Of a stretch of DNA of 64,000 bases, positions 1 through 64,000 are shown one piece after another. A program made the position numbers and the translations under genes. The notes under the pieces are model-generated. The model made no database searches. It was not told where the DNA came from and saw only the letters and a list, made by a program, of their open reading frames with translations. The stretch is from positions 28,737 through 92,736 of IMG/VR virus record IMGVR_UViG_3300009601_000004. One strand, 5' to 3'. Source of the stretch: a virus. Numbering within the stretch: position 1 is the stretch's first letter; the number at the start of each line of letters is the position of its first letter.

Positions 1-472
1 TAAACCACGCGGAAGTGCCCCAGTGAGCGCGGGTGACGGTGGACCCGTCGCGATGTGCGCGAAGTGTGGCAATAAGCTGACCGCGTACGAGGAGTACATG
101 CACTGCCCCGTTGAAGATGACCTCCAAGCACAACACGCGCGTGTGCCACTGGGCAAGGGTGTGCGGTTGCGCCGGTTGTCCGCGGAAGAGGCAACGCCAG
201 GCAAACCAGAGAACGCTATCAAGGGCATACAACAGGCGAACTTCTGGCGCATAGCCGTGCTGCCGGACGGTGCCGAAGTGCCCGTGTGGCGCGATTACAA
301 GAAGCGTGGCTACAGCTACGTCCTGCCTAGCGGTGAGCAGTGCCTTGTGCGCGGCGGCACTGTCCGGCTGGGCAGAGCAATACTAGGCACGCAAGACCCG
401 TCGTACAGCAGTGTACGGGGTGAACTCGAAGACTTTCCACACTTTCTCGCAACTTAGCAGAGGACATCTACA

Positions 473-3148
473 ATGGCTAAAACCAAGCAACGCTACATCC
501 GCCGCATCGAGGGTGACGTTCAGTCACACATCGACGTAGAGCTAGGACCACGCACACTCATCCACGGACGCAACGCGACGGGCAAAGACAGCATCGTGCG
601 CACTCTCACACTCGCGCTGCGTGGCGCTGTAGACGACATGGCTGGACGGGACGACGTCAAGGCTGCACACGTCCTCTCTGGCCTCGCACCGGGCCGCATT
701 GGCACGCTTCGTGCCCGTGCGCTCGATAACCTGGGAGACACCGCCAGCTTCATCATGGACGTACCGGAGCCAGGCAAGACGAAAGGGCTAAAGCACGAAC
801 CTCTCAAGGGTGTGCTCTGCCCTGTCGTCGACTTGCGCGAGCATCTTCTGGCTGGGCCTGAGCCGCGTCGTCGGTGGCTACTCGGTATCATCGGCACCGA
901 CATGACGGAGGAGCGCATACGGGCATTGATTCCGGGGCCCCTGCTGTCCGAATACACCGCAGTACACACCGCCGTGCGCATTGCGCTTAAGGGCGCACGA
1001 GGCGCCACAGACCTCACACCGGTTGAGCTGCTCACCAAGGTTCGCGGCGAAGCGGCCACGCGTAAGAGCGGGGCCGCACGGGACCGCAAAGCGCACCTAG
1101 CCATCGCCGCTGTGGGTGGTTCAAACGTCCCAGTGCCTGCGGCGAGCGAGCTGGAAGGGCTCAAGATGGAGATGGAGCAAGCGCAGGCCCTACTCGGACA
1201 AGTGCCTGCCGTAGTGGAAGCGGCGGCGCTGCCTACCCTTGTCAGCACACATGAGGTCTCGCAGCTGCCTGTGCTGGATACGCTGGCACACGGCACAGAT
1301 TTGCGGGCAAAGGACGCACGCGTGAAGGCCGACGCCATCCAAGAGTGGTTGTATCAAAACCCGGAGCCGTCGCTTGAGGATGTCGACGCCGCACGCAGAG
1401 CCATCGAGGTGCAAGGTGCGCTGAAGATGGTCGCAGCTGCGCAGATCGAGGCGGTCACAGCTGGCCGCATTCATTCCTGTGTACTCTGCGGTGGCGGGCA
1501 GTCCGTACAAGGCACGGACATCGTCTTGGGTACGGATTCGCTGGACTACGCAGACAACGCCATCCGCTCCGCCGATGGTGTCATCGGGCAATGGCAGGGG
1601 ATCCTTGACATTGTGAAGACCCGCACAGCAAACGCCGGGTACCTGTCCCAGTGGAACACGCAGATTGCCACGCTGGAAGGGCAAGCGGCACGCACTCGTG
1701 TAACAGCGGCCGACATCCGTAAGCGCCAGCACGAGCAAGAGAACCAGCGCGCCCATGCACGCACACAGCAGACCACTGGCGACGCCGCCGCACTGGGTGG
1801 CGCTCGTAATGAGCTGGAGGTGTCGCTTCGCAAGGCTACGGAAGACTACGTCCGCGCGAAAGGGGCATTTGACGCCAACGCCAACGTGCGTAGGGCGCAG
1901 AGTCAGGCAACTGTCGCACAGTCGGATGAGGACAAGTACAAGCGTCTTGTTGAGGCGCTAGACAAGGTCGTCGGCGAGGTCTTGCACCAAGCCAAGGATC
2001 TGTTTGTCCAGCAGGTGCGGTCGTTCATGCCAGAGCGTAAGGACATGCCAGGGGCCGAACGTATCGGCGGCGGTGGGATGTTTGAGATCAGCTTGAATGA
2101 GGGCAAGCGTGAGGTTTGCGACATCGGACTGCTCAAGGCGGCGGACGAAGGCGGCAACCCTTACGTCGCGACATCCTTGTCGGGTGCCGAAGAGGTCATC
2201 GTGCGTACCGCCATGGCGTGTGCGCTGGGCGTCCGTAATGGTTCCGACCTTGTTGTCGTGACGCTCAACGAGCGCGGCATCCACCCTGACGACCTTGGGC
2301 CGGCGATGCGTGCGCTCTCCAAGGCCCCCTGTCAGATCATCTGGACCAACACCCTGCCGCCGAAAGGCCGCAAGCCCGCTGGCTGGACCATCATTGACAC
2401 CGGCAAGATGGTTGCACCCTCAGAGCCCTTCGAGGCTGATGCTGCTCTGACATCGGTGGAGACGGAAGCAAAGGCTGCGGCCAAAGATGCCGCGTCACTA
2501 GCCGCTGCAGAAGCGCGCGATGACGGGATGAACGCGCAGGAAGTCCGCGAGGCCGCCGCCGATGCTGCGAAGGCGGCGGAAGCGGAAGTACGCGGCGACG
2601 TCATCAAGTCGTTGCTACCCTTCTGGGCGCAAGACCTCGGTCGTGGGATGCCGACACTCGCGCTCAAGGGGCCTGTGACTGACGTCGTCTCGCTGGCCTA
2701 CCCGTCGTCTGGGGGCATCTGCGATTCCCATCAAGTGACAGAGGGCACCGAGATCACCACCGTGTGGCACCGCTTCAACAACGGGCTGGTGTGCCGTACT
2801 GCGCCTGGTCGGCTGTTGATGTTCAGTGGCCGCTGCCCTGACCCAACAGCTGCCGAGCCTCCCAGTGTGCCGGTGTGGGCTGGGGAGGTGGAGTCGGGGC
2901 CTTCGCTCTTTGTTGTGCAGGGCAAAGAGCCAGACATGCAAGCAGTGCTGACCGCCAGTGAGATGGGTGACTACGTCGTCGAAGTGGCCTACAACAAGTG
3001 GGAACGCCTGCAAACAGGCGTCGTGCTCTGGAAAGGCAACAAGGCCACATCGGTGCTTACCGGCACGTCGCGCGTCGCACCTGGACAGGTGGCCGAAGTT
3101 CGCGCACAGGTCGGTCGACAGACCGCCGGTCTCGAAGGAGGTGGTTGA
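473..3148 (+). CDS. Rad50/SbcC-like SMC-type ATPase with C-terminal extension
   Basis: Walker A GRNATGKDS near the N-terminus, long Ala/Gln-rich coiled coils, central CVLC (zinc-hook-like), ABC signature-like LSGAE, degenerate Walker B VVTLNE. Confidence 0.7.
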   Translation: MAKTKQRYIRRIEGDVQSHIDVELGPRTLIHGRNATGKDSIVRTLTLALRGAVDDMAGRDDVKAAHVLSGLAPGRIGTLRARALDNLGDTASFIMDVPEPGKTKGLKHEPLKGVLCPVVDLREHLLAGPEPRRRWLLGIIGTDMTEERIRALIPGPLLSEYTAVHTAVRIALKGARGATDLTPVELLTKVRGEAATRKSGAARDRKAHLAIAAVGGSNVPVPAASELEGLKMEMEQAQALLGQVPAVVEAAALPTLVSTHEVSQLPVLDTLAHGTDLRAKDARVKADAIQEWLYQNPEPSLEDVDAARRAIEVQGALKMVAAAQIEAVTAGRIHSCVLCGGGQSVQGTDIVLGTDSLDYADNAIRSADGVIGQWQGILDIVKTRTANAGYLSQWNTQIATLEGQAARTRVTAADIRKRQHEQENQRAHARTQQTTGDAAALGGARNELEVSLRKATEDYVRAKGAFDANANVRRAQSQATVAQSDEDKYKRLVEALDKVVGEVLHQAKDLFVQQVRSFMPERKDMPGAERIGGGGMFEISLNEGKREVCDIGLLKAADEGGNPYVATSLSGAEEVIVRTAMACALGVRNGSDLVVVTLNERGIHPDDLGPAMRALSKAPCQIIWTNTLPPKGRKPAGWTIIDTGKMVAPSEPFEADAALTSVETEAKAAAKDAASLAAAEARDDGMNAQEVREAAADAAKAAEAEVRGDVIKSLLPFWAQDLGRGMPTLALKGPVTDVVSLAYPSSGGICDSHQVTEGTEITTVWHRFNNGLVCRTAPGRLLMFSGRCPDPTAAEPPSVPVWAGEVESGPSLFVVQGKEPDMQAVLTASEMGDYVVEVAYNKWERLQTGVVLWKGNKATSVLTGTSRVAPGQVAEVRAQVGRQTAGLEGGG

Positions 3149-4479
3149 TGCCGTGGGTAGAGGACAGCAGCGCGCCGGTAGAGACCTACCGCCACGGAGA
3201 CGGTCTCAGTCTGCGTTGGGGCCGTGAAAGCTGGTCCTTGCTGGTCTGGCGCTTGCCTCTGGGCACGGGGATTATCACTACCCTTCAGTTGGATCCGAAA
3301 CTCGCGGAAGCCTCGGGACTCGCGGCACTCGCGGCACTCGCGGAAAAAGAGCTAGACACCAGGCAAGAGGGTGACACCGTCCCGTGCGCGGCCACCAACC
3401 GCTCTTGGACACTGCGCTATGACGAGAGCATTGACGGCGTAGACGGTAGCGGTGGCTGGGTCTGGCTTGACGGTAGCGGTGGGTCATACAACCCTGGGGT
3501 AGCACAGCGTAAACACCCACTCGTCGCTTACTTGCGCCTGCAAGACCAGACCAGACGCTACTGGGGGCCTTCCACCACGCAGCTCGCGCACGATGCAAGC
3601 CCGTGGAAGGACGAAGAGACGGGGGCGGGTACGCCTACTGTGCAGCCGGCAGCGGAGGAGGTGCTCGCCGACGCACTCAAGGCCGAGACCCGCAGAGGCT
3701 GGCAAACGCTGCAAGATGGTCGAGCCTACCGCCAGGTAGGTGACACACACTGGGCCATCATCACGGTTGCAGACATCGACGATGGCGTCCGCTTTGGATT
3801 GTGGGCGCTGTACCGCGATGGATGCCATGTACTGGATGTGGGGACAGGGCACACCGACACAGTAGAGCAACGTACAGCGTGGGGGGATGCGTACATTGCT
3901 ACAGTCCACAGCGCTAAGTGGGCAATCTCCTCGGATGGCACAGCGCTCTACATTGACTTTACAGGGGCGCTCACGTGGACAATCTCGAAAGTGGCCGGTA
4001 GCATTTGGGCGCTGCACTGCAACGGCAAGCGTCTTTCGGACATTGTTCCAGGGCACACAGGAACGGCTCGACAGCGCATCGAGTGGGCGGATGAGCACAT
4101 CCAGCAGCTAGAGGCCATGCAGCGCGAAGACGGGGCAGCAGACGCACAAGAGAGCGCCATCAATCCCAGCCACTACAAGGACCGCGACGTCTCCGAGTGC
4201 ATCGACATCGTGCGCGCCATTACCTGGGATCCTGAAGAGGTCGCCTGTGCCGTGGCCGCCAACCTTGGCGATGGTGCTGCCCCCGATACGAAGTCTGTGG
4301 CCTTCGCTGACCATTGCCGACTCGACGCATTCAAGTACGTGTTCCGCGCAGGTGACAAGGTGCTACCCGGTGAAAACGTCCACGACGCCATCGTTCGCGA
4401 CCTCGGTAAAGCGGTCTGGTACCTCCAGAAAGCTCTGCATGAGTTGGGTGCCGGCGACGACCCTCGGGATGGCACATGA
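3148..4479 (+). CDS. Protein with internal tandem domain and C-terminal DUF3310-like domain
   Basis: C-terminal INPSHY..ECID..AFKY..RAG.K..DL.KA.WYL pattern; start moved to ATG 3148, overlapping the upstream stop. Confidence 0.65.
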   Translation: MPWVEDSSAPVETYRHGDGLSLRWGRESWSLLVWRLPLGTGIITTLQLDPKLAEASGLAALAALAEKELDTRQEGDTVPCAATNRSWTLRYDESIDGVDGSGGWVWLDGSGGSYNPGVAQRKHPLVAYLRLQDQTRRYWGPSTTQLAHDASPWKDEETGAGTPTVQPAAEEVLADALKAETRRGWQTLQDGRAYRQVGDTHWAIITVADIDDGVRFGLWALYRDGCHVLDVGTGHTDTVEQRTAWGDAYIATVHSAKWAISSDGTALYIDFTGALTWTISKVAGSIWALHCNGKRLSDIVPGHTGTARQRIEWADEHIQQLEAMQREDGAADAQESAINPSHYKDRDVSECIDIVRAITWDPEEVACAVAANLGDGAAPDTKSVAFADHCRLDAFKYVFRAGDKVLPGENVHDAIVRDLGKAVWYLQKALHELGAGDDPRDGT

Positions 4480-5183
4480 ACGCCCGCGACCGCCGCACGC
4501 TTCGCCGTACCGTGCGACGCCGTCTAATCGAAATGGGCGTACAGCCAATGGCCGAAGACATGAGGAGCATGACCTTTTCCTCGGCTTGTGTTGTACGCAA
4601 TTCGATGCAGCAAAACCTGTGGATTCGCCGTAAGGTGCAAGAGGACAAACGGCCTAAGTTCCAGGCGCGGCCAGGTCACGGGTCGCCTTCCACTTCCCGT
4701 AAGTGGGGCCACTTGATGAATCATTTGGGGAAGCTACAGCTCCTGCGGACTTTCCAGCGTCACGCCCCTGCCTTCCCTGAAGGCACGCAGGTGGAGTACA
4801 CCCGCAAAGACGGCACCACAGTCACGGGCACGACTGACACATACTACCCGCAGAGCGTGCTAAATGACTACGGCGCCGTGTTGGTGAAAGGCCCTGCGTA
4901 CCGGCTCAAGCTCACCCCAGAAGACGCCAAGCGTGTTGGCCACCCTGTCACGGTCACTGCGTCCCGCCTCCGCGTCGTCATCACCCTTGACCCCGTGGGC
5001 TGCGACTTTGACCTGAGTACGCACGACTTTGACACCGTGCCTCGCGTCCGGTGTGATGAGCCCGTACTCGGTGACCTGCGCGTCTGCTACGACCACGCCA
5101 AGCTGTGCCCAGAGTGCCGCGAGGAGCCCGTCAACCCCGGCGAGACCTGCAACCCCTGCCCTGTTTACCTGGATGAGCCATGA
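4476..5183 (+). CDS. Hypothetical protein with C-terminal Cys-rich (zinc finger-like) tail
   Basis: ATGA overlap coupling; CPEC..CNPC. Confidence 0.55.
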   Translation: MNARDRRTLRRTVRRRLIEMGVQPMAEDMRSMTFSSACVVRNSMQQNLWIRRKVQEDKRPKFQARPGHGSPSTSRKWGHLMNHLGKLQLLRTFQRHAPAFPEGTQVEYTRKDGTTVTGTTDTYYPQSVLNDYGAVLVKGPAYRLKLTPEDAKRVGHPVTVTASRLRVVITLDPVGCDFDLSTHDFDTVPRVRCDEPVLGDLRVCYDHAKLCPECREEPVNPGETCNPCPVYLDEP

Positions 5184-5584
5184 AGACAACGCACACCCGC
5201 GAGTTGTTCCGCGTGCGTGGCTTGTCAGCCACGGCCATCACCGTGCCCATAGATACATCCTGGGTTGTCACCGGCTTTCGCCCTATACGGGCTAACCGGC
5301 CCCTAGTGATCTATGAGACAGCAAACACGCGCGTTGAGCTTCTCTCCACGCCTGATGGGAAGTTGTGGCACCCCACGCATGACGACCTGAACACGGTGCA
5401 TCGACTGCAGCCGTGGGCTGTACCTGCGGGGGTCACATTCACCCTGCGCATTGAGGAGCGTGGGTCGTCGTTGGCTTCTCCCCTTATCACGGATCACCCG
5501 CCCCTTGTGGGCGCAAGTGGGGGCGGAGGGCGGTACACTTTCTACGGGGAAGAGACCACTATTTTGCAGGGGGATACCTACTGA
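5180..5584 (+). CDS. Hypothetical protein
   Basis: ATGA overlap with upstream gene. Confidence 0.5.
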   Translation: MKTTHTRELFRVRGLSATAITVPIDTSWVVTGFRPIRANRPLVIYETANTRVELLSTPDGKLWHPTHDDLNTVHRLQPWAVPAGVTFTLRIEERGSSLASPLITDHPPLVGASGGGGRYTFYGEETTILQGDTY

Positions 5585-5630
5585 TGACCAAGCCAATACC
5601 ACGCCACATTTTCGACCCTTGGAGCCCCTA

Positions 5631-5963
5631 ATGAGCCGTGAGACACAACCGACGTGGGCAAGTCTCCAGGGTGCCGCGATACTTGCTTTTGTTGTGGGTG
5701 CCGCAAGCTGCTCGTTGGTCTGGTTAGCGGTCACCACACACCCCATGCCAGCGCACCCCGACACGCCGACCATTCCTTTTCACCTCGAAGCTCACAGCGC
5801 CGTAGACTGGGTGGAGCATCAGGGCGAGCTGGTTCGCATCCGCGACGTAGAGAATGACCTGCTGTGTTGGGTGACTGTCCGGCTGGACGGCGACCCGATG
5901 AGCATGTGGTGTTCACCTGGTTGGGCACTTGAAGAACCGGGAGACGCAGACGATGAGCAGTAG
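5631..5963 (+). CDS. Small membrane-anchored hypothetical protein
   Basis: GGAG RBS; N-terminal hydrophobic helix AAILAFVVGAASCSLVWLAV. Confidence 0.5.
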   Translation: MSRETQPTWASLQGAAILAFVVGAASCSLVWLAVTTHPMPAHPDTPTIPFHLEAHSAVDWVEHQGELVRIRDVENDLLCWVTVRLDGDPMSMWCSPGWALEEPGDADDEQ

Positions 5964-6366
5964 TAATTGGACATACGCAGAGAGCCCAGACACCGCCGCA
6001 AAGGCTCGTGGGGAAGGCTTCTTAGCCATTCGGCACACTCGCACCTGTGAGTGTCGAATCGTGCTTCACGGGCCGTCTCGTTCTGCCCTCGCGGACGCAG
6101 CTCACGAGGTAGACCGCGGCTTAGACTTGCGCGGCGAGCCGCAGCGCCTCACTCGCGCGAATTGGACGGGCCGCCCCACTGTAGAGGTGCCTACGCCGAA
6201 GGGCGCTGTTGTCGTCACGGGCCTCCGCTTGGTGGAGCCAGAGCCTTCAGTTGCTGGGGAGCCCTGTGGGGTGTGTTTGTCGCCCAACACCGAAATACTT
6301 GGGGACTACACTGATTGTGTCGACTGCGGCGCCTGCAGCTTGGACCCTGACTGGGTTGAAGCGTGA
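5953..6366 (+). CDS. Hypothetical protein with C-terminal zinc ribbon
   Basis: CGVC..CVDC; overlaps neighbours in operon fashion. Confidence 0.5.
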   Translation: MSSSNWTYAESPDTAAKARGEGFLAIRHTRTCECRIVLHGPSRSALADAAHEVDRGLDLRGEPQRLTRANWTGRPTVEVPTPKGAVVVTGLRLVEPEPSVAGEPCGVCLSPNTEILGDYTDCVDCGACSLDPDWVEA

Positions 6367-6544
6367 GCGACGCCCCCGAAGAGGTCCGCAAGCCGGCAAG
6401 GCCGGTTACTTTCGAGGGTGTGAGTTACCCTAGTGTGGGAGCGTTTGCGCGTTTCTACCGAGGGCATGAAGCGGGTCGGTTAACCAAACGTCAGCGCAAT
6501 CGAGCGCTGGACGCACTGCGTGAAAACGCCAAAAAGGGAGGCAC

Positions 6545-7093
6545 TTGATGCCAACAGGACCATTCTCACCCGGAAAGTTTCCACCGATTGACGGGCTCCC
6601 GCCTATCACGCAAGACGATGCAGAGGCCTTCGAGCAGGAGACTCACAGCAGCTTGGTTGAGTCGGGCTTGTCAACCATCATAGCCGTCGCGCAGGCAGCA
6701 CAGGCTGGCCGTATGCCCCTCACGCGGGCACTCGGTCTCATCCAAGGCACCGCAGAGCAGTACCGCAACCTTGCCAATCTCTACGCTGCGGGAGAACCCG
6801 AGTTTGAGAAGGACGGCTATGGTGGGGGCCTAGTGCGCCGACGTCGGCCTGAAAATGCGGGAGGGCTCGCGGGCATACCACACGAGCTGACGGGTATGCT
6901 GGAGGGCCAGGCCGAAGCGGTCAACATCAGCGCGCTCACTTCTATCCTGAAGTCTGACGCTTCCGAGGACGCGAAGGCCGTGGCTAGTGCCCGCCTTGAC
7001 GCTCTACTCTTGCCAGTGCCTGCTACGTGGACGCCGGCACCGTCCGAAGCCCTGCTTACCCCGCTACCCCCTGAACAACCCGAGGACGCTTAA
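6545..7093 (+). CDS. Hypothetical protein
   Basis: GGAGG RBS; operon packing. Confidence 0.55.
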   Translation: MMPTGPFSPGKFPPIDGLPPITQDDAEAFEQETHSSLVESGLSTIIAVAQAAQAGRMPLTRALGLIQGTAEQYRNLANLYAAGEPEFEKDGYGGGLVRRRRPENAGGLAGIPHELTGMLEGQAEAVNISALTSILKSDASEDAKAVASARLDALLLPVPATWTPAPSEALLTPLPPEQPEDA

Positions 7094-7816
7094 ATGCACT
7101 GGTTCATCCCATCGAGTACCGGGGACTTCCGCTTGGAGTCCATCAAGGACAACACGAGCTGCAAGCTCACAGTGAACGACCCGACGACCTTCGAGTACGG
7201 CGAGATACTGACACCGTTCATTACCAAGATGCGCAAAGCCTCCTGGATTGACGACGCCGACGGAGTCGCCCGCAAAGGCAAGACTGTCCTCAAGATCAAG
7301 GCATCGATCCAGACGATTGGTGCCATCCTCGCGAGCATCGTGACCGAGTCCCGTGGTGAGACGTGGACAGCCATCCGCAGCGAGGGCGGGAAGGTGACGC
7401 TCTTGTCAGAGTCTACGGACCCTGGGAAGGCCATTGAGTCCGCACCCGATACCATAGCGGCTGTGACGGTTAAGAAGCCTCGACGGGGGTGCCCAGCACC
7501 GGAGGATGCAAACATCCGTGCGTCCCAAGTGCTTCGCACGTTCAGCACAGAAGTCCAGTGGTTGGACTTCTTGGCGACGGGCACCATGAAGCTCATCGGC
7601 AACGCCACAGGTCGTGCATACCGCGTGTTCCATCGCAAGCGCGCAGTCGAACGCCGGCTAGGTCACTTGCTGGTCGACGACACGGGCGACGAGGTCTGTG
7701 TGTGGGATGACACCATCCCCGCTGAAGAGGAGATGCTCGCCATCAAACTGGCTGTGGAGCACCGCGAGGCGTGGCTCATGAGCGGTCACCTTGGTGGTGG
7801 CTTGGCGCTGATCTAG
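7094..7816 (+). CDS. Hypothetical protein
   Basis: Abuts upstream stop; protein-like composition. Confidence 0.6.
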   Translation: MHWFIPSSTGDFRLESIKDNTSCKLTVNDPTTFEYGEILTPFITKMRKASWIDDADGVARKGKTVLKIKASIQTIGAILASIVTESRGETWTAIRSEGGKVTLLSESTDPGKAIESAPDTIAAVTVKKPRRGCPAPEDANIRASQVLRTFSTEVQWLDFLATGTMKLIGNATGRAYRVFHRKRAVERRLGHLLVDDTGDEVCVWDDTIPAEEEMLAIKLAVEHREAWLMSGHLGGGLALI

Positions 7817-8037
7817 TGCCTCGGTACGAGTACCGGTGTGGTGAGTGCGGACACGTCCAAGACCTGTTCGGCATTCCTGTGTCGAGGCGAGATGAGCCCG
7901 TGATGTGCAACGCATCAGCTGCCCACCCTGACACGGGCGCTCCCGTCCGCTGTGTGCGACTTGTCGCGGTCACAGGGGGATTCTCGCTCAAGGGCGGCGG
8001 CTGGTACAAAGACGGTTACCAAAAGGACAAGCCATGA
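7816..8037 (+). CDS. FmdB-family zinc-ribbon protein
   Basis: PRYEYRCGECG ... F.LKGGGWYKDGY signature; GTG start. Confidence 0.8.
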   Translation: MPRYEYRCGECGHVQDLFGIPVSRRDEPVMCNASAAHPDTGAPVRCVRLVAVTGGFSLKGGGWYKDGYQKDKP

Positions 8038-8700
8038 ATACATTTGCAACCATTTATGCCCTGGGGATGGCCTGGGGCGGGCTTCACACGGTGTGGCAGA
8101 TTCACACGGGTAGGAGCGTCCTAGACACCGACCGAGCCGTCGTGAAAGTCTTACCGCTCACACGGCAGCAGATGATCCAAACCCTCGTGTTCGGTTCGGC
8201 GGTTCTTTGGCCCGCGTTGCTTGTGGCCATCCTGTTCAACCTGTGGTCCCGGTTGTCTGCTTGGGTGCATAGTTGAAGGGGCGCAAACGGGCACTAGAGG
8301 CCTTGCGCTACTTTTCAGGCCAGATGTTTCTGGCGGAGGTCGAGGCGCGAGCCGAAGGCGACGCAGACGGGCAGAAGCTACTCACGGCGCTGGGTATTCA
8401 CTGTCAAAAGCAGATGAGCGAAACGGCGCGCACCTTAGCTGATGAGGTACCCGATGCGCCGGAGTAGGCGCCACTGGGTAAAGCTGGCATCGTTTCTGTA
8501 CGAGCGCCACGATGGGCTGCGGGTGCATATCGGTGGATTTATCCGTGCAGCTGACAGGACACACCTGTGGTCGGTTTACCGGCTCGATGACTTGATGCTC
8601 CCGGCGTGGAAAGCTGCGAAGGCGCGAGAGCCTAAGAGCCGCCGCGCATTGCTTCGCCTTGCGGATGACCTGTGGCCTGCGCCTGTGGAAGAGCCGAAAC

Positions 8701-9225
8701 ATGCCTAGTTGGCCCAAGGAAAAGCTAGACAAGTGGGTGACTGTTTACACGGACGCAGGGTTTCACGAAGGGAGGGCTCGTGTTGCGTACTTGGCGCGCA
8801 CGAGCCTGACACCTAGATGGTTCGACAATGCTCGTGACTGCCAATGCACCGACGTGCAAGCGGCTGAAACTATCGCCATATGGTTCGCGCTCAACGAAGT
8901 ACACCGGGTGTTCCCTGACCCCGCGACCATCGAAGGGCTGTTCGTGCGTACGGACAACAAGTGGGTCGCAGAGCTTGTGGGTGCCAAGACAAAGTCCCAG
9001 CGTAAGCATTACCTTCGGCGAGCTTTGAAGGGCCAGCTTCAAACCGATCTGCACACCGCGCTGAAAGGCGTGTTCAATGCTGCTGACCACTACGGGTACG
9101 AACTGCGGGTAAAGCATGTGTTCGCGCACGGGAGAGCTAACGACCCGACAGCGCGGTGGATGAATGACCAGGCCGACAGGTTGGCAAATTTACGATCGAA
9201 GGAGCGACAAAATGCCGCTAACTAA
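8701..9225 (+). CDS. RNase HI-like protein
   Basis: VYTDAG, AAET.AI, RTDN, KHV.AH, N..ADRLA match the RNase HI D-E-D-H-D layout. Confidence 0.75.
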   Translation: MPSWPKEKLDKWVTVYTDAGFHEGRARVAYLARTSLTPRWFDNARDCQCTDVQAAETIAIWFALNEVHRVFPDPATIEGLFVRTDNKWVAELVGAKTKSQRKHYLRRALKGQLQTDLHTALKGVFNAADHYGYELRVKHVFAHGRANDPTARWMNDQADRLANLRSKERQNAAN

Positions 9226-9626
9226 GTGCTGGCCTCTACAGTTGGCTTGGCTTCTACCTCTTCGGCCCGCAGACCCGTGGGGCTTGCGGCAAACGTCCGT
9301 CGCGCTTAGCCGTGCCATGCTTGCAGCAAACCCCGAGTGGTACCGCCTGTTCGGTCTACCCAAAGGATGGACAAAGCATGTGCCGCAGTCTACCTATGAG
9401 GAGCTACTGAGCCTGGCAGCGAGACGGCCCTAGCTCCACAGGGACGGTAGCTAGGCCCAGTAGCCAGCATCACGGTGGCGGTTCATCGCTAGTTGCGCTG
9501 CGAGTATACGCTTGCCGTCTTTGCTGCGTTTGGCTTCGAGCAACGCGCGGTAGAGAATGCGGCGCTTAGCAAGGTACTCCGCGTGGAACTTCAGGTATTT
9601 CGGGTCAGCGCTGCCATACTTCTTGC

Positions 9627-12600
9627 TCACGTTTCGCTCCAACGGGATTGACCCATACCTAGCGGGTCATCTTCGCGGAGGGCCATCCCTGGATCAGCCG
9701 TGAAGTTGACACCGGGGTATGCCTCGTTGGTGACGTTCATCCGCTCGATGAGCAGGTCGTAGATGCGCTTCGCGTCGTGCTCTGGGCACTCGACGGTGAT
9801 GGAGTCGTGGCACTGGTTGATGATGCCGGTGCCGGGACCGGCGTACCCAAACGGAATGCGCGGTACGAGGTCGGCCATGATCTTGTTCATCAGGCCCGCG
9901 CCACTCGCTTGGATGGGGAAGTTCACGAACTCATTCAGCTTCGAGGCGCGTTGGCCTGTGAAATCGCGACGGCGCCAGGTGACCGGCTCGTAGATGCAAC
10001 CGTGCGCCTTGACCAAAGCCAGCTCGCGGAGCCAACCGTCAATGAACTCCGGGCACCCCTTGAGCCAGTTTTCGTGCATGGCGCCGACCTCCATCTCCGT
10101 GAGGTCGGGGAAGAGGAGTACACCGCGCTTCTTGTCTTCGGCGGATGTGACCAAGCGGAACACCGTGTGGGTGTCCACGACCTCGACAGAGCCACCGCGG
10201 ACGGCACAACCAGCTGCGTACTGCGAGGCGTATTGAATGGCCTTAGCGAGTTTGCGCATCTTCTCGAACTCGCCACCCCGCGCGAAGTCCTTGCGGCCAA
10301 ACACGGAAGGTGCGCCGCCGAAGTTCATCATGCGAACCCGGCCGAAGACGGCTTCCATGGTCATCTGGTGCGGGTCAATGCCCTTCTCAAAGGCTTCAAG
10401 GTACCGGGCAGCTCCCCAGCGGGCGGCGGCGATGCGCAGCTCCAGCTGGTCCATGTCGGCGCCTACGAGCAGGTTGCCGGGTGCCGCGATGATCATGCCC
10501 TTGGCGAGTGCCGGCAAGTTCTGGACGTTAGGCCCGCTACTGCTGTACCGCCCGGTCACTGGGGTATGGTTGTTCCAATTCGCGTGGAGACGGCCATCTA
10601 CCCAGGTGCGGCAGGCTTTATCCAGCGCAAGGTCGCCGGTTGGGGGGCGGAAAGGCCGGACGTACGTGCCCCACATCTTCGCGTGGCGACGCACCATGCG
10701 GATGGAGTGGATGAACTTGCGCTGTAGGTCGGTGAGGTTTGGGTCAACCATGAGCTGACGCAACACGCTGTCCCCGGTGCTGATCTCACCGCTGCTCGTG
10801 TACAGCTCTTTGTTCTTCAGCTTCGTAGGGATGGGTAGTTCCCACTCATCGAATAGAACGGCGCGCAGCTGGGGGTGTGACAGGGGGTTGAAGGCTAGCG
10901 TGTCGAGACCCAGCTCTGACGCATTCGGCAGGAATCCAGCATCCCCGAACTCGTCTTTGGCGTCAGCGTCTGCCTCTTCTCGCTCATCAAGGGATGCTTC
11001 TAGCTGCCACTCGCTGTTTGCCTTGTCCGCTTTCTTGGAGCGCTTGACGATGTCCGTCACGTCCACGCCACCGGCCTGGAGCACTTGACGAAGACGCAGG
11101 GTCCACTGCGGCACCGCACCACGCGGCAACGTGACCATGCCCTGCGACCCGTCAGCGTTCCGTTTGCCATTCCGTATGGTGATCTTGCCGGGAGACGCGA
11201 GCAATAGGTCAAGGCGCTCCCGCTCGTCTTGGTCGACCTGCATCCCTTGGTAGTGCATCCCTACGCAGGCGCTCTGCATGACATGGTCCAGCGTCAGCAC
11301 GCCGGTTTGCTGGCGCTCCTTGAGCACCTCGTACATGCGTGGGACGGTGTCACCGGGCACAACATTGTCCCAGATGCAGTAGCGCCACAGCGTCTCATCC
11401 GTCCGAGCGTGTACTGCGGTGTGGTTGCCCTTCCAATCGTGGATGTCTGTCCACACACTGCCGACGGTGCCGAGGTCGTTAGGTATCTCTGGCTGTACAG
11501 AGCGCTTTACTTGGATGCCATCAAGGTGGGGCGAAGGGCTCCACCCTGACCTACACTCGGTCACGATTCGGTCGTATTGCCCGCTGTTCCAGCCTACTTT
11601 GAGTATTCCGGCGTCGGTTCCCCAGTGCTTCAGTATGCGGTCGCGCTCCGCTTGCTCGTGGGCGTCGTACAGGGGTAGCCGTGTACCATCGTCCATGGTG
11701 TACCAGTCTTCGTAGAACCCCGGCGGGTTGCTCTGAACATCGGCGATGGCTGCGCGTATGGCTTCGGACTGCACAGCGCCCTGCGACTCGTACACTTGGC
11801 GGAGCCGCACAGCCGCCTGCTGGCGCGCTTCCGTCTCGCGGCGCCACTGTACCGGGTCGTAGGGCACGATGACGCCCCATGTGGTCGTACCGATGCCAAG
11901 GCACCGCCGACGCGCAGTCATGGCACGAATGCCGTCAGTCTCCCAGTCCCAGAAGTGCGTCTTCGTGCCTAGCCAATCCAGGGGTAAGTAGTCTGGGTGG
12001 TCTCGCTGGATGAGCAGACGTTCCATATCGGCGACGCCGGGACGGTAGATCATCTTGGTGTCGAACACACGCAGTTCACCGCGCCACCACCGCCAAGCCC
12101 GGTCGAGGTCCGCCATGAACACCTCATCCCACTGGCTTTCGCGCAAGACGAAACCAGGGCTCAGCATGGGCAGGATCTGTCGACCTGGGACGCGAGAGGG
12201 GTCGAGACCTTCGGCCTTCAGGCGTTCGGGGTAGTCAAAGAACGGTCGAGGGTCCACGGCGGACAATGGCAGCTCGACTAGGCGGCCACGAGCGTTGCCA
12301 ATGCCCCCACGTAGGCCAGGGACGATGGCGCGGGCGGACACCGGACCAAACGGAATGACGTGCAGAAACGGCGCAATCTCCCGATGCATCCGGGGGGCGC
12401 AACACTCGGTCGGCGTTGGGATTGGTTGCTTGCCAGCGCTGGCGCGCTTTTTGTTGCGACGGCGCAGCTTGCTTTCATACGCGGTCACGTCGCCGCCGGG
12501 GGACATGCACGCCACCGTAGATGTCGTTGATAGGTGATGGCGAGACGTGCCCAGCCGAACGAGTGCATCGTCTAGGTAGCCACCAGTACGCCCAGCAAAA

Positions 12601-12785
12601 GGCCGGTCGGCTAACAGCTCGGACTTGCCTGGTTCCTGTGCGACTCCGACGCGGTCAGTCCCCGGAATGATCTCGGAACCACAGGGCCCATGGCCTTCGG
12701 TGCGCAGTGGGCAGATGTCGCAGCGAGCGCCTAGTGCCTGCATGTCTTCGTAGGAGGTGTGGCCGGCTGGCCTGTCTATCACCAT
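9627..12785 (-). CDS. polA: Family A DNA polymerase with N-terminal family-4 uracil-DNA glycosylase-like domain and 3'-5' exonuclease
   Basis: UDG-like CDICPL..QEPG..E..RPFAG; exonuclease DWET, NSGQYD, YCIWD; TGRYSS.GPNVQN; motif A ADMDQLELR; motif B RKLAKAIQY; motif C HDS. Confidence 0.92.
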   Translation of the reverse strand: MVIDRPAGHTSYEDMQALGARCDICPLRTEGHGPCGSEIIPGTDRVGVAQEPGKSELLADRPFAGRTGGYLDDALVRLGTSRHHLSTTSTVACMSPGGDVTAYESKLRRRNKKRASAGKQPIPTPTECCAPRMHREIAPFLHVIPFGPVSARAIVPGLRGGIGNARGRLVELPLSAVDPRPFFDYPERLKAEGLDPSRVPGRQILPMLSPGFVLRESQWDEVFMADLDRAWRWWRGELRVFDTKMIYRPGVADMERLLIQRDHPDYLPLDWLGTKTHFWDWETDGIRAMTARRRCLGIGTTTWGVIVPYDPVQWRRETEARQQAAVRLRQVYESQGAVQSEAIRAAIADVQSNPPGFYEDWYTMDDGTRLPLYDAHEQAERDRILKHWGTDAGILKVGWNSGQYDRIVTECRSGWSPSPHLDGIQVKRSVQPEIPNDLGTVGSVWTDIHDWKGNHTAVHARTDETLWRYCIWDNVVPGDTVPRMYEVLKERQQTGVLTLDHVMQSACVGMHYQGMQVDQDERERLDLLLASPGKITIRNGKRNADGSQGMVTLPRGAVPQWTLRLRQVLQAGGVDVTDIVKRSKKADKANSEWQLEASLDEREEADADAKDEFGDAGFLPNASELGLDTLAFNPLSHPQLRAVLFDEWELPIPTKLKNKELYTSSGEISTGDSVLRQLMVDPNLTDLQRKFIHSIRMVRRHAKMWGTYVRPFRPPTGDLALDKACRTWVDGRLHANWNNHTPVTGRYSSSGPNVQNLPALAKGMIIAAPGNLLVGADMDQLELRIAAARWGAARYLEAFEKGIDPHQMTMEAVFGRVRMMNFGGAPSVFGRKDFARGGEFEKMRKLAKAIQYASQYAAGCAVRGGSVEVVDTHTVFRLVTSAEDKKRGVLLFPDLTEMEVGAMHENWLKGCPEFIDGWLRELALVKAHGCIYEPVTWRRRDFTGQRASKLNEFVNFPIQASGAGLMNKIMADLVPRIPFGYAGPGTGIINQCHDSITVECPEHDAKRIYDLLIERMNVTNEAYPGVNFTADPGMALREDDPLGMGQSRWSET

Positions 12786-13133
12786 GTCGCGTAACTCCAG
12801 CCTACCCAGCTATGAGTTATACGGGGCCTTGGCACAGGGGTACCCCAGGGCATGAGCAGGGGTACAGCCCAGTCAGACCAGCAGGGTACTAGAATACCCA
12901 ACGCAGACGTCCCCCAAGCAAAGGCGGTCGGGTGGGGTGCGGGTGGGACAGGTACCCACGTCTTTGGGACAGTCCACAACATCGAGCACTCCTAGTGATG
13001 AGGGGGCACGCCACAAAGGTCCGGTCCATACTAAACGCAAGAGAGTACCCTCTCAGTAGAGAAACCCGCTGCCTGATGTGGTCAGACAGCGGGCGGGTTG
13101 TAGGCCCTCCGTGGGGACCAAGGGCCTACGAGA

Positions 13134-14012
13134 CTAGGCTACGCCGGGAGGTCCAAAGCCTGCGGGTGCGCTAGGTGCCGACGGGCCACCGGGAGGGGTC
13201 AGCCCGTTGGTACGGGCTGCGGGGGCTGCGGGACCGGCGGGTGCTGCGGGACCGGCGGGTGCTGCGGGGGGTCCAGCCGGTGCGGTTGCGACTGCGCCAC
13301 CGGGACGGGGTCCACCAACGGCCGGGGGGCCAGCAGGGGGAGCGCCAGCAGGCGGCAACATTCCAGCGGCGGCGGTCGGTGCCAGCGCGGCGCCTCCGGT
13401 CATCTTCGCCATCTTGGTGTCATAGCCCCAGCTGATGTTCTTGCCGCTGGTTGCAATCTTGTTGAACTGCTCACGGGCCTTCTCGATGCCACCGTCAGGG
13501 CCACCCGTCAAGATGGTGACGAGGGGGAAGCCGTTGTCTCCCGACTTCGGATCCTTGTAGCCCTTGGGGGGCGGGTCGAAGGTAACGAACAGCGTCTGGC
13601 CCAGGAACCAGTCGACATCGAACTGAAAATTGTCATCAAGGCTGGTCAGGAAGGCTTCCAAGGTCTTGCCCGCCGCCGCCGCGTGGTCGCCGTAGACGCC
13701 AAGGGCCAACAGGCCGCCCTTCAGCTCACGTTCACGGTACTTGTCGGCTTCAGTGTTCTTGCCGTCGGGAAAGCTCACGGTGGTGCGGATGTTTTCACCA
13801 ACACCGGCTTTGGATGCCAGCCATGAGCCGTCTTCCTGCGGCGTGAAGCAAGTAACGGCCTCACCTTCGATCTTGTCGTACTCGTACCCGGTCCCGCTCG
13901 TTTCCGAGGAGGTGGCAGTCACCAAGATTTGGTAGATGCCGCGCAAAGGGTAGCCTGAGCTGACGCCTTGTGGGCGCTCGCCTTGGAGGTTTTGAACTGT
14001 GCGTAATGCCAT
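13134..14012 (-). CDS. Putative ssDNA-binding protein with Pro/Ala/Gly-rich tail
   Basis: Lies between the Sak4-like ATPase and the polymerase; beta-rich core plus low-complexity PAAPAG tail. Function inferred from context. Confidence 0.45.
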   Translation of the reverse strand: MALRTVQNLQGERPQGVSSGYPLRGIYQILVTATSSETSGTGYEYDKIEGEAVTCFTPQEDGSWLASKAGVGENIRTTVSFPDGKNTEADKYRERELKGGLLALGVYGDHAAAAGKTLEAFLTSLDDNFQFDVDWFLGQTLFVTFDPPPKGYKDPKSGDNGFPLVTILTGGPDGGIEKAREQFNKIATSGKNISWGYDTKMAKMTGGAALAPTAAAGMLPPAGAPPAGPPAVGGPRPGGAVATAPAGPPAAPAGPAAPAGPAAPAARTNGLTPPGGPSAPSAPAGFGPPGVA

Positions 14013-14095
14013 GGGTCTTCTCGCTGTTGTCCGCTGTGAATGAATAGAGCCGGTTGGCGCGGACAGAACCGCCGGCACTTCTGCAGAATCAAAAA

Positions 14096-14302
14096 TTAAA
14101 GGATGACCAACGTGCTAGTGTCGCCATTAGTGGCCATGGTGTAAAGCGTCCCATCAGAGGTCAGGGCAAAGTCTAGCAAGCGTAGTGCCCGACGTATGGT
14201 TTCAGTGCGGGAGGCGGCGCTTAGTGAGGTTTGGCAACTTTCGAGCATCTTTATGGTTGTGCTGTCCATATCGAGTTGGACGCGTGTTTTTCCCTTTCCC
14301 AT
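14096..14302 (-). CDS. Ribbon-helix-helix DNA-binding protein
   Basis: TRVQLDM ... SRTETIRRAL pattern. Confidence 0.65.
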   Translation of the reverse strand: MGKGKTRVQLDMDSTTIKMLESCQTSLSAASRTETIRRALRLLDFALTSDGTLYTMATNGDTSTLVIL

Positions 14303-15501
14303 CAGATGAGACCTCGGAGTGCGTTGGTTTGGCGACCAGCGCGAAGACGGCCACGGTGGATGCCGTCAACTGTGGCCCACCTGACGTGAGTGTAGTGATG
14401 GCCTTGGCGTAGCAGGTACTCCGCCCAAGGCTTCGCGGCGTCGCGTTCGGGCGTGCCGTTGACGATGATAGCCTGCGCGATGTTTTCGGCTACCTCTTCC
14501 ATCCACTCTAGGCCGCTGGGGCGCGGGACATGGTAGTTGTAGCCGTGGACGCGTGCCGCTTCCCGGATGATCTCCGCCGTGTTGAGGGGGCCGTCAAACT
14601 CGGGAACAATGTCGAACCGATCACCTGTCGCGACACCAGGGTTGCCACGCTCAGCGTTGCAACGGAAGTCCCAGGGTGGGCTTGCTTGCGCCGTTTCTCC
14701 TGGCCGTAGCACCGCTGTGGGTTGTGGGCGGCCCGTGGCGTACAGGCATATGTCGGCTTCGCAGGGCAGCACGCTGACCAGCTTGCCCCAGCTTAGGTCC
14801 GGTCCCAAGGGGTACGCACCGTCTTTGTCGTGATGGTAGGCCAGCTGGGCATGAGCAGTCAGAACGCCGGGTATACCTGCCCAGCGCAGGGCCTTGCCTA
14901 CTTCGGTGACCAGTGGGCGAAGAACGCCCCACATTGCGCGGTCAGTGCCTTTCTCTGTGCCATCAGGGCGGTACTGGGTGTAGCGCTTGCGGATGGCTGC
15001 AAAGCTGTTGGCCATGAGCAGGGTCGCATCGTCGACATACACCGACGTGAACCCGTTTTCACCTGCCCAGCGAATCCAAGCGGGAAGCTCCTCAAAGGTC
15101 GAGACGTGCTGGATCTGTTGACTCACGTCGATACCTAGAACGGTCTTCGCGGTAGTAGCACCGCCAGGTTGGGTGAGGATGAGGCCACCGCCGGCCACGA
15201 AGCGCAAAGCGTCCGTAGACTTGGAGGTGTTGGTTCCGCCAAACACCACGATGAAGGGCGGGTCGTCGAGCTTGCGGTCTGCACCGCGGCCCACGTAGAG
15301 GTTTGGTGCGTTGATGGCGGCGCGGAGGTCGGCATCGAGCTGCGGGGTCACCGGAGCCTTACCCATCGCAGGGCCTGGAGCGATGACGGCCACCGTAGTG
15401 CCCGTCTGGGCTACGGCTACGGCTGGTACGGCGACTGCCGGCGCTGCGACTGCAGCGACGCCGGTAACACCGGGTCGAGGGTCTGTGGTCATGTGTGCCA
15501 T
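14302..15501 (-). CDS. Sak4-like (AAA_24-type) P-loop ATPase/recombinase
   Basis: Walker A-like GGTNTSKST, VYVDD, LTAH; adjacent to a Cas4-like nuclease and an SSB-like gene. Confidence 0.6.
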   Translation of the reverse strand: MAHMTTDPRPGVTGVAAVAAPAVAVPAVAVAQTGTTVAVIAPGPAMGKAPVTPQLDADLRAAINAPNLYVGRGADRKLDDPPFIVVFGGTNTSKSTDALRFVAGGGLILTQPGGATTAKTVLGIDVSQQIQHVSTFEELPAWIRWAGENGFTSVYVDDATLLMANSFAAIRKRYTQYRPDGTEKGTDRAMWGVLRPLVTEVGKALRWAGIPGVLTAHAQLAYHHDKDGAYPLGPDLSWGKLVSVLPCEADICLYATGRPQPTAVLRPGETAQASPPWDFRCNAERGNPGVATGDRFDIVPEFDGPLNTAEIIREAARVHGYNYHVPRPSGLEWMEEVAENIAQAIIVNGTPERDAAKPWAEYLLRQGHHYTHVRWATVDGIHRGRLRAGRQTNALRGLI

Positions 15502-15597
15502 CTCCGTGGGGGGTGAGTTTCGCCTGTCGAGGGTTGTACTGCAGAGGGTGCGGGTACGTCAAGTATTTACCTACACGATGGTGTAGGGATGCCGATC

Positions 15598-16689
15598 TTA
15601 ATTCTTGAAAGGGCCTAGCAACGGCTGTACGCCGGCCGGGATTCCGTCAGGCCCATAGTCGCAAAGGTACGCGCCGGGGCAGGGCCCATAGCGGTGCTCA
15701 CACACACCATTCTCGATCATCACTTTGGGGAAGCGATAAGGGTCCATGTCAGTGCTCACGAGCGCTTGCTCTTGCCACTCACCATAGCGAATGGTGTCGC
15801 CGAAGGTCTGCAGGCGCCAGGGCAGCACTGGAGGTGTCACACGCTCGAAGCTGAACGCATAGTCTCCTGCAGCCCCATCACGACGCTCTTTCGGGTCGTG
15901 TTTGAACGTCGCGTAGTTGGTCAGCACGCCGCCGAAGAACTGCCGGAAATGCTGCTCTCCGAGGAGCCGTAGCGCTTGGAACTGGCCTGACCTGGCGTAG
16001 CCTCGCTGCTGCCGAAGGTCGCGGCGTCCACGCGTCTTGTGGTCAGGTAGGTGGACGTAGCCCGTCCGGTCCCAGTAGCAGAGGTCTAAGCGCAATGTCA
16101 TCATGTAGCGCGTGATGGCGGGGTCGATGCTCCACCCGTCCGTGGGGACAAACAGCCGCAGTTGTTGCTCGACTGCCAGAATCTCCCAGCGCTCGTACGC
16201 TTGGAAGTGTGCGGCGTAGGCATGGACAGCGGCTTTGGCCTCGTCAACGAAATCCGCCCACCACGTAGTCTCGTCGACTTCGATCCAGGGCTTGTTGTCC
16301 TCCGCACGGGCTCCCAGCTCGATGGCACGCATGGGACTGTGAAAAACGTCTGGGTCTTCACCACGCTGCTGGGCCATGACGCGCCGGTAGTAGTGCGCCA
16401 AACCCAAGTGGTACAAGGAGCCTCGAATCAGTGGAGGTGACCGTGGGTGTCGGACGTGTGCGACACGCGGGTCGTCTTTGAGCTTCGGGTGGTACAGGTA
16501 GGCCCACAGCTGGGGGCAGCGCAGCATGGTGGACAGACGGTGCCAACCTCGTTCGGACTGGCCAGCATCCATGAGGAGCTGACCCTCGACCATTACGAAG
16601 TCGGTAAGGTCTTCGGCTGGCATCAGCTCGCGTGCCATGTCGGCAGACAAGAAACCAATGCTGTCGAGGTGTTCGGGGCGGAGGGACAT
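15598..16689 (-). CDS. PD-(D/E)XK Cas4-like exonuclease
   Basis: RCP, RGSLYH, AVE, RLD..DHKT, QF..L, C-terminal C..C..C (Fe-S ligands). Confidence 0.8.
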   Translation of the reverse strand: MSLRPEHLDSIGFLSADMARELMPAEDLTDFVMVEGQLLMDAGQSERGWHRLSTMLRCPQLWAYLYHPKLKDDPRVAHVRHPRSPPLIRGSLYHLGLAHYYRRVMAQQRGEDPDVFHSPMRAIELGARAEDNKPWIEVDETTWWADFVDEAKAAVHAYAAHFQAYERWEILAVEQQLRLFVPTDGWSIDPAITRYMMTLRLDLCYWDRTGYVHLPDHKTRGRRDLRQQRGYARSGQFQALRLLGEQHFRQFFGGVLTNYATFKHDPKERRDGAAGDYAFSFERVTPPVLPWRLQTFGDTIRYGEWQEQALVSTDMDPYRFPKVMIENGVCEHRYGPCPGAYLCDYGPDGIPAGVQPLLGPFKN

Positions 16690-16751
16690 GCCAAAATCTC
16701 CAAAGGTGGGCGGCTAGGGTGTACCGTGCAGGTGAGCCAAAAAGTGTCCGC

Positions 16752-17243
16752 CTACTCGGTGTCTGGAATAAAGCCGACGGGAGCGCTTACTTTGAGCTTA
16801 CGGTCTGCCGCTCCGCGCTCACCGGCAGGGGTCAGCACGAGGCCGTCCCAGGGGTGCAGAATGCGCTGTGTGCGAAGGAGCTTGAGTAGGTCGGTCGCTG
16901 CGTGGGCGCGCTGGCCTTGACCTAGCAGCCAGTCTATGACCTTGTTCTGGGGTTGGCCTGCGGTGCGTGAGACATGCGCGAGCAGCCGACGGGTGATGCT
17001 ACCAGGCTGTCCGGTGTACTCCACACGCTTGCGCCAGTCGGCACGTACGAGGACAACAGCCGGCTTTGCGGGCCACAGCCAACCGCGAGACCGCAGAGAG
17101 GCTGCGGCTTCCCGCAGGGTGCTGTACTCGCGGCCTGTCATCTTGCTGAGACGCTTGCCGGGGCGGCGTGCGGCTGCACGCAGCACAAGCAACTCTGTAG
17201 GTGTCAGGGCAACCTCAAGCTCTGCGGCAGGCACGGCGTTCAC
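16752..17243 (-). CDS. Hypothetical basic protein, possibly winged-helix
   Basis: LTPTELLVL..; LTPAG end motif; operon packing. Confidence 0.4.
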   Translation of the reverse strand: MNAVPAAELEVALTPTELLVLRAAARRPGKRLSKMTGREYSTLREAAASLRSRGWLWPAKPAVVLVRADWRKRVEYTGQPGSITRRLLAHVSRTAGQPQNKVIDWLLGQGQRAHAATDLLKLLRTQRILHPWDGLVLTPAGERGAADRKLKVSAPVGFIPDTE

Positions 17244-17590
17244 TGGCCGCCCGCTGCGGCAAGCAGGTCATCCATGTCCATGTTTTCGTTGGCTTGGATG
17301 TGCAACCAAGCGCTAGTCTGGCGACCCTCACACTGATTGCGGTTTTCCGCAGCGCTAATCTGCTGACGCCAGCGGAAGGAGGTCCGACGCTCCTTGCGGT
17401 TGTGGCCCTGGCGGTCTGTGCAACGGTAGAAGGTGCGCAGGCCAGCATCACGGAAGTTCGCGACGCCGACAAAGCCAACGTGTGCAAGGTCTTCTGGCCA
17501 CTCTTGTCCGTCACGGATCAGGAAGTAGCTGCCGTAGTCGGCTTCACAAGGCGGCGCGAGGTCGTCCCTTGCGGTGGTCTTTGTGCTCAT
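17240..17590 (-). CDS. Hypothetical protein
   Basis: Overlapping start/stop coupling. Confidence 0.5.
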   Translation of the reverse strand: MSTKTTARDDLAPPCEADYGSYFLIRDGQEWPEDLAHVGFVGVANFRDAGLRTFYRCTDRQGHNRKERRTSFRWRQQISAAENRNQCEGRQTSAWLHIQANENMDMDDLLAAAGGQ

Positions 17591-17906
17591 AGTAACTCTC
17601 CAGTGTCTACACGATCGTGTCGGGAGCGTTGTAGTCCGAAAGGGGTGTTGTGGTCAAGTCTCTCGATCTCTTCGATCGCAGCCACCCACAGCAAAAGATC
17701 GAGGATGCCCCGTACTCTGTGAGGCACAGTCCAGATGACGACCCGTGAGTAACTGAGAGTTTCAAACCTAATTTCCCACAAGTCGAGCAGCCGGTTGTGC
17801 GCAGAAAAGCGCGTGAAAGCTGTAGGTGCCAATACAGCGTCCGGTAGCAGCCTCTGAAGTAGTTGCAGCACCGCAGTGGGTACGTCCGCTACGGTGGCGG
17901 TCCACT

Positions 17907-20042
17907 TCATAACAACGACTCCCAGAGATCCATCTCTTCGTCTGCAGCCGGCACCAATGCGGTGGATTCGCGGATGGCCTCGAACAGTTTTTCTTGCGAT
18001 TCTGCGTCTGTGCCGCGCATGGTGTCCCGCACTTCTGCCAGCGAGCTGTTGCCCGTCGTAAGCGAGATGTCGGGTACCTTGTCGATGAGGACAGAAGCCC
18101 GCCGGTCATCCACTGTGCCGTCCGCAACGAGTATGACCACTTGGCAAGGGCGTTTCATACCTAGCCGCTGGACGCGTCTCATCCACTGGTCGAGGTCACC
18201 GGGGCTCCACGGCAAATAAACGATGCAAAGCAGGTCACTGTCCTGCAGGTCGAGCCCGGTACCCCACGCCTGCCCGGTAGCGACGAGGACTGTAGGCCCT
18301 GCGTCCGCCATGTAGGCGTCCTGCATGGCTTGCCGTTCATGGCCTTCGAGCACCTCAAACCCGCCCGCACGGACGCGACGCAGCCGTTGCGCGGGTGTCT
18401 CTAAGACGAGCTTGCCAGCCTTGTTGGTGACATGCTGGCGCTCTGTGTTCGCTAGGGCACGGACACCGCAGAGCAATCGAGCCCGTGCTAGCGGGGCGCC
18501 CGACTTATTGCCCGCACGCTCTAGTGCGTCGTACAGTTCCCAACAGTCCGCGTGCCGTCCCGTGAAGATGACGCACTTCCCTTTGATCTCGGTCGCGTCA
18601 CGCGTTGGGATTTTGCCTTGGGCCTCTACTTCCTTGTCTAGCGCGACCCTACGGCCCACGTAGTCTTCGATGAGGCCGATGGTGGCGCTGCGCTTGCGTG
18701 CGGCGGCTTCCTGCCCCTCCACTTCCGCGAGTAGTCCACGGGCACTGCGGTCCCCCTTGCCGGCTTCGCGCGCTAGGCGGCGCATCTCGGTGCGAAAGTA
18801 CGGGTCGGTCTTGTCCTGCGTCCTGCGGCTCACACGCATGACCGACAGGCGGCGCGGTGGTAGCTGGGCGTCGACCACATCTTGGGGCACGGTCGCCACA
18901 ATGTAGGACTTGCGGACCAGAAACTCCTCAGTGTTTTCCGTCCCCTTGACTTCCCAGCCAAAGTCTCCCGCCTGCGCACCACAGTAGCGCCCGTCTGACC
19001 GACCGCTTGTCTCTTCCCACCCGTTCGAGCACAGGGAGAGCTGGCCCCACCAGTCCTGTCGGCGGTCAGGCTGTGGAGTGCCCGTCATCACCAGCCGTCT
19101 TGGTGTGGTCAGAGACAGCGCGTAAGCGGCGTAGGTGCGCGTGCGCCGCCTCGGAAACTTCTGGGAGCTGTTCAGCTTACGGACGTGGTCCCAGCGCTTG
19201 TGCGACTTGGCAAAGTGCGACTCGTCGAACACGATGCTAGACCATTTGATCTTTTCGAGCGCATCGAGGACGTGCAACAGCGTGTCCCAGCCTACGACAA
19301 TGTGAGGGCGCCCGTTGGCGTAGGATTCGAAGGCCGGGTCGTACTCGCAGAAGTCGAGGTATTCGGCGAGCAGATCATCGAGTGGGACACGCTTACCGTC
19401 GCGTACTGGTGCGTGGCTTGCCGAAGGTAGCTCGCAGGGTCGCACACGGGAAAACTGGGCAATGGCCCTGGCGTACTGCGTTGTGACGCTGTTCTTCGTG
19501 ACGTGCAAGACGGGACCGGGCGGACCCAGCTCGGCAAACACGGTCGCGCTCACTGTCTTACCACCACCTGGTGGGACTTCCCACATCCCACCGCCACGCT
19601 CCAAGGCGAACCAGACGATGTAGCGCTGGAAGGGCGTAAGCACAAAGGGCCCACCGGGGCGCACAAGCCAGTTACGCAGGTGGCCATTACGCGTGATTGT
19701 CTCAACTAGCGCGGCTTCAGCCTCGTCGCCGTAGGGTCGAGGGTGGTGGATGTTGTCGGGTTCTTTCACCTTGTACGGCAGCTGCCACGCGTCGAGCGTC
19801 CGTTGGACAATCCAAGCGCTATCGTAGCTAGGACCGTACCAAGTGCCTGTCTTCTTTGCGTGAATGCCAGGGACCACGCGTAGGCTCTGGTAGACGTTGT
19901 CCAGCACTTGTTGCAGCGGGTACATCTTGCCGTCGCTCGCAGCGACCGGCCAACATCCCCCGTGGGGTCTGCAGATTACCCGGAGGGCTCGCATGTCGAG
20001 GGTGTAGCTGTACCGGGCATGGAGAGAGGATAGTGCGCTCAT
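17907..20042 (-). CDS. SF2 (SNF2-like) helicase
   Basis: PPGGGKT, DESH, MTGTP, GTGLDLQ, Q..RRVQRLG. Confidence 0.85.
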   Translation of the reverse strand: MSALSSLHARYSYTLDMRALRVICRPHGGCWPVAASDGKMYPLQQVLDNVYQSLRVVPGIHAKKTGTWYGPSYDSAWIVQRTLDAWQLPYKVKEPDNIHHPRPYGDEAEAALVETITRNGHLRNWLVRPGGPFVLTPFQRYIVWFALERGGGMWEVPPGGGKTVSATVFAELGPPGPVLHVTKNSVTTQYARAIAQFSRVRPCELPSASHAPVRDGKRVPLDDLLAEYLDFCEYDPAFESYANGRPHIVVGWDTLLHVLDALEKIKWSSIVFDESHFAKSHKRWDHVRKLNSSQKFPRRRTRTYAAYALSLTTPRRLVMTGTPQPDRRQDWWGQLSLCSNGWEETSGRSDGRYCGAQAGDFGWEVKGTENTEEFLVRKSYIVATVPQDVVDAQLPPRRLSVMRVSRRTQDKTDPYFRTEMRRLAREAGKGDRSARGLLAEVEGQEAAARKRSATIGLIEDYVGRRVALDKEVEAQGKIPTRDATEIKGKCVIFTGRHADCWELYDALERAGNKSGAPLARARLLCGVRALANTERQHVTNKAGKLVLETPAQRLRRVRAGGFEVLEGHERQAMQDAYMADAGPTVLVATGQAWGTGLDLQDSDLLCIVYLPWSPGDLDQWMRRVQRLGMKRPCQVVILVADGTVDDRRASVLIDKVPDISLTTGNSSLAEVRDTMRGTDAESQEKLFEAIRESTALVPAADEEMDLWESLL

Positions 20043-21505
20043 TCGTAGGCCAGGGCGGCGGCTATGGCACTTCCGTCGTGCTCTTGGCGGTCTTGCCCGG
20101 TGTCAGCTGCCAGCGCCGGCTCGGGTGCCACGGCTTGTGGTACAGGTGGCACGATCTGACCGTTCACGACGCCGACGACGCGGGGAGCGGCTGGGGGGAC
20201 CAAGTCGCGCCTTGGCGTGATCAGCACAGTGTCCCCGAATTGTTCGCGCTTGATTTTGGCCTCACATGCGTCGGCCTCTTCGATCGATGTGCTGTAGTGG
20301 TCGTGGGCGAGCCCTGGGACCTTTCGTACAAAGATGGCTTCCGACTGTGCCAAGTGGTCGAGAATTTCCCGCGTGTGACGGAGCGACATCGCAGGGCGGC
20401 AGCGCCTCAGCACTTCGGGGAACGACCGAAGGCCCCCTTGTACGGCTTCGAGCACGGCGCGGCGTTCGCGGCCGTAACGGTCGGTGTCAATCGCGTTGAG
20501 TGTGGAGACCACGCTTGCCAAGTGTAGGTCGGCGAACGTCGTACCCCAGCCCATCGAGCGGTCGTCTATGTACCAAGGGCGGCCGTTGCTTTTGCTGGCG
20601 TTGCCGATGTCCGAGCTGATGGTCACCGCAGCTTTGAGCGCTACCGACATGGCACGAGCGTAGGTAGGACGGGTCCACTGGTCTCGGCTACCGGCGCCCA
20701 TCGCTTCGAGGTTGCGGGCCCACGCCTCTACACGAGCCCTCGCCTTGTCGGTGAAGCCAAGGCAAGGGCCTACACGGTGGTCTAGTTTGCGCCGTAGTGC
20801 CTCTACAAGTGTGACCCGTGTGGGTTCATCCCAGGGGGGCAGGAAGGCCAGACGCGAGCGTTTAGCGTGGACTAGAATCCATCGAGACATGCCGCCGTCT
20901 GTCCAGTCGTGGATGCCCGTGTGCTTTTCAAGAACACCCAACGCGACGCAGGCGAGCAGAGAGACGCGAGGCCGCTCGATGGTGATGACAGCGCCTTTGC
21001 TGCGCTTCTCAATGACGTTGCCGTCCCAGGTGCTAAGCAGCCCCTCACGCATGGAGGCCTTGTAGGAACCGGCAGTCGTGCCCGCCAAGAACTTCGCCCA
21101 CTCCCCGTAAAACATGAACAGCTGCGGGCGCTCCCCTAGATCCTCCAGGAACTTTGCCTCCGACTCGTAGCCGCCGACACTGCACAGGTCAGGCTCTACG
21201 TCGCGCAGCATCTTGTGCGCCAGGCTACCCGCCGTCGTCTTCCGGCTATCCCCAGCCTCTCCGACCAACATGCACCAGATTGTGCAAGACATCCCACCGT
21301 AGACCGGAATCAGCACGTCTGGGTCGACGGTCGCCGACAACATAGCGAGCGCTGACGCCAGATGGAAAGCGACGGGTGCGTCTGTGACAGCGGAGGCCCA
21401 AGTAACGTACTTCTCTAAGAAGCCGCCTTTGGGCACCGCTTTGCGTGCGATGTTGTCAGGGACCAACCGTGTGCCTTCGTTGTGAGTTTCGCCGTGGACT
21501 GCCAA
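20039..21505 (-). CDS. DUF3987-like P-loop protein (primase-associated helicase type)
   Basis: TDAP..FH, LVGEAGDSRKTT, LLSTWDG, GGMSRW. Confidence 0.7.
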   Translation of the reverse strand: MAVHGETHNEGTRLVPDNIARKAVPKGGFLEKYVTWASAVTDAPVAFHLASALAMLSATVDPDVLIPVYGGMSCTIWCMLVGEAGDSRKTTAGSLAHKMLRDVEPDLCSVGGYESEAKFLEDLGERPQLFMFYGEWAKFLAGTTAGSYKASMREGLLSTWDGNVIEKRSKGAVITIERPRVSLLACVALGVLEKHTGIHDWTDGGMSRWILVHAKRSRLAFLPPWDEPTRVTLVEALRRKLDHRVGPCLGFTDKARARVEAWARNLEAMGAGSRDQWTRPTYARAMSVALKAAVTISSDIGNASKSNGRPWYIDDRSMGWGTTFADLHLASVVSTLNAIDTDRYGRERRAVLEAVQGGLRSFPEVLRRCRPAMSLRHTREILDHLAQSEAIFVRKVPGLAHDHYSTSIEEADACEAKIKREQFGDTVLITPRRDLVPPAAPRVVGVVNGQIVPPVPQAVAPEPALAADTGQDRQEHDGSAIAAALAYE

Positions 21506-21603
21506 GCTACCGGGGGGATCGACTCAACGCAAGGGACTAGCACCATCACGATCGTGTCGGTATAGTGCGCTACCCGCCGCTAACGCGGGGAAAGGAGATC
21601 TGC

Positions 21604-21984
21604 ATGGCGATACTCATTCCGGCCAACGGGCTTTGGACCCACACCAAGACGGGGCGCATTTACCGCGTCCTAGAGTGCAAGGCGCTCTACCAGTCTAGCG
21701 TTGCCGAAGCACTCGATGGCACAACGTCAGTGAGGTACCGCATGGCGCGACTCGATGAGCTGCTGTTGTGCTTCCCCCCCACTGGGTGGCCCACCGCCAT
21801 CCGACCCGACGCCGTTGGTGTTGAAGGCCTCGACTTGGAATTTGACCGGCAGATAGATGAGTTCGTGGAAAAGTTTGCGCCCATGACTACCGCCGATCTA
21901 GCGCGCGTCATCTTAGCGGCTGGGACGCCCAGCGAGGGTCCAGAGAACCCACCAGACTTGGTAGGTGAGGAGAGCATCGGGTAG
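21604..21984 (+). CDS. DUF1653-like small protein
   Basis: WTHTKTGRIYRVL ... EF.EKF; GGAG RBS. Confidence 0.45.
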   Translation: MAILIPANGLWTHTKTGRIYRVLECKALYQSSVAEALDGTTSVRYRMARLDELLLCFPPTGWPTAIRPDAVGVEGLDLEFDRQIDEFVEKFAPMTTADLARVILAAGTPSEGPENPPDLVGEESIG

Positions 21985-22611
21985 CGCCCGATGGAGCTGC
22001 GTACCGCCGTCCTGCAGGATGCCGAGACGCTTGCACAACACTTCGAGCTTGAACACCTTGGAGCCTGTTGGATGCGCGTCTCGCGCCATCTGGTACAGAC
22101 AGTCCTCTGCCCATGGCACTTGGAAGTTTTCGACGTGTTGGAACGTCTTTTTGACCATGCGCTGGTCAAAAGACTTGTTGTAGGCGGCGACCGTCACGCC
22201 AGGTGGCCAGACGCCGCTCCACATACAGAAGTTGTACCAGGCTTCCCAGGGTGTGGGAGCGTGCCGTAGGTCTGTCAGCTCGATGTCGTTGCATTTGAAC
22301 GCGTGGCGGCTACCCAAAGGTGCCACCTCTCCAGGGGGCGGCCACTGCACAAGGCTGTCAAATGTGGAGAGGATGGAGCCGTCTACGTCTACGGCGACCG
22401 CGCCCAGCTCGACAACCTCTGCCCATTCATTGTGGGGAAGTCCGCTTGTCTCGGTGTCCAAGATGACAAAGGGGGGTAGCGGCATCTTGAGGCCGCGAAG
22501 GTCGTGTAGCAAGCCCACAGCCGTGGGGTTGTCTGGTATTTCAGGCAGTGTGACATACTGCACACCTTTGGCTACCGGCGGCTGTCCTGCTAAATCACTG
22601 TGCTCAACCAT
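21913..22611 (-). CDS. DEDDh 3'-5' exonuclease (DnaQ-like)
   Basis: LDTETSG, AYNKSFD, HRALPDA. Confidence 0.88.
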   Translation of the reverse strand: MVEHSDLAGQPPVAKGVQYVTLPEIPDNPTAVGLLHDLRGLKMPLPPFVILDTETSGLPHNEWAEVVELGAVAVDVDGSILSTFDSLVQWPPPGEVAPLGSRHAFKCNDIELTDLRHAPTPWEAWYNFCMWSGVWPPGVTVAAYNKSFDQRMVKKTFQHVENFQVPWAEDCLYQMARDAHPTGSKVFKLEVLCKRLGILQDGGTQLHRALPDALLTYQVWWVLWTLAGRPSR

Positions 22612-22651
22612 GTGCTCTCCTACCCTAGACAAGCACCCTACCACGTCCAGA

Positions 22652-22661
22652 CGCTAGACTG
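22652..22661 (+). promoter_or_regulatory. CGCTAGACTG motif copy 1 (candidate promoter element)
   Basis: Exact 10-mer about 20 nt upstream of ATG 22681. Confidence 0.55.
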
Positions 22662-22680
22662 TACGCAGGAGGTACCTTCA

Positions 22681-23133
22681 ATGGACCCAGTAGCAACCGA
22701 TTCCAGTGCGCCGTATGTGACCACCGACACCGACATCGACACCGACACCGACAGTGGCACTGCTGGCGTGTCGGTCGTGATTGACCCCATACTACCGCCG
22801 GGTGCCTTTGACCCTACCGACCCGATGTTCACGGCTGTGGCGGTCATCGTCGCCATTACGGTCACCGCCGCTGCCCGCAAGCTCAGCAAGGTTAAACCGG
22901 CACTGGCCTCGCTGATGTCTGCCATCACGCCACCGTTTGCGATACTGCTCGCCGTGTTTGCGCGGGCGGCTGCAGACATTGTCTGGGGTGTGCCCTTCAG
23001 CGCTGACGTGCTGGGGCAGGGCCTTTTTGCTGGGGTGGGCGCTGTCACTGGCCACACGTCGTGGTTGAGCTTTACCAAGCACTTCCCGGCCTTCATCTCA
23101 CTGCTGTTCCGCAAGACGTCAGCCGATGAGTGA
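22681..23133 (+). CDS. Multi-pass membrane protein (holin-like candidate)
   Basis: AGGAGG RBS; about three hydrophobic segments; acidic DT-repeat N-terminus. Confidence 0.5.
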   Translation: MDPVATDSSAPYVTTDTDIDTDTDSGTAGVSVVIDPILPPGAFDPTDPMFTAVAVIVAITVTAAARKLSKVKPALASLMSAITPPFAILLAVFARAAADIVWGVPFSADVLGQGLFAGVGAVTGHTSWLSFTKHFPAFISLLFRKTSADE

Positions 23134-23797
23134 CCCTTTCGACGAGTACACCGAGTTCCTTGACAGGCTCCCTCGGATGCCGACGAACCCTAGCCCAGCG
23201 GAACAAAGCCACTTTATGGCGGAAATGTGGCGGTCGGCGTCAGCTAACTCCATGGTGCTGGCTCGTGTCGTGCGTGAAAACACGCAGGCACACAAAGACG
23301 GTAGCTCGCTGTACCGTGAGCTACTGGAGGAGCGGCGGGAAGCTCTGCGGCGCCAGGCGGGCCGTACGGATCACAGCCAGGTCGCCGCCGACCTTTTGTC
23401 TGTAGGGCCCCCACCAGCACCGCCGATGAGCGCGCCGTTGTCCGTGCCCGTCCTGCCGTCTCTGATGACCCAGCCAGCCCCGCTACCAGCCCCAGCTGTA
23501 GAGATTGTGGCCCCAGCGGCCAGCGCACCGGCAGGGCCGGTAGCCGTCGCCAAACACTGGTTAGACCGACTAAGAGAACTGCCTCTACCCATTCAGCTTA
23601 CCTCGCTTGTCCTGGGTCTTGGCTTCTTGGGCATCATCGTAGGATTCTTTCGTTTGGACATGCAGTACAAGGAAGCATCCATCCGAAGCAATTCCGCAGG
23701 TGCCACGGAATTGGTTTCACCTGTTGCGCCTGTTGCGCCTGTTGAAACATCGGAGATGTCGACGCGCGACGGAACTGGATCCACCAACCTAGACTAG
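23126..23797 (+). CDS. Single-pass membrane protein
   Basis: LTSLVLGLGFLGIIVGFF segment; Pro-rich linker. Confidence 0.55.
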   Translation: MSDPFDEYTEFLDRLPRMPTNPSPAEQSHFMAEMWRSASANSMVLARVVRENTQAHKDGSSLYRELLEERREALRRQAGRTDHSQVAADLLSVGPPPAPPMSAPLSVPVLPSLMTQPAPLPAPAVEIVAPAASAPAGPVAVAKHWLDRLRELPLPIQLTSLVLGLGFLGIIVGFFRLDMQYKEASIRSNSAGATELVSPVAPVAPVETSEMSTRDGTGSTNLD

Positions 23798-23889
23798 ACA
23801 GTTTCCTAGTTTGATGCTGGACAGTTGCCGTTGAGTCCCTGCTTTTGTGTATCACGCCACCCGTAGGGACACGCCTATTATCGGCTGAA

Positions 23890-23910
23890 AACCAAGGTTA
23901 AACCTTGGTT
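23890..23910. repeat. 21-bp inverted repeat AACCAAGGTT-A-AACCTTGGTT in an AT-rich intergenic region
   Basis: Read directly from sequence; arms are perfect complements. Confidence 0.85.
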
Positions 23911-24024
23911 ATTAGCTAAAAACCATAATACTTGCTTATCGTCGGTGTGTAGTGTTAGGCTTTGCCTCGTGAGTCCCTGGGAAGAGACTTCACGTAGGCG
24001 AAACACACCAAGAAAGGCGAGAAC

Positions 24025-25065
24025 ATGGCGAAAGGGGTAGACCCTGACCTTCGGTCAGTGGACAAGAGTAGTGAAGAGAACACCGAAGGTGAGACCTCAC
24101 CTGCTGCGAAGTACACCGAAGCTCTCAATGCGGGCGACGACCCACATCAGGACTTCGTCCTAGTGCCCAAGGCCACTCGGTCTAAGGGTATTGACTGGTG
24201 GAAGGAGTTGGGTCTTGTCGAAGACGGTCCACAAGCCTCGGATGACCGCTTCTTTGCCCCTCGGGCGCTGACAGGGCGCTACAGCAGCAGCGAGCCAGAG
24301 ATGCAGCGTATGCCCCCAAAGGTGGGAAGCCGTCGCCATCTGCGTGAGCAGGACGCGTACGAAGCTCGCTTCAAGGCAGGGGAAGACTTCGTCGTAGCCG
24401 ACGACGACCTCGCCAAGCTAGAGATGCGCATTGCAGCGACAACCCCGCTCGACCTCTTCAACATTCTGCGGAAGGGTGTCGGCCTCAGCACGGTGGAGCG
24501 CAGCCGAGCGCTAAACCGCCGCCTTGGGGCTGTGGAACGCGGTACCGAGATGCACCGCCGCATCGCAGCCGGTGAAGACCCCACGGGTGTCGTTGCTGCC
24601 TTGGACGAAGCACGGAAGAGTGGTCAGTTCGTGGTCCTCGACGACTTTAGCCTGATGGTCCCACCGCCGACACCCGAGCAACGCACAGTGGTCAATGACC
24701 TCTTGGCCCTTGTGAGCGCTGCTATTGCCCCCACTGACCTTGAGCCCTTCCCCGACGACGCCGACAACTGGAAGCAGGGCCTTCCCACAGGCGAGGACAC
24801 GGTTGTCGGCATTGACAACGGCAGCTCTAGTCACCAGATCATCACCCCTGCGCCCGTCGGCATCCAGTGTGGCAGCTGTGATGTCGCTTGGTACGCCGAC
24901 TCGAACGGCATGGTGACCATGCAGGTGTCCCGTGGTGTCGCTCGCGTGATCACAGATGAGACCGTCCAAATCGCCCCTGCTGTGCTGCCCTACAACTGTG
25001 CTTGCCCTCATTGTGGCAGTGGCGCGCTCAACCCTGTGAAGACACTACCGGAGACCTCCCCATGA
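24025..25065 (+). CDS. Hypothetical protein carrying a PolA palm-like fragment and C-terminal zinc ribbon
   Basis: TGRYSSSEPEMQRMP and ADDDLAKLEMRIAA resemble motifs in the window's own PolA; CGSC..CPHC. Confidence 0.55.
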   Translation: MAKGVDPDLRSVDKSSEENTEGETSPAAKYTEALNAGDDPHQDFVLVPKATRSKGIDWWKELGLVEDGPQASDDRFFAPRALTGRYSSSEPEMQRMPPKVGSRRHLREQDAYEARFKAGEDFVVADDDLAKLEMRIAATTPLDLFNILRKGVGLSTVERSRALNRRLGAVERGTEMHRRIAAGEDPTGVVAALDEARKSGQFVVLDDFSLMVPPPTPEQRTVVNDLLALVSAAIAPTDLEPFPDDADNWKQGLPTGEDTVVGIDNGSSSHQIITPAPVGIQCGSCDVAWYADSNGMVTMQVSRGVARVITDETVQIAPAVLPYNCACPHCGSGALNPVKTLPETSP

Positions 25066-25406
25066 GTAAGCGCATATTCCACGTCACTGCCCACGCCTAC
25101 GCGGACACCGGTGGCTCTGACATCGAAGCCGATAGCGCTGATGCTGCCATGGAAATTTACGTTGAAATGGACGAAGCGTCACCGTCGGTCTGTCACCAGT
25201 GCTCAGAGGGTGTGCAGTTTGGCGACTTTTTCATGCACACCGTGCAGGAAGGTGGCAAGGAAGTGTACAACGACCTTCCTTCTGCTGGGGAACGTCGCGA
25301 GATTGTGGCGCTGTTGGGCGCTATTGAGGCGTCGGTTAGCGTAAATGGTACCTTAGAGCCGGCTGACATTGCGCTGCGTCTGCGGGGTATCCTCCATGGA
25401 GCGTAG
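25062..25406 (+). CDS. Hypothetical protein
   Basis: ATGA coupling, GGAG RBS. Confidence 0.5.
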   Translation: MSKRIFHVTAHAYADTGGSDIEADSADAAMEIYVEMDEASPSVCHQCSEGVQFGDFFMHTVQEGGKEVYNDLPSAGERREIVALLGAIEASVSVNGTLEPADIALRLRGILHGA

Positions 25407-26676
25407 TCGACAGCAGCAACGCCTGTTCATCACGGTGGGCAGTAACCACCTTGAGGACTTCATCGACAAGGTCGCAGCGGAGGCGGAGACGCTGCGCACA
25501 TCACACGGCAAGGGTGCGGTTGCGTTGGTGTTCAACACTTTCGACACGCGCCGTGCCGTGTCCTGGGAACTGGGTGCAAGCCTACGCGATTACCTCCTGT
25601 ACGCCGTGGACACGTTCATACTGCGCGATCAGGCAGAGGAGCCGGCCATTGCTGCGGTGCTCGTTGTGGGCCCTCCTACGTACGCGCGTTTGATGAAGGT
25701 GGACAGCCGGTTCACACAGGGGGCCAACCCCATGCGCGCACAGGTCACCTACATTGCTACGGCTCCTGACATGGAGGAGCTGCGCCGGAACCTAGCGTCG
25801 ATCGACACAGCACTCAGTGAGGCAGCGGCCAACGCCGACAGGACCGCTAGTGCACTGCAGGTGTCGGAACGTCAGGCCGCCCTTGCTCTGCAGCACGAAC
25901 AGGACCGCAAGGAAGCCGTAGAGCGCACAAAGCAGAGCTTGCGTGACTTAGGGGGCCAGTTCAGCATCGAGACCGTGGGCATGGATGACGTCCGAGACCC
26001 TACCAAAAATGCGGGTGCCGCTTCCGAGCTGTCACGCCTAGAGCTGACCCGACACATGGCGCTTGACGACGTGAACCACCGTGCGCAGATAGGCGCACTC
26101 GAAGACCTGCTAAACGAGATTGCGCGGGACTTGGGTACGAAGCCTGGAGACTTCCAAGCGCTGCGCTCTGCTATCCTCCAAACCCGCCTGGGGCGCAACG
26201 CACCTGAGTTGTGGGCTGCGTGGATGACAGGCACCGTAGATTTGATGGGGATGCAAGCACTACCCCGTGTCGGCCACATGGCACCCATCCACCACGCCGT
26301 GCGCGCCATGATGCAAGCGCATCAATCAGACTCGACAGACCGCAAAGTCACGCTCAAGGAGCAAGCCGTCTTAGAGGCTGCGGCACCTACCCTTGCGCTG
26401 ATGGAGACGGCTACAGGCAACCTGCGTAAGCTGTTCAGTGAAGCGGCTGAACGTGCCGAAGAACGCCGCCAGCAGGCCGCTGCGGGCACCGACACACCAC
26501 AGGCCGTGGTCCAGGGTCTCGACGACTTGCTCGTCCGTGTGAAGGCCCTCGGTGTCCGCGACGACATGACCGAAGGTGAGCAAAACGCCATGAACATCGT
26601 GGCATCTCATCTAAGCACGCTTCAGCGCACCGCTGAAGCTCTACTTCCCCCCATCAACATCCCGGCGGCTACATGA
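25396..26676 (+). CDS. Coiled-coil hypothetical protein
   Basis: Long ORF with heptad-rich Ala/Glu/Leu segments. Confidence 0.6.
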   Translation: MERSRQQQRLFITVGSNHLEDFIDKVAAEAETLRTSHGKGAVALVFNTFDTRRAVSWELGASLRDYLLYAVDTFILRDQAEEPAIAAVLVVGPPTYARLMKVDSRFTQGANPMRAQVTYIATAPDMEELRRNLASIDTALSEAAANADRTASALQVSERQAALALQHEQDRKEAVERTKQSLRDLGGQFSIETVGMDDVRDPTKNAGAASELSRLELTRHMALDDVNHRAQIGALEDLLNEIARDLGTKPGDFQALRSAILQTRLGRNAPELWAAWMTGTVDLMGMQALPRVGHMAPIHHAVRAMMQAHQSDSTDRKVTLKEQAVLEAAAPTLALMETATGNLRKLFSEAAERAEERRQQAAAGTDTPQAVVQGLDDLLVRVKALGVRDDMTEGEQNAMNIVASHLSTLQRTAEALLPPINIPAAT

Positions 26677-27044
26677 ACTACGACCACAGTCTGCACAAGT
26701 GCAACGAAGAGACCTGCCAAGTCTGCCGGGGTGGCCTCGCCTTCTGTGAGGTCTGTAGCGGCGGGGAAGGGAGTCTCCCAACGTCGTGCCCTGGCCGTAC
26801 TATGACAAGTGAAGAGGGTGACGAGGTCTACGGGGCACGCCGCGACTGGGCAGTCATCGCAGGCCACCGTGTGGAGCTTGTACGTGCCCACTACCAAGAC
26901 CCCTGGCAGGAGGCAGCACGGTCTGTGACGCAGCGTCTTGACCGCCCTAACGCGGCGCCTGTTGTCGACTCTGCCTCCGATGCGCAGCTAGGGTCATACG
27001 CTCGGACCTTCTCCTCCCTTACTGCGCGGACGGACAGAGCATGA
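26673..27044 (+). CDS. Cys-rich small phage-type protein
   Basis: CQVC..CEVC..EGSLPTSCPG. Confidence 0.55.
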   Translation: MNYDHSLHKCNEETCQVCRGGLAFCEVCSGGEGSLPTSCPGRTMTSEEGDEVYGARRDWAVIAGHRVELVRAHYQDPWQEAARSVTQRLDRPNAAPVVDSASDAQLGSYARTFSSLTARTDRA

Positions 27045-28273
27045 ACCCGCTCAAGCAACTAGCAGCTCGTGGGGCCATCTACGCTCAGCGCTACACGGGA
27101 AGTGCGGGCCAGATTGCACGCCGCACCAGTGACATCGTCGAGACGTGGTTTCACGCGCAAGAGGGTCCAGCCATCCTGCGGGGAGTGGCCGCCGTGTCCA
27201 TCCTGAGCCAGCTGGCCGACCTTGTCCACACCATGTGGGACTTTGACCAGCTGATAGTAGCTGCAGGGTGGGAGCTAGTGCCTATGGGCAAGGATGCGCA
27301 CACAGCCCTCATCACACGACTACGACCCTTTGCTCTGCGCTCACCGGACATCGAAGACGACGACGGGGAAGGCCTAAGCGTCCTCACCTGGGTCGACGAG
27401 CACGGGCGGGCCGTTGTGATGGCGACCGAAAACAGGTGGGACGAAAAGTTTGCAGAAGTCGAGCCCGGTGCTCTTGATGCCCTGATCGGGTTTCATGTGT
27501 GGAGCCAGCCTATTTTGGAGGTTGTGCGGACCACCGACGAGGACGGCAGACACACAGTCACGCTGAACCCCTGCTCTGAGCCTGACCGGACCTTGGTGGG
27601 CAACCAGGTCCAGTCTGTGCAACAGGCTTGTGTGGTGTCGGAGGATACGCGGATTGTGGCTGTGCTGGGCTCGACGGGGTCAGGCAAGACATCCAGCGTC
27701 TATCAAGCGCTGTCAGGCCGTCGCGTGCTCTGCAACGTGGGGAACGTGCTGAGCCCGAGTAGCCTGATGGTGTTGGTACGCACGCTCAAGCCGGACGTGG
27801 TGGTTCTAGATGACCTAGAGATGTCAGACGACTTCGACGCCGGTCTAGGGCGGGCACTTGACCAGCTGCACCAAGAGGTACCGCTGGTCATCATCACCGT
27901 GATGCTGGACGAGTTCCTGTCGGTAGAGGAGATGGAAGCTGGGGCAATGTACTGGTCTGGAATGCGACCGGGCCGCATTGATCAGTTTGTGTTCATCGGC
28001 AAGCTCGATGACGGTGACCGCGCGAAGGTGCTCGATCTGTACGGGTGCCCTCCATCGCTGCTCGCAGAGGCCGTAGCAGGCACAGGCTGCCTTAGTGCTG
28101 CGTATCTACGGGAGACGGCCCTACGTCTCAAAGCGGGGGGTGACCTCGCTACGACGCTCCGCGACATCCGCCTGCAAGCCCCCATCGAGATGTCCCCGGA
28201 TGGCCTCGACTCGCAGGGCAAGCATTCGCGCAAATCTGTCACCACACCCGATGAAAACGAGGACAGCCCATGA
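27041..28273 (+). CDS. AAA+ ATPase
   Basis: GSTGSGKT, VVVLDD, RPGRID (second region of homology). Confidence 0.8.
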   Translation: MNPLKQLAARGAIYAQRYTGSAGQIARRTSDIVETWFHAQEGPAILRGVAAVSILSQLADLVHTMWDFDQLIVAAGWELVPMGKDAHTALITRLRPFALRSPDIEDDDGEGLSVLTWVDEHGRAVVMATENRWDEKFAEVEPGALDALIGFHVWSQPILEVVRTTDEDGRHTVTLNPCSEPDRTLVGNQVQSVQQACVVSEDTRIVAVLGSTGSGKTSSVYQALSGRRVLCNVGNVLSPSSLMVLVRTLKPDVVVLDDLEMSDDFDAGLGRALDQLHQEVPLVIITVMLDEFLSVEEMEAGAMYWSGMRPGRIDQFVFIGKLDDGDRAKVLDLYGCPPSLLAEAVAGTGCLSAAYLRETALRLKAGGDLATTLRDIRLQAPIEMSPDGLDSQGKHSRKSVTTPDENEDSP

Positions 28274-30414
28274 GACCGATTGCACTCCCCCCAGCACCAG
28301 GCACTGCAGCTACGGTTGACAACCGCAAAGTTAGCTACCCTGCGCATACCCGTCGCAAGGTGCAAGCCGCGCTTGACCGGCTCGACCCTGACCAGACGCG
28401 CAGCTCACAAGCTGTGCGAGCTGGCAAGCGGGGCGCGCTACGCATTGCAGCGACCGCAGGGTCAGGCAAGACGACGTCGCTAATCGCAACGCTCGCAGCG
28501 CTCATCGTGCTTGATGACGTGGACCCTCGCGAGATCTGCGCAGTCACGTTCACAAACAAGGCGGGTACCGAGATGCGCGAGCGCCTCGCACACCTCATTG
28601 GCCTAGTGCCCAAGGGCCTGCGCATGGGTACGTTTCACGCCCTTGCCCTGTCACGTCTTCGCGAGCTGGACAAGGACCGTGGGTGGGCGAATGACCGCAA
28701 CCTCGACATCGCACGGTTTGACTCCGCCATACCGTCATCTAAAGAGATGTGGGAGTCAATCATAGGCTGGCGGCGAGGTGGCGTCTTTGGCAGTGAAGAG
28801 AAGTCCTTGTCTATCGACGGGGCGGATTGGCAAGAATACCAGCTTGTGGTCGACCAGCTTCGAGGGTCCGGTTTGCGCGTCAGTGACGACCCCCTCAAGG
28901 TGGCGGAAGCCTGCGAAAAGAAAGGTCTGCCCAGTCTGTACACGGCGTGGAAGCTGTTCGCTGGCGGCAAATCGCAGCTCAACATCTGGGACTTTGCCGA
29001 TGCCCTAGACGCCTATCTCGACCTCATCACAGACGGTCGGGAGCCTTGGACGCCTCGGTACATCGTGGTGGATGAGGCCCAAGATAACAACATGGTGCAG
29101 CTGTCTGTCGCCATGGCTCAGCGCGCTGTGACTGACGGTACATTGGTGCTCGTCGGTGACGGCTCACAGAGCATCTACGAATGGCGTGGCGCGACGCCGG
29201 AGGTATTTTGCAAAGCAGACACTCTCATACCGGGCACTGAAACGACCACGCTACCCAACAACTACCGCTCTGTCCCGGCCATCGTAGCGCTGGGCAACCG
29301 AGTCGGCGAAACACTGGGGAACGAGTGGACTGCCGGCCTTGTCGCCCGTGCCATCCGCCGCAGTGTGCCAAGCATCCAGCCTGTGGGGGCACTCGTAGGC
29401 AAAGACCCACTGATGACCGCCTACCTAGCAGCCGACGTCATTGCCAAGGCCGTGAAGGAAGGGGGAAAGCCCGACGACTTCGCTATCCTCATCCGCACCA
29501 ACAACGCCGCCGCTCTCTACGAGGGTGCGCTCATGGCGAGGGGCATTCCATGTGTCCGCTGGGGCGGTACGCCTTTCTGGGAACGACACGACGTGCTCGG
29601 TTTCGTCGGGTACCTTCTGTTGGCGGAAGGCGGCAAAGGTGGTCGGGTAGCTGACACAACGCTCGTGCAGGACGGTGGGGCCTTCCGGCGCATTGTCAAT
29701 CAACCTCTGCGCTACTTGCCCCGTGCGTGGACTGACGCCGTCGTAGACCGTGTCTACAACGGAGCCCCCTTGGTAGAGGCCATTCGGGATGAGCGCAGAG
29801 GCCTGAAACAAAAGAGCCAAGTGCGAACAGGCGAACTTGCCAGTTTCATCGAGCGCATTCAAGGCCACAGCTGGGAACACACCCTGTCAGTCGTGCGGCG
29901 CAAGATGGTCGAGGGAATCCCAAGGGACAATGGTCAGCAACCTGACGAAGAGAAACGCGCGGTTCCTGCGACATGCGCCGGCATCGCCAAGCGCGAATAC
30001 TGCGGTGGGGAGCCGATGAGCAATGGCCTGCAATTCGCGCGGTACGCTGATGCAGGTGCGCGCAACGCGGCGCGGGCAAATGGTCAAATCCCGGAGGGTA
30101 GGACCGTCCTGTCCACCGTCCACCGTTTCAAGGGCCTAGAACGCCCCCGCGTCATCATTCCGATGGAAGATGGCCTATTCCCACACAAAAACTCGAAGGG
30201 TGACCCTGGCCGTTACGGCGAAGAACAGCGTTTGTTCTACGTGGCTGTGACCCGTGGACGTGACCAGGTGTTGGTCACATGCTCACGCGCCAACCTAGAT
30301 GGCGAGCCTCTTGGCACGTCGGACTTTGTGGACTTCCTGCCTGATGACGTGCGTAGCGACATCAAGGACGCCATGGCTATCGACGACTACGGCGACGAGG
30401 GGTACGAAGAATGA
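28270..30414 (+). CDS. UvrD/PcrA-family SF1 helicase
   Basis: AGSGKT, TFTNKA, DEAQD, VGD.SQSIYEWRGA, NYRS, TVH..KGLE, EEQRLFYVAVTR. Confidence 0.93.
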   Translation: MRPIALPPAPGTAATVDNRKVSYPAHTRRKVQAALDRLDPDQTRSSQAVRAGKRGALRIAATAGSGKTTSLIATLAALIVLDDVDPREICAVTFTNKAGTEMRERLAHLIGLVPKGLRMGTFHALALSRLRELDKDRGWANDRNLDIARFDSAIPSSKEMWESIIGWRRGGVFGSEEKSLSIDGADWQEYQLVVDQLRGSGLRVSDDPLKVAEACEKKGLPSLYTAWKLFAGGKSQLNIWDFADALDAYLDLITDGREPWTPRYIVVDEAQDNNMVQLSVAMAQRAVTDGTLVLVGDGSQSIYEWRGATPEVFCKADTLIPGTETTTLPNNYRSVPAIVALGNRVGETLGNEWTAGLVARAIRRSVPSIQPVGALVGKDPLMTAYLAADVIAKAVKEGGKPDDFAILIRTNNAAALYEGALMARGIPCVRWGGTPFWERHDVLGFVGYLLLAEGGKGGRVADTTLVQDGGAFRRIVNQPLRYLPRAWTDAVVDRVYNGAPLVEAIRDERRGLKQKSQVRTGELASFIERIQGHSWEHTLSVVRRKMVEGIPRDNGQQPDEEKRAVPATCAGIAKREYCGGEPMSNGLQFARYADAGARNAARANGQIPEGRTVLSTVHRFKGLERPRVIIPMEDGLFPHKNSKGDPGRYGEEQRLFYVAVTRGRDQVLVTCSRANLDGEPLGTSDFVDFLPDDVRSDIKDAMAIDDYGDEGYEE

Positions 30415-31298
30415 AACGCGCAGGCTCCAAAGGTGGGCCCACCACACAAACACAAGCCAAGTTCCGTGCCCAGTTCGGCAAGTACCTCGCGGACCAAGGG
30501 CTGTCCGACGCAACAGTCAAGCAGTACGTGGGGCGTGGCGCGGCTTGTCTGCGCTCGCGTCAGACGCCAGCGCAATGGCTGCAGTCTAAGGTGGGTAAGG
30601 GGGCACCTCGCGGGACCGTGCTGGGGTACCGTAGTGCAGCGCAGCACCTGCACGCCTTCCTGTCCATTGTGAAGCCTAGCATCGCAGGAGAGCCCCCTAA
30701 GGTCGACATGAAGCGTGTCGTCAAGAAGCGGCAGCTTCGGCTGAACAGTAGTCTTGATCCCGAACGCCTCAAGATGTACATAGATGCCGTGCTCGCCGAT
30801 AAGGTCATCTCACCCGAAGCGCGCGCCATCCTGCTGCTTTTGCCCTTCACGGGTTTGCGCGTTTCGGAGGCTTGCAACCTGCGACCGTCGCACCTGGTCA
30901 AGCAGGGCAATGTGCGCTGCATTCACGTAGCCGACGGCAAAGGGAACAAGGAGCGCTTCGTCCCCATGGGCAAGCGTGCCAAGCAGATCACTGACCACTA
31001 CCAGCGCAAACACCGCTTGCAGGGGCCTTGGCTCTTTCCGAGTCCGATGTCCCCCTCCCGACCCATCACACCCAACAACGTGCGTGTTCACCACCGCCGC
31101 ATCCGCAGAGGTTTAGGGCCGGACTGGGAGTCTGTCCTTGTCCATGACCTACGGCATACGTTCGCGTCGCTGCTCATCGAGCGTGGTGTGCCCCTGCCGG
31201 CCGTCAAAGACCTGCTAGGGCATGAGAGCGTGAAGACCACCGAGATCTACATCCACAGCAACGCGAGCGCACTCAAAAAGTACGTCGACCAGCTCTGA
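30411..31298 (+). CDS. Tyrosine recombinase (XerC/D-like)
   Basis: Catalytic set GLRVSE, GKGNK, HDLRH, LGH, TEIY. Confidence 0.93.
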   Translation: MKRAGSKGGPTTQTQAKFRAQFGKYLADQGLSDATVKQYVGRGAACLRSRQTPAQWLQSKVGKGAPRGTVLGYRSAAQHLHAFLSIVKPSIAGEPPKVDMKRVVKKRQLRLNSSLDPERLKMYIDAVLADKVISPEARAILLLLPFTGLRVSEACNLRPSHLVKQGNVRCIHVADGKGNKERFVPMGKRAKQITDHYQRKHRLQGPWLFPSPMSPSRPITPNNVRVHHRRIRRGLGPDWESVLVHDLRHTFASLLIERGVPLPAVKDLLGHESVKTTEIYIHSNASALKKYVDQL

Positions 31299-31303
31299 CA
31301 GGG

Positions 31304-32110
31304 CTAGGAAGGCTTCACGAGCAAGCCGACCATACGGCCGTTCGCGTCGTTCATCACGCTTAGGGCCATCATGTCCGACCCACGGAGAGCAGCCATCTGG
31401 GGGTGACCGTCGATGGTGACAATGCCGTGGTTAGCGGCACGGCAGCTGTCCAGCGCCTGCAACGAAGTAGCAGCCAACGGCGCGGCAGACGCGCGAGTGC
31501 CATCTGCGTGCTTGGCGAGGTAAGCCTTGATACCTCCCATTATAGTGAATGCTTGGCGCTGATCTGGCACGCTGACGCGCCACGTACCGTCCGGCAATTT
31601 TGCGTAAGGCTGGCGAGCGCGGCGGGCCAAGAACTCTGCTTTAGGTCCGACAATGTCAACAGCGTAGCCGCTACGTGCTTCCTGCGGCTTGCGCCAGCGG
31701 GTGTCGACCATGTCAGCACCTGCGAGGACCAGGAGGCCGTTCGCGCGTACTGAACCATAGGGCACTTCGGTGAGGTCCGACTTGGCCGCGGCAGCTGCAA
31801 TGGACTGCTCATGCACGATCTCTAGTCGGCGGTGGCTTTCAATGAGTTCCTGCTTAGCGGCACCCAGGCGACCGATGAGCGCTTGGTCTTCCTGCGCCTG
31901 CGCGATTGCGGCGTCAAGCTGCGTTTGCACAACCTCGGTCGCCTTAACGGCAGCGTAGGCGGCGGATTCTGCCGTTTCCTGCGCCTTGATCGCATCGTCT
32001 GCCTCGGTCTGCAGGCTCACAATGCGGTTCGATAGTTTGGTGTTTTCCGTCTTCAGTGACGTGAGTGTCGGCTTCTTTGGCGCGGCTTTACTGGGGGTTT
32101 CGTCTGGCAT
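31304..32110 (-). CDS. Coiled-coil hypothetical protein
   Basis: N-terminal heptad region; GGAG RBS. Confidence 0.6.
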   Translation of the reverse strand: MPDETPSKAAPKKPTLTSLKTENTKLSNRIVSLQTEADDAIKAQETAESAAYAAVKATEVVQTQLDAAIAQAQEDQALIGRLGAAKQELIESHRRLEIVHEQSIAAAAAKSDLTEVPYGSVRANGLLVLAGADMVDTRWRKPQEARSGYAVDIVGPKAEFLARRARQPYAKLPDGTWRVSVPDQRQAFTIMGGIKAYLAKHADGTRASAAPLAATSLQALDSCRAANHGIVTIDGHPQMAALRGSDMMALSVMNDANGRMVGLLVKPS

Positions 32111-32179
32111 GATGGCTCCTGTGCTTAGTGCGCCGGTAGCTTAACACCGCTCGCGGGACAGAGAGCGAGTATGAGAAGG

Positions 32180-32208
32180 TTGCAACCTTGCGCGTGCGCG
32201 GGTAGTAT
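32180..32208 (+). promoter_or_regulatory. Sigma70-type promoter TTGCAA-N17-TAGTAT with the -35 inside palindrome AAGGTTGCAACCTT
   Basis: Consensus-like hexamers at 17-bp spacing. Confidence 0.5.
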
Positions 32209-32260
32209 GCGCGTGGACATGCCAGTCCTCTCGTGTAGTGCGTTTCGCCGCGCCAAGACG

Positions 32261-32294
32261 CCCCCAGTCGATTGACTGGGGGTGTTCGTGTTTT
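32261..32294. terminator. Intrinsic terminator-like hairpin CCCCCAGTC-GATT-GACTGGGGG
   Basis: 9-bp perfect stem; T-rich tail on the + strand; just downstream of the - strand SAS gene. Confidence 0.65.
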
Positions 32295-32299
32295 GGGGC

Positions 32300-33433
32300 T
32301 TAGTGCAGGCCTCGGACCCCACCGCCAAGCGAAACAGAGCGAAGCCCCGACATGCGGTTCGAGCTGCTTTGCTTGATGTGGATGGTACCGCCCTTGATGG
32401 ACATGTCGGCGTTGCTGTGCTTGTACCCGCGCGACTGTGCCCATGCACGCGCGCTAGTGGGTGTGAACTGCGGTCGAGGGAAGACAAGCACTTTCATGGC
32501 CTGTGGGTTTTTGCGGGGCTTCGTCATCAGCTTAGCCATGTGTGCCGGTCCTTTGGCCAGGATGGGGTCGATGGTGCGTATAGCTGCGGCGTCGCCTTGG
32601 TCGGCGAGGTCGGCGAGGCGAAATAGACGCTCCATCTCTGGGACATTGGCGTTGCCCTGCTTGTACGCGGTGTGCGAACCTTTACCTAGCGTGGACAAGC
32701 GAGTGGACTTGAGCTGCAGCTCGACGGGCACTTCAACCATGCGCCCGTCTTCGGTTTCCAGCTCGCGCATCAGCGTGAAGTGGTAAGCGCGGTAGCCGTT
32801 GTTGGGGCTGGTGTAAAAGTCGTCGTCTAGCTTGGCGCGGCCCAGTGCCCCGCCTTCGATGATTTTGCGCATACTCTCCACACCATAGCGGTCGGGCATT
32901 ACGATGGTGGTGGCTACCACGTCTGTAAGTCCCTTCTTACCCACAAGACGCTTACGGCGCAGCTTGTTGATCATCGAGTAGGGCGTCTTGACGCGTCCAA
33001 TGAATTTGCCACCTCGCTTGGTTGCGATCTGTTCCACGTCACGCCTGACGTCTTGAAAGAGCCCCTGCATCGAGTCGCGGTAATCCAGCAGCTTACCCAT
33101 CTCTTCAGACAGCTTGGTCTCTTCGATACGGCGGGTGTTCTGTTTGCCGTAGGGTTCAGGGTCGTCAACCGCTGGGATGCCGTCCCCATCGAAATCGTTG
33201 AAGAACGCCGGGTAGTCCTTGCGGCTTAGGCGTGTGTCACCTGTCGCATGGACTGCGTACTCTTCCGCTCCGCTGTTTGGTCTGACCGAGGGACGCACCA
33301 CCATGACAGCGTGGCCTTCGCCGTCGTAGACGTGACACGGCTTGTTGGTCGCTGCTGCCTGTTGGTGAGCGCGCCGTAGTGCGTTCTTTTTGCGTGTGTA
33401 AACTGTCGAACGGCCGTCAATGGTGAAGGGCAT
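32300..33433 (-). CDS. RelA/SpoT-type small alarmone synthetase (SAS) domain protein with extra N- and C-terminal modules
   Basis: GRVKTPYSMINK, LTD, GYRAYH, VELQLKS synthetase motifs; no HD hydrolase domain. Confidence 0.8.
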   Translation of the reverse strand: MPFTIDGRSTVYTRKKNALRRAHQQAAATNKPCHVYDGEGHAVMVVRPSVRPNSGAEEYAVHATGDTRLSRKDYPAFFNDFDGDGIPAVDDPEPYGKQNTRRIEETKLSEEMGKLLDYRDSMQGLFQDVRRDVEQIATKRGGKFIGRVKTPYSMINKLRRKRLVGKKGLTDVVATTIVMPDRYGVESMRKIIEGGALGRAKLDDDFYTSPNNGYRAYHFTLMRELETEDGRMVEVPVELQLKSTRLSTLGKGSHTAYKQGNANVPEMERLFRLADLADQGDAAAIRTIDPILAKGPAHMAKLMTKPRKNPQAMKVLVFPRPQFTPTSARAWAQSRGYKHSNADMSIKGGTIHIKQSSSNRMSGLRSVSLGGGVRGLH

Positions 33434-33436
33434 GTG

Positions 33437-34402
33437 TCATCTCCGGGTCATGTATAGAGCGATGGCGTAGGCGTCCCAAGTGTGTCGATGCTTGCGCAGA
33501 CGTCGGGGTAGCCGTGGGTTGTTTTTGTCGTTGACCAGGTCCTGCAGTTCACGCCAGACACGCGAATCGCGGCCTACTTCGGTAGGTGTCAGCCCCAGCA
33601 AAGAAGAGGCCCAAGTGCGTTTGTCTATGACGGTTCGGCCTTGGCTTGCCCCATCGGAAGCAATGGCGTTGACGACGTCGGCACTCCGCTTGTCCTTGCC
33701 GCCGCCCCACGTCTCTTCCACGACCAGGCGATAGGTGCCTTGCGCGAGCTGTGCGGCTCGTGCGGCGATGTGCTCGCCGATACCGGCCATCGTATCGAAC
33801 GTCAGTACCTCACCGCTCCCTGCGGCTTCTAGCAGCCCTCGACCGCCTTTACTGTCTTCGTCCCAAGACCAGCCCCAAGCACCCAAGATGCGCCTGCCAT
33901 CTGCCGTGATGAGGACGGCGGCACCGCTGGGGCCGTCGTCGACTGCGAGCACTGGGTTAGCGTGGCGCGGGTTGCGCTTGACCGTCGGTGTGCTGCGGGC
34001 CAGCAGCTCGATACGACCCGTCAAGGTGGGACCGTTGAGTGACTGATAGCCTTTCGTGATGAGCTGGTTGCTGTACGACGCAGCGACACCAGAGGCGTGC
34101 GAGACGGTGATGTGATGTGGGCCCACAGAAGGAAGTCCACGAGGCAGCTCAACGACCAGAGCCTGCGCCTGCTGGTCTTGCGCCACTCCTACCACTTTCA
34201 TGCGCACTGCACGCCCGACAAGGTCAGGCAGAGCGGACAGCGCGAGTGTGACGTGGTCCGCAGTGACATGGGGATGTGCAGGCGCCACGGCGCGTAGCAC
34301 AGCTCGCCGTGACTTAGGGGACAGCTTGACCGCGGTGTATTCGCGACGACGCTTTGTCATGCGTCGATACCGGAGGCTTGCAGCTGGAAGGCGTGGGGCC
34401 AC
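33437..34402 (-). CDS. 2H phosphoesterase fused to a RuvC-like nuclease
   Basis: Two HxT motifs (DHVTL, HHITV); then VLAVDDG, LVVEE, W..LLG, DAYAIA. Confidence 0.65.
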   Translation of the reverse strand: MAPRLPAASLRYRRMTKRRREYTAVKLSPKSRRAVLRAVAPAHPHVTADHVTLALSALPDLVGRAVRMKVVGVAQDQQAQALVVELPRGLPSVGPHHITVSHASGVAASYSNQLITKGYQSLNGPTLTGRIELLARSTPTVKRNPRHANPVLAVDDGPSGAAVLITADGRRILGAWGWSWDEDSKGGRGLLEAAGSGEVLTFDTMAGIGEHIAARAAQLAQGTYRLVVEETWGGGKDKRSADVVNAIASDGASQGRTVIDKRTWASSLLGLTPTEVGRDSRVWRELQDLVNDKNNPRLPRRLRKHRHTWDAYAIALYMTRR

Positions 34403-36723
34403 TTCGCAATGGTGTCCTCCATCCGCAGCATCTCAGCGTGCTCTTTGCCTGGTAGACGCCGACCGGCCTCTGCGTAGCCCATCATGCGGTCTTCCATCGC
34501 AACGTACTGCCGGTACATCTTCGTAGCCACTGCCATCGTGGGGAGGCCGTCGTTGTCGTCGTTGTCGTTGCTGGCCTGGATGGCCTTCACGAGCTTGCGC
34601 CAGTCCCAGTTTGGGATGCCAAAGACTTCCGCAACGTGCATCAGCGCGGCACCTGTAAGGATGCGCTGCTGCACCTGACCACGCCGGCTCCAGTTGAACC
34701 CGCGCAGCTTGCCATGGATGGGAGCACCCCGCTCGTAGGCGAGTTTGATGCGGTCGTCTGTGATCTCGATGCCGACCTCGGTACCGTCAGGCGCAACCAA
34801 GTTGCCGGACACACCCGAGGCCTCTTTGCGCACGAGGATGTCATCGAGCATGTCGACGGCGGCTTTCAAGTCGGGCCCCGTGGCTTTACCTTGACGCCTC
34901 GCGGCAATCAATAGCTTCAGCTTGCGCAGCTGGATACCGGCTTGACCCCCTGACTCTTCCATGCGTGCTTTGTTGATCTCACGCTGGGTGACTTTGGCCG
35001 CTTGCTTGATCAAGTCGAGCCAGTCCCCTTGCCGGCGGTCGGCACTGTCCGACTTTTTTTGCTCCCGGCGCTCATTGCGACCACCTCGGCCTGTGATCAT
35101 CCACGATGTGGTACCTGCCCGCGAGCCCAAAAAGGCGCGGAAAGCGGCTTTGTACTTTGTCAGGAAGCGGCCTAGCTCGGCAATGGCTGTACGGCGCTGG
35201 TTGACTGTATCCGCCATGTCTGCAGCCTCTTCTGCCATGTCATTCCACATACTGGCGTACTCACGGCGGTACTGCTCTCCGCGCCTCTCCGCTGAAAATG
35301 ACGTGCCTTGGAAGGCCATCGACGCCGTTGAGCTGCTGACGTCACGTATGGACGCTCTAGGTGCCGGCAGGTAGACCTCGTCGTCAGGTGTGATGCGCGG
35401 TGGTAGCGGCTGAGGCTTGCCTAAGACCTTCTCGTACTTGGCTATCAACGCGTCCATCTTCGCGTCAGCAGACGCTTTCCGCGCACCCTGTGTGGCTTTG
35501 AGCCGGTCACGGTGGACCTTGTCACTCGCAGCCTTACTGGCAACCGCCTGTGATAGCCGAGGTACGCGCTGACTCCAGAGAAAGCGGAGAATCTCCTCAC
35601 TGGTGTCCCCTGGGCCAAACCAGCTATTCCAGCCCCCGTAGCCATTCTTCTCGCCTAAGCGCACACCGAACACAGCGGCAACCAAGTCACCGCCAGCGTA
35701 GTTGCTCATCATCTCGCGGGTCTTGCCTCGGCCCTTCCGCCCGTCTTTGTCTACGGTTTTGGCGATGGCGTCAGCCAGCTGTACCATTGTTTTCTTTGCG
35801 GGAGATGCTGGGGCATTCGTCCACAGCAACGGAGGGGTGTTGAGACCCGACATACGCCGCACTAGGAGGTTGACCACCTGACGCGACTCGTCACCTGCAT
35901 CCTCTGTTGTGATGGCAAAGTATGCGCGAGACCTGCCGTCTTTTTTGGGCTTAGCCCACTTGCGCATCTCGATGGTGAAGGGCTGACCCTCCAAGCTGAC
36001 AGGCTCCCCTTCCCAGGCAAAAGCGCGTACTGCGGGGATCAATTCGGGATTCTTCTCGTGGTAGTGGTCATCCGCCACCATTGCGCCTGGTAGAGGTGTT
36101 CCTTCACTCCGCGTGGCTTCAACCACACTCCGCCACTGCATGGCGGGGTACTCGATGCCTTCAATGGGCTTCGGGATGGCCTTCGCGGCGGGTGCCTTCT
36201 TGGCTGCTATGGACTGTAGGTAGTACCCACTACCCACACCTTTCGGCTTTTTCAGCTCGACTTGCAGGCCGCCAGCGTTCACGAGGTCCGTGATCTCTTG
36301 GCGCATTTTAGGTGTGATGCGCTTTACCGTGGTGTGCCCGACCGAACCGCGGTGACTACGCTTCTGCGTCTCACGTACGAGGTCGCCACGCATAAACCCC
36401 CGCTGCTCTGCGTAAGACAAGCGACTGTTGAGGCTCGACAGGCCCCACCGCATATCGGGGTCACCGACACCACGGTGCAGCCGGTGGGCCGCGTCGTTGA
36501 GGATGTACTCCGCGATGGCTTCGGCGTGAGTTGTCTTCGTCTTCTTGGCTGCTACGGCTTCCGCTACTTCGTAGATGGGACCGCCCTTACTTACGAGGGT
36601 CTTGCGGTGCTTCATCATCCAGGTGGCGGTCGAACGTGTCGAGCTGTCCGAGGCCATGATGGCGTGAACACGGTCAAAGATGTGCGTTGCGAGTGACGCG
36701 TTGCTGGGATTCTTACGTCTCAT
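34357..36723 (-). CDS. Large multidomain (polyvalent-like) protein
   Basis: N-terminal RKNP plus shared leader domain; SWMITG and GFNWS..QRILT motifs. Confidence 0.6.
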   Translation of the reverse strand: MRRKNPSNASLATHIFDRVHAIMASDSSTRSTATWMMKHRKTLVSKGGPIYEVAEAVAAKKTKTTHAEAIAEYILNDAAHRLHRGVGDPDMRWGLSSLNSRLSYAEQRGFMRGDLVRETQKRSHRGSVGHTTVKRITPKMRQEITDLVNAGGLQVELKKPKGVGSGYYLQSIAAKKAPAAKAIPKPIEGIEYPAMQWRSVVEATRSEGTPLPGAMVADDHYHEKNPELIPAVRAFAWEGEPVSLEGQPFTIEMRKWAKPKKDGRSRAYFAITTEDAGDESRQVVNLLVRRMSGLNTPPLLWTNAPASPAKKTMVQLADAIAKTVDKDGRKGRGKTREMMSNYAGGDLVAAVFGVRLGEKNGYGGWNSWFGPGDTSEEILRFLWSQRVPRLSQAVASKAASDKVHRDRLKATQGARKASADAKMDALIAKYEKVLGKPQPLPPRITPDDEVYLPAPRASIRDVSSSTASMAFQGTSFSAERRGEQYRREYASMWNDMAEEAADMADTVNQRRTAIAELGRFLTKYKAAFRAFLGSRAGTTSWMITGRGGRNERREQKKSDSADRRQGDWLDLIKQAAKVTQREINKARMEESGGQAGIQLRKLKLLIAARRQGKATGPDLKAAVDMLDDILVRKEASGVSGNLVAPDGTEVGIEITDDRIKLAYERGAPIHGKLRGFNWSRRGQVQQRILTGAALMHVAEVFGIPNWDWRKLVKAIQASNDNDDNDGLPTMAVATKMYRQYVAMEDRMMGYAEAGRRLPGKEHAEMLRMEDTIAKWPHAFQLQASGIDA

Positions 36724-38837
36724 TGAGCTTTCCCTGCGAATGTAAGGTACCCGGCGCTACCGCCGACGGTGTGAGCTTCCCCGTGCTTGTACAGTCCGCG
36801 AACCTTCCACACGTATTTTTGGCGACGCTGCTCTGCGTGCTGGCCTGCGAACCACTGACCGCTCACCCCTTCCAATAGGTCCAACTGCAACCCCGGTGCT
36901 AGGTCGCGGATAGTCACACGCGTTTCACTGCCCTTGTTACCGCCGGAAAGGGCCACTAGCTCCAGTGTGGGGTCGCCCGCGTCGCCTGACACGTCTACGA
37001 CCACCCAGAGCTTGCGGCCCCCCTTGAGCTTCACCACGTTGTTTAGCCAGTTGTACAAGTCTGGGTGAGCCTTCGCGCTGTACGGCGCAGGCTTGACCTT
37101 GCCGAGCTTGCTCATGTCGACGTGCTCGACAGGTATGGTGAGACCGCCCACCTTCGCTGTGGTGGTGTGCGTGATGGCTACCCCACGAGCTTCGTGGGCA
37201 AGTGAATGCTCTAGTTCTTCGTTGTAGCTGTCACGCAGCTTTGCCGTCTTGCTCGCATTTGCCTCGCGGGTCGTGGCTGATGCGCGAGTGTAGGCGCGGT
37301 AGCGCAGCTTCTCCAACTTGGCTGTCTGCTTGTCAATGTCATGCCGTACCGCTTTGGACGGTCGCGGGGTGCCCCGCTCGTGCAGAGTGATTCCCTGCCG
37401 ATGTGCCTCGACACGTGCGGACCTGGCTTGCTCAACTGCGTCGGCAAACCCTGGGTCTTTGTACCCCTTTTGAATGACGTCCACAGCAGCTGACATAGCA
37501 GCTTGCAACTGAGCCGGTGTGCGCCCCTTTGAGATGGCTACCGGCTTGCGCTTGGGCTTCTGCGCAGTCCACGTCTTGTACGAGTCCTGCACATCCTCAA
37601 GGGTGTACGAACTGGAGTGGGTGGGCTTCTGGGGCCCCATCATGTAGCCGCCTCGACGCCGCGCGTGCTCCTTTAGGTAGTCAGCTACACTCATGCTCGC
37701 ATAATGCTTCAGTGTCGAGAGCAGGGCTCGCAGGGCTCGCTGCGCGCCAGACCCGAAAGATTGGCTGTACCAGTGCCAGCTGTACGCGCCACGCAATGTG
37801 TAGGCTGCTCGTTTGCCGCCGCCGGAGTTTGTTACCCGCCAACCTTCGGGAAGGTGGCGCTTAACGTCCCGAATGGACGCGACACGACCTTTAGCCTCGG
37901 CATCCGCAAGGGCTTGCTCAACGACCTTAGCTCCGACCTGGCTTTCCGCTAGGAACGCGGTCACTTGCTCTGCGAATAGCTTGTCAGCGAGGGCGTAGGC
38001 TGCGCTATCGCGACGTCCTTTGGCCGCTGCGGCCCGGTCGTCTTGGGCGACTTGGGCGGCGCCGGCTTTCGACGCGACGATACGGGGGTCTCGATACCCA
38101 GCACCCGCAAGCACTTGCTTCCCGATAACGGGCCAAAACTTCCACGAGTTTGCGAGCTTCTGCAGAGATGCCCTGCGGGTCTTTTCCATCGTGTGTTCGA
38201 TCTTCTGGCCCTTGTAGAACAGATCAGCGTCCCAGCGTACCCATGAGCGCTCCCCAACCTTGTTGACCTTGACGGTGACTCGGTCGCGGATGCCGGCGTC
38301 GTCAAGGATGCCATTAAAATAGGCCGTCGCGTCTTTGACGTTGGTACCTACCTCGGAACCGTCACTCTCCTTGCTCCCGGTAAGTACACTCTTCGAGGTC
38401 TGTGGCTGCAGAACGCGCAGAATGGTTTGGTTCGCAGCTTCCCAGCCTGCGGGGTACTTCAGTCCTTCGGCCGACATCAGATGCCGCACAAGCTCAAAGC
38501 CGTAGATGCTCGCCGCCATGGCACGCATGGAGCCAGTGAGCCCTTGCCCCTCTAGGTAGAACTTGTTCACCAGTGTGGCCGCACGCTCAACTTGGTCCAG
38601 CAACGGCGTGTCCTTGCTCCGCAACCCAGCAAACCAATCAGGTACCTCCGCAGCCGGCGGTAGCTCGTCGTCGAGCCCACGTTTAGCAGCGACCACAGAC
38701 GCGGCCTCTGTGAAGATGCCAGCAATCAACGCAGCGCGGTTGCGCTCCATGAAGGCGGCGGTTGCCTGGCCCTCGCGGGTCGCCTGCAGGTATGCGTGCG
38801 TTGCTGCGTAGAGACGGGTTGGTAGTGAGATGGCCAT
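36720..38837 (-). CDS. Large basic multidomain protein with shared leader domain
   Basis: 705-aa ORF coupled to the next gene; N-terminal shared motif. Confidence 0.65.
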   Translation of the reverse strand: MAISLPTRLYAATHAYLQATREGQATAAFMERNRAALIAGIFTEAASVVAAKRGLDDELPPAAEVPDWFAGLRSKDTPLLDQVERAATLVNKFYLEGQGLTGSMRAMAASIYGFELVRHLMSAEGLKYPAGWEAANQTILRVLQPQTSKSVLTGSKESDGSEVGTNVKDATAYFNGILDDAGIRDRVTVKVNKVGERSWVRWDADLFYKGQKIEHTMEKTRRASLQKLANSWKFWPVIGKQVLAGAGYRDPRIVASKAGAAQVAQDDRAAAAKGRRDSAAYALADKLFAEQVTAFLAESQVGAKVVEQALADAEAKGRVASIRDVKRHLPEGWRVTNSGGGKRAAYTLRGAYSWHWYSQSFGSGAQRALRALLSTLKHYASMSVADYLKEHARRRGGYMMGPQKPTHSSSYTLEDVQDSYKTWTAQKPKRKPVAISKGRTPAQLQAAMSAAVDVIQKGYKDPGFADAVEQARSARVEAHRQGITLHERGTPRPSKAVRHDIDKQTAKLEKLRYRAYTRASATTREANASKTAKLRDSYNEELEHSLAHEARGVAITHTTTAKVGGLTIPVEHVDMSKLGKVKPAPYSAKAHPDLYNWLNNVVKLKGGRKLWVVVDVSGDAGDPTLELVALSGGNKGSETRVTIRDLAPGLQLDLLEGVSGQWFAGQHAEQRRQKYVWKVRGLYKHGEAHTVGGSAGYLTFAGKAQ

Positions 38838-38882
38838 CAGTGCGGGCGCTCCCTGGTGTGTCGGGGCCTTTGCGTACCCAGA

Positions 38883-38892
38883 CAGTCTAGCG
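38883..38892 (-). promoter_or_regulatory. CGCTAGACTG motif copy 2
   Basis: Exact 10-mer upstream of - strand start 38837. Confidence 0.55.
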
Positions 38893-38909
38893 GCAGGGCA
38901 TCGGAAGTG

Positions 38910-39002
38910 GCATTAACCCGCTGGCGGGTTTGCACCCGCTGGCGGGTTCGGCTATAGTCTTTGTGCCGGTGGGAGTTCCCCCACCATTCTGGAGTTCCCA
39001 TG
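38910..39002 (+). repeat. Promoter/operator/RBS cassette copy 1
   Basis: Two ACCCGC-TG-GCGGGT palindromes flanking TTGCAC; TTGCAC-N17-TATAGT; GGTGGG/CCCACC hairpin; GGAG RBS then ATG. Confidence 0.85.
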
Positions 39003-39221
39003 ACAACCGAAGCAATCGCCCAAGCAATCACCGCACAAATGAGCCCAACAGACATCGCAAACTTTACCCCTCAAAATTGGAGGGACGGCATCAGCGCCAT
39101 GCTCGTGGATGGCTGGGAGGGCGCTGACCTTGACGGCGTCTTGGATGCCATCGAGGACGACATCAACGATAGTGGTGACAACGACGCGGACGACTTCGCA
39201 GACAACTGCTGGGAAGGGTAG
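39000..39221 (+). CDS. Small acidic protein
   Basis: ATG at the end of cassette 1; very Asp-rich C-terminus. Confidence 0.7.
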   Translation: MTTEAIAQAITAQMSPTDIANFTPQNWRDGISAMLVDGWEGADLDGVLDAIEDDINDSGDNDADDFADNCWEG

Positions 39222-39312
39222 CATTAACCCGCTGGCGGGTTTGCACCCGCTGGCGGGTGCGTTAGGTAGATTATGCCGGTGGGAGTTCCCCCACCATTCT
39301 GGAGTTCCCATG
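39221..39312 (+). repeat. Promoter/operator/RBS cassette copy 2
   Basis: Identical to copy 1 except for the 15-16 nt -10 region. Confidence 0.85.
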
Positions 39313-39525
39313 GAAATGCAACAAGTCACAGTTACCATCACGCTCGAAATTCAAGCAGAAGCCCCCGCAGGCATGAGCGAGTCAGACCTCTTGGAGGCCT
39401 GCGAAAACGCGGCAACGTGGGGCACCCTCGCCGACGGGGAAGGCGTGGCATTGTGCTCCACTTCCCACGGACCCTACTTCAGAGGGACAGACGACCCTAC
39501 AATCACCATCGAACTGGGAGATTGA
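39310..39525 (+). CDS. Small acidic protein
   Basis: ATG at the end of cassette 2. Confidence 0.65.
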   Translation: MEMQQVTVTITLEIQAEAPAGMSESDLLEACENAATWGTLADGEGVALCSTSHGPYFRGTDDPTITIELGD

Positions 39526-39529
39526 ACCC

Positions 39530-39733
39530 ATGCCGACTTATGTCGAATGTTTCTGTTGCGACAAAGCCGTTCGGGTGGACAAACCCCACTGGCGCGTCCA
39601 CATGCTAACCAGCGGTGAGATCGTAGCGCAGGGCTACGAGTCGAACGAATCACAGGGCACGTTCGGTATCGGCCCTTCCTGCCGCAAAAAGTACCCGCTC
39701 GCCTATCGGGTGAAAGAGCCTCACCATTGCTAG
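39530..39733 (+). CDS. Small Cys-containing protein
   Basis: CFCC ... IGPSC; GGAG RBS. Confidence 0.6.
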   Translation: MPTYVECFCCDKAVRVDKPHWRVHMLTSGEIVAQGYESNESQGTFGIGPSCRKKYPLAYRVKEPHHC

Positions 39734-39804
39734 GCAGAGGACCTCAACACGGCGCTCGACCTCGTGATCAAGCTCGCCACTCACCCCTACGCGGAGATGC
39801 TCTA

Positions 39805-40044
39805 ATGACCCAGCAACCCACACTTACGAGCCGAGTCGCGGCCATGATTACAGCAGGTGCGACCTACCTTGAGGTAGAGAACGCGGTCCATGACATGCTG
39901 ACGGAGCGGTACCCCAACCGTGAAGACATCGAGGAGGAGGCCATGAGGATTGCGACGCGCGAATACGAGAAGGTGCCTGTCGATGACGACGATAGTGGTG
40001 ACAACGACGCGGATGACTTCGCTGACAACTGCTGGGAGGGGTGA
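39805..40044 (+). CDS. Small acidic protein sharing its 17-aa C-terminus with 39000-39221
   Basis: GGAG RBS; ends DSGDNDADDFADNCWEG. Confidence 0.7.
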   Translation: MTQQPTLTSRVAAMITAGATYLEVENAVHDMLTERYPNREDIEEEAMRIATREYEKVPVDDDDSGDNDADDFADNCWEG

Positions 40045-40334
40045 TGCTCGGTGAAACCACAGAAGAGACAGACTTACTTAACCGGGCAGAGTGCGCGGTT
40101 GGCCTCGCTACCGAGTTGGCGCGTGACAACGGGCTCATCACGGCTCTGGTCGAGGGCCGTGCTCGCTACATTGGTGACCATACGGTCGCCGTGTTCGACG
40201 CTGCCATGTTCGCAGAGGTGGCCCGCATGGTGCAGGCAGAGACAGAGGCAAACATCGCGCTTGCTGCTACCCACGAGAAGGAGCGGCAGGCCGAACTGGT
40301 GGAACTCGCGCGTTACGATGCCGAGGTCTACTGA
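40041..40334 (+). CDS. Small acidic hypothetical protein
   Basis: GTGA overlap coupling. Confidence 0.55.
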   Translation: MMLGETTEETDLLNRAECAVGLATELARDNGLITALVEGRARYIGDHTVAVFDAAMFAEVARMVQAETEANIALAATHEKERQAELVELARYDAEVY

Positions 40335-40522
40335 TGATCTACCTAGAACTCATCCGCACCCTGCCAGAAGGCACACAAGGTCGCATCATTGCGGCGGCTC
40401 ATCGCATCGCAGATGCCCGCAACATCGAAGCCAACGGGCAAGGTGCCTACTACGCCAGCCTGCGCATCCTCTATTACGACGAAGAGACGTGGAAAGATGC
40501 CTACCTTGAGGTGTGCGCGTGA
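40334..40522 (+). CDS. Small hypothetical protein
   Basis: TGATG coupling. Confidence 0.55.
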   Translation: MIYLELIRTLPEGTQGRIIAAAHRIADARNIEANGQGAYYASLRILYYDEETWKDAYLEVCA

Positions 40523-40823
40523 AACACTCCCGCACCCCTCACCAAGCGGTACCCACTGAGCACAACGCGTTTGTCGAGCGCTACGGCTTCACACTCTCCC
40601 GCGGCGGCTTCCCGCTTGCCGGCCCTCAAGCTGTGCGTGCGGCCATCGCTCGTGGTGTCTGGTCTTGGAGTATCCTACTGTCTCTACAGACCCGAGCGCA
40701 GCGCCGGACGCTTGTAGACCTGCTCTACACTCACGAGTGGCTCGCAGTTCGCAGCGGCTGCGTGTTGGGTGCGGTGACGCGAGACGCCGCCGATGCTGCA
40801 TTGACCTACGCTACGGAGTGAAG

Positions 40824-41336
40824 CTAACCTATGAGGCGCTCTGCCTCTTTGTGCAGATCACGCGGTAGCCGTTCACCATCAACTAGCCACTCTAGGTAGC
40901 TGGCGGGCACGTCGGCTAGGGCCTTGCCTCGGTGCTTGCCGAAGGGCATCACGTACTCCTCGCCTACGCTGGCAAGGAGACGTTCCCTGGCATCGCCAGT
41001 AACGACGCCTCGGTCGATGCGGTCTAGCAGACGGTACACCTCGAAGGCGTATGTTTCATTGCCCATGGCCGCGCGGGTCTTTGCTCCTATGCGCGGGTCA
41101 TCGTGGTACGTCGCCTGGCGGCTGTCACTCTGATTCACCGACGCATCTCGTGTGCTGCGACTTGCCTCGTGCCGCCTTGCTTCACGGCGCTCACGCGCTT
41201 TCGCACGCACAGCTGGCGATGTCTTGTACTCGTGTTGCCCAGTGCCGCCGCAGGAGAAGCAAACGCCCCCTTGCACATGGTGCGCCCAGTTGAGTCGTCC
41301 TGTGCCATCGCACTTGCCGCAAGTCTCACGATACAT
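40824..41336 (-). CDS. DnaJ-type zinc finger plus DUF3820-like (MPFGKH) domain protein
   Basis: CGKCDGTG, CFSCGGTG; MPFGKHRG..L.DVP.SYLEWL. Confidence 0.75.
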   Translation of the reverse strand: MYRETCGKCDGTGRLNWAHHVQGGVCFSCGGTGQHEYKTSPAVRAKARERREARRHEASRSTRDASVNQSDSRQATYHDDPRIGAKTRAAMGNETYAFEVYRLLDRIDRGVVTGDARERLLASVGEEYVMPFGKHRGKALADVPASYLEWLVDGERLPRDLHKEAERLIG

Positions 41337-44300
41337 CAGCTCTCCCGTCCGAGTAAATCCCAGCGCGCGGCACCCGCAACGGGTCCGGCCTCCCATCGTA
41401 TTTTGCGGGTCGTGCCTTTGGCGGCTTGTACACTTGCTGCCGATCGAGCGCCTTGCTTGCCACGCTTGCCACCGATGAGGGCGACAGGCCGCAACCCTTG
41501 CGATTTAAGGGCCTTGTAGGTATGGCCCCCTTCGCTCTCTAGGCTGTAGGTCACGAACAACCAAGGGCCGTCGGCGTCCCCTCGCTTGCTTGCAGGTGCC
41601 GCTTGTAGAACGGCGCTCGCAAGCATGGAAGATGCACCCGCGACACTGCCGTCGCTTGCGATGCGTGTCAGCTCTAGGACGTTGCGCTGGTCGAGGCGCT
41701 TCCATGGTGCGGAGGGATGACCTGCAGTCGCGACTGCTACCAAGCGGTCACCCCGGAAGGCACCTAGTGCGTACATGGTGCGGCGAGGCAGTTGCTTGAG
41801 TTGGCTGTGGTGAGCAGCTAAGAAGGCCCTAGCGGCCTCCCGGTCGACAGGTGCTAGGCGTAGCTTCTTACCCGCCTCGCCCACTGCCAGGTAGGTGAGC
41901 ATGTCAGCCATTGAGGCGACAGCTAGCCAGGTAGGAAGGGTCTGGTCGTCGTTGCGGGATGCGTCGTCGCGGGTGCGTCCTGTGTCGTGCTTCTTGCCTC
42001 CGGTGTGGCGATAGATCGGGTCACCGAAGGGCGAACCATCCCACCTGCCAGGGTCGGTCTCCATGGCGAGTTTGAACGCATGGACGGCCACAGAGCGGTC
42101 AAGGGCCTTGTCTGCGTTGAGCCCCATCGTACCGAGCACGGTCTCCATGGCTTCGGTGCTTGTCTCGTCGTCTGTCTTGCCTGCCAAGGCTTCCCACGCC
42201 CACGAGGCTTCGGGCTGTCCCAGCCAGTTCTTTGCAGTGCTTACGAGCTGCGCTGCCTGGTCAGGAAGGTCAGAGGGTAGGCCAGCGGGCCGACTGCGCT
42301 TGGTGGGTGTCTTGGGGCTGTAGCGCTTCCACAGACCAGCTTTCGGGTCGCCTGCAATGACCTCGCGGACCGCTTGACGGGTGACGGCGGGTGTCTCCAG
42401 TGTGTGAGCTTCCGCGCGTATCTCGGTCTCCATTGCCTGATGGAACACCTGATCCATGTACCAGGGCGAGTCGTTGGGGGCGTCGGCCTGCATGAACTCT
42501 GTCGGGTCCGCTGCCATGGCCCTACGCCAAGCCTGTGCAACCTTTCGAGGAGGGTTGTAGGCTTTGACCAGTGCGGAGGCCAGACGGTGCCGTGCGGCCT
42601 TCGTCATCCAGTCGAGATCACTCTCCACCTCGGTGCCGTCCATCGACCCACCGGGCGCCCACCGGGTCTCAGCGACGTCGCGACGCGCGGTATCTTTCGT
42701 CTTCATGTAGGGGCCAGGGTGGTGGCGGTTGCCCACCTTGCCGCGCAGGTAGACGCTATCGAAGTAGACCTCTGCACGTGGGTAGGCTTCGCGCACCATG
42801 GACAGGCGTTCTTGTGCTCCAGGTGCGCCGGGTGCGAGTCCCAGGAAGTGGAACGCATTCGGTGGGCTCTTGCGTACCGCACGCAGAAAGGCGCCCAGTT
42901 CTTCGATGGTGGTCGCGTCCTTCTTGCTGGGGATGCCGGCCACGAGCGTTGCACCACGTAGCTCTTTGCTCGCGGCGTTCCACATCTTGGCTTGGTCCCA
43001 CTTCCCGCCACGCTGCAGAGGTACGATGAGCCGGACGGGGGCAAAGGCCCCCAGTGCCCGCAGCTCGGGTGCGTAGCGGTCCCACAGCTTTACGGTGTGT
43101 GCAGGGTCGGCAACGCGGTCAGGGGCCACCAGGAAGAGACCGGGGGCGTGTGCTGGCCATCTGCTAGCAAGCCGATTGTAGACCCCTAGAACCTCTGGCC
43201 AGTTTGGTGCTTTGGCTGCGTCCCAAGCGGGCCCGGTTGCTGTGAACTCAACCTCCGAGAAAGCACCCGAGTCCACGAAGACAGGGACGGCGCTCGCGAT
43301 GTCGAGCAGTGCACCGACAGAGGCCTTGGTCAGCTCGGTCACAGCAACGCCGACGGCCTGACCCGCAGCACCGAGTGCGGCAATTTCAGCGGATCGAGTC
43401 GCACCACTGGCGAAGTAGACAGGAGGCTGCACGGCCTGCGTGCGTGAGCCGCCCATCCCGCTGTCACCGAGGTTTGAGCATATGGAGAGGTCGCCCAGTG
43501 GGAATAGGCCTTGGTCGGTGCCGGCCGACATCGAGCCGGCTGGCGGTCCCGGTCGACGGCCATCGGCTTGCTGCAGGGCGTTGCGGACGTGAGCGAGTAC
43601 AGCTCTGCCCATGTTCACTGGGATGCCGTTCCCTACTTGCTTGTACTCTTCTGCTTGCCCACCTGCGAAGACGTACCAGGAGGGAACATCTTGGAGCTTT
43701 GCGGCCTCTCTAGGCGTGAGCTGCCGGACCTCGCCTAGCTCTGGCGACAGGGCGCCCTTCTTGCCTTCCGGCTGGTGTCCAGGCTCCACAGTGATGCCGT
43801 AGGGGATTCCCTTGTACATGCTCTTGGTCATGGCCGGTGCCAACCAGCGGCCCACCAGGGCATCACGTTTGCCGGTCGGCCACCAGTTCGCGAAGGCCCC
43901 ACCGTAGTCGATGAACCCCTGCAGCTTCAGACGGTTGCGGCCATCCGTCAGCTCGCGATTGAGGTAGGCGATTGACTTGGGTGTCAGCTCGTCTCGGATG
44001 ACGTCGTTGTCGGCTTGCTCGTAGTTGCTGCCCATCTTGCAACCCCCACACATCCCGTCAAGGTTGCCGATGTTCACACACGAGCTGTACCCGAAGCCCC
44101 CGCAACATCCGTCGTTGAGCCGGTCGAATGCACGGGTATAGACGTTGGCCGATCCGTATGGGATCGATCGAGGGTCCAGACGGGTCGGTCTAGGGCCTGC
44201 TCGAAGGTAAGAGGCCCACGGTGCTCCCTTTGGCCAGAGCACGTAGAAGGCCCGTTCCCGCGTCTGCGGTGTACCGAAACTCGCAGCCTTCAAGACCCAC

Positions 44301-44869
44301 ACGGTCCCCTCGTACCCGGCCTCGTCGGCGAGCGTCTTCCACCAGACATCCCAGTAGGCTGACCACTTGCCAGCGCGGACGGTATTTGGGCTGTTTTCCA
44401 TTACGATAACGCGAGGCTGTCCTTCGCGTGCCCAGCGGATAACTTCGGGAAACAGGTTGCGAGGGTCCAGCGGTCCAAGTTGCCTACCCGCAGTGCTCCA
44501 CCCTTGGCAGGGTGGCCCACCTGTGAGGACATCGAGCCCTCCGCGGGGGATGTCCGGTGTCCACTTCGTTGCGTCGGCCTGCTTTGCTTTGCCTGGCAGC
44601 TGCCTGTCGAGCGTCTCAACCGCGGCGGCGTCGCACTCGACTAGCTCCTGCAGGTCGTAGCCTTCGATGAACCCAGCGAGCGCCAGCAGTCCACCACCAG
44701 CAAAAACGTCGGTCATGGTGTAGCGGTCACTCTTGCGGGGTAGGCGTCGCATGGCCTCGTTGAGCTGCACAAGGACAGGCGCACGATTGCGCACCATCCA
44801 CGCCGCCGTGTCGTTGGGCAGTGCTTTGTGCAGAGCCTCAAACAGGTCGCTGGTCGTGCGTACCGCCAC
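41336..44869 (-). CDS. Fusion of C5 cytosine DNA methyltransferase, TGT/DpdA-like transglycosylase and Mom/XF1762-like GNAT
   Basis: FAGGG, GGPPCQ, EN, QTRER, LTPREAAKLQ, QVGN; then VDSGAFS, APD..D, PLQ, HFLG, FDS; then F...HH, LVAVA..G.P, LELTR, LFVTY. Confidence 0.8.
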   Translation of the reverse strand: MAVRTTSDLFEALHKALPNDTAAWMVRNRAPVLVQLNEAMRRLPRKSDRYTMTDVFAGGGLLALAGFIEGYDLQELVECDAAAVETLDRQLPGKAKQADATKWTPDIPRGGLDVLTGGPPCQGWSTAGRQLGPLDPRNLFPEVIRWAREGQPRVIVMENSPNTVRAGKWSAYWDVWWKTLADEAGYEGTVWVLKAASFGTPQTRERAFYVLWPKGAPWASYLRAGPRPTRLDPRSIPYGSANVYTRAFDRLNDGCCGGFGYSSCVNIGNLDGMCGGCKMGSNYEQADNDVIRDELTPKSIAYLNRELTDGRNRLKLQGFIDYGGAFANWWPTGKRDALVGRWLAPAMTKSMYKGIPYGITVEPGHQPEGKKGALSPELGEVRQLTPREAAKLQDVPSWYVFAGGQAEEYKQVGNGIPVNMGRAVLAHVRNALQQADGRRPGPPAGSMSAGTDQGLFPLGDLSICSNLGDSGMGGSRTQAVQPPVYFASGATRSAEIAALGAAGQAVGVAVTELTKASVGALLDIASAVPVFVDSGAFSEVEFTATGPAWDAAKAPNWPEVLGVYNRLASRWPAHAPGLFLVAPDRVADPAHTVKLWDRYAPELRALGAFAPVRLIVPLQRGGKWDQAKMWNAASKELRGATLVAGIPSKKDATTIEELGAFLRAVRKSPPNAFHFLGLAPGAPGAQERLSMVREAYPRAEVYFDSVYLRGKVGNRHHPGPYMKTKDTARRDVAETRWAPGGSMDGTEVESDLDWMTKAARHRLASALVKAYNPPRKVAQAWRRAMAADPTEFMQADAPNDSPWYMDQVFHQAMETEIRAEAHTLETPAVTRQAVREVIAGDPKAGLWKRYSPKTPTKRSRPAGLPSDLPDQAAQLVSTAKNWLGQPEASWAWEALAGKTDDETSTEAMETVLGTMGLNADKALDRSVAVHAFKLAMETDPGRWDGSPFGDPIYRHTGGKKHDTGRTRDDASRNDDQTLPTWLAVASMADMLTYLAVGEAGKKLRLAPVDREAARAFLAAHHSQLKQLPRRTMYALGAFRGDRLVAVATAGHPSAPWKRLDQRNVLELTRIASDGSVAGASSMLASAVLQAAPASKRGDADGPWLFVTYSLESEGGHTYKALKSQGLRPVALIGGKRGKQGARSAASVQAAKGTTRKIRWEAGPVAGAARWDLLGRES

Positions 44870-44872
44870 GCT

Positions 44873-46981
44873 CTACCCCTTCTTCGCGGCTTTAAGCGTC
44901 GGGTGGCCGGTCTCGTGTGGACGTCCACCACCGATGCGGTCGCTTGTCCGAATCCACGCCGTGTTGCCTCGTCCTGTCTTGGCGATTGAGACACTGCCCC
45001 GCACGTAAGCGTCTCCTACCTTTTTCCAGTTCGCCTTTTCCGCTTTGGCCGCGAGCGCTGCACGCTTGGGCTCGACGTGACCAAAGTAAGGCGACAGATC
45101 TATACGCACACCTGTAGCAGCTCGAACACCTTGCCACGCTCGACTGTGCATGACAGACTCTCGGTCTTTGATGCCCGAACCCCCTAACATCTGATGGAGC
45201 TGGAAAGCGAGGGACGCGAAAAGCGTGTACTCGTTGGAGATCTCTAGGGCCTGGTCGTACTGGTCGCCGTCTCTGGGGATGGTGAGCTTGCGCTCTTTGA
45301 ACCACTTGCGGTTGATGGCCTCTTCGACGATGTCAACCGCGAAGTCGCGCGCTTCGTCCTCTTCCCCCGCATACCAGCTAGCGGTCTCTTCCTCCTCTAC
45401 GGCCGCAAGCACAACCTCCTGCAACTCCTTCCCCGTGGGGTCCTTCCAAGACTCCTCCGCATTGCCGGCAGAGACGCCAAAGATGGCAGCAACGTACATG
45501 GCAACCAGGAAGTTCTGCATCTCCTCTGCACCTGGGGCGTCGATGTCGTCCGTCAGCACATCGCCGTCAGACTCGGCTACCATCTTCTTGTAGTAGGCCA
45601 CGACTGTTGGGATGCCTTGAGCACCGGCTTTGCCGCAGGCTGTGCGGACGGTGTTGTACCAGTCCTGCGGCGTCTTGTGGAGGCCCTTGACGGCGCCAGA
45701 GCGCAAGATCTGGCCAAAGGCGAGCCAGTCGAGTGCAGCCGCTTCGCGAATCAGCGTGAACGAGCCGAACGCATCCTTGGGCTCTGCGTTGAAGTTGCGA
45801 CTACTGAAGCCCATGATCTTCGCATCGTATGCGTTGGTGGCCAGATACTTCGAGGCTTCCCCAACGAGCAGCACAGCACCATAGCCCCCCTCGAAAGCTC
45901 CCATGAGATGCAGTGGTGCCTTATCCCCTGCGTGACGTCGACCACTCCCACTCCAGTCACCTAGAGCCTGTCCACGCTGTGGCTTCGCTTTGGGGGAGGG
46001 CTTCACCTTGGCGCGCTTGGCGTTGACAGCATCTGCGGTCTTGTTGAACTCTGCCATGACCTTATGAGACTCGACCTGCATCCAAAGTGCCGTATCTCGC
46101 GTAGCTGGGTTGGCCTGGAGCACGGCGTAGACTGCATTGAAGAGTTGGACACCTGTGACGCCTGCTCGTGTGGTCGCGGGTGCTTTAACTCTCGCTGGTG
46201 CCTTTTGTGCGGTGTACACGCCGCTCTGATCTACCAGCCACTGGATAGCTTGGTTCTTTGGCGGGAAGGCCTGCGCTGCACGGCTCTGATACTGCTTGTC
46301 CACAAACATGAAGTCGGCTTTAGTGGGCGCGCTAGCTCCCGCTGGTCGGCGTGCCTCCCAGCGTTCTGCCCCAGACATAACGCCACCCTTGATGTGGTCT
46401 GCTGTGCCTATGAACCGCCGACGCCGCCGATAGTCAGTGAGGTAGACGTCACCTTGCTTGGTCAGTTCTGCCCCATAGGTTTCGCCGGCCTGACTAGGCC
46501 CGCCCTTGGGTGTCATTGTGTAGGACCCAGGCTTGACAGCTCCCGTGGCTTTCGTCACTGCTGCTGTAGCGACTGCGGTGCCTGGCCCACTCGCCACAGT
46601 GCCGCCCGTGACCGCGTGCCGCTTGATCAGTCGGAGGACGTTGGCCACCGCTTGCTGCGGCTTGCTGTCAATCGCCCACTTACGCTCGGCTTTCGGCATC
46701 TTGCCGTCAATGAAGACGTGCTGATTTTGCTTCCAATGGGGGAGACCCACAGCCTTATGGTCGCCCCAGAAGCTGTGAATGAAGCCGCCCGCTACGCTTA
46801 CCTTAGCGCCACCTGGGACCGTGTCAAAGTAGTATTCAGTGCCACCCAGCGGGTCTACCTCCGCACGGTAGGGCACGCCCAGGCTAGCCACACCATTTGC
46901 AAGCGCTATAGTTAGCGCTATCTGCAGTTGTTTGCGGTCCTTCTCGGTTGCTCGGTACAGACGTTCGGCCATGTGTTCCAT
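44873..46981 (-). CDS. Large multidomain protein with an internal copy of the shared domain
   Basis: 702-aa ORF; LFNAVYAVL..TALWM..AVNAKR; true start may be 46972. Confidence 0.65.
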   Translation of the reverse strand: MEHMAERLYRATEKDRKQLQIALTIALANGVASLGVPYRAEVDPLGGTEYYFDTVPGGAKVSVAGGFIHSFWGDHKAVGLPHWKQNQHVFIDGKMPKAERKWAIDSKPQQAVANVLRLIKRHAVTGGTVASGPGTAVATAAVTKATGAVKPGSYTMTPKGGPSQAGETYGAELTKQGDVYLTDYRRRRRFIGTADHIKGGVMSGAERWEARRPAGASAPTKADFMFVDKQYQSRAAQAFPPKNQAIQWLVDQSGVYTAQKAPARVKAPATTRAGVTGVQLFNAVYAVLQANPATRDTALWMQVESHKVMAEFNKTADAVNAKRAKVKPSPKAKPQRGQALGDWSGSGRRHAGDKAPLHLMGAFEGGYGAVLLVGEASKYLATNAYDAKIMGFSSRNFNAEPKDAFGSFTLIREAAALDWLAFGQILRSGAVKGLHKTPQDWYNTVRTACGKAGAQGIPTVVAYYKKMVAESDGDVLTDDIDAPGAEEMQNFLVAMYVAAIFGVSAGNAEESWKDPTGKELQEVVLAAVEEEETASWYAGEEDEARDFAVDIVEEAINRKWFKERKLTIPRDGDQYDQALEISNEYTLFASLAFQLHQMLGGSGIKDRESVMHSRAWQGVRAATGVRIDLSPYFGHVEPKRAALAAKAEKANWKKVGDAYVRGSVSIAKTGRGNTAWIRTSDRIGGGRPHETGHPTLKAAKKG

Positions 46982-46993
46982 CCTTCGTATCCG

Positions 46994-47009
46994 CAGTCTA
47001 GCGGTCTAG
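46994..47009 (-). promoter_or_regulatory. CGCTAGACTG motif copy 3 (extended CTAGACCGCTAGACTG)
   Basis: Exact match in the short intergenic gap upstream of 46981. Confidence 0.6.
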
Positions 47010-47014
47010 GGGCG

Positions 47015-49684
47015 TCATCTGGCACGCTTGAGTGCAGCGCCAAGGTCGCGGAGGGTTACCAGAATTGGCCGACCGTTCTTATCTAGTCGCAATTCGTGCC
47101 CCAAACGTCCACCAACACGCGAAGCGAAAGTAGCAGACACCGCAGAGGACACGTCACCATCAAGCAGCGCTATGGCCTGCTCTACCGTGCTTTCCCCCTC
47201 GTGTACACGTTCACCCCCCATGACAGCCTCGACTTCGATGCGCTTGCGTTGAAGCATCTCGGTGATGTGCTCGTCAACCGTGCCGCGTGCCAGCAGGTGC
47301 GTGAAGGTCGTGCGGTCAGTCTGGCCGATACGGTGGATACGGTCCTCGCCCTGCTCCATCCATGAAGGGTTCCACCACTGCTCGACGAACAGCATGTCAG
47401 AGGCAGCGGTCAATGTGATGCCTTGGTAGCCGGCCTTGGTCAGGACGATGACGTCGCGCTCTCCCGCTTGGAAGGCCTTCACGCGCTCATTGCGCTTCTT
47501 TGCCGACACAGCCCCGTCGAAGTATGTCCAGTTAGCACCGAGCTTGTCCAGACCTGCACAGATGCCCTTGAGGACCGCTTGGTGCCACACAAACACAACG
47601 AGCGGCCCAGCTTCTACCGCTTGCCTGTCTGCAATCCACTGCAGTGCAGGGGCTACCTTCGCTTCTCCGATGAAGCGCCACAGAGACATGATGGTGTTGC
47701 GTGAAGCGTGTTGATTGAATGCGCTTTCGCTGTTGCCGGCGCGCACGGCAGCAACAGCCGCCTGAGCCGGGAGGATGCCATCCCCGACTAGGTGATGGAA
47801 GTGGGCCACCGACGCCTTGAGTGCCCGCTCCTTGGCGACGCCGAGCATGTACTCCGCACCTTTGTCCGCAGCCCCATCGTATTTTTTGCGAACGGTGTCA
47901 GGGAGGTTGAACCACAGTGGTACCCTGGTTTTGTCCGGCAGCTCTCCGAGTACCTCGGACTTGCGGCGACGTACCATGTGGTAGCGCAGACGATGCCGCA
48001 ACTCTGCATTGAGGTCCCCCCCGGCATCGTCCACGAAGGTGCGCAGCTCTGTACGTCCGCGCTTTGCTCGTTTTTCCACGATGCGTTGACGGAGGTTGCG
48101 ATACCGGTGGTTGAAGTCGTCGCGGGTCGGGAACTCTTCACGGTCGATGATGTGCAATGGATGCCACATCTCGCTAGTTTTATTCTCGATGACGGTACCG
48201 GACAGACCAATGCAGTAGGGCACAGATTGACCGATGGCCTTGAACGCTTGCGACCGTTTGGCCTGGGGGTTCTTTGCCATGTGGATTTCATCACCGATGA
48301 CTGTCTGCACGCCCTCAAAAAGAAGGTCTTGCGCCAGCGGGGCAAGCAAGTCCCAGCTCACCACCCACACGCGCCGGTCGTTGGCCGGTGGCAGTTCTGC
48401 GGCAGCGCTCCCGATGACAACGGGGTCGAACCAAGGTGCAAATAGCTTGATCTCGTCGACCCAGTTGTGTGTCACCGAGCCCGGTGCAATCACGAGAGCA
48501 GGCAAGAGCTGACCATGCCCGTGCAACAGCGTTGCAATCGCCTGTATGGTCTTGCCGAGCCCCATGGCGTCCGCGATGAGCCCACGATAGCCACGGGCGG
48601 CCAAGAAGGCTACACCGATGCTCTGATACTCCCGCAGCACCAGACCGGGGGGGAGCGGCACATTACGCTCCACAGCTCGTGCCCACTGCCGAATGTCTGG
48701 GTCGGCAATCTCGGCAAACGTACCCGCGGCAGACAGCAGCGCGAGGTCTCGCCGGGGTTCGGCTGCGCTGTCCGTGCAGATGGCTAAACGAATCGCGAGA
48801 GCCGAAGCAAGATTACGACGTTCAAGCTGACGCGTAACGCGCAACACCTGACGACCGTCGAAGCTCGTGTAGTGCGCTCCCTTGTCGTGGTAGTCGATGG
48901 CACCTGGCAGGGTGCGCCGCCAGTCGCCGACCTCCCCTGCACCCTCACCTACGAGCAGCGCAATGCGGTCCGGCTGCTCGCCGCCGCCCTCTAGCCACTG
49001 CCAACGCACGAGGGTCTCCCCCTTGCCAGGACCGTCCCAAGCGATGACATGCCCCTTGTCCATGCCGGGCCGGACCTTGTGCGCGAGCAGCTGGGCCACG
49101 ACGGGTAGGCAGCGGTCGAAGTAGGTGGCGTCTCCTCTGTCCTTGCTGCTGGACATCCGCTGCATCGCCCGTGTGAAGCCTTCCGCCTCCTTGTACAGCT
49201 CGACACTGACGCCACAAGCGGCGGCGCCGTCGGCGATGCGCTGGGCTTCAATGGCATCAAGTGCGTACTCTTCTGCTCGCTCCTCTTTGAGTGCTCCAGT
49301 CCACAGGGGCAGTAGCAGAGCCAGCGCACGCGACAGAATGGGGCGCTTCGCTTTGGCCAGTGCCTCAATGATGCGCGGAACGTCGGCAAGGTCGACCTCT
49401 GCGTACCATAGGCCTTGAACTTGTCGCCACAGACCACACCCAGGCACCGCATGGGTGTGGTCTTCGAGCGTGCCAATGTCTAGGCCGATGGCCCCGCAAA
49501 ACTGTTTCAGCTGGCCACTGAAGCCGAAACGGGCCGTCTCAGGACCGCCGCACCCCATGCCCCGGTCATCCCGCCATCCATCGTTCCAAGCGTACCAGCC
49601 GTCAGGCACCACGGTACCGTGCATCGGAGGCACTACAGTGGGTGTCTGTTCACTCACGCGAGCCACCATTTCCAAGTATCCCAC
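47015..49684 (-). CDS. SNF2-family helicase (HARP/SMARCAL1-like)
   Basis: DAMGLGKT, DEIH, LSGT, RRRKSEVL.ELP, GITLT, QGEDRIHRIGQ. Confidence 0.92.
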   Translation of the reverse strand: MGYLEMVARVSEQTPTVVPPMHGTVVPDGWYAWNDGWRDDRGMGCGGPETARFGFSGQLKQFCGAIGLDIGTLEDHTHAVPGCGLWRQVQGLWYAEVDLADVPRIIEALAKAKRPILSRALALLLPLWTGALKEERAEEYALDAIEAQRIADGAAACGVSVELYKEAEGFTRAMQRMSSSKDRGDATYFDRCLPVVAQLLAHKVRPGMDKGHVIAWDGPGKGETLVRWQWLEGGGEQPDRIALLVGEGAGEVGDWRRTLPGAIDYHDKGAHYTSFDGRQVLRVTRQLERRNLASALAIRLAICTDSAAEPRRDLALLSAAGTFAEIADPDIRQWARAVERNVPLPPGLVLREYQSIGVAFLAARGYRGLIADAMGLGKTIQAIATLLHGHGQLLPALVIAPGSVTHNWVDEIKLFAPWFDPVVIGSAAAELPPANDRRVWVVSWDLLAPLAQDLLFEGVQTVIGDEIHMAKNPQAKRSQAFKAIGQSVPYCIGLSGTVIENKTSEMWHPLHIIDREEFPTRDDFNHRYRNLRQRIVEKRAKRGRTELRTFVDDAGGDLNAELRHRLRYHMVRRRKSEVLGELPDKTRVPLWFNLPDTVRKKYDGAADKGAEYMLGVAKERALKASVAHFHHLVGDGILPAQAAVAAVRAGNSESAFNQHASRNTIMSLWRFIGEAKVAPALQWIADRQAVEAGPLVVFVWHQAVLKGICAGLDKLGANWTYFDGAVSAKKRNERVKAFQAGERDVIVLTKAGYQGITLTAASDMLFVEQWWNPSWMEQGEDRIHRIGQTDRTTFTHLLARGTVDEHITEMLQRKRIEVEAVMGGERVHEGESTVEQAIALLDGDVSSAVSATFASRVGGRLGHELRLDKNGRPILVTLRDLGAALKRAR

Positions 49685-49885
49685 TTAGAATCCACGGTGT
49701 GCGACACGTAGCCCAGCCCCTCCGCAGCGAGTAGCTCTGTCAGCACTAGTGCGGGGCTGTAGTAGAGCTTGTCGGCCACAGCGGTAGCCGTCGCAGGCTC
49801 GATGTCTGCGAGGGCGTTGATGATCTTTTCGATGGGGTCGGCGTGCATAGCCCGCAGGGTATCACCCGCGAGCGGTCAGGTCGAC

Positions 49886-50227
49886 TTAGATGAATCCACC
49901 GGTCTTGACAGACTGCGAAGTGCCCACGCCTGGCATCCACCCACGCACCTTGTCCCAGGCACCTTGTGGCGGTGGTCCACCAGCATCCGGCTTCCCTTCC
50001 ATTGCGGCCTGGTTGGCTTGAGCAGCGGTCAGTACAGGCGCGGGAGCTGAAGCTCCTTTGCCGGCAGTCGCGGTCGAGTAGGATTTGTAGGTCCAAACGG
50101 CAGCGGCAGCGGCGGCTACTCCGCTGGCGATCTTGGTGTTGCGCTTGCGCGTTCTCACTGCGGCCATGATGAGACCTAGCGTTGCGAGACCACCGACAAT
50201 CATCTGTGAGTTGAGAGAGAACGCCAT
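49886..50227 (-). CDS. Small membrane protein
   Basis: Two hydrophobic segments around a basic RTRKRN loop. Confidence 0.6.
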   Translation of the reverse strand: MAFSLNSQMIVGGLATLGLIMAAVRTRKRNTKIASGVAAAAAAVWTYKSYSTATAGKGASAPAPVLTAAQANQAAMEGKPDAGGPPPQGAWDKVRGWMPGVGTSQSVKTGGFI

Positions 50228-50541
50228 TAGATCACAGCCGCTGCGAACGGGGAGCCGTAGCCGGCCATCTTGCCGGGGTCGATCACAGGCTCATCCTCTT
50301 TCGACTGCACACCTGGGATTTTAGCTTGAACCATGGCGCGCTGGCTCTGTCGCGCAATGATCTTCATCTCCATGCCTTTAGGGCCTTGAATAAGGGCAGG
50401 CGCTCCCAGCGCGGCCAGCACACCGAGCACCACCTTCCCCCATGTCGGTTTGACCTTGTAGGCACCGAAGGCGAATGCAGCAGTGAAGATGGCTTGGCTG
50501 GCGTATTGGCCACGAGCCATGGCTTTGGGGTCGACGGGCAT
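50227..50541 (-). CDS. Small membrane protein
   Basis: Two hydrophobic helices; GGAG RBS. Confidence 0.6.
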   Translation of the reverse strand: MPVDPKAMARGQYASQAIFTAAFAFGAYKVKPTWGKVVLGVLAALGAPALIQGPKGMEMKIIARQSQRAMVQAKIPGVQSKEDEPVIDPGKMAGYGSPFAAAVI

Positions 50542-50550
50542 GAGAAACTC

Positions 50551-51459
50551 CTAGAGGTCTGCGAGGACGGAACGAAGGGCAGCGGTCAGACGTGCCATAT
50601 GAACGGAGTCGTCTTCTTGTGCAGGCTTAGAGGGGCGTACAGGGGCGTAATGGCCGCCTGCGGGGGCTTGACGGCGCGACGGTCCACGGCGTGACGACTT
50701 CGCGGGTGCGGACACCCGATGGTCCATCCCCACCTGCCGTACAGGCTTGTACGATGCACCGGGGATGACACCCGTACGGCCACTGTGTGAGCGACCTCGG
50801 GTCTTGGTCTTCGGAGCGGGTGCGCGGTACTCCATGCCTTGGCGCTTGGGGGCTAAACGCTGCGTCGCTTGTGTTGGTGCAACAGAGTTTTCAGCCGCCG
50901 TGACGGCTGCAGTGATCTCGTCTTTTTGCGCAGAAGTCAAACGCTTTGATGTGGGGTACCGACCCTCGCCACGCAAATACTTGCGGTACTGGGTACCGTA
51001 ACGCTTCTCTTCTGCGGTGTGCCCTGGAGCGGAAGTGGCGCGGGGCTTGCGGGGCTTGCGGGGCTGGCGGGTGCCACTAGACGCAGCACGCTTAGCCGCG
51101 GCTTCTGCACGGGCCATGGCGGCGTTGACACGCTTGGTCGCAGCGGAGCCCCCCGCACCGGCTTCAACGTAGAATCCCTTGGGAGCGGCCTTGCTGTCTA
51201 GCTCAGTAAACGATTTCACTTCACCGATGACACCGGGTCCGGTGATGAGTGCGAAGTCCCCGGCTTTAGTGCCGTTGAAAGAGTAGATCCGAAGACTGAC
51301 ACCTGTGGCTCCCGCTCGCGTGTGTGAGACCTCTGGCCGCTTGAGCTTGCCGCCGTGGGCCGCGAGTACCTTGCTAATGGCCGTCAGCTGCGCACCTTCA
51401 GACTTACGCGCACTTACGTGCTTCTTGATGAGGGCTAAAATGGTGCTTTGACTTGCCAT
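50551..51459 (-). CDS. Basic, partly low-complexity protein (possible virion core component)
   Basis: Lys/Arg-rich; preceded by CGCTAGACTG. Confidence 0.55.
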   Translation of the reverse strand: MASQSTILALIKKHVSARKSEGAQLTAISKVLAAHGGKLKRPEVSHTRAGATGVSLRIYSFNGTKAGDFALITGPGVIGEVKSFTELDSKAAPKGFYVEAGAGGSAATKRVNAAMARAEAAAKRAASSGTRQPRKPRKPRATSAPGHTAEEKRYGTQYRKYLRGEGRYPTSKRLTSAQKDEITAAVTAAENSVAPTQATQRLAPKRQGMEYRAPAPKTKTRGRSHSGRTGVIPGASYKPVRQVGMDHRVSAPAKSSRRGPSRRQAPAGGHYAPVRPSKPAQEDDSVHMARLTAALRSVLADL

Positions 51460-51483
51460 CGGGATTCCTTCCAGTGCTGTGCG

Positions 51484-51493
51484 CAGTCTAGCG
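51484..51493 (-). promoter_or_regulatory. CGCTAGACTG motif copy 4
   Basis: Exact 10-mer 25 nt upstream of start 51459. Confidence 0.55.
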
Positions 51494-52002
51494 CTTGAGT
51501 CCTAGTGTCTACTACCGGCCGCGACGCCGAACCACACCATCGCCTCGCTCGATCTGTCGACCGCCCTTCACTGTCCACACAGGCCGCAGCCGTGCCCCGG
51601 TCACCAACGCCTTGAGTTTGTCCCGCTCCATGAGTGCGACCAGCTCAGGCGGTATCCAGTACAGCTCGACGATGCGGTCGTCACTGATGGCCTCGCGACC
51701 TTTGCGCCGGATGATGGCGTGGGCCTCTGTGTGGTCGACCCGGCGCACCTTGGCCTGTCGGCGCGTCTTGACGAAGCTGGGCCCCTTCCACGCGCCGCGT
51801 GTCTTACCTTTGCGGGTCTTCTTTGCCGGTTTAGGCACCATCCGCGCCATGTACAGGCCGCCTGGTGCCCCAAAGCGCGAGCAGGGCAGCGGAGCCCGCG
51901 CAGAGGCGGCCAGAGCGACACGGGACAGTGCATGGTCCGGTGTCTTCGGAGGGGGCGAACCCCTCACGGCCTTGACTGCGTTGCGGGCGGTGAGTGGCTT
52001 CA

Positions 52003-52617
52003 CTAGCGTTCACGGCCTACGCGAACTCCGCAGTATTCCCACAAGATGGTCCCGTGACCAAAACGGACGTCACTGGCCTTGTAGCCGGGCGCCACATGCA
52101 GGAGGAGCAACGCCCCACCGGGACCGGGTGTGCAGTTCATCGGGGCCTTGACGACGCGCTCGGCGATGGCGCGGCTCGTGCGTTTGTCCCCACCGGAGTT
52201 TTCTGTGCGGAGGTAGAACGTCCCGGTCTTGGGTAGACTTGGGTTGCTCCGCGCTTCCCGCCGCACGCGTTCACCGTCGTGGTAGTGATTGACTTTGTCG
52301 GCGTCAGCAGCGGCTTTGTAGGGCGTCTTGTAGGTGGTCTTGCCCACTTTCACACCGTTGGGAGAGTACAGGTACCACACACCAGGGCGTGTTTTCTCCA
52401 TGCCCCAGCCATCAGCATTCACATACAGACGCTGCTCGTAGTCATAGGTCCAACCCTTGGGCATCCTGGCAGGGTTGCCATGCTTGCCGGGGTTCACAAA
52501 CAACGCGGAGGCGCTCCGAAGGCTGGGATTGCGGCGCTTGCCCCCTCCACGGCCCCTGCGGTGCGCCTTGGCTTGTGCGCGCGTCATGCCCATCTGTTTT
52601 GCTGTCTTGCCTGCCAT
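52003..52617 (-). CDS. Basic protein with four NP motifs
   Basis: RRNP, VNP, GNP, RSNP. Confidence 0.6.
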   Translation of the reverse strand: MAGKTAKQMGMTRAQAKAHRRGRGGGKRRNPSLRSASALFVNPGKHGNPARMPKGWTYDYEQRLYVNADGWGMEKTRPGVWYLYSPNGVKVGKTTYKTPYKAAADADKVNHYHDGERVRREARSNPSLPKTGTFYLRTENSGGDKRTSRAIAERVVKAPMNCTPGPGGALLLLHVAPGYKASDVRFGHGTILWEYCGVRVGRER

Positions 52618-53309
52618 TATGCCACCTGCCCTACGTAGTTAACGTAGCTGCCGTTTGCTTGGCGGTACGTGTATTTCGTGCGATTCGTCCGACGTGTCAC
52701 GTAGGATGCATGGACATTAGGGCCGCGTGAATTGCGGTTGTACAAGATGGCCTGGTCAACAACAATCTCGCCGTTGGCTACCATCTCGCGAATCAAGCTG
52801 TACGTGTCGTTGCGGTCCATCCCTTCGATGTAGAAGTCAACGGCCTCGCCTTTGGTGTGCTGGCTACCATTTTCACCGCCGATCTCGGTGTTCAACTTGG
52901 GGCTGCGAAACCACGAAGTGACTCGAACACGCCCGTTGACGCGTTGGTCGAGGGGTGACAAAAAGTTCAAAGACAGATTGGAACCTGCACGCAGCTGAAG
53001 GGGCGTCGCGGAGTTGTCGATGCCCTTGGCTACCGCGGTGTTGCTGTGTAGGAAATCTTCCACCAAGCTGAAGCGCCCGAAGTCGTACGTTTCAATGGCT
53101 TGCTGAGTCTGGGGTGTATTCACGTTCACTCCACTGGATGAGGTGCCGGATGGCTTGGCTGGGCTTTGCGACGTGATGCGCCGCTTCGGCGTCTTACGCT
53201 TCTGGGTCTTGACTACGACGTAGCCCACACCCGCGAGTGCAAGCACCGCGGCTATGACGCCACCTAGAGAGGCCATGGTGAGGCCTCTGCGCTTGCGGCG
53301 CCTTGCCAT
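52617..53309 (-). CDS. Membrane-anchored peptidase M15 (peptidoglycan hydrolase)
   Basis: SWFRS..LN..IGG..SQH.KGEAVD ... VHAS; N-terminal TM helix. Confidence 0.85.
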   Translation of the reverse strand: MARRRKRRGLTMASLGGVIAAVLALAGVGYVVVKTQKRKTPKRRITSQSPAKPSGTSSSGVNVNTPQTQQAIETYDFGRFSLVEDFLHSNTAVAKGIDNSATPLQLRAGSNLSLNFLSPLDQRVNGRVRVTSWFRSPKLNTEIGGENGSQHTKGEAVDFYIEGMDRNDTYSLIREMVANGEIVVDQAILYNRNSRGPNVHASYVTRRTNRTKYTYRQANGSYVNYVGQVA

Positions 53310-53310
53310 G

Positions 53311-53781
53311 TCAATCCTCTGCGGTGACCGCGTCAATGACTACGCGGGCTGTCTTGCCCCCATTCTTGCGCTTCTTGCGCATGAAAGGGACGGGATGTTT
53401 GCCTTGTCCGGTGCGGTAGACGGCGAAAAGCCCTCCACCTACGACAAGCGCCCAGCCCCACCACGGGACCGTCTGCACAGCCCAGGTAGCGGTCCTGCGG
53501 ACGACACCGAGCTGCTTGACCTGTGGCTGCTGCTGCTCTTGCTCACCGGGAGCGGGCATCTGCGGTTCAGAGGACTGCGTGAAGGTCGTGCGGCCCGATT
53601 GGTCGAAGCCTCCGACCTGCGGACCCGCGCCACCAACGGCACCTGCACCACCTGCACCCGAAGGACCACCGTAGTAGTCTTCGGCTGTTTGGTAGGCCCC
53701 TTGCGGTGGCCGGGATTTGCTCTCTGGCTTGAAAGGCACTTGCCCCATGGAGCTAGAGGCGAACGGTAGTACGTCGGGCAT
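53311..53781 (-). CDS. Membrane-anchored virion protein candidate
   Basis: PWWGWALVVGGGLFAVY followed by a basic tail. Confidence 0.55.
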   Translation of the reverse strand: MPDVLPFASSSMGQVPFKPESKSRPPQGAYQTAEDYYGGPSGAGGAGAVGGAGPQVGGFDQSGRTTFTQSSEPQMPAPGEQEQQQPQVKQLGVVRRTATWAVQTVPWWGWALVVGGGLFAVYRTGQGKHPVPFMRKKRKNGGKTARVVIDAVTAED

Positions 53782-53789
53782 TCAGGACC

Positions 53790-54197
53790 TCAAGATGCGG
53801 AAGCGAAGAGAGCGGCGCGAATGTCCGCGCTAGCAAGTTGTCCGGCTGGGAACACAAACTGCAGGGAGAGGTCTTCGGCGATGACGGGACCGAGCAACGC
53901 CAAGTAAAACGGCACGGTAGGCGTCGCAGGCCAGACCCTCGAATCGATTACAACACCCGCGATGCCATTGACCGTCGCGATTAGCTTGACCACCGTATCG
54001 ACATGCACAGCGATGGCCCCGCTGGGTTGGGCCACCGTGTACGCGACGCGCGTCATCCCGGAGGTGTTCATAAAAAGGTGCGTCACCGTACTAGCACCAG
54101 CGTTTGTGAAGTAGCTGCCGCGTGTGCCGCCGCCGTTGCCCCCACCTGGAGTGACGTCGGCGACGTAGCGAGGGAGTCCTGTCTTTTCGCCAAACAT
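53790..54197 (-). CDS. Beta-rich structural protein candidate
   Basis: TGATG coupling; alternating hydrophobic strands. Confidence 0.5.
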   Translation of the reverse strand: MFGEKTGLPRYVADVTPGGGNGGGTRGSYFTNAGASTVTHLFMNTSGMTRVAYTVAQPSGAIAVHVDTVVKLIATVNGIAGVVIDSRVWPATPTVPFYLALLGPVIAEDLSLQFVFPAGQLASADIRAALFASAS

Positions 54198-54823
54198 CAG
54201 TGCAGCTCCGAGCTGATAGTGATCTGCTGGGCACCAACGGCGCCAAACACCAAGTCTGAGACGATGGCCAACCCCCAGAAACGGACAGGGCTGTGCAGTG
54301 GAAATACAAGCGTCGTGGTGTAGGTCGTGCGCGCCCCTGCTGTTGGCACGCTGAAGCCGCTGTACACCTGGCTTGAGATATTGAATGGCGCGCTGTTGTA
54401 CGCAAGGAGTCGGGGGTTGAGAGCGTGTGACCTCGTCACGTAGCTGAAGCGCCACACGGATGCCGTGAGTAGAATAGCCTCGATGGTCACGTAAAGACTC
54501 AGGTGGTTACCGTGCATCAATTCACGGGGTACGGCCATGGCTTCGGTGCCGTAGCTGTTGGAGGCTGCAAGGTCACCGCGCAAGTCAAGAGGGACCAACT
54601 CCCACAAGCGGCGCTGTACGACACCCGCGCTGGCACCAAAGGCCCCGTCGCCGGTTGTGATGACCGCGCCCTGGCTAGGGCCGCTCGTGCCCTGGCCCTG
54701 GTAGCCTAGCGGACGCTGGACATCGACAGGCATACCGCTGCGCCCACCGAAGGCACCACCGCCTACGCGTTGCTGCCCTGCGGCTTCCGGTAGGGAGCCA
54801 AAAGCGTTTACTGGTTTTGTCAT
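54197..54823 (-). CDS. Beta-rich structural protein candidate with Gly-rich N-terminus
   Basis: AGGAGG RBS; strand-like C-terminal half. Confidence 0.55.
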   Translation of the reverse strand: MTKPVNAFGSLPEAAGQQRVGGGAFGGRSGMPVDVQRPLGYQGQGTSGPSQGAVITTGDGAFGASAGVVQRRLWELVPLDLRGDLAASNSYGTEAMAVPRELMHGNHLSLYVTIEAILLTASVWRFSYVTRSHALNPRLLAYNSAPFNISSQVYSGFSVPTAGARTTYTTTLVFPLHSPVRFWGLAIVSDLVFGAVGAQQITISSELH

Positions 54824-54838
54824 GGGGTCATCCTCCTA

Positions 54839-55435
54839 CTAGCCCGAAAAGTTGCCCGCCATGGGGGTCAGCTCGATTGCCCAGAGCGACAAATCGATAC
54901 GCAGGTTGGCGAACAATGGGGTGATCAGCACCTGCATGACCGTGCCGCCAGGAAAGCGCCAAGCTGGCATACCGAGGTAACGCGGGTATTTCGCGTCACC
55001 GAGCACAACCGAGCCCAGAGCGGCGTTGTCTTGGTACTGGCGACCCTGCGCCAGCTTGAATTGGACTGTGAAGGTGTCGAGCGGATTAGCCACGTTGGTG
55101 GGCGGGAATGCAGCACCAGACGTGTCGTAGACCGCAGCAGTGAGCGCGTAGATGGCGCTATCCAGGTCGAAAGCGATTGTCGGGATGGCGGTCGTACCCG
55201 CATTGCCGTTTACAATCGAGATCACGCGGTCGTTGAGACCGGGTGTGAAGCCTTCCGCGGGCAGAAGGGGTGCAGGCTCTGCGACGTGCATGGCAATGAA
55301 AGGTACACCGCCGATGACGGTTGCACGGCCGGTCTGCTCAAGACCCGCGCGCATAGCGGGACCGAGTTGTGACTCGATGGCTTTTTCCACGCTCTGTAGG
55401 GCGAGGGCTTCCATGTACTGACGTTGGGAGGTCAT
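54839..55435 (-). CDS. Candidate second single-jelly-roll capsid protein
   Basis: Beta-strand pattern and size similar to the adjacent capsid candidate; fold is inferred. Confidence 0.4.
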   Translation of the reverse strand: MTSQRQYMEALALQSVEKAIESQLGPAMRAGLEQTGRATVIGGVPFIAMHVAEPAPLLPAEGFTPGLNDRVISIVNGNAGTTAIPTIAFDLDSAIYALTAAVYDTSGAAFPPTNVANPLDTFTVQFKLAQGRQYQDNAALGSVVLGDAKYPRYLGMPAWRFPGGTVMQVLITPLFANLRIDLSLWAIELTPMAGNFSG

Positions 55436-55569
55436 AGCGAGACTCCAGAGGGGCAAAAGGTGTGCAAGGTCACAAGTGGATGAGACTAAAAAGGGGAAAG
55501 GCCCCGAAGGACGCTCGGATGAACGACCCGCGAGGCCTCACGGCGCTGTGGCCACCGCGGTGCGAAGGC

Positions 55570-56211
55570 CTAGCCTTCAGGCACTGCGGAGGTAGCGACG
55601 CCCACCAGGTGGGTACGGATGACGAGGTTCGAGCTGTTGATGCCGCCATCGACTGCGATAGCGGAGTCACCGAACGACAGTTGCAGCGAGAAGCTGGTGT
55701 TTGCCGGCAGGAGCACAGGCAGCTCGTGGTAGACCCAGGTAGACCCTGCGCCGTTGTTCAACGCGATACGTGAACCGCCGGAGCCGCCCTCGACTGCGCC
55801 GGTATCAGCGGTCGAACCGAAGATACCACCACCCTGTCCGATGAGGGACACGGTTGCAATTTCAACAGTCGTGTTGAGGAACTTCCAGATTGGAACGCAG
55901 TTGTTGAGCAGGTTGCGCAGGTCGGCGCCTACGACGGCCCACGAGTCGTCATAGAGCGGCTCAACAGCCACCTGACGCACGGTGTAGGCAAGACCAGACG
56001 CGATTCGACCGGCCTCGGCCATGTTGGTCTCAGCGATGGACATGGGATTCGGCCAGCCCTGGCCGGTGCCGCCTTGCTTCGTCGAGAAGAGGTCGCGGGT
56101 GAGTCCTGCCAAGACGGCGCCGTTCAGGAAGTAGTAGCTACTCCAGAGGTCGGCTTCGTAGTAGCGCTTTACGTTCGTGGGGAGCCGGAAACCGGCCATT
56201 TGTCCGTACAT
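55570..56211 (-). CDS. Candidate single-jelly-roll major capsid protein
   Basis: Strong AGGAGGT RBS, 213 aa, beta-strand periodicity, ETNM..AG.I and PVLLP..TSF.L.L.F segments; follows an Arg-rich core-like gene. Confidence 0.5.
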   Translation of the reverse strand: MYGQMAGFRLPTNVKRYYEADLWSSYYFLNGAVLAGLTRDLFSTKQGGTGQGWPNPMSIAETNMAEAGRIASGLAYTVRQVAVEPLYDDSWAVVGADLRNLLNNCVPIWKFLNTTVEIATVSLIGQGGGIFGSTADTGAVEGGSGGSRIALNNGAGSTWVYHELPVLLPANTSFSLQLSFGDSAIAVDGGINSSNLVIRTHLVGVATSAVPEG

Positions 56212-56356
56212 GAAGACCTCCTAAAAGGGTCGCGGGGTGTGCGCATAAAACAGGGAGAATTGAAAAGCCCTGTGCCGCAGAGGCGGCGGTAGGGGTGATG
56301 GACCGTGCGGAACTACAAGGGGTAGGAGGAGCTACACACGGTCCATCGAGGGAAGA

Positions 56357-57382
56357 CTAGGAGCCGACGAGCACGGCGCCCATGGCACCAGAGAAGCCGC
56401 CCGGTGAGACCGAGAAGCCAGGGCCCATGCCCATGTCAGCGGAGAGGAGGCCGTAGCCACCGGTAGAACTGGACACGAGGGCGCCCATGCCGGCCACTGG
56501 CTCATCACCACCGACCTGCTGTTCAGGTGTCGCGATGCCGGCTTCATTCGCCAGCTGGCGTGAACGCATCTTGACGTAGCCAGCACCCGCACCTGCAGCG
56601 GTCATCAGACCCGGCAGATTGGCGATGGAGCCAAGGAACGGGATCTTCGAGATACCGGCCATCTTCAGGCCACCTGCAACGACTGCACCAGAGAGAGCGG
56701 AGAGCAGCGTAAAGTACGCAAACTCATTCTCTTTCAGTACGGCCGGGATCCAAGTCTGCGACGAGACAATGGGCGACAGGCGGAGTGGGATTTCCATTGC
56801 GACACCGGCCAAGAGGCCAGCAGGCATGGAGCCGAACGCCGCCGCGAGGGTACCGCCAATGACAGGCACCTTCTTGAACATCTTGCCAATGCCGGGATTG
56901 CGGCGGACACGGCGAGAGCCCCGACGTGTCTTGCTCGACAGCTTCCATGGATTGCGACGCGGACGCATGGCTCCACGGCCCTTACGTGCGCGCTTGCGCT
57001 TGATCTTGCCGGCGTGAATGCGACGAACACCTGGACGCGGGTTGCGGCGTTTTGCCTGACCACGGCGAGAGGTGCGGCGTTTTGCCTGCCCACGGCGGGC
57101 GGTGCGGTGCTTCGCCTGCCCACGGCGGGCGGCGCGGCGAGGGTTGCGACGAGTTGCCCGGCGACGATTGCGACTGGCAAGCATACGGCGGCCAGAGTGA
57201 CGGCCCTTGCGGCCCTTGCGGCCCTTGCGGCTTGTGCGGCCCCGACGGGTCTTGCTGCGACTGCGGGGATTGCGGCGGGTGACCCGAGGTGCCTTACGGC
57301 GAGCCTTACGGCCTCGACCCGGATTGCTGATCACCGTCGCGATTGTCCGGCGGCGGCTAGTTGCGGTGCGACGACGCGCCAT
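56357..57382 (-). CDS. Arg-rich protamine-like protein with C-terminal hydrophobic helices (core/membrane protein candidate)
   Basis: Five RRNP, three RRGQAK repeats, then hydrophobic segments and a Gly/Met-rich tail. Confidence 0.65.
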   Translation of the reverse strand: MARRRTATSRRRTIATVISNPGRGRKARRKAPRVTRRNPRSRSKTRRGRTSRKGRKGRKGRHSGRRMLASRNRRRATRRNPRRAARRGQAKHRTARRGQAKRRTSRRGQAKRRNPRPGVRRIHAGKIKRKRARKGRGAMRPRRNPWKLSSKTRRGSRRVRRNPGIGKMFKKVPVIGGTLAAAFGSMPAGLLAGVAMEIPLRLSPIVSSQTWIPAVLKENEFAYFTLLSALSGAVVAGGLKMAGISKIPFLGSIANLPGLMTAAGAGAGYVKMRSRQLANEAGIATPEQQVGGDEPVAGMGALVSSSTGGYGLLSADMGMGPGFSVSPGGFSGAMGAVLVGS

Positions 57383-57579
57383 ACTGTACTCCTACGTGTA
57401 AAAAGGCTGCGGCGGCGTCACCCTAGGGGGCCTCTCCGTCAGCAGGCCACCGAAGCGGCCGACACTCGTAGTTTGGCGGTTTGGCCCCACAACTGGCACG
57501 CCTGCGGCCAATAGGGGGTGCCATGGCGTCTAGGCGCATGGGCGCTTCTTTCTACTGGGCGCCGTGGTAGTCAGGGTGG

Positions 57580-57595
57580 CTAGACCGCTAGACTG
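57580..57595 (+). promoter_or_regulatory. CGCTAGACTG motif copy 5 (extended CTAGACCGCTAGACTG)
   Basis: Identical to the extended copy at 46994-47009; upstream of the RHH gene. Confidence 0.6.
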
Positions 57596-57604
57596 CCCCT
57601 GGGG

Positions 57605-57820
57605 GTGCGCGTGAAGAAGATCAGCGTCAAGATGGCAGACGGTTTGCACAAGAAAGTGGGGCACATAGCAGTGGACGAGGACGTCACCAAAGCGGGCGTG
57701 TGCCGTTCGGCGCTACTCGTGTTCTTGGAGCTACGCCCTGCATTACCAGCTCTACGAGCCCGCGCCAAAAAAGAAGGCGTCCCGTTGGACACCTTGATCA
57801 CACAGCTGTTGAGCGCTTAG
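57605..57820 (+). CDS. Ribbon-helix-helix (CopG-like) regulator
   Basis: KKISVKM...LH...A.....TKA.VCRSAL. Confidence 0.65.
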   Translation: MRVKKISVKMADGLHKKVGHIAVDEDVTKAGVCRSALLVFLELRPALPALRARAKKEGVPLDTLITQLLSA

Positions 57821-58446
57821 CTCAGCTTCACAACAGAGATGCGCTGAAGAGTGCCGCCTGTGCCTGCGGCGCCAGCACTACATGTGAGTGCGATGCCGAG
57901 GACGTTGTCAATCGTGGTGTTCGGATTGGTGCCATCCACGTCGTTGTCCACTGACCCAGCAACGGCTGCAATCTTGGCACTGATGTCGGAAGCAAACGAC
58001 GCCACACCGCCGACACCGATGGTACGAACAGTTAAGTTAGCCGAGATGAACCAGTCACCCGAGGCCGACGTGATGGCGGCAGTAGTAGCCAGCGCTGTGC
58101 CGCCAAAGCTCAAATCGAAGACGGCTGTCTGTGCCCCTGCTCGTAGCCAAGTGCCGCTTGCCTGCACCTGTAGGACGTCACCTACTGCAAGTGTGCTGGC
58201 ACCCACAGTGTACGTGCTGTTGAACACGGTGCGCACGGCGGTGTTGTCAATGGTCGCAGAGGGTGCGACCGAGGCCAACAGCAAAGCAGACCCGGCGGTC
58301 GACCACAACGGGGCCACACCTGGTCCACCTGACTGGAGACGTGAGCCGGCTACCCCCGCACCTAAGCGGGAGAGCAGGCCATTGGCCCCCATATAAAGCA
58401 GATCACCCAGGGTGGTGAGTGTCCAGCGGCTGGCTTGATGAGGCAT
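57817..58446 (-). CDS. Beta-rich spike/fibre-like protein, paralog of 59573-60193
   Basis: Thr/Ala/Gly-rich strands; shared motifs with 59573-60193. Confidence 0.55.
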   Translation of the reverse strand: MPHQASRWTLTTLGDLLYMGANGLLSRLGAGVAGSRLQSGGPGVAPLWSTAGSALLLASVAPSATIDNTAVRTVFNSTYTVGASTLAVGDVLQVQASGTWLRAGAQTAVFDLSFGGTALATTAAITSASGDWFISANLTVRTIGVGGVASFASDISAKIAAVAGSVDNDVDGTNPNTTIDNVLGIALTCSAGAAGTGGTLQRISVVKLS

Positions 58447-58489
58447 TCATTCATCCTAGTGATCTGTGTGACTGGGAGCGTCGAGCGGC

Positions 58490-58837
58490 TTAGCCGAGAG
58501 CGGTGCCATCGTTATGGACCAGACGCCAGACATAGGTCGCAGCCGCTGTACGGAAGGCCTGCAACGTGAACGAGTCGCCAACATCAGCCAGCGTGATCGT
58601 AGTGTTGCCCGCCACATTGAAGGCTGCTGCTACGGTGACGACACAGTCACCGCCATCCGTCAGGAAGTAGCAACGGATCTGCTGGCCTGCGAAGGTCGGG
58701 ACTGCAATAGTCCGCGCTTCCGCACCAGCTGTAATGATTGCGTAGTCCTGCGAGATGGCGACGCCAAGGGCACCACCAGCGCCAGGGTCAGCAGCGAATG
58801 TCGAGCTGTCTACGCCAGAAAAGAAATTAGAGGGCAT
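58490..58837 (-). CDS. Small beta-rich structural protein candidate
   Basis: GGAG RBS; ITL..VGDS.TL....W.L pattern. Confidence 0.5.
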   Translation of the reverse strand: MPSNFFSGVDSSTFAADPGAGGALGVAISQDYAIITAGAEARTIAVPTFAGQQIRCYFLTDGGDCVVTVAAAFNVAGNTTITLADVGDSFTLQAFRTAAATYVWRLVHNDGTALG

Positions 58838-58912
58838 GATGTCTCCTTGGGTGGAACCAATGGGTTGCACAAGTAGTTTAGCGGCACGGCTGCAGAAGTG
58901 GCACAAACGTCT

Positions 58913-59572
58913 TTAGTTTGTGATCCCTGCGTCTGGCACATGGTAGTCACCGCCGGCCCACCACAGGCGTCCACGCTTGTCGACACCGAGCCAGGGCTTG
59001 TGCCCGGTCTCTTCGCCCATGTGGTGTTCATACAGGTCGGGGATAAACTCATGTGCTAAGCGGGCGCCCTTGCGTCTGGCTTTCGCATCGTCCATCTTCG
59101 GCGTCAGGTAGACGACACGCTCGACGATGCCTACGGGCTTTACCAACACGTTGGGGTAGCGCTTTTTGTGCTGCCGAAGTTTGCGCCGGTACGGCTGGCC
59201 ATACTCATCCCACGTCGCGAGCTGTGCCAGCTTGAGCGGCTGGACGCCTCGACCTCGGTCCCAGAGCGCCCGCTTCATCTCCTGCAAGACGTGCAAGTCA
59301 AGCACATTGTACAGCCGCCTGACCTTCGGGTCGTCGAATAGCAGCATGGCTTGTGGGTCATCCCCATCGGTCGGGAAGTCCAGCACCATAGTGTCTCCGC
59401 CAGGTGAGCGGATTTCCAGCTCGGACAAGCGGCCCATCATCACCAAGTGGTCGGGTAGGTCCGCGTCATCGACCTCAAGCACTTTGTCAGCCTCGATGCC
59501 CCAGTGCGCGTCTTTGTACGCCTTCAAGGAGCTGGCGGGTGCTTTCCCTGTCGAGCGGCGTATCTTGCCCAT
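58913..59572 (-). CDS. Hypothetical protein in the structural block
   Basis: Tight packing; YEHHMGEE and GGDY.V motifs. Confidence 0.6.
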   Translation of the reverse strand: MGKIRRSTGKAPASSLKAYKDAHWGIEADKVLEVDDADLPDHLVMMGRLSELEIRSPGGDTMVLDFPTDGDDPQAMLLFDDPKVRRLYNVLDLHVLQEMKRALWDRGRGVQPLKLAQLATWDEYGQPYRRKLRQHKKRYPNVLVKPVGIVERVVYLTPKMDDAKARRKGARLAHEFIPDLYEHHMGEETGHKPWLGVDKRGRLWWAGGDYHVPDAGITN

Positions 59573-60193
59573 CTAGGGGGCCGATGGCGGGAACATGGTC
59601 ACTGTGCTGTACACGCTGGTGATGCTGTTCGAGGCGTTGGCTGTTCCCCACTGCGCACCCGCTTGGATCGATAAGTCACCCGTGGGGGACGACTGCACCG
59701 CGGCGTAGCTGGTAGCCGCATCCGCCGTGCCCAGCCGCGTAAGAATCTCCGTACGCAGCTTGACAGCACCAACGGCGTCCACGTAGAGGTCCGCGCTGAT
59801 GGACCACTCGCCATCCAGGTTGGGTGAGATTGTGCGACTGAGCAAGACCACACCTTCAACAACCAAGCTCACGACGAGTTCTGGAGTTCCTGTGCGGCCC
59901 CACGAGCCCCCAAGACTAATGCGACCCGTGGCACCCGCTTGCAATTTGGCTGCTGGGATGGTCACAGGGGCGAAAACGCCAGCGGTTGTGGTGTTGGCGA
60001 TGGTGCCTGCGGTCTCGTCACTGCTGGCTTGGGCGGTGCCCAAAGTGCCCGCCATAGCAACCCACGCTACACCGGTCCAGTAGTACAGAGTGCCTAGATA
60101 GGTCTCCAGTGAATACTGCACGCCGGTCGCGGGTAGGCCGGCGGCCTGCTCGATGTTGATACCGCCGTCTGGGAATCGTGTCGTGTCAGCCAT
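59573..60193 (-). CDS. Beta-rich spike/fibre-like protein
   Basis: LYYWTGVAWV; paralogous to 57817-58446. Confidence 0.55.
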   Translation of the reverse strand: MADTTRFPDGGINIEQAAGLPATGVQYSLETYLGTLYYWTGVAWVAMAGTLGTAQASSDETAGTIANTTTAGVFAPVTIPAAKLQAGATGRISLGGSWGRTGTPELVVSLVVEGVVLLSRTISPNLDGEWSISADLYVDAVGAVKLRTEILTRLGTADAATSYAAVQSSPTGDLSIQAGAQWGTANASNSITSVYSTVTMFPPSAP

Positions 60194-61107
60194 TAGTGCT
60201 TCCGTGCGCGCTTGCGGCGCAGTCTAGGGTTTTTACGCTTGGTGGGCAGCAGTGCCGCCCCTATTTTCGCGTAGGGTGCCGCCACAGCGGCCACGAGGCC
60301 AACGCCACCGGCGACCACACCGACCTTGCCCCAAGTGGGCAGGTTTGTCCACAAAGCGCTGACCACCCATTTCACCGGGTCATTCTCACGGTCCTTGGGA
60401 TTCGAGGGGTCACCACCGGGCATCACAACACCTGCCACGTCTTCGGGGATGCGTAGACGCTTGAGCCGGGTAAGGTACGTGACAGCCGCGGGTGCTGACA
60501 AGCGTTGCATCTTGTCGATGCCTTCGTCGTAAAGTCCCCGGATGCGACTGGGTGCATCCGACCTCCCGATCGACGCCTGACCCATGACCTGCGCACCTAC
60601 GTCAGTCACCCACTGCCCCACCCACGCTCCCAGGTAGTAGGTGGCGTTAAACCCTGCGGCCAGCGTCGCTGTCCACAAGTTCAAGATCGCATAGCCGGCG
60701 CTCTGTGCAGGCCTCGACGTGGGGTCTACAGCACGCCGGACATACTCGTAGGTACTCGCAGGGCGCTGTCCCGATAGTATCTCTTTGTGGAGCTGCACGC
60801 GGTTGACTGTCGCCGAGACGACTGCCAAGCGAAGCTGCACACCGACGGTGTTGCCCGCAGCTTCCCCAACCCACGAGGGTGCCTGTGCGATGCTCGATGC
60901 AAAGCTCCCGTCGCGGTTGCCGTTGGGTAGCGCCATGAAGGCGACAACCTCTTTGATCATCCTGCCAATGGCTTTGCGGTCCCCTGGCGCTTTCTGCTGC
61001 TTTGCGGCACCGAGAGCACCGAGAGCACCGAAGCCTCGGGCGGTGCCGAAACCTTCCCCGGAGACGCTACGGTGCGCAAGCGCTGACTGACCTTGCCAAT
61101 GACTCAT
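60193..61107 (-). CDS. Membrane-anchored protein with RKNP basic tail
   Basis: C-terminal TM helix then KRKNPRLRRKRARKH. Confidence 0.6.
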   Translation of the reverse strand: MSHWQGQSALAHRSVSGEGFGTARGFGALGALGAAKQQKAPGDRKAIGRMIKEVVAFMALPNGNRDGSFASSIAQAPSWVGEAAGNTVGVQLRLAVVSATVNRVQLHKEILSGQRPASTYEYVRRAVDPTSRPAQSAGYAILNLWTATLAAGFNATYYLGAWVGQWVTDVGAQVMGQASIGRSDAPSRIRGLYDEGIDKMQRLSAPAAVTYLTRLKRLRIPEDVAGVVMPGGDPSNPKDRENDPVKWVVSALWTNLPTWGKVGVVAGGVGLVAAVAAPYAKIGAALLPTKRKNPRLRRKRARKH

Positions 61108-61706
61108 CTTCGACTCCTACGACGCTTGCGGCTGGTGCGAACCACGCCAGCGCCAATGAGAACTATGGCTGCAACACCAATGCCTGTGACGACCCACAAG
61201 TTCCGCGTGATGCCATCCTGCCAATCCTTGCCCGCGTCGATGGAGTCGGTACGGTCGTCGACCATGGCCTGCAGAGCTTCCAGCTCGTGCCGGAGCCTAC
61301 GAATCTTCCAAGCGGGTTTGTTCTGGGCAATAGCCTTTTCGAGTGCGGCCCGCTTGCGTGATGCGCGAACGCGAGGGTCGCTGAATTGTGCGATTACGGG
61401 CGCGTATTGGTCGAGCACCGACAAGATGTTGCCGCCGCCACCGGCACCGCCACCACCGCCACCGGCATCTTGATAGCTGGGGCCGCTGTAGTGCCCTGCT
61501 TGCGCTGCGTACTGCTGCTGCTGGGTACTGACGTCCCCTAGCCAGGTGCCACCGAGACTGGCGGTCATGCCCGAACGGGTACGCGGTCCACTACCAAGGG
61601 CACGATGGGACCGACCAAACGAGAACCGGGGCACTTGTAGCAGCGGCATCCCCATGGGGCCAGGGCTGCTGTACGCTGCGTGTAAGGACTTACGCCGTGC
61701 CATCAT
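61104..61706 (-). CDS. Membrane-anchored protein with basic tail
   Basis: C-terminal TM helix then RTSRKRRRSRR. Confidence 0.6.
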   Translation of the reverse strand: MMARRKSLHAAYSSPGPMGMPLLQVPRFSFGRSHRALGSGPRTRSGMTASLGGTWLGDVSTQQQQYAAQAGHYSGPSYQDAGGGGGGAGGGGNILSVLDQYAPVIAQFSDPRVRASRKRAALEKAIAQNKPAWKIRRLRHELEALQAMVDDRTDSIDAGKDWQDGITRNLWVVTGIGVAAIVLIGAGVVRTSRKRRRSRR

Positions 61707-62629
61707 CGACTCCTACGGGTGCGACGGCGCTTGACCACATTCACAGTGCCTGCCGCCAAGAGTAGGGCCACACCGGACCCCACAGCAATCATACCGATGT
61801 CTGTCTTGACCCACTCAACGACATCGCCGACGGCTCCACGCTCCTCGACAACCCGAGGCGCCGTTGAGACCATACCTGCTATCGTCGGCTCGTTCGGTAC
61901 CGTGAGCTTGAGGCCGATGACCACCTTTGCTGCGTTCAAGCGGTCGATGTCCTTCTGTAGCTGCAACTTCTGACGCTTGTACTTTTTGCGGCGGCTCTTG
62001 CTGTTGGGCTTGCTGTCATGCCGACGCTTCGCCTTGCGTACGTCGTCGCGCTCTTTGCCGATCTTGCGCTCCCAACGCTCAGCGTGGCGTTGAACGACCT
62101 GCAGCTTAGCGGCCGACATCTTGCCGTATTCCTTCGCGAACGCCAGAGGATAGCCTTTGTCGATCGCGACCTGTCGAGCAGCCTTCACACCCTTGCGCCG
62201 GAAAGTGTCCACAAGCACAATGATACCGGCTGTGGCGACCAACCCACCCGCCACAATCCAGCCAGCGACCGGAATAGCAGTGGCGACCGCACCTCCCGCA
62301 AGCATGGTGGTAACCATGGTGCTGCCCGCGGCCATGGCAACGCCGCTGGCTGCTTTGCCGCCCTCCGTCGCACCTCCACCCGAGTAGCTGGCGTTCGCCA
62401 CAACAGGGGCCGGCGCAAATGGCATGGACGCATAGCCGTGATGGTTTGCCGCTGCGGTCTTGAAGGCGCCCAGCGTGAGCGCTCCACTGTTTTTCGTACC
62501 ACGGCCCGTGCCGGTCCACCCTTGAGACACACCGGGGCCATACGGCGCAAGCCCAGTGGCACCATAGGATGTGCCGAGCATACCTTTGCGCTGGCTCTTG
62601 AATTTCCGCGCTGTGTATTCAGTGCTCAT
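61703..62629 (-). CDS. Membrane protein with basic coiled coil
   Basis: AIPVAGWIVAG hydrophobic hairpin; C-terminal TM helix and Arg tail. Confidence 0.6.
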   Translation of the reverse strand: MSTEYTARKFKSQRKGMLGTSYGATGLAPYGPGVSQGWTGTGRGTKNSGALTLGAFKTAAANHHGYASMPFAPAPVVANASYSGGGATEGGKAASGVAMAAGSTMVTTMLAGGAVATAIPVAGWIVAGGLVATAGIIVLVDTFRRKGVKAARQVAIDKGYPLAFAKEYGKMSAAKLQVVQRHAERWERKIGKERDDVRKAKRRHDSKPNSKSRRKKYKRQKLQLQKDIDRLNAAKVVIGLKLTVPNEPTIAGMVSTAPRVVEERGAVGDVVEWVKTDIGMIAVGSGVALLLAAGTVNVVKRRRTRRSR

Positions 62630-62636
62630 TTTACCT

Positions 62637-63134
62637 CTAAGATGCTGCTGCAGCCGCAAGGGCTAGTAGTGCGAGACTGCCGATTACCCATTTAGCTTTG
62701 GCCGACCTGACCGGGTCAGGTGTGACTGTCTGCTCTTGGTAGAAGGGCTCCGTGGGCGGCGGGACGTCAGGCACCGTGCCCCTTGCCGGCATCGTGTTGC
62801 GCTTGAGCTTCTCGTCTTGGCCGGCTTTGGCCTTCTCTTCTGCCTGAACGCGAGCCGCTTTCCGCCTCGCGTTCAGCGCTTGCGTGTCCGCCAAGCGCTG
62901 TGCGGCCTGAGCCGCTCCCGTTGCGGCGTTCTGCGCTTTGACGTCGTCCCGCGTCTGCACATACAGGTCGTACAATCCTACCTTTTCAGGCGAGTTCTGT
63001 GTCACCCTGAACATGGTAGTTTGCGCAGTCCGCAAGTGCAGATTGGCTTTGTGGGCATCACCAAATTTGGCTAGCTCCAAGGCCTCTGCAAGCAGCACCC
63101 GTGTGAGCGCTGCGTCTTGCTGCGACTGGCTCAC
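62637..63134 (-). CDS. C-terminally anchored helical protein
   Basis: GTGA coupling; terminal hydrophobic helix. Confidence 0.55.
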   Translation of the reverse strand: MSQSQQDAALTRVLLAEALELAKFGDAHKANLHLRTAQTTMFRVTQNSPEKVGLYDLYVQTRDDVKAQNAATGAAQAAQRLADTQALNARRKAARVQAEEKAKAGQDEKLKRNTMPARGTVPDVPPPTEPFYQEQTVTPDPVRSAKAKWVIGSLALLALAAAAAS

Positions 63135-63706
63135 GAGGTTGCCGCCCAACCGGCGAACGCCAGCAGCGCGAGGACACCACCACCGATGGCTACCTTCGCC
63201 CCCGTGGACATACCGTCACCCTCCTCCGGGTACTCTTCGATGTATTCTTCCGTGTAGACATCGCCACCCGGCACGCCTTCGTCGCCGTAGTCCACGGCGT
63301 TCTGTGCGGCGTGCTCTGCCAGCAGTGCCGCAACGCGCTGCTGAGCCGCCGCTACCGTCGAGGCCAACCCGGTCCTACTACCAGATGCCGACTGGAGGGC
63401 CTTCACTGCGCGACGGAGGTAGGTATTGGCGTTGAGTGTCTGGCCATGCTTTGCGGCTGCAATGGCTTTCGTGAGGTTTTGCGTGATGCGAGCACCTTGT
63501 ACATCCTGCTTGCTCATGACACTAGTCGACGTTTGGGTGCTTGCATCCGGCGCCTTGAAACCTGGTCGTGTCATGCCTGCACCGTAGTTGCCCATGGGGC
63601 TGTACGGCGTCGCGCCATTGTGTACGGCACCGTAGGCGACAGCAGCGCGGTGGCCCGCCCCTATGCTACCGAAGCGCCCATATGAATTTGGTTTTCCAAC
63701 AGCCAT
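63131..63706 (-). CDS. C-terminally anchored helical protein
   Basis: MSTGAKVAIGGGVLALLAF terminal helix. Confidence 0.6.
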   Translation of the reverse strand: MAVGKPNSYGRFGSIGAGHRAAVAYGAVHNGATPYSPMGNYGAGMTRPGFKAPDASTQTSTSVMSKQDVQGARITQNLTKAIAAAKHGQTLNANTYLRRAVKALQSASGSRTGLASTVAAAQQRVAALLAEHAAQNAVDYGDEGVPGGDVYTEEYIEEYPEEGDGMSTGAKVAIGGGVLALLAFAGWAATS

Positions 63707-63715
63707 GAGGGCCCC

Positions 63716-64000
63716 CTAAGAGAGTGTGTAAGCGCCGGCACCGACCACGAGGACAGCTCCGCCAATGATTGCAGCGACGGCCCAAGGGGACATCTTCTTT
63801 TTCGGTACCGGAGGTGGGGGTCGGTACATGGACGTACCCCCCGTGCGTGGTCCACCACCAGCAGGCGGCAGGCCACTGGAGCTAGATGGACCACCCTGCC
63901 CAGGGTGGTCCATGCCGATCTGTTGTGCTGCCTGGAGCCCGAAGTTGAACCACTGCCCGATCTGGTCTGGTGTGACGCCGCCGCCGCCGCCGCCGCCGCC
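63716..64000 (-). CDS. Gly/Pro-rich membrane-anchored protein, 5' end probably outside the window
   Basis: Frame appears open to the window edge (poly-Gly); C-terminal TM helix. Confidence 0.5.
   Translation of the reverse strand, partial: GGGGGGGGVTPDQIGQWFNFGLQAAQQIGMDHPGQGGPSSSSGLPPAGGGPRTGGTSMYRPPPPVPKKKMSPWAVAAIIGGAVLVVGAGAYTLS

Follow-up and report, generated by a model that had tools for sequence, protein, structure and literature searches.

At the level of sequence comparison, a short basic Asn-Pro motif sits where swappable protein modules end or are joined in the virus studied here, and it is conserved in related viruses. The motif is R-x-N-P, mostly (R/K)(R/K)NP and sometimes with N-G in place of N-P, and each copy is called a seam below. 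Seams are probably cutting or docking sites. The window analyzed is a stretch of 64,000 nt of the 92.7-kb genome; site coordinates are positions in this window, and genome coordinates are marked as such.

The tetrapeptide (R/K)(R/K)NP was found ten times across six genes, all of them on the minus strand, where 0.56 occurrences were expected from within-protein shuffles. Ten sites were reached in none of 5000 shuffles (Poisson p = 5.6e-10 for 10 against 0.56), the motif ranked first among 10,000 motifs of the class-class-X-Y type, and block shuffles in which the local composition was kept never attained the observed count. All of the (R/K)(R/K)NP and related sites cited in an earlier sequence-only reading were present in the ORFs it named, and the enrichment beyond amino acid composition, which it had asked to be checked, was obtained for the whole set, half of whose sites lie in the protamine-like protein A. 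When this protein was left out, five sites remained against 0.53 expected (p ~2e-4), and the motif then ranked third of 10,000, which fails a look-elsewhere (multiple-testing) correction. The remaining ~95 predicted proteins of the genome contained no (R/K)(R/K)NP; the largest multidomain enzymes, of 1177, 889, 705, and 702 aa, are likewise free of it. The same reading had noticed no motif in the replication proteins; none is present there, but this absence is uninformative because only 0.27 sites are expected in them. The other proteins of the genome show no avoidance of the dipeptide NP (observed/expected 1.16). These last two expectations, and the one given below for R.NP in phage SSIP-1, are analytic.

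Synonymous codons differ among the ten sites, and selection therefore acts on the protein. A DNA-level repeat or recombination site was ruled out on the same grounds. A 2A-like "StopGo" signal was rejected as well, since NPGP does not occur, the upstream consensus is missing and the host is bacterial, as deduced from a sigma-70-like gene in the genome. A Tat signal was discarded because the RR is not followed by a hydrophobic region.

Protein A (56357..57382, minus strand; 341 aa) consists of a protamine-like N-terminal part of ~170 aa, with 45% Arg+Lys and six Asn-Pro units, and a hydrophobic Gly/Ala-rich C-terminal half. The first unit is ISNP at aa 18 (57320..57331, minus strand), whose N20 and P21 do not vary within the family. 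The five RRNP sites, on the same strand, are located at aa 36 (57266..57277), aa 78 (57140..57151), aa 112 (57038..57049), aa 142 (56948..56959), and aa 160 (56894..56905). A conserved peptide of ~17 aa (WKLSSK...) comes after the fourth site and has one seam on each side, the second being the fifth site, which adjoins the hydrophobic domain and whose N162 is invariant in the family. In an alignment of twelve homologues, with basic regions of 37–47% Arg+Lys, 78 of the 84 Asn residues of the basic part were followed by P or G; in protein A itself, six of seven precede Pro. Each member of the family carries 6–8 Asn units although the spacers cannot be aligned, and P0012 and P0014 have NG in place of NP. 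Judging from these alignments, conservation centers on Asn and is weaker for the basic residues around it.

Protein B (52003..52617, minus strand; 204 aa) is built in the order leader, seam, module X, seam, module Y. The RRNP seam at aa 28 (52525..52536, minus strand) comes after a conserved 27-aa leader, and the RSNP seam at aa 123 (52240..52251, minus strand) joins modules X and Y. In P0022, a module of 75 aa flanked by two copies of the motif is inserted at the RRNP position, and a further module is appended past RSNPHSNP, exactly at the position where B terminates. More generally, homologues of B continue with another seam past its C-terminal end, and the natural terminus of B, GRER, lies within ~5 aa of the predicted cut. 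The homology of B to P0023 stops at the RSNP seam, where P0023 has RKNP. Two other proteins retrieved in the representative search, P0024 and P0025, were discarded as repetitive and unrelated.

Protein D (34357-36723; 788 aa) carries RKNP at residues 3–6 (36706..36717, minus strand). This site aligns with RRRNP of P0002, at the place where the extra N-terminal module of P0002 joins its D-like part. The neighboring protein E, originally listed as ORF 33437-34402, probably starts at the ATG at 34360 (33437..34360, minus strand), so that its start and the stop of D overlap in ATGA. The double seam KRNPRHANP of E (33953..33979, minus strand) separates a 2H-like part from a RuvC-like module. RRNP stands ahead of this module in each of three architectures: stand-alone (P0016), fused to the 2H-like part (E), and fused to an unrelated domain (P0017). 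It is also found solo in P0018 and fused to another domain in P0019. The seam-less P0018 begins with MTRACILAVD, so that its terminus lies within ~5 aa of the predicted cut. The differences between P0033 and P0016, which belong to one 90%-identity cluster, are confined to the sequence upstream of RRNP. The AF2 model of E, which is weak (pLDDT 51), has no ordered part before about residue 146 and offers loose support for the position of the linker.

In protein F (32300-33433), the RKNP at aa 307 (32504..32515, minus strand) lies between the RelA/SpoT part, with a Pfam RelA_SpoT match at residues 146–261, and a C-terminal module of 67 aa. From residue 311/312 to 377, F matched stand-alone viral proteins of 70–78 aa structurally (TM 0.74–0.82). 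The lowest pLDDT of its AF2 model, itself weak (pLDDT 42), falls at residues 301–320, again loosely supporting the linker position. No homology was found between this C-terminal module and the modules of B. The remaining RKNP, at aa 291 of 60193-61107 (60226..60237, minus strand), is located in the polybasic C-terminal tail of a tail-anchored membrane protein, whose tail-anchored neighbors have basic tails without NP. A variant, RKNG (53359..53370, minus strand), was found in the basic tail past the membrane helix of 53311-53781.

Across the B, D, and E families, nine independent homology breakpoints each lie close to an N-P/G site, at a distance of 1–7 aa (Monte Carlo p<5e-6). The placement of the motif at domain boundaries, proposed from the sequence alone, is supported for 34357-36723, 33437-34402, and 52003-52617 by these breakpoints and for 32300-33433 by the structural matches beginning at residue 311/312, but not for 60193-61107, whose site lies past the membrane helix. 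Conservation in homologues was also checked, and the motif is kept in the A, B, D, and E families, N-P being retained between proteins that are just ~50% identical. Seams with few or no basic residues (FVNPG, HGNPA, VIPNPG, HANP) still keep NP, so charge is not the conserved part. Seams are often doubled, as in NPRHANP, NPVRRRNP, NPRKNP, and NPHSNP. Basic leaders ending in NP are present in A, B, D, P0002, P0016, and P0017, and those of unfused proteins read MRRKNP, MARRRNP, and MRRRRVQNP; the motif also occurs internally and C-terminally. The proposal that these ORFs act as polyproteins holds in the sense of beads on a string, with joints at which relatives add, replace, or split off modules; a pure polyprotein model fits poorly with the motif at the extreme N-terminus of unfused proteins, with the lack of seams in the largest enzymes, and with the negative search for a conventional maturation protease in the parts of the genome that were scanned.

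The virus, of ~90 kb and uncultivated, probably belongs to a tailless kind with a membrane, as opposed to tailed phages and adenoviruses. Its relatives include a 47-kb JGI contig and ENA contigs of 89–95 kb. No relatives were found in IMG/VR for D, A, or the A-family alignment, nor among the GTDB genomes; the GenBank phages gave none at the DNA level and none when the proteins compared were the capsid candidate, A, and F, and the sole match among the JGI metagenome contigs was one contig of 1.3 kb. Pfam and PHROG searches identified MTase, SNF2, RelA/SpoT, and 2H domains, and the 1177-aa three-enzyme protein includes C5-MTase and Mom among its domains.

No protease had been recognized in the window from its sequence; as far as maturation proteases are concerned, the searches agree, although the window does encode an M15 peptidase of the cell-wall type (52617-53336). 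The scan, which included about half of the small ORFs, detected no conventional prohead or maturation protease, and a zincin peptidase was rejected since no plausible HExxH motif is present. The search for a protease in the rest of the genome, which covered part of it, yielded a single candidate outside the window, a membrane-anchored Transglut_core protein (genome 5463-6584). It has a transglutaminase (papain-like) core with conserved Cys and His and is weakly similar to gp34 of SSIP-1 (phmmer 5e-5, in a database of 57 proteins), which is annotated as a structural protein.

Cutting, packaging, and timing are what we infer beyond these observations. The reading that we favor, tentatively, is that modular virion or cargo proteins are processed at the motif, both behind their leaders and at their junctions. 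R-x-N-P would be a lineage-specific seam code that ends a short basic N-terminal leader and marks every joint of small exchangeable modules, in proteins that would belong to a structural and cargo gene block. A cut at or beside Asn, made by a viral enzyme, by a host enzyme or by the chemistry of Asn, would turn modular precursors into free modules and the protamine-like part of the membrane-anchored protein into about seven basic peptides, and the Arg-rich surroundings may keep the precursors on the DNA or in the particle. The natural seam-less forms that end near a predicted cut (P0018 and B) speak for processing, as do the precedents of Asn-Pro self-cleavage and the Transglut_core protein as a candidate enzyme. 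The nine breakpoints, the flanked and appended modules of P0022, the RuvC-like module behind RRNP, the conservation of Asn, and the peptide of A with a seam on each side count in its favor as well. Against it, most endopeptidases leave X-Pro bonds uncut, and self-cleavage at Asn-Pro, where known, requires a strained turn of a folded domain, whereas the sites here lie in basic linkers of low model confidence; cleavage at MRRKNP would take off just 4–5 residues, and seams are missing from the 1177-aa three-enzyme protein and the other large proteins. The negative searches for a prohead or maturation protease and for an HExxH peptidase, the lack of NP avoidance elsewhere, and the five sites outside A that fail multiple testing within this genome also count against it. 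A more far-reaching version, which we regard as unlikely, is a maturation code of a lineage of ~90-kb, probably membrane-containing viruses that works by Asn scission without a conventional prohead protease and recurs in SSIP-1-like and other uncultivated viruses. The scission would be driven by Asn itself in disordered linkers or carried out by the virion transglutaminase-fold enzyme, and its products would be free enzymes and about seven DNA-condensing peptides.

Alternatively, the motif may be a short linear motif that stays uncut, in which a basic arm and an Asn-Pro/Gly turn bind packaged DNA or a common partner in the particle. By holding enzymes and membrane proteins at the core, such a motif would signal encapsidation or co-delivery, with no proteolysis involved. 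This is possible, if on the doubtful side. The Arg/Lys-rich setting and the highest frequency in a protamine-like protein agree with it, and so does the exchange of NP for NG in P0012 and P0014, by which the turn is preserved; SPKK and the GRP core of AT-hooks are precedents for repeated turn tetrapeptides in DNA-binding tails. The motif is also kept where cleavage would gain little, namely in one polybasic tail at a C-terminus and at the extreme N-termini of unfused proteins (D, P0002, P0016, P0017). Binding by a basic arm, however, does not explain why seams with few or no basic residues still have NP, nor does it alone account for the motif at every joint or for the doubled seams.

Rather improbable is a passive role, in which Asn-Pro within a flexible basic linker, forming an Asx-Pro turn or a helix N-cap, is just a structurally safe place for exchange: recombinants broken there survive, and the motif persists with no part in signaling or cleavage. 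NP and NG are indeed classic turn and cap dipeptides, the linkers are of low model confidence, and breakpoints fall at the motif even inside one 90%-identity cluster. Yet linker sequence is normally unconserved, whereas here N-P is kept at ~50% identity and also at unlinked N-termini, and the constant 6–8 units per A-family protein, between spacers that cannot be aligned, argue for selection on the unit itself. It is very improbable that the motif is a substrate tag whose Asn side chain is joined by an isopeptide bond, linking cargo to core or membrane proteins. A membrane-anchored transglutaminase-core protein is encoded, its SSIP-1 counterpart is structural, and Asn is the invariant residue, but transglutaminases act on Gln, not on Asn, the domain may just as well be that of a peptidase or cell-wall enzyme, and nothing found here ties it to the motif. 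An effect of chance or composition in Arg-rich sequence is extremely improbable. Half of the sites do lie in one Arg-rich protein, and outside it the five sites reach only rank 3; nevertheless, shuffles that kept the composition never matched the count, Asn in the basic part of A stands before Pro in six of seven cases, and the conservation of the motif and its coincidence with breakpoints in independent homologues contradict such an effect.

If the seams are cut or used for docking, they would provide a sequence rule for packaged cargo and for module boundaries in uncultivated viruses, which would serve for viruses without recognizable structural genes, and would point to a mechanism of maturation or packaging undescribed for prokaryotic viruses. 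Even a passive motif locates the points of evolutionary module exchange in these proteins. No published description of such Asn-Pro seams was found.

Among known systems, maturation-site codes and leaders are used by adenovirus (AVP, with pVII and pre-Mu), T4 (gp21, with the capsid targeting sequence), and the phiKZ-like phages (the SPN3US protease). The likeness to them lies in a short conserved motif after leaders and between core or cargo segments, and in a basic DNA-condensing precursor in several pieces, a division that is putative here. The motif differs (R-x-N-P), and cleavage at it is putative. The capsid targeting sequence of T4 type is an N-terminal leader of packaged internal proteins that the prohead protease removes; here, basic leaders that end in NP, with putative removal, occur alongside internal and C-terminal copies of the motif. 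SPKK, in histones H1/H2B, and the R-G-R-P core of AT-hooks are repeated turn motifs in basic DNA-binding tails. They share with protein A a turn-ended unit of four residues that occurs 6–8 times in an Arg/Lys-rich tail; by contrast, the canonical R-G-R-P or S-P-K-K core is absent here, where R-R-N-P or R-x-N-P is found, and those motifs do not mark junctions of enzyme modules as this one does.

NPTH of FlhB/YscU is a site of Asn-Pro self-cleavage. Self-cleavage at Asn-Pro has also been described for RsgI anti-sigma factors (PMC10328401) and for reovirus mu1 and aquareovirus VP5, the latter at Asn42-Pro43 (PMC9148132, PMC10328401). An invariant Asn followed by Pro is shared with these proteins, which include a precedent for viral capsid maturation. 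Each of them has a single site, held in a strained turn within a folded domain and assisted by helper residues. The sites found here are many, some with Gly for Pro, and lie in basic low-complexity sequence and in low-pLDDT regions of weak models, which are probably disordered linkers.

For the polyvalent proteins of phages and conjugative elements, joint transfer with the DNA and possible processing have been proposed (Iyer, Burroughs, Anand, de Souza, and Aravind, 2017, PMC5512222). They match in repertoire, since that paper lists C5-methylase with Mom, SNF2 helicase, RelA/SpoT, and 2H phosphoesterase domains. Variable fusion architectures together with solo versions are likewise common to both (E, P0016-P0019, P0002/D). 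Embedded peptidases (zincin-like MPTase or papain-like) are invoked for polyvalent proteins, whereas the Pfam and PHROG searches gave no peptidase family in the proteins described here; the seams occur in small-module proteins and not in the largest multidomain enzymes, and neither "Asn-Pro" nor "linker" occurs in the text of that paper. Finally, the cultured phage SSIP-1, a distant relative, has a genome of half the size, with a single weak protein match between both genomes, and a modest enrichment of R.NP (5 observed against 1.3 expected). It also has tail-anchored proteins, its gp34 weakly resembles the Transglut_core protein, and its structural protein gp41 begins with MRENPS and has VRENPQG ahead of the membrane anchor.

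All of the (R/K)(R/K)NP sites named in the sequence-only reading, which had proposed a processing or packaging signal, were found at their genes. Of the 14 such words returned by a six-frame scan, 10 belong to six genuine minus-strand genes, and the varied codons used across the sites (AAT/AAC, all four proline codons, CGN/AAR) indicate that the constraint acts on the protein. The enrichment persisted after correction for composition, with 10 sites observed versus 0.56 expected in the 101 proteins of a self-trained gene set. None of 5000 whole-protein or 20-aa block shuffles reached 10 sites, and when 10,000 motifs of the class-class-X-Y type were scanned without bias, (R/K)(R/K)NP came out on top (p=5.6e-10). 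Five sites fall in protein A alone (56357-57382), which has a protamine-like N-terminal part; without this protein, 5 sites were observed versus 0.53 expected, and the motif ranked third and failed correction in the 10,000-motif scan. The motif was absent from the other 60 proteins, in agreement with its reported absence from the replication proteins, but this is uninformative, since only 0.27 sites were expected there and NP itself is not avoided (observed/expected 1.16). The site of 60193-61107 sits in a polybasic tail, a feature that neighbouring proteins share without NP; one of them, 53311-53781, has RKNG.

The motif was also conserved in homologues, both in the A family and at the joints of proteins D (34357-36723), E (33437-34402) and B (52003-52617), all on the minus strand. 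Twelve homologues of A share its hydrophobic C-terminal half (51–90% identity to A), while their basic N-terminal parts, of 117–172 aa, are largely unalignable. These basic parts contain 6–8 Asn per protein, and the next residue is Pro or Gly in 78 of 84 cases (64 and 14, respectively). In these N-P/G units, Arg occupies position -2 in 52/78, and position -1 is Arg in 47/78 and Ser in 15/78; RRNG predominates in two members. N20, P21, and N162 are invariant across the alignment, and one conserved 17-aa peptide is bracketed by motif sites, or seams. Separately, the stretch between two RRNP sites of A (57045-57135) holds RRGQAK three times at a period of 10 aa, which points to a recent tandem duplication within its basic region.

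The proposal that the motif lies at domain boundaries held in three protein families and in a fourth protein. The sole homologue of D, P0002 (52% identity), carries an extra N-terminal module of about 120 aa that begins with MRRRRVQNP and is connected to the D-like part by KRQNPVRRRNP, whose RRRNP aligns with the MRRKNP of D. RRNP precedes the RuvC-like module in three architectures: alone (P0016), in combination with a 2H-like part (E), and in combination with an unrelated domain (P0017). Another joint of P0017, which begins with MARRRNP, contains NPGVKSNPG; the motif is missing from P0018, and SNG occurs in P0019. P0033, from the same 90%-identity cluster as P0016, differs from it only upstream of RRNP. 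Of the B homologues, P0022 contains a 75-aa insertion flanked by two motif copies and a module X unlike that of B, and it continues past the exact end point of B, after RSNPHSNP, with one more module; P0023 has module X in common with B, diverges after RKNP and has a further RRNP joint. In total, nine independent homology breakpoints in these families fall 1–7 residues from an N-P/G site, and no random placement was as good in 200,000 trials. In protein F (32300-33433, RelA/SpoT), the 67-aa C-terminal module (32300-32500; residues 311/312-377, right after RKNP) matched by predicted structure stand-alone viral proteins of 70–78 aa that form large clusters (TM 0.74–0.82), and also part of proteins bearing the Mu-like prophage I domain (PF10123). 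The seams are often doubled (NPRHANP, NPVRRRNP, NPRKNP, NPHSNP). The A-family conservation, these breakpoints, and the start of the F module show that the motif, in its wider form R-x-N-P/G, is conserved and marks where modules end and join.

The genes for D, E, F, and 36720-38837 are tightly coupled (32300-38837), with stop and start codons overlapping as ATGA at 36720-36723 and 34357-34360 and with only 3 nt separating E from F; translation of E probably begins at the ATG at 34360 rather than at the GTG at 34402. A helical segment of about 35 aa (L..a.H ... T..WM..nR..L) is common to the N-termini of three large, otherwise unrelated proteins, 34357-36723, 36720-38837, and 41336-44869 (segments at 36630-36700, 38740-38830, and 44770-44860), and in D it comes directly after MRRKNP. 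The segment may serve these proteins as a common addressing or docking domain.

The source is a single contig of 92,736 bp (61% GC), of which the window spans bases 28737-92736. Its ends share a 25-bp overlap, a CGC repeat in an apparent Gly-rich coding region (window 63976-64000, genome 1-25), which makes a complete genome, circular or circularly permuted, probable. Metagenome contigs measuring 89.5 and 94.8 kb carry homologues of its proteins, and searches of GenBank phages, IMG/VR and GTDB genomes yielded none; the source belongs to an uncultivated lineage of viruses with genomes of about 90 kb. Pfam and PHROG recognised a replication set (PolA-UDG fusion, DUF3987 helicase/primase, SNF2 and UvrD helicases, PD-(D/E)XK nuclease, integrase, RNA ligase, HD hydrolase), a sigma-70-like protein, and conflict-type enzymes (a C5-methylase+Mom fusion of 1177 aa, an SNF2 protein of 889 aa, and the RelA/SpoT protein), but no capsid, portal, terminase or prohead protease. 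Next to the protamine-like gene, a 213-aa protein has similarity to nothing but viral hypothetical clusters, and its leads to jelly-roll capsid families are weak. On the minus strand, a block that begins near 49,900 and runs to the window end encodes many small proteins. Tail-anchored proteins are encoded at 53311-53781, 60193-61107, 61104-61706, 61703-62659, 62637-63149, and 63131-63706, and at genome 5463-6584, outside the window; each has one hydrophobic helix at the C-terminus, in many cases with a polybasic tail behind it (RTSRKRRRSRR, KRRRTRRSR, RRSKRRKR). This set would fit an internal viral membrane, with the proteins facing the DNA, and the lineage may be tailless and membrane-containing.

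The statement that no protease is recognisable in the window stands, in the parts scanned, for the known maturation types, but the minus-strand block does encode a membrane-anchored M15 peptidase. Outside the window, the only candidate in the scanned parts of the genome was the tail-anchored protein at genome 5463-6584 (minus strand, 373 aa), with a transglutaminase (papain-like) core (PF01841), conserved Cys and His, GDCDD...H, NP (LDNPK) just ahead of the C-terminal membrane helix, and a basic tail. Its similarity to gp34 of the cultured phage SSIP-1 (JN880423), a protein annotated as structural, is weak. This sole candidate could be the processing enzyme; a cell-wall or other enzyme is equally possible.

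Tentatively, and at somewhat below even chance, we infer that the seams are processing sites at which modular precursors would be cut. Every joint of exchangeable modules bears the motif, every seam-bearing protein opens with a basic leader ending in NP, and the natural ends or starts of seam-less forms lie only a few residues from where the cut is predicted; conservation is stronger at Asn than at the charged residues, and the 17-aa peptide of A is kept between two seams. However, no protease of recognised maturation type was found in the scanned parts of the genome, X-Pro bonds withstand most endopeptidases, a cut at MRRKNP would drop only a few residues, and the largest multidomain enzymes lack a seam. 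Asn-Pro scission has precedents, including viral outer capsid proteins, although the known self-cleavage requires a folded, strained context (PMC10328401).

The terminal motif copies and the NP-to-NG exchange would be accounted for by an uncut docking or DNA-tether motif, the main rival, which leaves the non-basic NP seams and the seam doubling unexplained and which we regard as somewhat less probable than processing. A passive joint appears improbable, and the remaining readings were given small weights.

The enzymes and variable fusions of this virus fit the "polyvalent protein" concept; the paper behind it (PMC5512222) makes no mention of an Asn-Pro or linker code and invokes peptidase domains that are absent here. 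Adenovirus, T4, and phiKZ-like phages follow a similar logic in their maturation-site codes and targeting leaders, but the motif is different and only a candidate enzyme was found here. Nothing relevant was found in the literature joining RRNP, KRNP or RKNP as whole words with bacteriophage. In SSIP-1, a distant relative, the structural protein gp41 begins with MRENPS and carries VRENPQG ahead of its C-terminal membrane helix, and gp44 has NPAELVVHENP near its N-terminus (JN880423 25740-26612 and 33840-34565), with modest motif enrichment. The motif is real and conserved, and represents a new form of a known theme, in which virion or polyvalent proteins carry site codes.

Follow-up and report, generated by a model that had tools for sequence, protein, structure and literature searches.

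Organization of the locus

The window, the whole stretch of viral DNA that was analysed, comprises 64,000 nucleotides of the 92.7-kb genome of an uncultured marine virus. Two adjacent operons are found on its minus strand (Table 1). One carries the genes of P0004 and P0003; in the other, the genes of P0002 and P0001 are followed by one for a 321-aa protein and one for a RelA/SpoT-domain protein. The ATG of P0001 overlaps the P0002 stop codon (ATGA), which suggests translational coupling, and P0004 and P0003, with stop and start codons 3 nt apart, also appear to be coupled. The operons share an exact, promoter-like upstream 10-mer, which recurs 186 nt ahead of the primase gene. The four genes adjoin replication genes and do not lie within an assembly module.

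The proteins P0001–P0004 are all basic, with pI values of 9.3–9.9. P0003 consists, in order, of a short copy of the module described below, a C5 cytosine methylase (aa 51–426, PF00145), an unassigned middle region, and a Mom-like/XF1762 domain (aa ~1003–1160). The bodies of P0001, P0002, and P0004, like the module itself, match no family in Pfam, PHROGs, or NCBIfam. For P0001, the only likeness is structural, as residues ~454–697 look like DUF3560-type predicted structures.

Table 1. Features of the locus, with positions in the window.
Feature	Positions	Strand	Remarks
RelA/SpoT-domain protein	32300-33433	-	Downstream in the P0002-P0001 operon; without the module
321-aa protein	33437-34402	-	Downstream in the P0002-P0001 operon; without the module
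P0001, 788 aa	34357-36723	-	Module aa 10-62 = 36538-36696, preceded by MRRKNP
P0002, 705 aa	36720-38837	-	Module aa 4-53 = 38679-38828
Exact 10-mer CGCTAGACTG	38883-38892	-	Candidate promoter element, -10-like TAGACT, 46 nt upstream of the P0002 start
P0003, 1177 aa, Dcm + Mom-like	41336-44869	-	Short module aa 5-46 = 44732-44857
P0004, 702 aa	44873-46981	-	Internal module aa 275-326 = 46004-46159, between Pro/Ala/Lys-rich linkers
Exact 10-mer CGCTAGACTG	46994-47003	-	13 nt upstream of the P0004 ATG
P0005, SNF2-family helicase	47015-49684	-	Immediately upstream of P0004; without the module

Homology and extent of the module

The first-pass annotation had aligned by eye a helical segment in these four large proteins. 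All four segments that it quoted were located in minus-strand open reading frames where it had placed them, and they belong to a module of about 45–55 residues. As it had described, three copies are N-terminal (P0001, P0002, and the DNA-modifying enzyme P0003) and that of P0004 is internal. The carriers are otherwise unrelated, with no second common region found among them by blastp or hhalign.

Hidden Markov models were trained on three copies at a time and searched, with composition correction, against all 1102 six-frame ORFs of the genome. Each time, the omitted copy was the best nontraining match and was found in the right place, with E values of 4e-7 for P0001, 1.5e-7 for P0002, 5e-8 for P0004, and 0.05 for P0003. 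A blastp comparison across families, of the P0004 orthologue P0008 with the P0001 orthologue P0010, gave E = 4e-7, and hhalign of the P0001 family with the P0004 family gave P = 2.7e-6. The module was the top hhalign match in five of the six family pairs, and the register was identical in every comparison. The P0003 copy is shorter and weaker. A model built from seven sequences without P0003 finds it at aa 19–39 with E = 0.0056, and none of 5000 shuffles of the P0003 N-terminus reached that score. Thus, the alignment is significant for P0001, P0002, and P0004 (E about 1e-7) and weaker for P0003 (E = 0.006–0.05). The third-helix part, AxxVxAK(R/K), of the consensus proposed from the four segments is absent from P0003.

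Could the likeness be no more than the chance or compositional similarity of Ala-rich helical segments without shared ancestry? The segment is indeed Ala-rich, single-copy pairwise scores are weak (E from 5e-4 to above 1), and the P0003 copy is marginal. However, the leave-one-out values persist despite the composition correction, and the cross-family blastp match, the constant register, and the shuffles all argue against this explanation, which we consider extremely improbable. For three copies it is already largely refuted, and the sequence comparisons solidly support true homology of the P0001, P0002, and P0004 copies. The DNA of the copies is just 42–48% identical, and identical residues mostly have different codons; the similarity is therefore old and at the protein level, and an RNA-level or recent-duplication origin is out.

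No fifth copy was found in the 92.7-kb genome. A candidate at 23069–23794 of the window was rejected: it lacks Trp, can be aligned only with a 10-residue insertion, and escapes the seven-sequence model.

Only T, A, M, and K residues are invariant in the module, and there is no catalytic-looking set of conserved polar residues. The module is under purifying selection, with conservation of 60 versus 44%, 82 versus 45%, and 71 versus 64% inside it and in the rest of the protein, respectively. In the P0002 orthologue P0009, which has the same start, the identity is 82% inside the module and 45% elsewhere. Pro/Ala/Lys-rich linkers flank the module. Its net charge is weakly basic, −1 to +4, and Lys-rich tails or AT-hook-like (K/R)(K/R)NP stretches flank several copies, such as RRKNP ahead of the P0001 copy and both KRQNP and RRRNP ahead of that of P0010. 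The (K/R)(K/R)NP motif is enriched about 11-fold in the proteome, where one Arg-rich protein has five occurrences, and it also recurs in proteins of a putative structural block.

Fold of the module

The AlphaFold model of the module alone has a pLDDT of 84, with helices at residues 8–25, 27–38, 40–44, and 49–65. The N-terminal extension of P0003 is modelled with helices at 6–16, 19–27, and 29–41 (pLDDT 82–92). The models thus support the helical character proposed earlier, and the module is confidently predicted to be a small, independently folding three-helix bundle. It is absent from known families. None of the four segments matched a Pfam family at E up to 1, PDB sequence searches with the module profile and with each protein gave no match below E = 0.4, and a Foldseek search of the PDB and BFVD gave nothing below E = 1. 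VIA-align returned a flat list of helical matches with a top Z of 4.9, and the ESM Atlas gave generic helical matches only.

HMG boxes are among the best structural matches. In the HMG box, a DNA-binding domain, three helices form an L and a basic strand lies at the N-terminus. The module shares with it the number of helices, the basic tails, and, in several copies, a basic-Pro-Ser stretch ahead of helix 1. However, the matches (SSRP1, Z = 4.9, rmsd 4.4 Å over 58 aligned residues; CIC, Z = 3.8–4.0; Sox9, Z = 3.4) stand within the flat list, with Z of just 3.4–4.9 and rmsd of 4.4–5.9 Å. Furthermore, the module differs in helix lengths, has a low net charge, and matches no HMG-box profile in Pfam.

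Distribution in relatives

When 1.84 billion protein representatives were searched with the module profile, orthologues of the P0001–P0004 families were the only carriers. In the P0001 orthologue P0010, it lies at aa 135–186, downstream of an added GNAT domain and before the P0001 body. In the P0004 orthologues P0007 and P0008, it is internal, as in P0004 (aa ~275–335 across the three), and the P0003 orthologue P0033 retains the N-terminal extension. The module is thus free in position, being N-terminal, internal, or behind a GNAT domain. This agrees with the portable part of the earlier proposal of a modular tag grafted onto varied effectors. The grafting part fails: the module is on just four families, and the neighbouring RelA/SpoT, 2H-RuvC-like, and SNF2 proteins all lack it. 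Profile matches to P0011–P0013 were repeat artefacts, with 3–11 partial stretches in each of these tandem-repeat proteins.

Throughout the uncultured Dcm clade to which P0003 belongs, weaker look-alikes of the module stand ahead of the methylase domain. The pattern PS-h-h..W..HR..L..QP occurs just before motif I in 10 of the 14 clade members aligned with P0003. The N-terminal extensions of the clade align in register with the module profile in hhalign (P = 6.5e-5). When P0003 and P0033 are left out, the putative link is only marginally significant (P = 0.018).

The P0002 and P0001 families are kept adjacent on contigs of relatives (shared contigs of 20,184 and 14,316 bp). Otherwise, relatives of the locus were not recovered. 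A megablast search with 34000–47000 gave no match among GenBank phages and PLSDB plasmids. In tblastn searches of phages, P0001 and P0004 had no match, and P0003 had distant Dcm matches only (28% identity). No usable relatives came from related-locus searches of viral contigs (with P0001, P0007, P0010, P0033, and P0005) or of metagenome contigs (with P0007 and alignment A2), and a region search with the N-terminal extension of P0039 returned P0039 itself only. Among sequencing runs, the DNA was found in a single marine metagenome, probably its source, and no RNA run was listed.

Comparison with known systems

P1 DarB is a virion-borne methylase-helicase in which an adenine methylase is fused to the helicase, with DarA and Hdf as partners. 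The locus is similar in that a DNA methylase and a SNF2-type helicase are encoded close by, as a possible counter-restriction pair. However, these are separate genes with P0004 in between, and the methylase is of the C5 type and joined to a Mom-like domain. Pfam and PHROG searches revealed no homologue of DarA, Hdf, or DdrA/B.

The LPD domains of polyvalent proteins from phages and conjugative elements are another parallel. The nearest of them is LPD36, which has four helices and stands on the N-terminal side of the adenine methylase in a methylase-SNF2 dyad (PMC5512222; Iyer, Burroughs, Anand, de Souza, Aravind 2017). Here too, a small helical noncatalytic module recurs on large proteins of the kind found in mobile-element conflicts and stands beside a DNA methylase, and the surrounding genes include SNF2, RelA/SpoT, and a DUF3560-like region. 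Dcm, middle, and Mom-like regions are joined in P0003, and GNAT, module, and P0001 body in P0010; no domains could be assigned in the other carriers. However, there is no Pfam match to an LPD, to an MPTase/zincin-like processing peptidase, or to ArdC-N; the methylase is of the C5 rather than the EcoKI/TaqI-like adenine type; and the proteins are encoded by separate genes instead of one giant polypeptide.

The MuF (SPP1 gp7) domain of phages is also a constant module on varied enzymatic bodies, and RelA/SpoT and 2H are among its cargoes (PMC5512222). However, Pfam and PHROG scans of P0001–P0004 gave no Phage_Mu_F match, neither MuF nor a portal was found in the genome, the module is about fivefold smaller, and the RelA/SpoT protein here is the one without it. 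The T4 internal proteins IPI–III and Alt carry a conserved short N-terminal capsid-targeting peptide that acts via the scaffolding core and is cut off by the prohead protease (PMC3012670). The likeness to T4 is that one element stands on diverse viral proteins, N-terminally in three of the four copies. The difference is that the module folds as a domain and spans about 50 residues, instead of being a short peptide at the extreme N-terminus, and that it is internal in P0004 and P0010.

Function of the module

What is the function of the module? Probably, it serves as a handle by which the four proteins are brought to one partner. We tentatively favour the reading, plausible though somewhat short of an even chance, that it is an undescribed, lineage-restricted, noncatalytic three-helix adaptor, with viral DNA as the first candidate partner. 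Ancient domain shuffling would have spread the module among the genes of the two operons, which appear to encode DNA-modification and counter-defence-type proteins. As an adaptor, it would confer the same binding specificity on unrelated proteins, and this common specificity would bring the carriers to one place. The virus's own DNA, or a DNA-bound replication or modification hub, would be the partner of first rank, for two reasons: a whole clade of phage-type C5 methylases has weaker relatives of the module ahead of its catalytic domain, and several copies are flanked by Lys-rich tails or by basic, AT-hook-like (K/R)(K/R)NP stretches. The adaptor reading draws on sequence and model evidence: the homology, the predicted fold, the lack of a catalytic set, the conservation, the portability, the apparent methylase link, and the basic flanks. 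Against a DNA binder, the charge of the module appears low for a dedicated one, the modelled HMG-box resemblance is weak, and without P0003 and P0033 the match to the other Dcm extensions is only marginal.

The interior of the assembling particle ranks second as a partner. The module would then bind a scaffold or core component, and the four proteins would be enclosed and delivered with the DNA against host defence, as the first-pass annotation had proposed. We judge this somewhat unlikely. By analogy, the gene set, with SNF2, a DNA methylase, RelA/SpoT, and a DUF3560-like region as in the polyvalent or MuF-fused effectors that other phages are believed to package (PMC5512222), favours it, and T4 is a precedent, since there a conserved address is enough for diverse internal proteins to be encapsidated (PMC3012670). 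The carriers are basic, and the motif beside the P0001 copy recurs in the putative structural block. However, no capsid, portal, terminase, MuF, or maturation-protease family was detected in any ORF of at least 70 aa. Scaffold and prohead-protease families likewise went undetected in all ORFs, although none of the morphogenesis genes of this virus can be recognised. As no head, portal, MuF, or protease gene was recognised, nothing in the context ties the module to particle assembly, and the virion-loading role is unsupported. Furthermore, the carriers adjoin replication genes, their promoter-like 10-mer also precedes the primase gene, effector-like neighbours lack the module, only four families have it, and a folded domain that tolerates internal sites is unlike the T4 sequence of about 10 residues. 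Without an assembly context or wide grafting, the parallel to the P1 Dar and T4 internal proteins stays an analogy. A more specific proposal is unlikely, namely that the module, as a folded domain whose position does not matter, is the address by which three large proteins and a triple DNA-modification polyprotein are loaded into the particle.

The copies might instead bind one another, so that the four polypeptides form a multienzyme complex equivalent to a polyvalent protein split into subunits. The two adjacent operons with a common 10-mer, the apparent translational coupling within both pairs, and the kept adjacency of the P0002 and P0001 families fit this. The copies have diverged to 20–30% identity, which would be unusual for mutually recognising surfaces, and the Dcm-clade look-alikes, known from protein sequences alone, also count against it; we consider it quite unlikely.

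Small shared modules are a rare sequence-level handle on the organisation of viral orphan proteins. The present one ties three uncharacterised proteins of 700–790 residues to a DNA-hypermodification enzyme, in a lineage almost without recognisable genes, and thereby nominates the carriers for the same place or the same partner. Its reach is limited, as just four protein families from a single uncultured marine lineage carry it. Were the particle the partner, injected cargo could be predicted from the presence of the module; such loading, if true, would follow a principle other than those of the T4 N-terminal peptide and of MuF fusions, and the sequence would reveal which proteins are injected in this viral lineage. 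Were the partner DNA or a replication hub, the module would point to DNA-modification accessory factors.

Homology of the four copies

The first-pass annotation had claimed that four otherwise unrelated large proteins of this virus, P0001 to P0004, share a helical domain, with one copy on a DNA-modifying enzyme. The sequence strings quoted for it are present where they had been placed. Single-sequence comparisons of the copies are weak (best E 5e-4). HMMs were trained on three copies at a time and used to search the 1102 ORFs in the six frames of the complete genome, and the omitted copy was the best non-training match in every case, with E = 4e-7 for P0001, 1.5e-7 for P0002, 5e-8 for P0004, and 0.05 for P0003. 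By blastp, P0008, of the P0004 family, matches P0010, of the P0001 family, over 52 residues with 50% identity (E 4e-7). The family-profile comparison of P0001 and P0004 gave P = 2.7e-6, and in five of the six family pairs the module was the top match, with a consistent register. In a search with a seven-sequence HMM that excluded P0003, P0003 aa 19-39 scored E 0.0056 and the next ORF was two orders of magnitude worse, and none of 5000 shuffles of the P0003 N-terminus attained the real score. The alignment is clearly significant in these non-circular profile tests, and chance similarity of the segments is exceedingly improbable. Thus, by sequence comparison, the copies in P0001, P0002, and P0004 are certainly homologous, while the weaker copy in P0003 is probably a homologue too, in a shortened form that is without the AxxVxAK(R/K) helix.

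No fifth copy exists among the genome ORFs searched. The DNA of the copies is just 42-48% identical, and identical residues are mostly encoded by different codons, so the conservation is old and at the protein level; recent conversion or an RNA element as the source of the similarity is ruled out on the same grounds. The carriers are indeed otherwise unrelated, since blastp and family-profile comparison found no further region alike. P0003 is the DNA-modifying enzyme, with a C5 cytosine methylase at aa 51-426 and a Mom-like/XF1762 domain at its C-terminus.

The carrier genes and their surroundings

The window covers bases 28737-92736 of an IMG/VR virus record of 92,736 bp and has about 61% G+C throughout. 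The record is classed as having direct terminal repeats, and the only public run with this DNA is one marine metagenome, probably the source. The features discussed are collected in the table.

Coordinates of the carrier genes and associated features (window numbering unless stated)
Feature	Position	Strand	Description
P0001	34357-36723	minus	788 aa
P0002	36720-38837	minus	705 aa
P0003	41336-44869	minus	1177 aa
P0003 aa 1-440	43550-44869		Dcm clade region
P0003 aa 480-1177	41339-43432		
P0004	44873-46981	minus	702 aa
P0004 codon 259	46205-46207		GTG
P0005	47015-49684		SNF2 helicase, upstream of the four carrier genes
190-aa ORF	40824-41396	minus	between both carrier operons
Four small ORFs	39109-40821	plus	adjoin the 190-aa ORF
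CGCTAGACTG, exact copies	21691-21700, 22652-22661, 38883-38892, 46994-47003, 51484-51493, 57586-57595; genome 6584-6593		
(K/R)(K/R/Q)NP regions	32300-36723, 56357-57382, 60193-61107		56357-57382: Arg-rich 341-aa protein

Stop and start codons overlap or nearly abut in P0002/P0001 and in P0004/P0003, and the genes downstream of the carriers encode a protein of 321 aa and one with a RelA/SpoT domain. P0001, P0002, and P0004 have no match in Pfam, PHROG, NCBIfam, or PDB sequences. For P0001 aa 454-697, the ESM Atlas model is similar to DUF3560-type clusters (TM by target 0.44-0.66), one of which holds the polyvalent-protein domains YodL, DUF4316, and LPD16; sequence profiles do not detect this likeness. 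About 520 residues of P0003, between the methylase and the Mom-like domain, are without a Pfam match. A short stretch of the ORF between the operons matches PF12843 (QSregVF_b; E 2.6e-7), and the small ORFs beside it have no matches. The GTG codon of P0004 lies 16 residues ahead of its internal module and aligns with a Met of P0007 and P0008, the orthologues; a clear ribosome-binding site is not apparent. Translation could begin internally here, giving a truncated protein in which the module is close to the N-terminus.

An exact 10-mer, CGCTAGACTG, which contains a -10-like TAGACT, precedes both carrier operons, 13 nt ahead of the P0004 start and 46 nt ahead of that of P0002. The genome has seven exact copies; by chance, the 64-kb window should contain about 0.12. 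Most are just upstream of gene starts, and several have a second CTAGAC ahead. The sequence probably represents one viral promoter class. Since one copy is found 186 nt ahead of the primase gene, and others precede genes of presumed structural blocks, the 10-mer gives no ground for placing the carriers in a late class.

Structure and distribution of the module

AlphaFold, with the four-sequence alignment, gave a helical model (pLDDT 84, pTM 0.67) with helices at 8-25, 27-38, 40-44, and 49-65 in P0001 numbering. T, A, M, and K are invariant, and the conserved positions are mostly hydrophobic, so there is no sign of catalysis. Foldseek against PDB and BFVD found nothing below E 1. An exhaustive VIA-align search gave a flat list with a highest Z of 4.9, in which several HMG boxes appear (Z 3.4-4.9, rmsd 4.4-5.9 Å), a lead only. 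The module has no counterpart in Pfam, PHROG, NCBIfam, or PDB or among known folds, and so defines a new domain family. Modules of this kind have been described before: conflict proteins encoded by phages and conjugative elements repeatedly carry small helical modules whose function is unknown, for example the LPD domains, among them LPD36 next to adenine methylases (PMC5512222).

We ran the four-segment profile against 5.8 billion proteins by a word index (longer proteins only) and against 1.84 billion cluster representatives without an index. The only true matches beyond the window's own proteins are the orthologues P0007, P0008, P0009, and P0010; the others are repeat artefacts. The module is internal in P0007 and P0008, both of the P0004 family, and N-terminal in P0009, of the P0002 family. 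In P0010 it occupies aa 135-186, behind a GNAT domain and a basic stretch, KRQNPVRRRNP. According to the cluster records, members of the P0001 and P0002 families occur together on 14- and 20-kb contigs, and contig scans for related loci gave no match. The module is therefore portable but rare, and the proposal of a tag grafted onto varied effectors is not supported.

Possible function of the module

Compared with the remainder of its carrier, the module is better conserved (60 vs 44%, 82 vs 45%, and 71 vs 64%). Linkers separate it from its surroundings, and it bears no catalytic signature. These features fit an adaptor conferring a shared binding specificity. All carriers would then bind the same partner, and we tentatively suggest, at slightly less than even weight, that this is DNA or a DNA-bound hub. 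Several features point to this partner: the module is associated with methylases and weakly resembles HMG boxes, AT-hook-like basic flanks and Lys-rich tails are present, and the P0003 enzymes must act on viral DNA; the modest charge of the module itself, -1 to +4, counts against DNA.

A basic motif, (K/R)(K/R/Q)NP, occurs nine times in 110 ORFs, compared with 0.8 in shuffled proteins. It lies immediately ahead of the module in P0001, within the RelA/SpoT and 321-aa proteins, five times in the Arg-rich protein, and once close to the C-terminal end of a 304-aa protein. In the orthologue P0010, too, it directly precedes the module. The motif is like an AT-hook core (RGRP); alternatively, it may mark a processing site.

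Alternatively, the partner could be the virion, with the module acting in packaging. All four carriers are basic (pI 9.3-9.9), and in T4 diverse proteins need no more than a conserved address to be encapsidated (PMC3012670). RelA/SpoT, 2H, SNF2, and DNA methylases are among the domains that Iyer et al. list for phage polyvalent and MuF-fused proteins, which are thought to be packaged and injected (PMC5512222), and these give the present gene set a similar flavour. However, the module is rare and occurs at internal positions, and the neighbours that look most like effectors are without it. PHROGs and Pfam searches of every ORF of at least 70 aa in the whole genome found no terminase, portal, major capsid or other capsid, tail, MuF, or maturation-protease family, so assembly context cannot be demonstrated. 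Replication genes (PolA, primase, helicases) and sigma-factor-like, endolysin, ice-binding-like, and transglutaminase-like proteins are recognisable, and the genes for morphogenesis are extremely divergent or else of a non-tailed-phage type. We consider packaging unlikely, and mutual assembly, in which the copies bind each other, decidedly so.

A possible wider family in methylases

P0003 aa 1-440 was modelled from an alignment of 14 sequences of its methylase clade. In the model, the N-terminal extension forms three helices (6-16, 19-27, and 29-41; pLDDT 82-92) ahead of motif I. The methylase of this clade (P0003 and homologues P0033-P0046) has an inserted conserved cysteine cluster, with the consensus ...LNSGCCGG..C....C..C..., which lies within a low-confidence stretch of the model (aa 253-291) and may be a zinc-binding insert.

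The homologues come from uncultured contigs, the largest on record up to 108 kb, and most have an extension directly ahead of motif I, with the pattern basic-(R)PS-h-h..h...(D/K)..W-h..H-R..h-L...(N/D)QP. Profile comparison of the extensions with the module gave P = 6.5e-5, in register, when P0003 and its orthologue P0033 were included, and 0.018 without both. With an HMM of the other extensions, P0003 aa 8-45 was the top ORF of the genome (E 0.05). These similarities are suggestive of the extensions being a wider, weaker family of the module. If so, the N-terminus of a methylase clade would be the ancestral home of the module.

What the first reader, a model, noticed from the sequence alone, without database searches (positions are those of the whole stretch)
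41336..44869. One polypeptide joining three different DNA base-modification enzyme types (C, G and A)
Seen: the 1177-aa ORF has (i) a full C5-cytosine methyltransferase motif set (FAGGG, PPCQ, EN, RER, GN; ~44720-43570), (ii) a segment with VDSGAFS, APD..D, PLQ, HFLG and FDS (~43420-42740), and (iii) a C-terminal F..HH / LVAVA..G.P / LELTR / TY segment (~41870-41340). Established: this motif order in (ii) typifies tRNA-guanine transglycosylase/DpdA barrels that swap guanine for 7-deazaguanines; (iii) resembles XF1762/Mom-like GNATs, and Mu Mom modifies adenine. Inference: a single anti-restriction enzyme that could modify three bases. I do not recall this triple fusion being described. No folE/queC/queD/queE genes are in the window, so any deazaguanine would come from the host or elsewhere in the genome.
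Basis: partly seen in the sequence, partly recalled or inferred. Interest (0 to 1): 0.9.

Follow-up and report, generated by a model that had tools for sequence, protein, structure and literature searches.

The report
Three DNA-modifying enzymes fused in one phage protein
A complete 93-kb phage genome encodes one 1177-residue protein that joins a cytosine methylase, a distant relative of the enzymes that swap guanine for 7-deazaguanine, and a relative of the phage Mu adenine-modifying enzyme Mom, which probably lets the phage disguise three DNA bases using only host metabolites.

Summary
ORF 41336-44869 (-) is intact, 1177 aa, and translationally coupled at both ends.

**Domains**
- Residues 51-426 are a complete C5-cytosine methyltransferase (Pfam E 4e-42).
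- Residues ~1003-1160 are an XF1762-family GNAT (NCBIfam above cut-off). The best structural match of its model is the phage Mu Mom crystal structure. Mom's essential Arg111 and Ser124 are conserved.
- Residues ~478-768 match no Pfam, PHROG or PDB sequence. They belong to an unannotated family of 675 clusters at 50% identity.

**Evidence on the middle domain**
- Its AlphaFold model (pLDDT 87) is a TIM barrel.
- An unbiased search of 48,161 chains ranks DpdA, archaeal TGT and bacterial TGT first.
- A profile comparison with phage 9g DpdA (P 8e-5) aligns the catalytic motifs in register.
- Two family members sit in or beside preQ0 (7-cyano-7-deazaguanine precursor) synthesis genes, in viruses with no other TGT-like gene.

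**Recurrence**
The same modules recur elsewhere, fused in other orders or as neighbouring genes. No second protein with all three was found.

**Caveats**
- The phage has no preQ0 genes, as is true of 75 of 78 viral records carrying the family.
- The domain lacks the TGT zinc site and the Gly-rich β6 loop.
- No chemistry is shown.

**Verdict**
This is a new variant of known kinds, and worth an experiment.

The parts
41336..44869 (-). Whole gene, 1177 codons plus stop; GTG start, TGA stop
   Evidence: The start lies 3 nt after the upstream TAG, with AAGGGG upstream. The stop overlaps the downstream ATG as TGATG.
44735..44869 (-). N-terminal ~45-aa helical segment (aa 1-45) with motif L[FY]..[..]H ... 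WM.[RK][NH]R. It is shared with the N-termini of the 705-aa and 788-aa neighbours and with an internal part of the 702-aa neighbour.
   Evidence: MAFFT alignment and six-frame motif scan of the whole genome found only these three N-termini. It is also present in P0003, P0004 and P0005, whichever domain follows.
43592..44719 (-). C5-cytosine DNA methyltransferase domain (aa 51-426) with motifs I, IV (PPCQ, Cys121), VI, VIII, IX and X
   Evidence: Pfam PF00145 E 3.9e-42; TIGR00675 101 bits; PADLOC DNA cytosine methylase E 1e-42; motif positions.
44039..44107 (-). Cys-rich insert in the methylase target-recognition region (aa 255-277: CC..., C, C..C), conserved in P0003, P0004 and P0005
   Evidence: Five of the protein's eight Cys lie here.
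42566..43438 (-). DpdA/TGT-like (β/α)8 barrel plus C-terminal helices (aa ~478-768; barrel aa 484-725). Invariant residues are Asp533 (DSGAF), Asp584 (APD), Gln619, Pro647 (with Lys649-Lys650 conserved in at least 90% of the family), His674/Gly677 and Asp704 (DS).
42056..42268 (-). Helical domain (aa ~868-938) that precedes the GNAT and travels with it in relatives
   Evidence: Model mb3ba93d16942 has helices at 69-139 with pLDDT 83-93. The domain is present in P0003, P0004, P0006, P0008 and in 280-350-aa standalone relatives.
41390..41857 (-). XF1762-family / Mom-like GNAT domain (aa ~1003-1160): His1020-His1021, Arg1069, Ser1081, Arg1096, Tyr1108
   Evidence: NF045478 53.9 bits; PF25680 Mom E 8.6e-5, below cut-off; phrog_1384 E 1.8e-12; Foldseek top hit Mu Mom 8bv8 E 4.9e-6; conserved columns.

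Best explanation
The gene encodes a three-module DNA-modification enzyme of a lytic-type tailed phage. The genome is a complete 92.7-kb record with direct terminal repeats.

**Module 1 (shown by sequence).** This is a SAM-dependent C5-cytosine methyltransferase with Cys121 as nucleophile.

**Module 2 (fold and family context shown, chemistry inferred).** This is a minimal member of the tRNA-guanine transglycosylase/DpdA superfamily.
- By analogy with DpdA, Asp704 attacks C1' of a target deoxyguanosine and Asp533 acts as general acid/base.
- Guanine leaves, and a 7-deazaguanine base (preQ0 or preQ1) is installed.
- The phage has no preQ0 pathway, so the base would come from the host's queuosine-precursor pool.

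**Module 3 (fold and family shown, chemistry inferred).** This is a Mom-related GNAT.
- It keeps Mom's essential Arg and Ser.
- It would acylate or aminoacylate an exocyclic amine of a base, most likely N6 of adenine as Mom does with Gly-tRNAGly.

**Overall logic.** Each module would need only a ubiquitous host metabolite (SAM, preQ0/preQ1, aminoacyl-tRNA or acyl-CoA). A single polypeptide could therefore mark three bases and blunt many restriction systems without any accessory biosynthetic genes. The fusion is one outcome of a recurrent co-selection of these modules in phages and plasmids. It is not a fixed machine, because relatives carry them in other orders, in pairs, or as adjacent genes.
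For: **Architecture**
- Searches give the three domains.
- The gene is intact and translationally coupled.

**Module 2**
- It belongs to a family of 675 representatives with invariant DSGAF, APD, Q, HxLGxG and DS.
- These residues sit at the C-terminal ends of β3, β4, β5, β7 and β8 of a confident barrel model.
- hhalign against validated phage 9g DpdA gives P 2e-4, and P 7.6e-5 against a DpdA1 alignment. DSGAFS, LDG, HAG, HGFG and CDS of DpdA fall on the family's invariant motifs.
- Family member L052 is the fifth gene of a QueD-QueC-FolE-QueE operon.
- Family member L022 abuts QueE-QueC, with a Mom gene 2.4 kb away.
- Neither of those two viruses has any other TGT or DpdA hit. Their family members are the only sub-threshold DUF6610 (=DpdA4) hits.
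- Both score 211-283 bits on the family HMM. They bracket the clade that holds the query (quick tree).

**Linkage of the modules**
- Dcm lies within about 1.5 kb of, or is fused to, the family domain in at least 7 of 50 viral records.
- An unfused Mom / Dcm / family trio occurs in L013.
- Known fusions are P0005 (Dcm+barrel), P0006 and P0008 (Mom-like+barrel) and P0003 (Dcm+Mom-like).

**Module 3**
- Searches give the family and fold.
- Arg1069 and Ser1081 align with Mom R111 and S124. These are the two residues shown essential in PMC13219725.

**Literature**
- Singleton DpdA phages that may rely on host preQ0 are a recognised large group (PMC6884629).
Against: - No biochemical or modification data exist.
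- The phage and 75 of 78 viral records with this family lack QueC, so the deazaguanine link rests on two relatives at 25-32% identity.
- The barrel lacks the structural zinc site. It also replaces the Gly-rich β6 loop, which in TGT/DpdA holds the 7-substituent, with P-x-K-K-x-A-T.
- It gives no hit to Pfam TGT, DpdA or DUF6610, nor to PADLOC DpdA.
- The margin over generic TIM barrels is only about 2 Z units.
- The Mom-like domain is below Pfam's Mom cut-off (22.7 against 27.1 bits). hhalign to Mu Mom alone is weak (E 0.035).
- Its model shows a low-confidence basic loop where Mom has its essential HTH-like insertion.
Confidence: 0.55

Rival explanations
1. The middle domain is a TGT-superfamily enzyme, but in this phage and in most family members it does something other than put preQ0/preQ1 into the phage's own DNA. 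It might exchange or excise a different base, or act on host tRNA or host DNA, for example to disarm a host Dpd-type system.
For: - 75 of 78 viral records and this complete genome lack QueC.
- The β6 loop that reads the 7-substituent in TGT/DpdA is replaced by an invariant Pro followed by Lys-Lys (each conserved in at least 90% of the family), suggesting a phosphate-bearing or otherwise different ligand.
- There is no zinc subdomain.
- The domain is frequent in giant polyvalent proteins thought to act on the host at entry (PMC5512222).
Against: - L052 and L022 carry the same P-x-K-K-x-A motif. They nevertheless sit in preQ0 operons as the only TGT-like gene.
- Singleton DpdAs are common among known DpdA phages.
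- Recurrent linkage to two DNA-modifying enzymes fits DNA modification.
Confidence: 0.25
2. The Mom-like GNAT does not modify adenine. It may decorate the product of the neighbouring barrel, for example by acylating the aminomethyl group of dPreQ1. Alternatively it may acylate a protein or tRNA.
For: - The Mom-like and barrel modules are repeatedly fused or adjacent (P0006, P0008, L013, L022, L042).
- The primary amine of preQ1 is a better acyl acceptor than N6 of adenine (general chemistry).
- The domain is below Pfam's Mom threshold, and no HTH-like insertion is seen in its model.
- GNATs in polyvalent proteins were predicted to target proteins (PMC5512222).
Against: - P0003 (76% identical) and P0004 carry the Mom-like module without the barrel. 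Many 280-350-aa standalone members also exist.
- The best structural match is Mom itself, and R111 and S124 are conserved.
Confidence: 0.12
3. The middle domain is an ordinary TIM-barrel enzyme or scaffold unrelated to nucleic-acid base exchange. The TGT resemblance would then be convergence of a common fold.
For: - Foldseek's first hit was homocitrate synthase.
- No HMM of any TGT/DpdA family hits it.
- hhalign probability is only 47-62%.
Against: - All three TGT-superfamily representatives rank 1-3 of 48,161 chains.
- Five catalytic motifs align in register with a validated DpdA.
- Family members sit in preQ0 operons and give sub-threshold DUF6610 hits.
- Validated 9g DpdA itself reaches only E 0.02 on the bacterial DpdA model, so HMM silence is expected between subfamilies.
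Confidence: 0.05

Closest known systems
DpdA DNA-guanine transglycosylases (bacterial DpdA PDB 7UI4; phage DpdA1-4; DpdA4 = Pfam DUF6610)
   Same: - TIM barrel with DpdA as the best structural match.
- DSGAF motif identical to phage 9g DpdA.
- Asp at β3, β4 and β8 in register with DpdA D95, D130 and D256.
- Relatives occupy the DpdA slot of preQ0 operons.
   Different: - No zinc site.
- The β6 Gly-rich loop is replaced by P-x-K-K-x-A-T.
- No hit to any DpdA, TGT or DUF6610 model for this protein.
- Usually no phage-encoded preQ0 pathway.
- Often a domain of giant multi-domain proteins of phages and plasmids, which is not described for DpdA in the papers read.
Phage Mu Mom (PDB 8BV8) and the XF1762 protein family (NCBIfam NF045478)
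   Same: - GNAT fold with Mom as top structural hit.
- Above the XF1762 cut-off.
- Equivalents of Mom H58, R111 and S124 are conserved.
   Different: - About 16-20% identity to Mom, and below Pfam's Mom cut-off.
- Mom's D149 position is not conserved in the alignment.
- No clear HTH-like insertion.
- Carries its own N-terminal helical domain.
- Donor and target are untested.
Polyvalent proteins of phages and conjugative elements (Iyer et al. 2017, PMC5512222)
   Same: - Several enzymatic domains sit in one polypeptide of a mobile element.
- DNA methylase and GNAT domains are recurrent components.
- SNF2 helicase and RelA/SpoT genes lie in the same operon here.
- The barrel family occurs in 2,000-8,000-aa ORFs and in an LPD1-domain plasmid protein near traW.
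   Different: - That survey does not mention a TGT-like or TIM-barrel domain ('TGT' and 'TIM barrel' each 0 occurrences).
- Its GNATs were assigned to RimI-like protein acetylases, not Mom.
- Whether this protein is packaged and injected is unknown.
Phage and type II C5-cytosine methyltransferases (Pfam PF00145)
   Same: Full motif set and strong HMM scores.
   Different: - Cys-rich insert in the target-recognition region.
- N-terminal shared 45-aa segment.
- About 750 extra residues carrying two further enzymes.

Membership tests
C5-cytosine DNA methyltransferase (PF00145 / TIGR00675) | HMM score above the curated cut-off | tested here: met
   PF00145 145.3 bits against 22; TIGR00675 101 against 100.65.
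C5-cytosine DNA methyltransferase (PF00145 / TIGR00675) | Motifs I (FxGxG), IV (PCQ catalytic Cys), VI (EN), VIII (QxRxR) and X (GN) in order | tested here: met
   FAGGG 56, PPCQ 119, MENS 157, QTRER 202, GNGIP 413.
TGT / DpdA superfamily | (β/α)8 barrel whose nearest solved structures are TGT or DpdA | tested here: met
TGT / DpdA superfamily | Catalytic Asp pair (DpdA D95/D256; TGT DSGGF and FDC motifs) plus base-binding Asp (D130) | tested here: met
   Asp533, Asp704 and Asp584 are invariant in 44 sequences. They align with the 9g DpdA DSGAFS, CDS and LDG motifs. The roles of these residues come from PMC10164549.
TGT / DpdA superfamily | Gly-rich β6 loop (TGT GGLAVGE; DpdA G206/G207) that holds the 7-substituent | tested here: not met
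   The family has [GA]-[IL]-P-x-K-K-x-A-T at β6, against GGLAVGE in E. coli Tgt and LGGLVG in 9g DpdA.
TGT / DpdA superfamily | Structural zinc site (CxCxxC...H) | tested here: not met
   There is no Cys between aa 465 and 1177. No conserved Cys is present in A1.
TGT / DpdA superfamily | Match to Pfam TGT (PF01702), DpdA (PF23859) or DUF6610/DpdA4 (PF20314) | tested here: not met
   No hit at E <= 1 to 10. Relatives L052 and L022 reach E 1e-6 and 1e-4 on PF20314, below cut-off. 3 of 44 family members reach E 0.012.
TGT / DpdA superfamily | Genomic linkage to preQ0 synthesis genes (FolE, QueD, QueE, QueC) | tested here: inconclusive
   Absent from this complete genome. Present and adjacent in 2 of 78 viral records with the family. 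Singleton DpdAs are known.
TGT / DpdA superfamily | Guanine / 7-deazaguanine exchange in DNA | not testable with these tools
   Needs an enzyme assay or nucleoside mass spectrometry.
Mom / XF1762 GNAT | HMM score above the curated cut-off | tested here: inconclusive
   NF045478 XF1762_fam 53.9 against 50, met. Pfam Mom PF25680 22.7 against 27.1, not met. phrog_1384 Mom-like E 1.8e-12.
Mom / XF1762 GNAT | GNAT fold closest to Mom | tested here: met
   Foldseek rank 1-2 is 8bv8 (Mu Mom S124A), E 4.9e-6, TM 0.58 on the target. Generic GNATs follow.
Mom / XF1762 GNAT | Essential Arg111 and Ser124 | tested here: met
   Arg1069 is invariant and Ser1081 is conserved in at least 90% of 35 relatives. 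Both align to Mom R111 and S124 (roles).
Mom / XF1762 GNAT | HTH-like insertion (Mom 175-209), essential for Mom activity | tested here: inconclusive
   The model has a basic loop of pLDDT about 53-80 between the last strands and no helices there. A separate N-terminal helical domain exists instead.
Mom / XF1762 GNAT | Gly-tRNAGly-dependent modification of N6-adenine in dsDNA | not testable with these tools
   Needs in vitro reconstitution as in PMC13219725.
Polyvalent proteins (Iyer et al. 2017) | Two or more effector domains in one polypeptide of a phage or conjugative element | tested here: met
   Three catalytic domains in a phage record with direct terminal repeats (DTR).
Polyvalent proteins (Iyer et al. 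2017) | Delivery with the DNA (virion packaging or T4SS transfer) | not tested
   The only hint is an N-terminal segment shared with three neighbouring large proteins.

The most novel reading that the evidence does not exclude
The barrel family would be a new, widespread class of DNA base-exchange enzyme. It would be carried by phages and, inside giant polyvalent proteins, by conjugative plasmids. It would work on host-supplied 7-deazaguanine (or another free base) as soon as the DNA enters a cell. In proteins like this one, the Mom-like GNAT would then acylate the inserted base, for example the amine of dPreQ1, giving a hypermodified guanine not yet seen in DNA. The fused methylase would supply sequence targeting.
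Probability: 0.12. Interest if true: 0.9.

Novelty: new variant of a known kind. Interest (0 to 1): 0.72.

Why it matters
**If the chemistry holds**
- This would be the first single polypeptide predicted to modify three different bases.
- It would show how a phage can obtain broad anti-restriction cover with one gene and only host metabolites.

**The more general result**
- The middle domain belongs to an unannotated family of 675 clusters at 50% identity.
- The family looks like a fifth DpdA-type lineage.
- It is common in metagenomic phages and in giant multi-domain proteins of phages and plasmids.
- It is absent, at tblastn level, from 50,697 deposited phage genomes.

**Implications**
- 7-deazaguanine or related base exchange in DNA may be much more widespread than the known DpdA families suggest, and may occur during conjugation.
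- The family offers compact candidate enzymes for site-directed base replacement in DNA.

Tried and rejected
**Sequence and HMM searches without a hit**
- Sequence searches of the middle domain and of the family profile against the PDB gave nothing useful.
- The same was true for the C-terminal domain against the PDB.
- Pfam and PHROGs on the middle domain gave no hit.
- Pfam TGT, DpdA and DUF6610 models against the whole genome gave no hit.
- PADLOC gave methylase hits only.

**Weak comparisons**
- hhalign of the family against E. coli Tgt alone was not significant (probability 0.4%), although it paired DSGAF with DSGGF.
- hhalign of the Mom-like alignment against Mu Mom alone was weak (E 0.035).

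**Collection searches**
- blastn of the gene against plasmids found no match.
- tblastn of the middle domain against 50,697 phage records found no match.

Neighbourhoods were taken from the search for related loci instead.
- An attempt to fetch the DpdA4 prototype of Halovirus HVTV-1 used a wrong accession and returned HGTV-1. It was not pursued.
- The careful tree did not finish, so only the quick tree is reported.

**Other checks**
- BLASTP among the operon's large proteins showed only a weak 49-residue match. The shared N-terminal segment became clear only by alignment.
- The ESM Atlas gave leads only ('T4 beta protein family'; one neighbouring cluster with 17% DpdA annotation).
- No YhhQ-type preQ0 transporter is encoded in the genome.

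Full report
**Setting**

The window is bases 28737-92736 of a complete 92,736-bp IMG/VR virus record with direct terminal repeats. Recognisable genes include:
- a UDG-PolA fusion, a PD-(D/E)XK nuclease and a DUF3987 protein;
- UvrD and SNF2 helicases;
- an endolysin;
- a sigma-factor-like protein and a second DNA methyltransferase outside the window.

Most large ORFs match no Pfam or PHROG family, so the phage is remote from cultured ones.

The gene of interest lies in a long minus-strand gene string. In order it holds an SNF2 helicase (889 aa), a 702-aa protein, this gene, a 190-aa protein, several small ORFs, 705-, 788- and 321-aa proteins, a RelA/SpoT-like protein and a 268-aa protein.

**The observation**

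- The ORF 41336-44869 (-) is open for 1177 codons.
- Its GTG start lies 3 nt after the upstream TAG, behind an AAGGGG.
- Its TGA overlaps the next gene's ATG as TGATG.
- Relative P0003 (76% identical) begins at the same residue.

**Module 1, residues 51-426**

Scores are Pfam DNA_methylase E 3.9e-42, TIGR00675 above cut-off and PADLOC cytosine methylases E 1e-42. Motifs I, IV (PPCQ, Cys121), VI, VIII, IX and X are in canonical order. The target-recognition region carries a Cys-rich insert (aa 255-277) that is conserved in P0003, P0004 and P0005. This is an ordinary, apparently active C5-cytosine methyltransferase.

**Module 3, residues ~800-1177**

*Family and fold*
- The last ~160 residues pass the NCBIfam XF1762-family cut-off (53.9 against 50 bits).
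- They hit PHROG 'Mom-like DNA modification protein' at 1.8e-12.
- They hit Pfam Mom at 8.6e-5, which is below its cut-off.
- A model built on 35 relatives (pLDDT 76) has a helical N-domain followed by a GNAT core.
- Foldseek ranks the Mu Mom crystal structure 8BV8 first (E 4.9e-6), ahead of generic GNATs.

*What Mom does.* Mom transfers glycine from Gly-tRNAGly to N6 of adenine in dsDNA, and R111 and S124 are essential (PMC13219725).

*Conserved residues.* In the alignments, His1020/1021 falls on Mom H58/Y59, Arg1069 on R111 and Ser1081 on S124. These residues are invariant or nearly so in the family.

*Unresolved differences*
- The region around Mom D149/R151/Y159 aligns ambiguously.
- Mom's essential HTH-like insertion has no clear counterpart. 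The model shows a basic, low-confidence loop there.

The domain is therefore a Mom-related GNAT. Its donor and target are inferred.

**Module 2, residues ~478-768**

This was the open question.

*Sequence searches*
- There is no Pfam, PHROG or PDB sequence hit.
- An exhaustive phmmer search of 1.84 billion representatives found 675 relatives at E <= 1e-3, 443 of them at E <= 1e-10.
- Relatives occur as 280-450-aa proteins and as domains of proteins up to 4,108 aa.
- In 44 aligned standalone members the invariant residues are SG (YFASG), F-D-G-A (FVDSGAF), E, W, V-P-D (VAPD), T, Q, P (of P-x-K-K), H-L-G (HLLGLG), D (DS) and G.

*Structure*
- The AlphaFold2 model (pLDDT 87, pTM 0.80) is an eight-stranded β/α barrel.
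- The conserved residues sit at the C-terminal ends of β3-β8.
- Foldseek gave a mix of TIM barrels at TM about 0.44.

|---|---|---|
| 1 | DNA preQ0 insertase DpdA (7UI4) | 14.5 |
| 2 | Archaeosine TGT | 14.4 |
| 3 | Bacterial TGT | 13.1 |
| 4 onward | Unrelated TIM barrels | 12.2 or less |
| 11 | Cap10 | 11.8 |
| 14 | QTRT2 | 11.6 |

*Profile comparison*
- hhalign with the validated phage 9g DpdA gave P 2e-4. Against an alignment of 21 DpdA1 proteins it gave P 7.6e-5 over 142 columns.
- The DpdA motifs DSGAFS, LDG, HAG, HGFG and CDS fall on the family's DSGAFS, APD, Q-x-G, HLLGLG and DS.
- E. coli Tgt shows the same series: DSGGFQ, FDEC, IQGS, YLMGVG and FDCV.
- These positions correspond to the residues named as the DpdA active site in PMC10164549: D95, D130, H181/G182 and D256.

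*Differences from TGT/DpdA*
- β6 carries P-x-K-K-x-A-T instead of the Gly-rich loop.
- The zinc-binding Cys/His cluster is absent.

**Context of the barrel family**

The search for related loci returned 78 viral loci. About 35 of them carry the domain inside ORFs of 1,000-6,100 aa.

*Link to preQ0 synthesis*
- QueC was found in 3 of the 78 records, and in 2 of them it lies next to the family gene.
- In L052 the gene order is QueD (PTPS), QueC, FolE, QueE (radical SAM), then the family member.
- In L022 the family member abuts QueE and QueC, and a bona fide Mom gene (E 5e-31) lies 2.4 kb away.
- Neither virus has any hit to Pfam TGT or DpdA. Their only sub-threshold DUF6610 hits are the family members themselves.
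- DUF6610 is the family that Cui, Hutinet and colleagues named DpdA4.
- Both proteins keep every family motif, including the β6 P-x-K-K-x-A. They score 211 and 283 bits on the family HMM.
- In a quick maximum-likelihood tree, L052 is basal to, and L022 nested in, the 99%-supported clade that contains the query (quick search, long branches).
- The cited authors argue that every virus with 7-deazaguanine synthesis genes encodes a DpdA. On that argument, these family members are the transglycosylases of those viruses.

*Link to the other two modules*
- Dcm is fused to the barrel domain in G007, G048 and G049.
- Dcm is adjacent to it in G017, G025, G050 and G008.
- Mom-like genes are fused or adjacent in G008, G014 and G026.
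- L013 carries Mom, Dcm and the barrel as three neighbouring genes.

*Fusion forms among close relatives*

| Protein | Domains |
|---|---|
| P0003 | Dcm + Mom-like |
| P0004 | Mom-like + Dcm + PAPS-reductase-like |
| P0005 | Dcm + barrel + unknown |
| P0006 | Mom-like + barrel |
| P0008 | Mom-like + barrel |

Only the query's own cluster (two sequences) has all three modules.

*Distribution elsewhere*
- In plasmids the domain lies in an LPD1-domain giant protein near traW in Cupriavidus, and in Pseudomonas megaplasmids.
- Among one genome per species of 185,579 species, only 18 loci were found with the strict pattern. They come mostly from Myxococcota, Acidobacteriota, Actinomycetota and Alphaproteobacteria.

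**Source of the base**

The complete genome has no TGT, QueC, QueD, FolE, radical-SAM or YhhQ homologue. Any 7-deazaguanine must therefore be host-made. A large group of singleton-DpdA phages, suggested to rely on host preQ0, is already described (PMC6884629).

**Interpretation**

*Shown*
- The architecture.
- The intactness of the catalytic motifs.
- The fold relationships.
- The recurrent genomic linkage of the three modules.
- The placement of family members in preQ0 operons.

*Inferred*
- The barrel exchanges guanine for a host-derived 7-deazaguanine in DNA.
- The GNAT modifies adenine as Mom does.
- The combined product protects phage DNA from restriction.

*Alternatives*
- The main alternative is that the barrel has a different base or target. 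The altered β6 loop and the rarity of preQ0 genes argue for this.
- A smaller alternative is that the GNAT decorates the inserted deazaguanine rather than adenine.

**Comparison with what is known**

- Each module has a known relative.
- The barrel represents an unannotated branch of the TGT/DpdA superfamily, nearest to DpdA4/DUF6610.
- Neither the triple fusion nor a TGT-like domain in polyvalent proteins appears in the papers searched.
- I class it as a new variant of known kinds.

**Earlier scan note**

Note e1-5988265 describes a ~45-aa helical segment shared by four large proteins of this operon. I checked it.
- The N-termini of this protein and of the 705- and 788-aa proteins align, as does an internal stretch of the 702-aa protein.
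- The core motif W/F-M-x-[RK]-[NH]-R occurs nowhere else in the six-frame translation of the genome.
- The segment also heads relatives P0003, P0004 and P0005, whichever domain comes next.
- It may mark proteins that are handled together, for instance packaged. That is untested.

Noticed in passing
window 44735-44869 (-), 38703-38837 (-), 36529-36723 (-), ~45992-46174 (-): A ~45-aa segment with core W/F-M-x-[RK]-[NH]-R heads the 1177-, 705- and 788-aa proteins and lies inside the 702-aa protein. The core motif occurs nowhere else in the genome's six frames. It also heads relatives P0003, P0004 and P0005 regardless of the following domain.
   Followed up: partly
L013:6787-10822 (IMGVR_UViG_3300027881_000008): An unfused version of the same trio: Mom (270 aa, -), Dcm (348 aa, -) and the barrel family member (323 aa, +) as neighbouring genes.
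   Followed up: partly
L052:7841-10774 and L022:9992-14502: L052 has the operon QueD-QueC-FolE-QueE followed by a barrel family member. In L022 the family member sits next to QueE and QueC, with a true Mom gene 2.4 kb away. Neither virus has another TGT-like gene.
   Followed up: yes
P0004 (1333 aa, metagenomic relative): Fusion of the Mom-like module, Dcm and a C-terminal PAPS-reductase-like (PP-loop) domain. This is another permutation with a fourth enzyme type of unknown role.
   Followed up: no
window 44039-44107 (-): Cys-rich insert (CC...C...C..C) in the methylase target-recognition region, conserved in P0003, P0004 and P0005. It may be a zinc-binding element.
   Followed up: no
window 9627-12785 (-): A 1052-aa protein combining a uracil-DNA-glycosylase-superfamily domain with a family A DNA polymerase.
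   Followed up: no
window 32300-33433 (-) and 47015-49684 (-): A RelA/SpoT-like nucleotidyltransferase and an SNF2 helicase lie in the same minus-strand gene string. This is the same set of activities that recurs in polyvalent proteins, but here as separate genes (PMC5512222).
   Followed up: no
window 34357-36723 (-), aa 141-297 of the 788-aa protein: Weak BLASTP similarity (E 0.004) to the SAM-binding half of the Dcm domain of the 1177-aa protein, although Pfam finds nothing in it.
   Followed up: no
G000:C1:19978-20958 (+), outside the window: A second, separate DNA methyltransferase (326 aa, phrog_56 E 3e-43) is encoded elsewhere in the phage genome.
   Followed up: no
L069, L073, L074 and other IMG/VR loci: The barrel domain lies inside open frames of 5,500-8,163 aa that also contain a Dcm domain just upstream. 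These are very large polyvalent proteins in 57-71-kb viral genomes.
   Followed up: partly
P0337 (phage 9g DpdA): The experimentally validated phage 9g DpdA has no precomputed Pfam domain. It reaches only E 0.02 on PADLOC's bacterial DpdA model. HMM silence between DpdA subfamilies is therefore the rule.
   Followed up: yes
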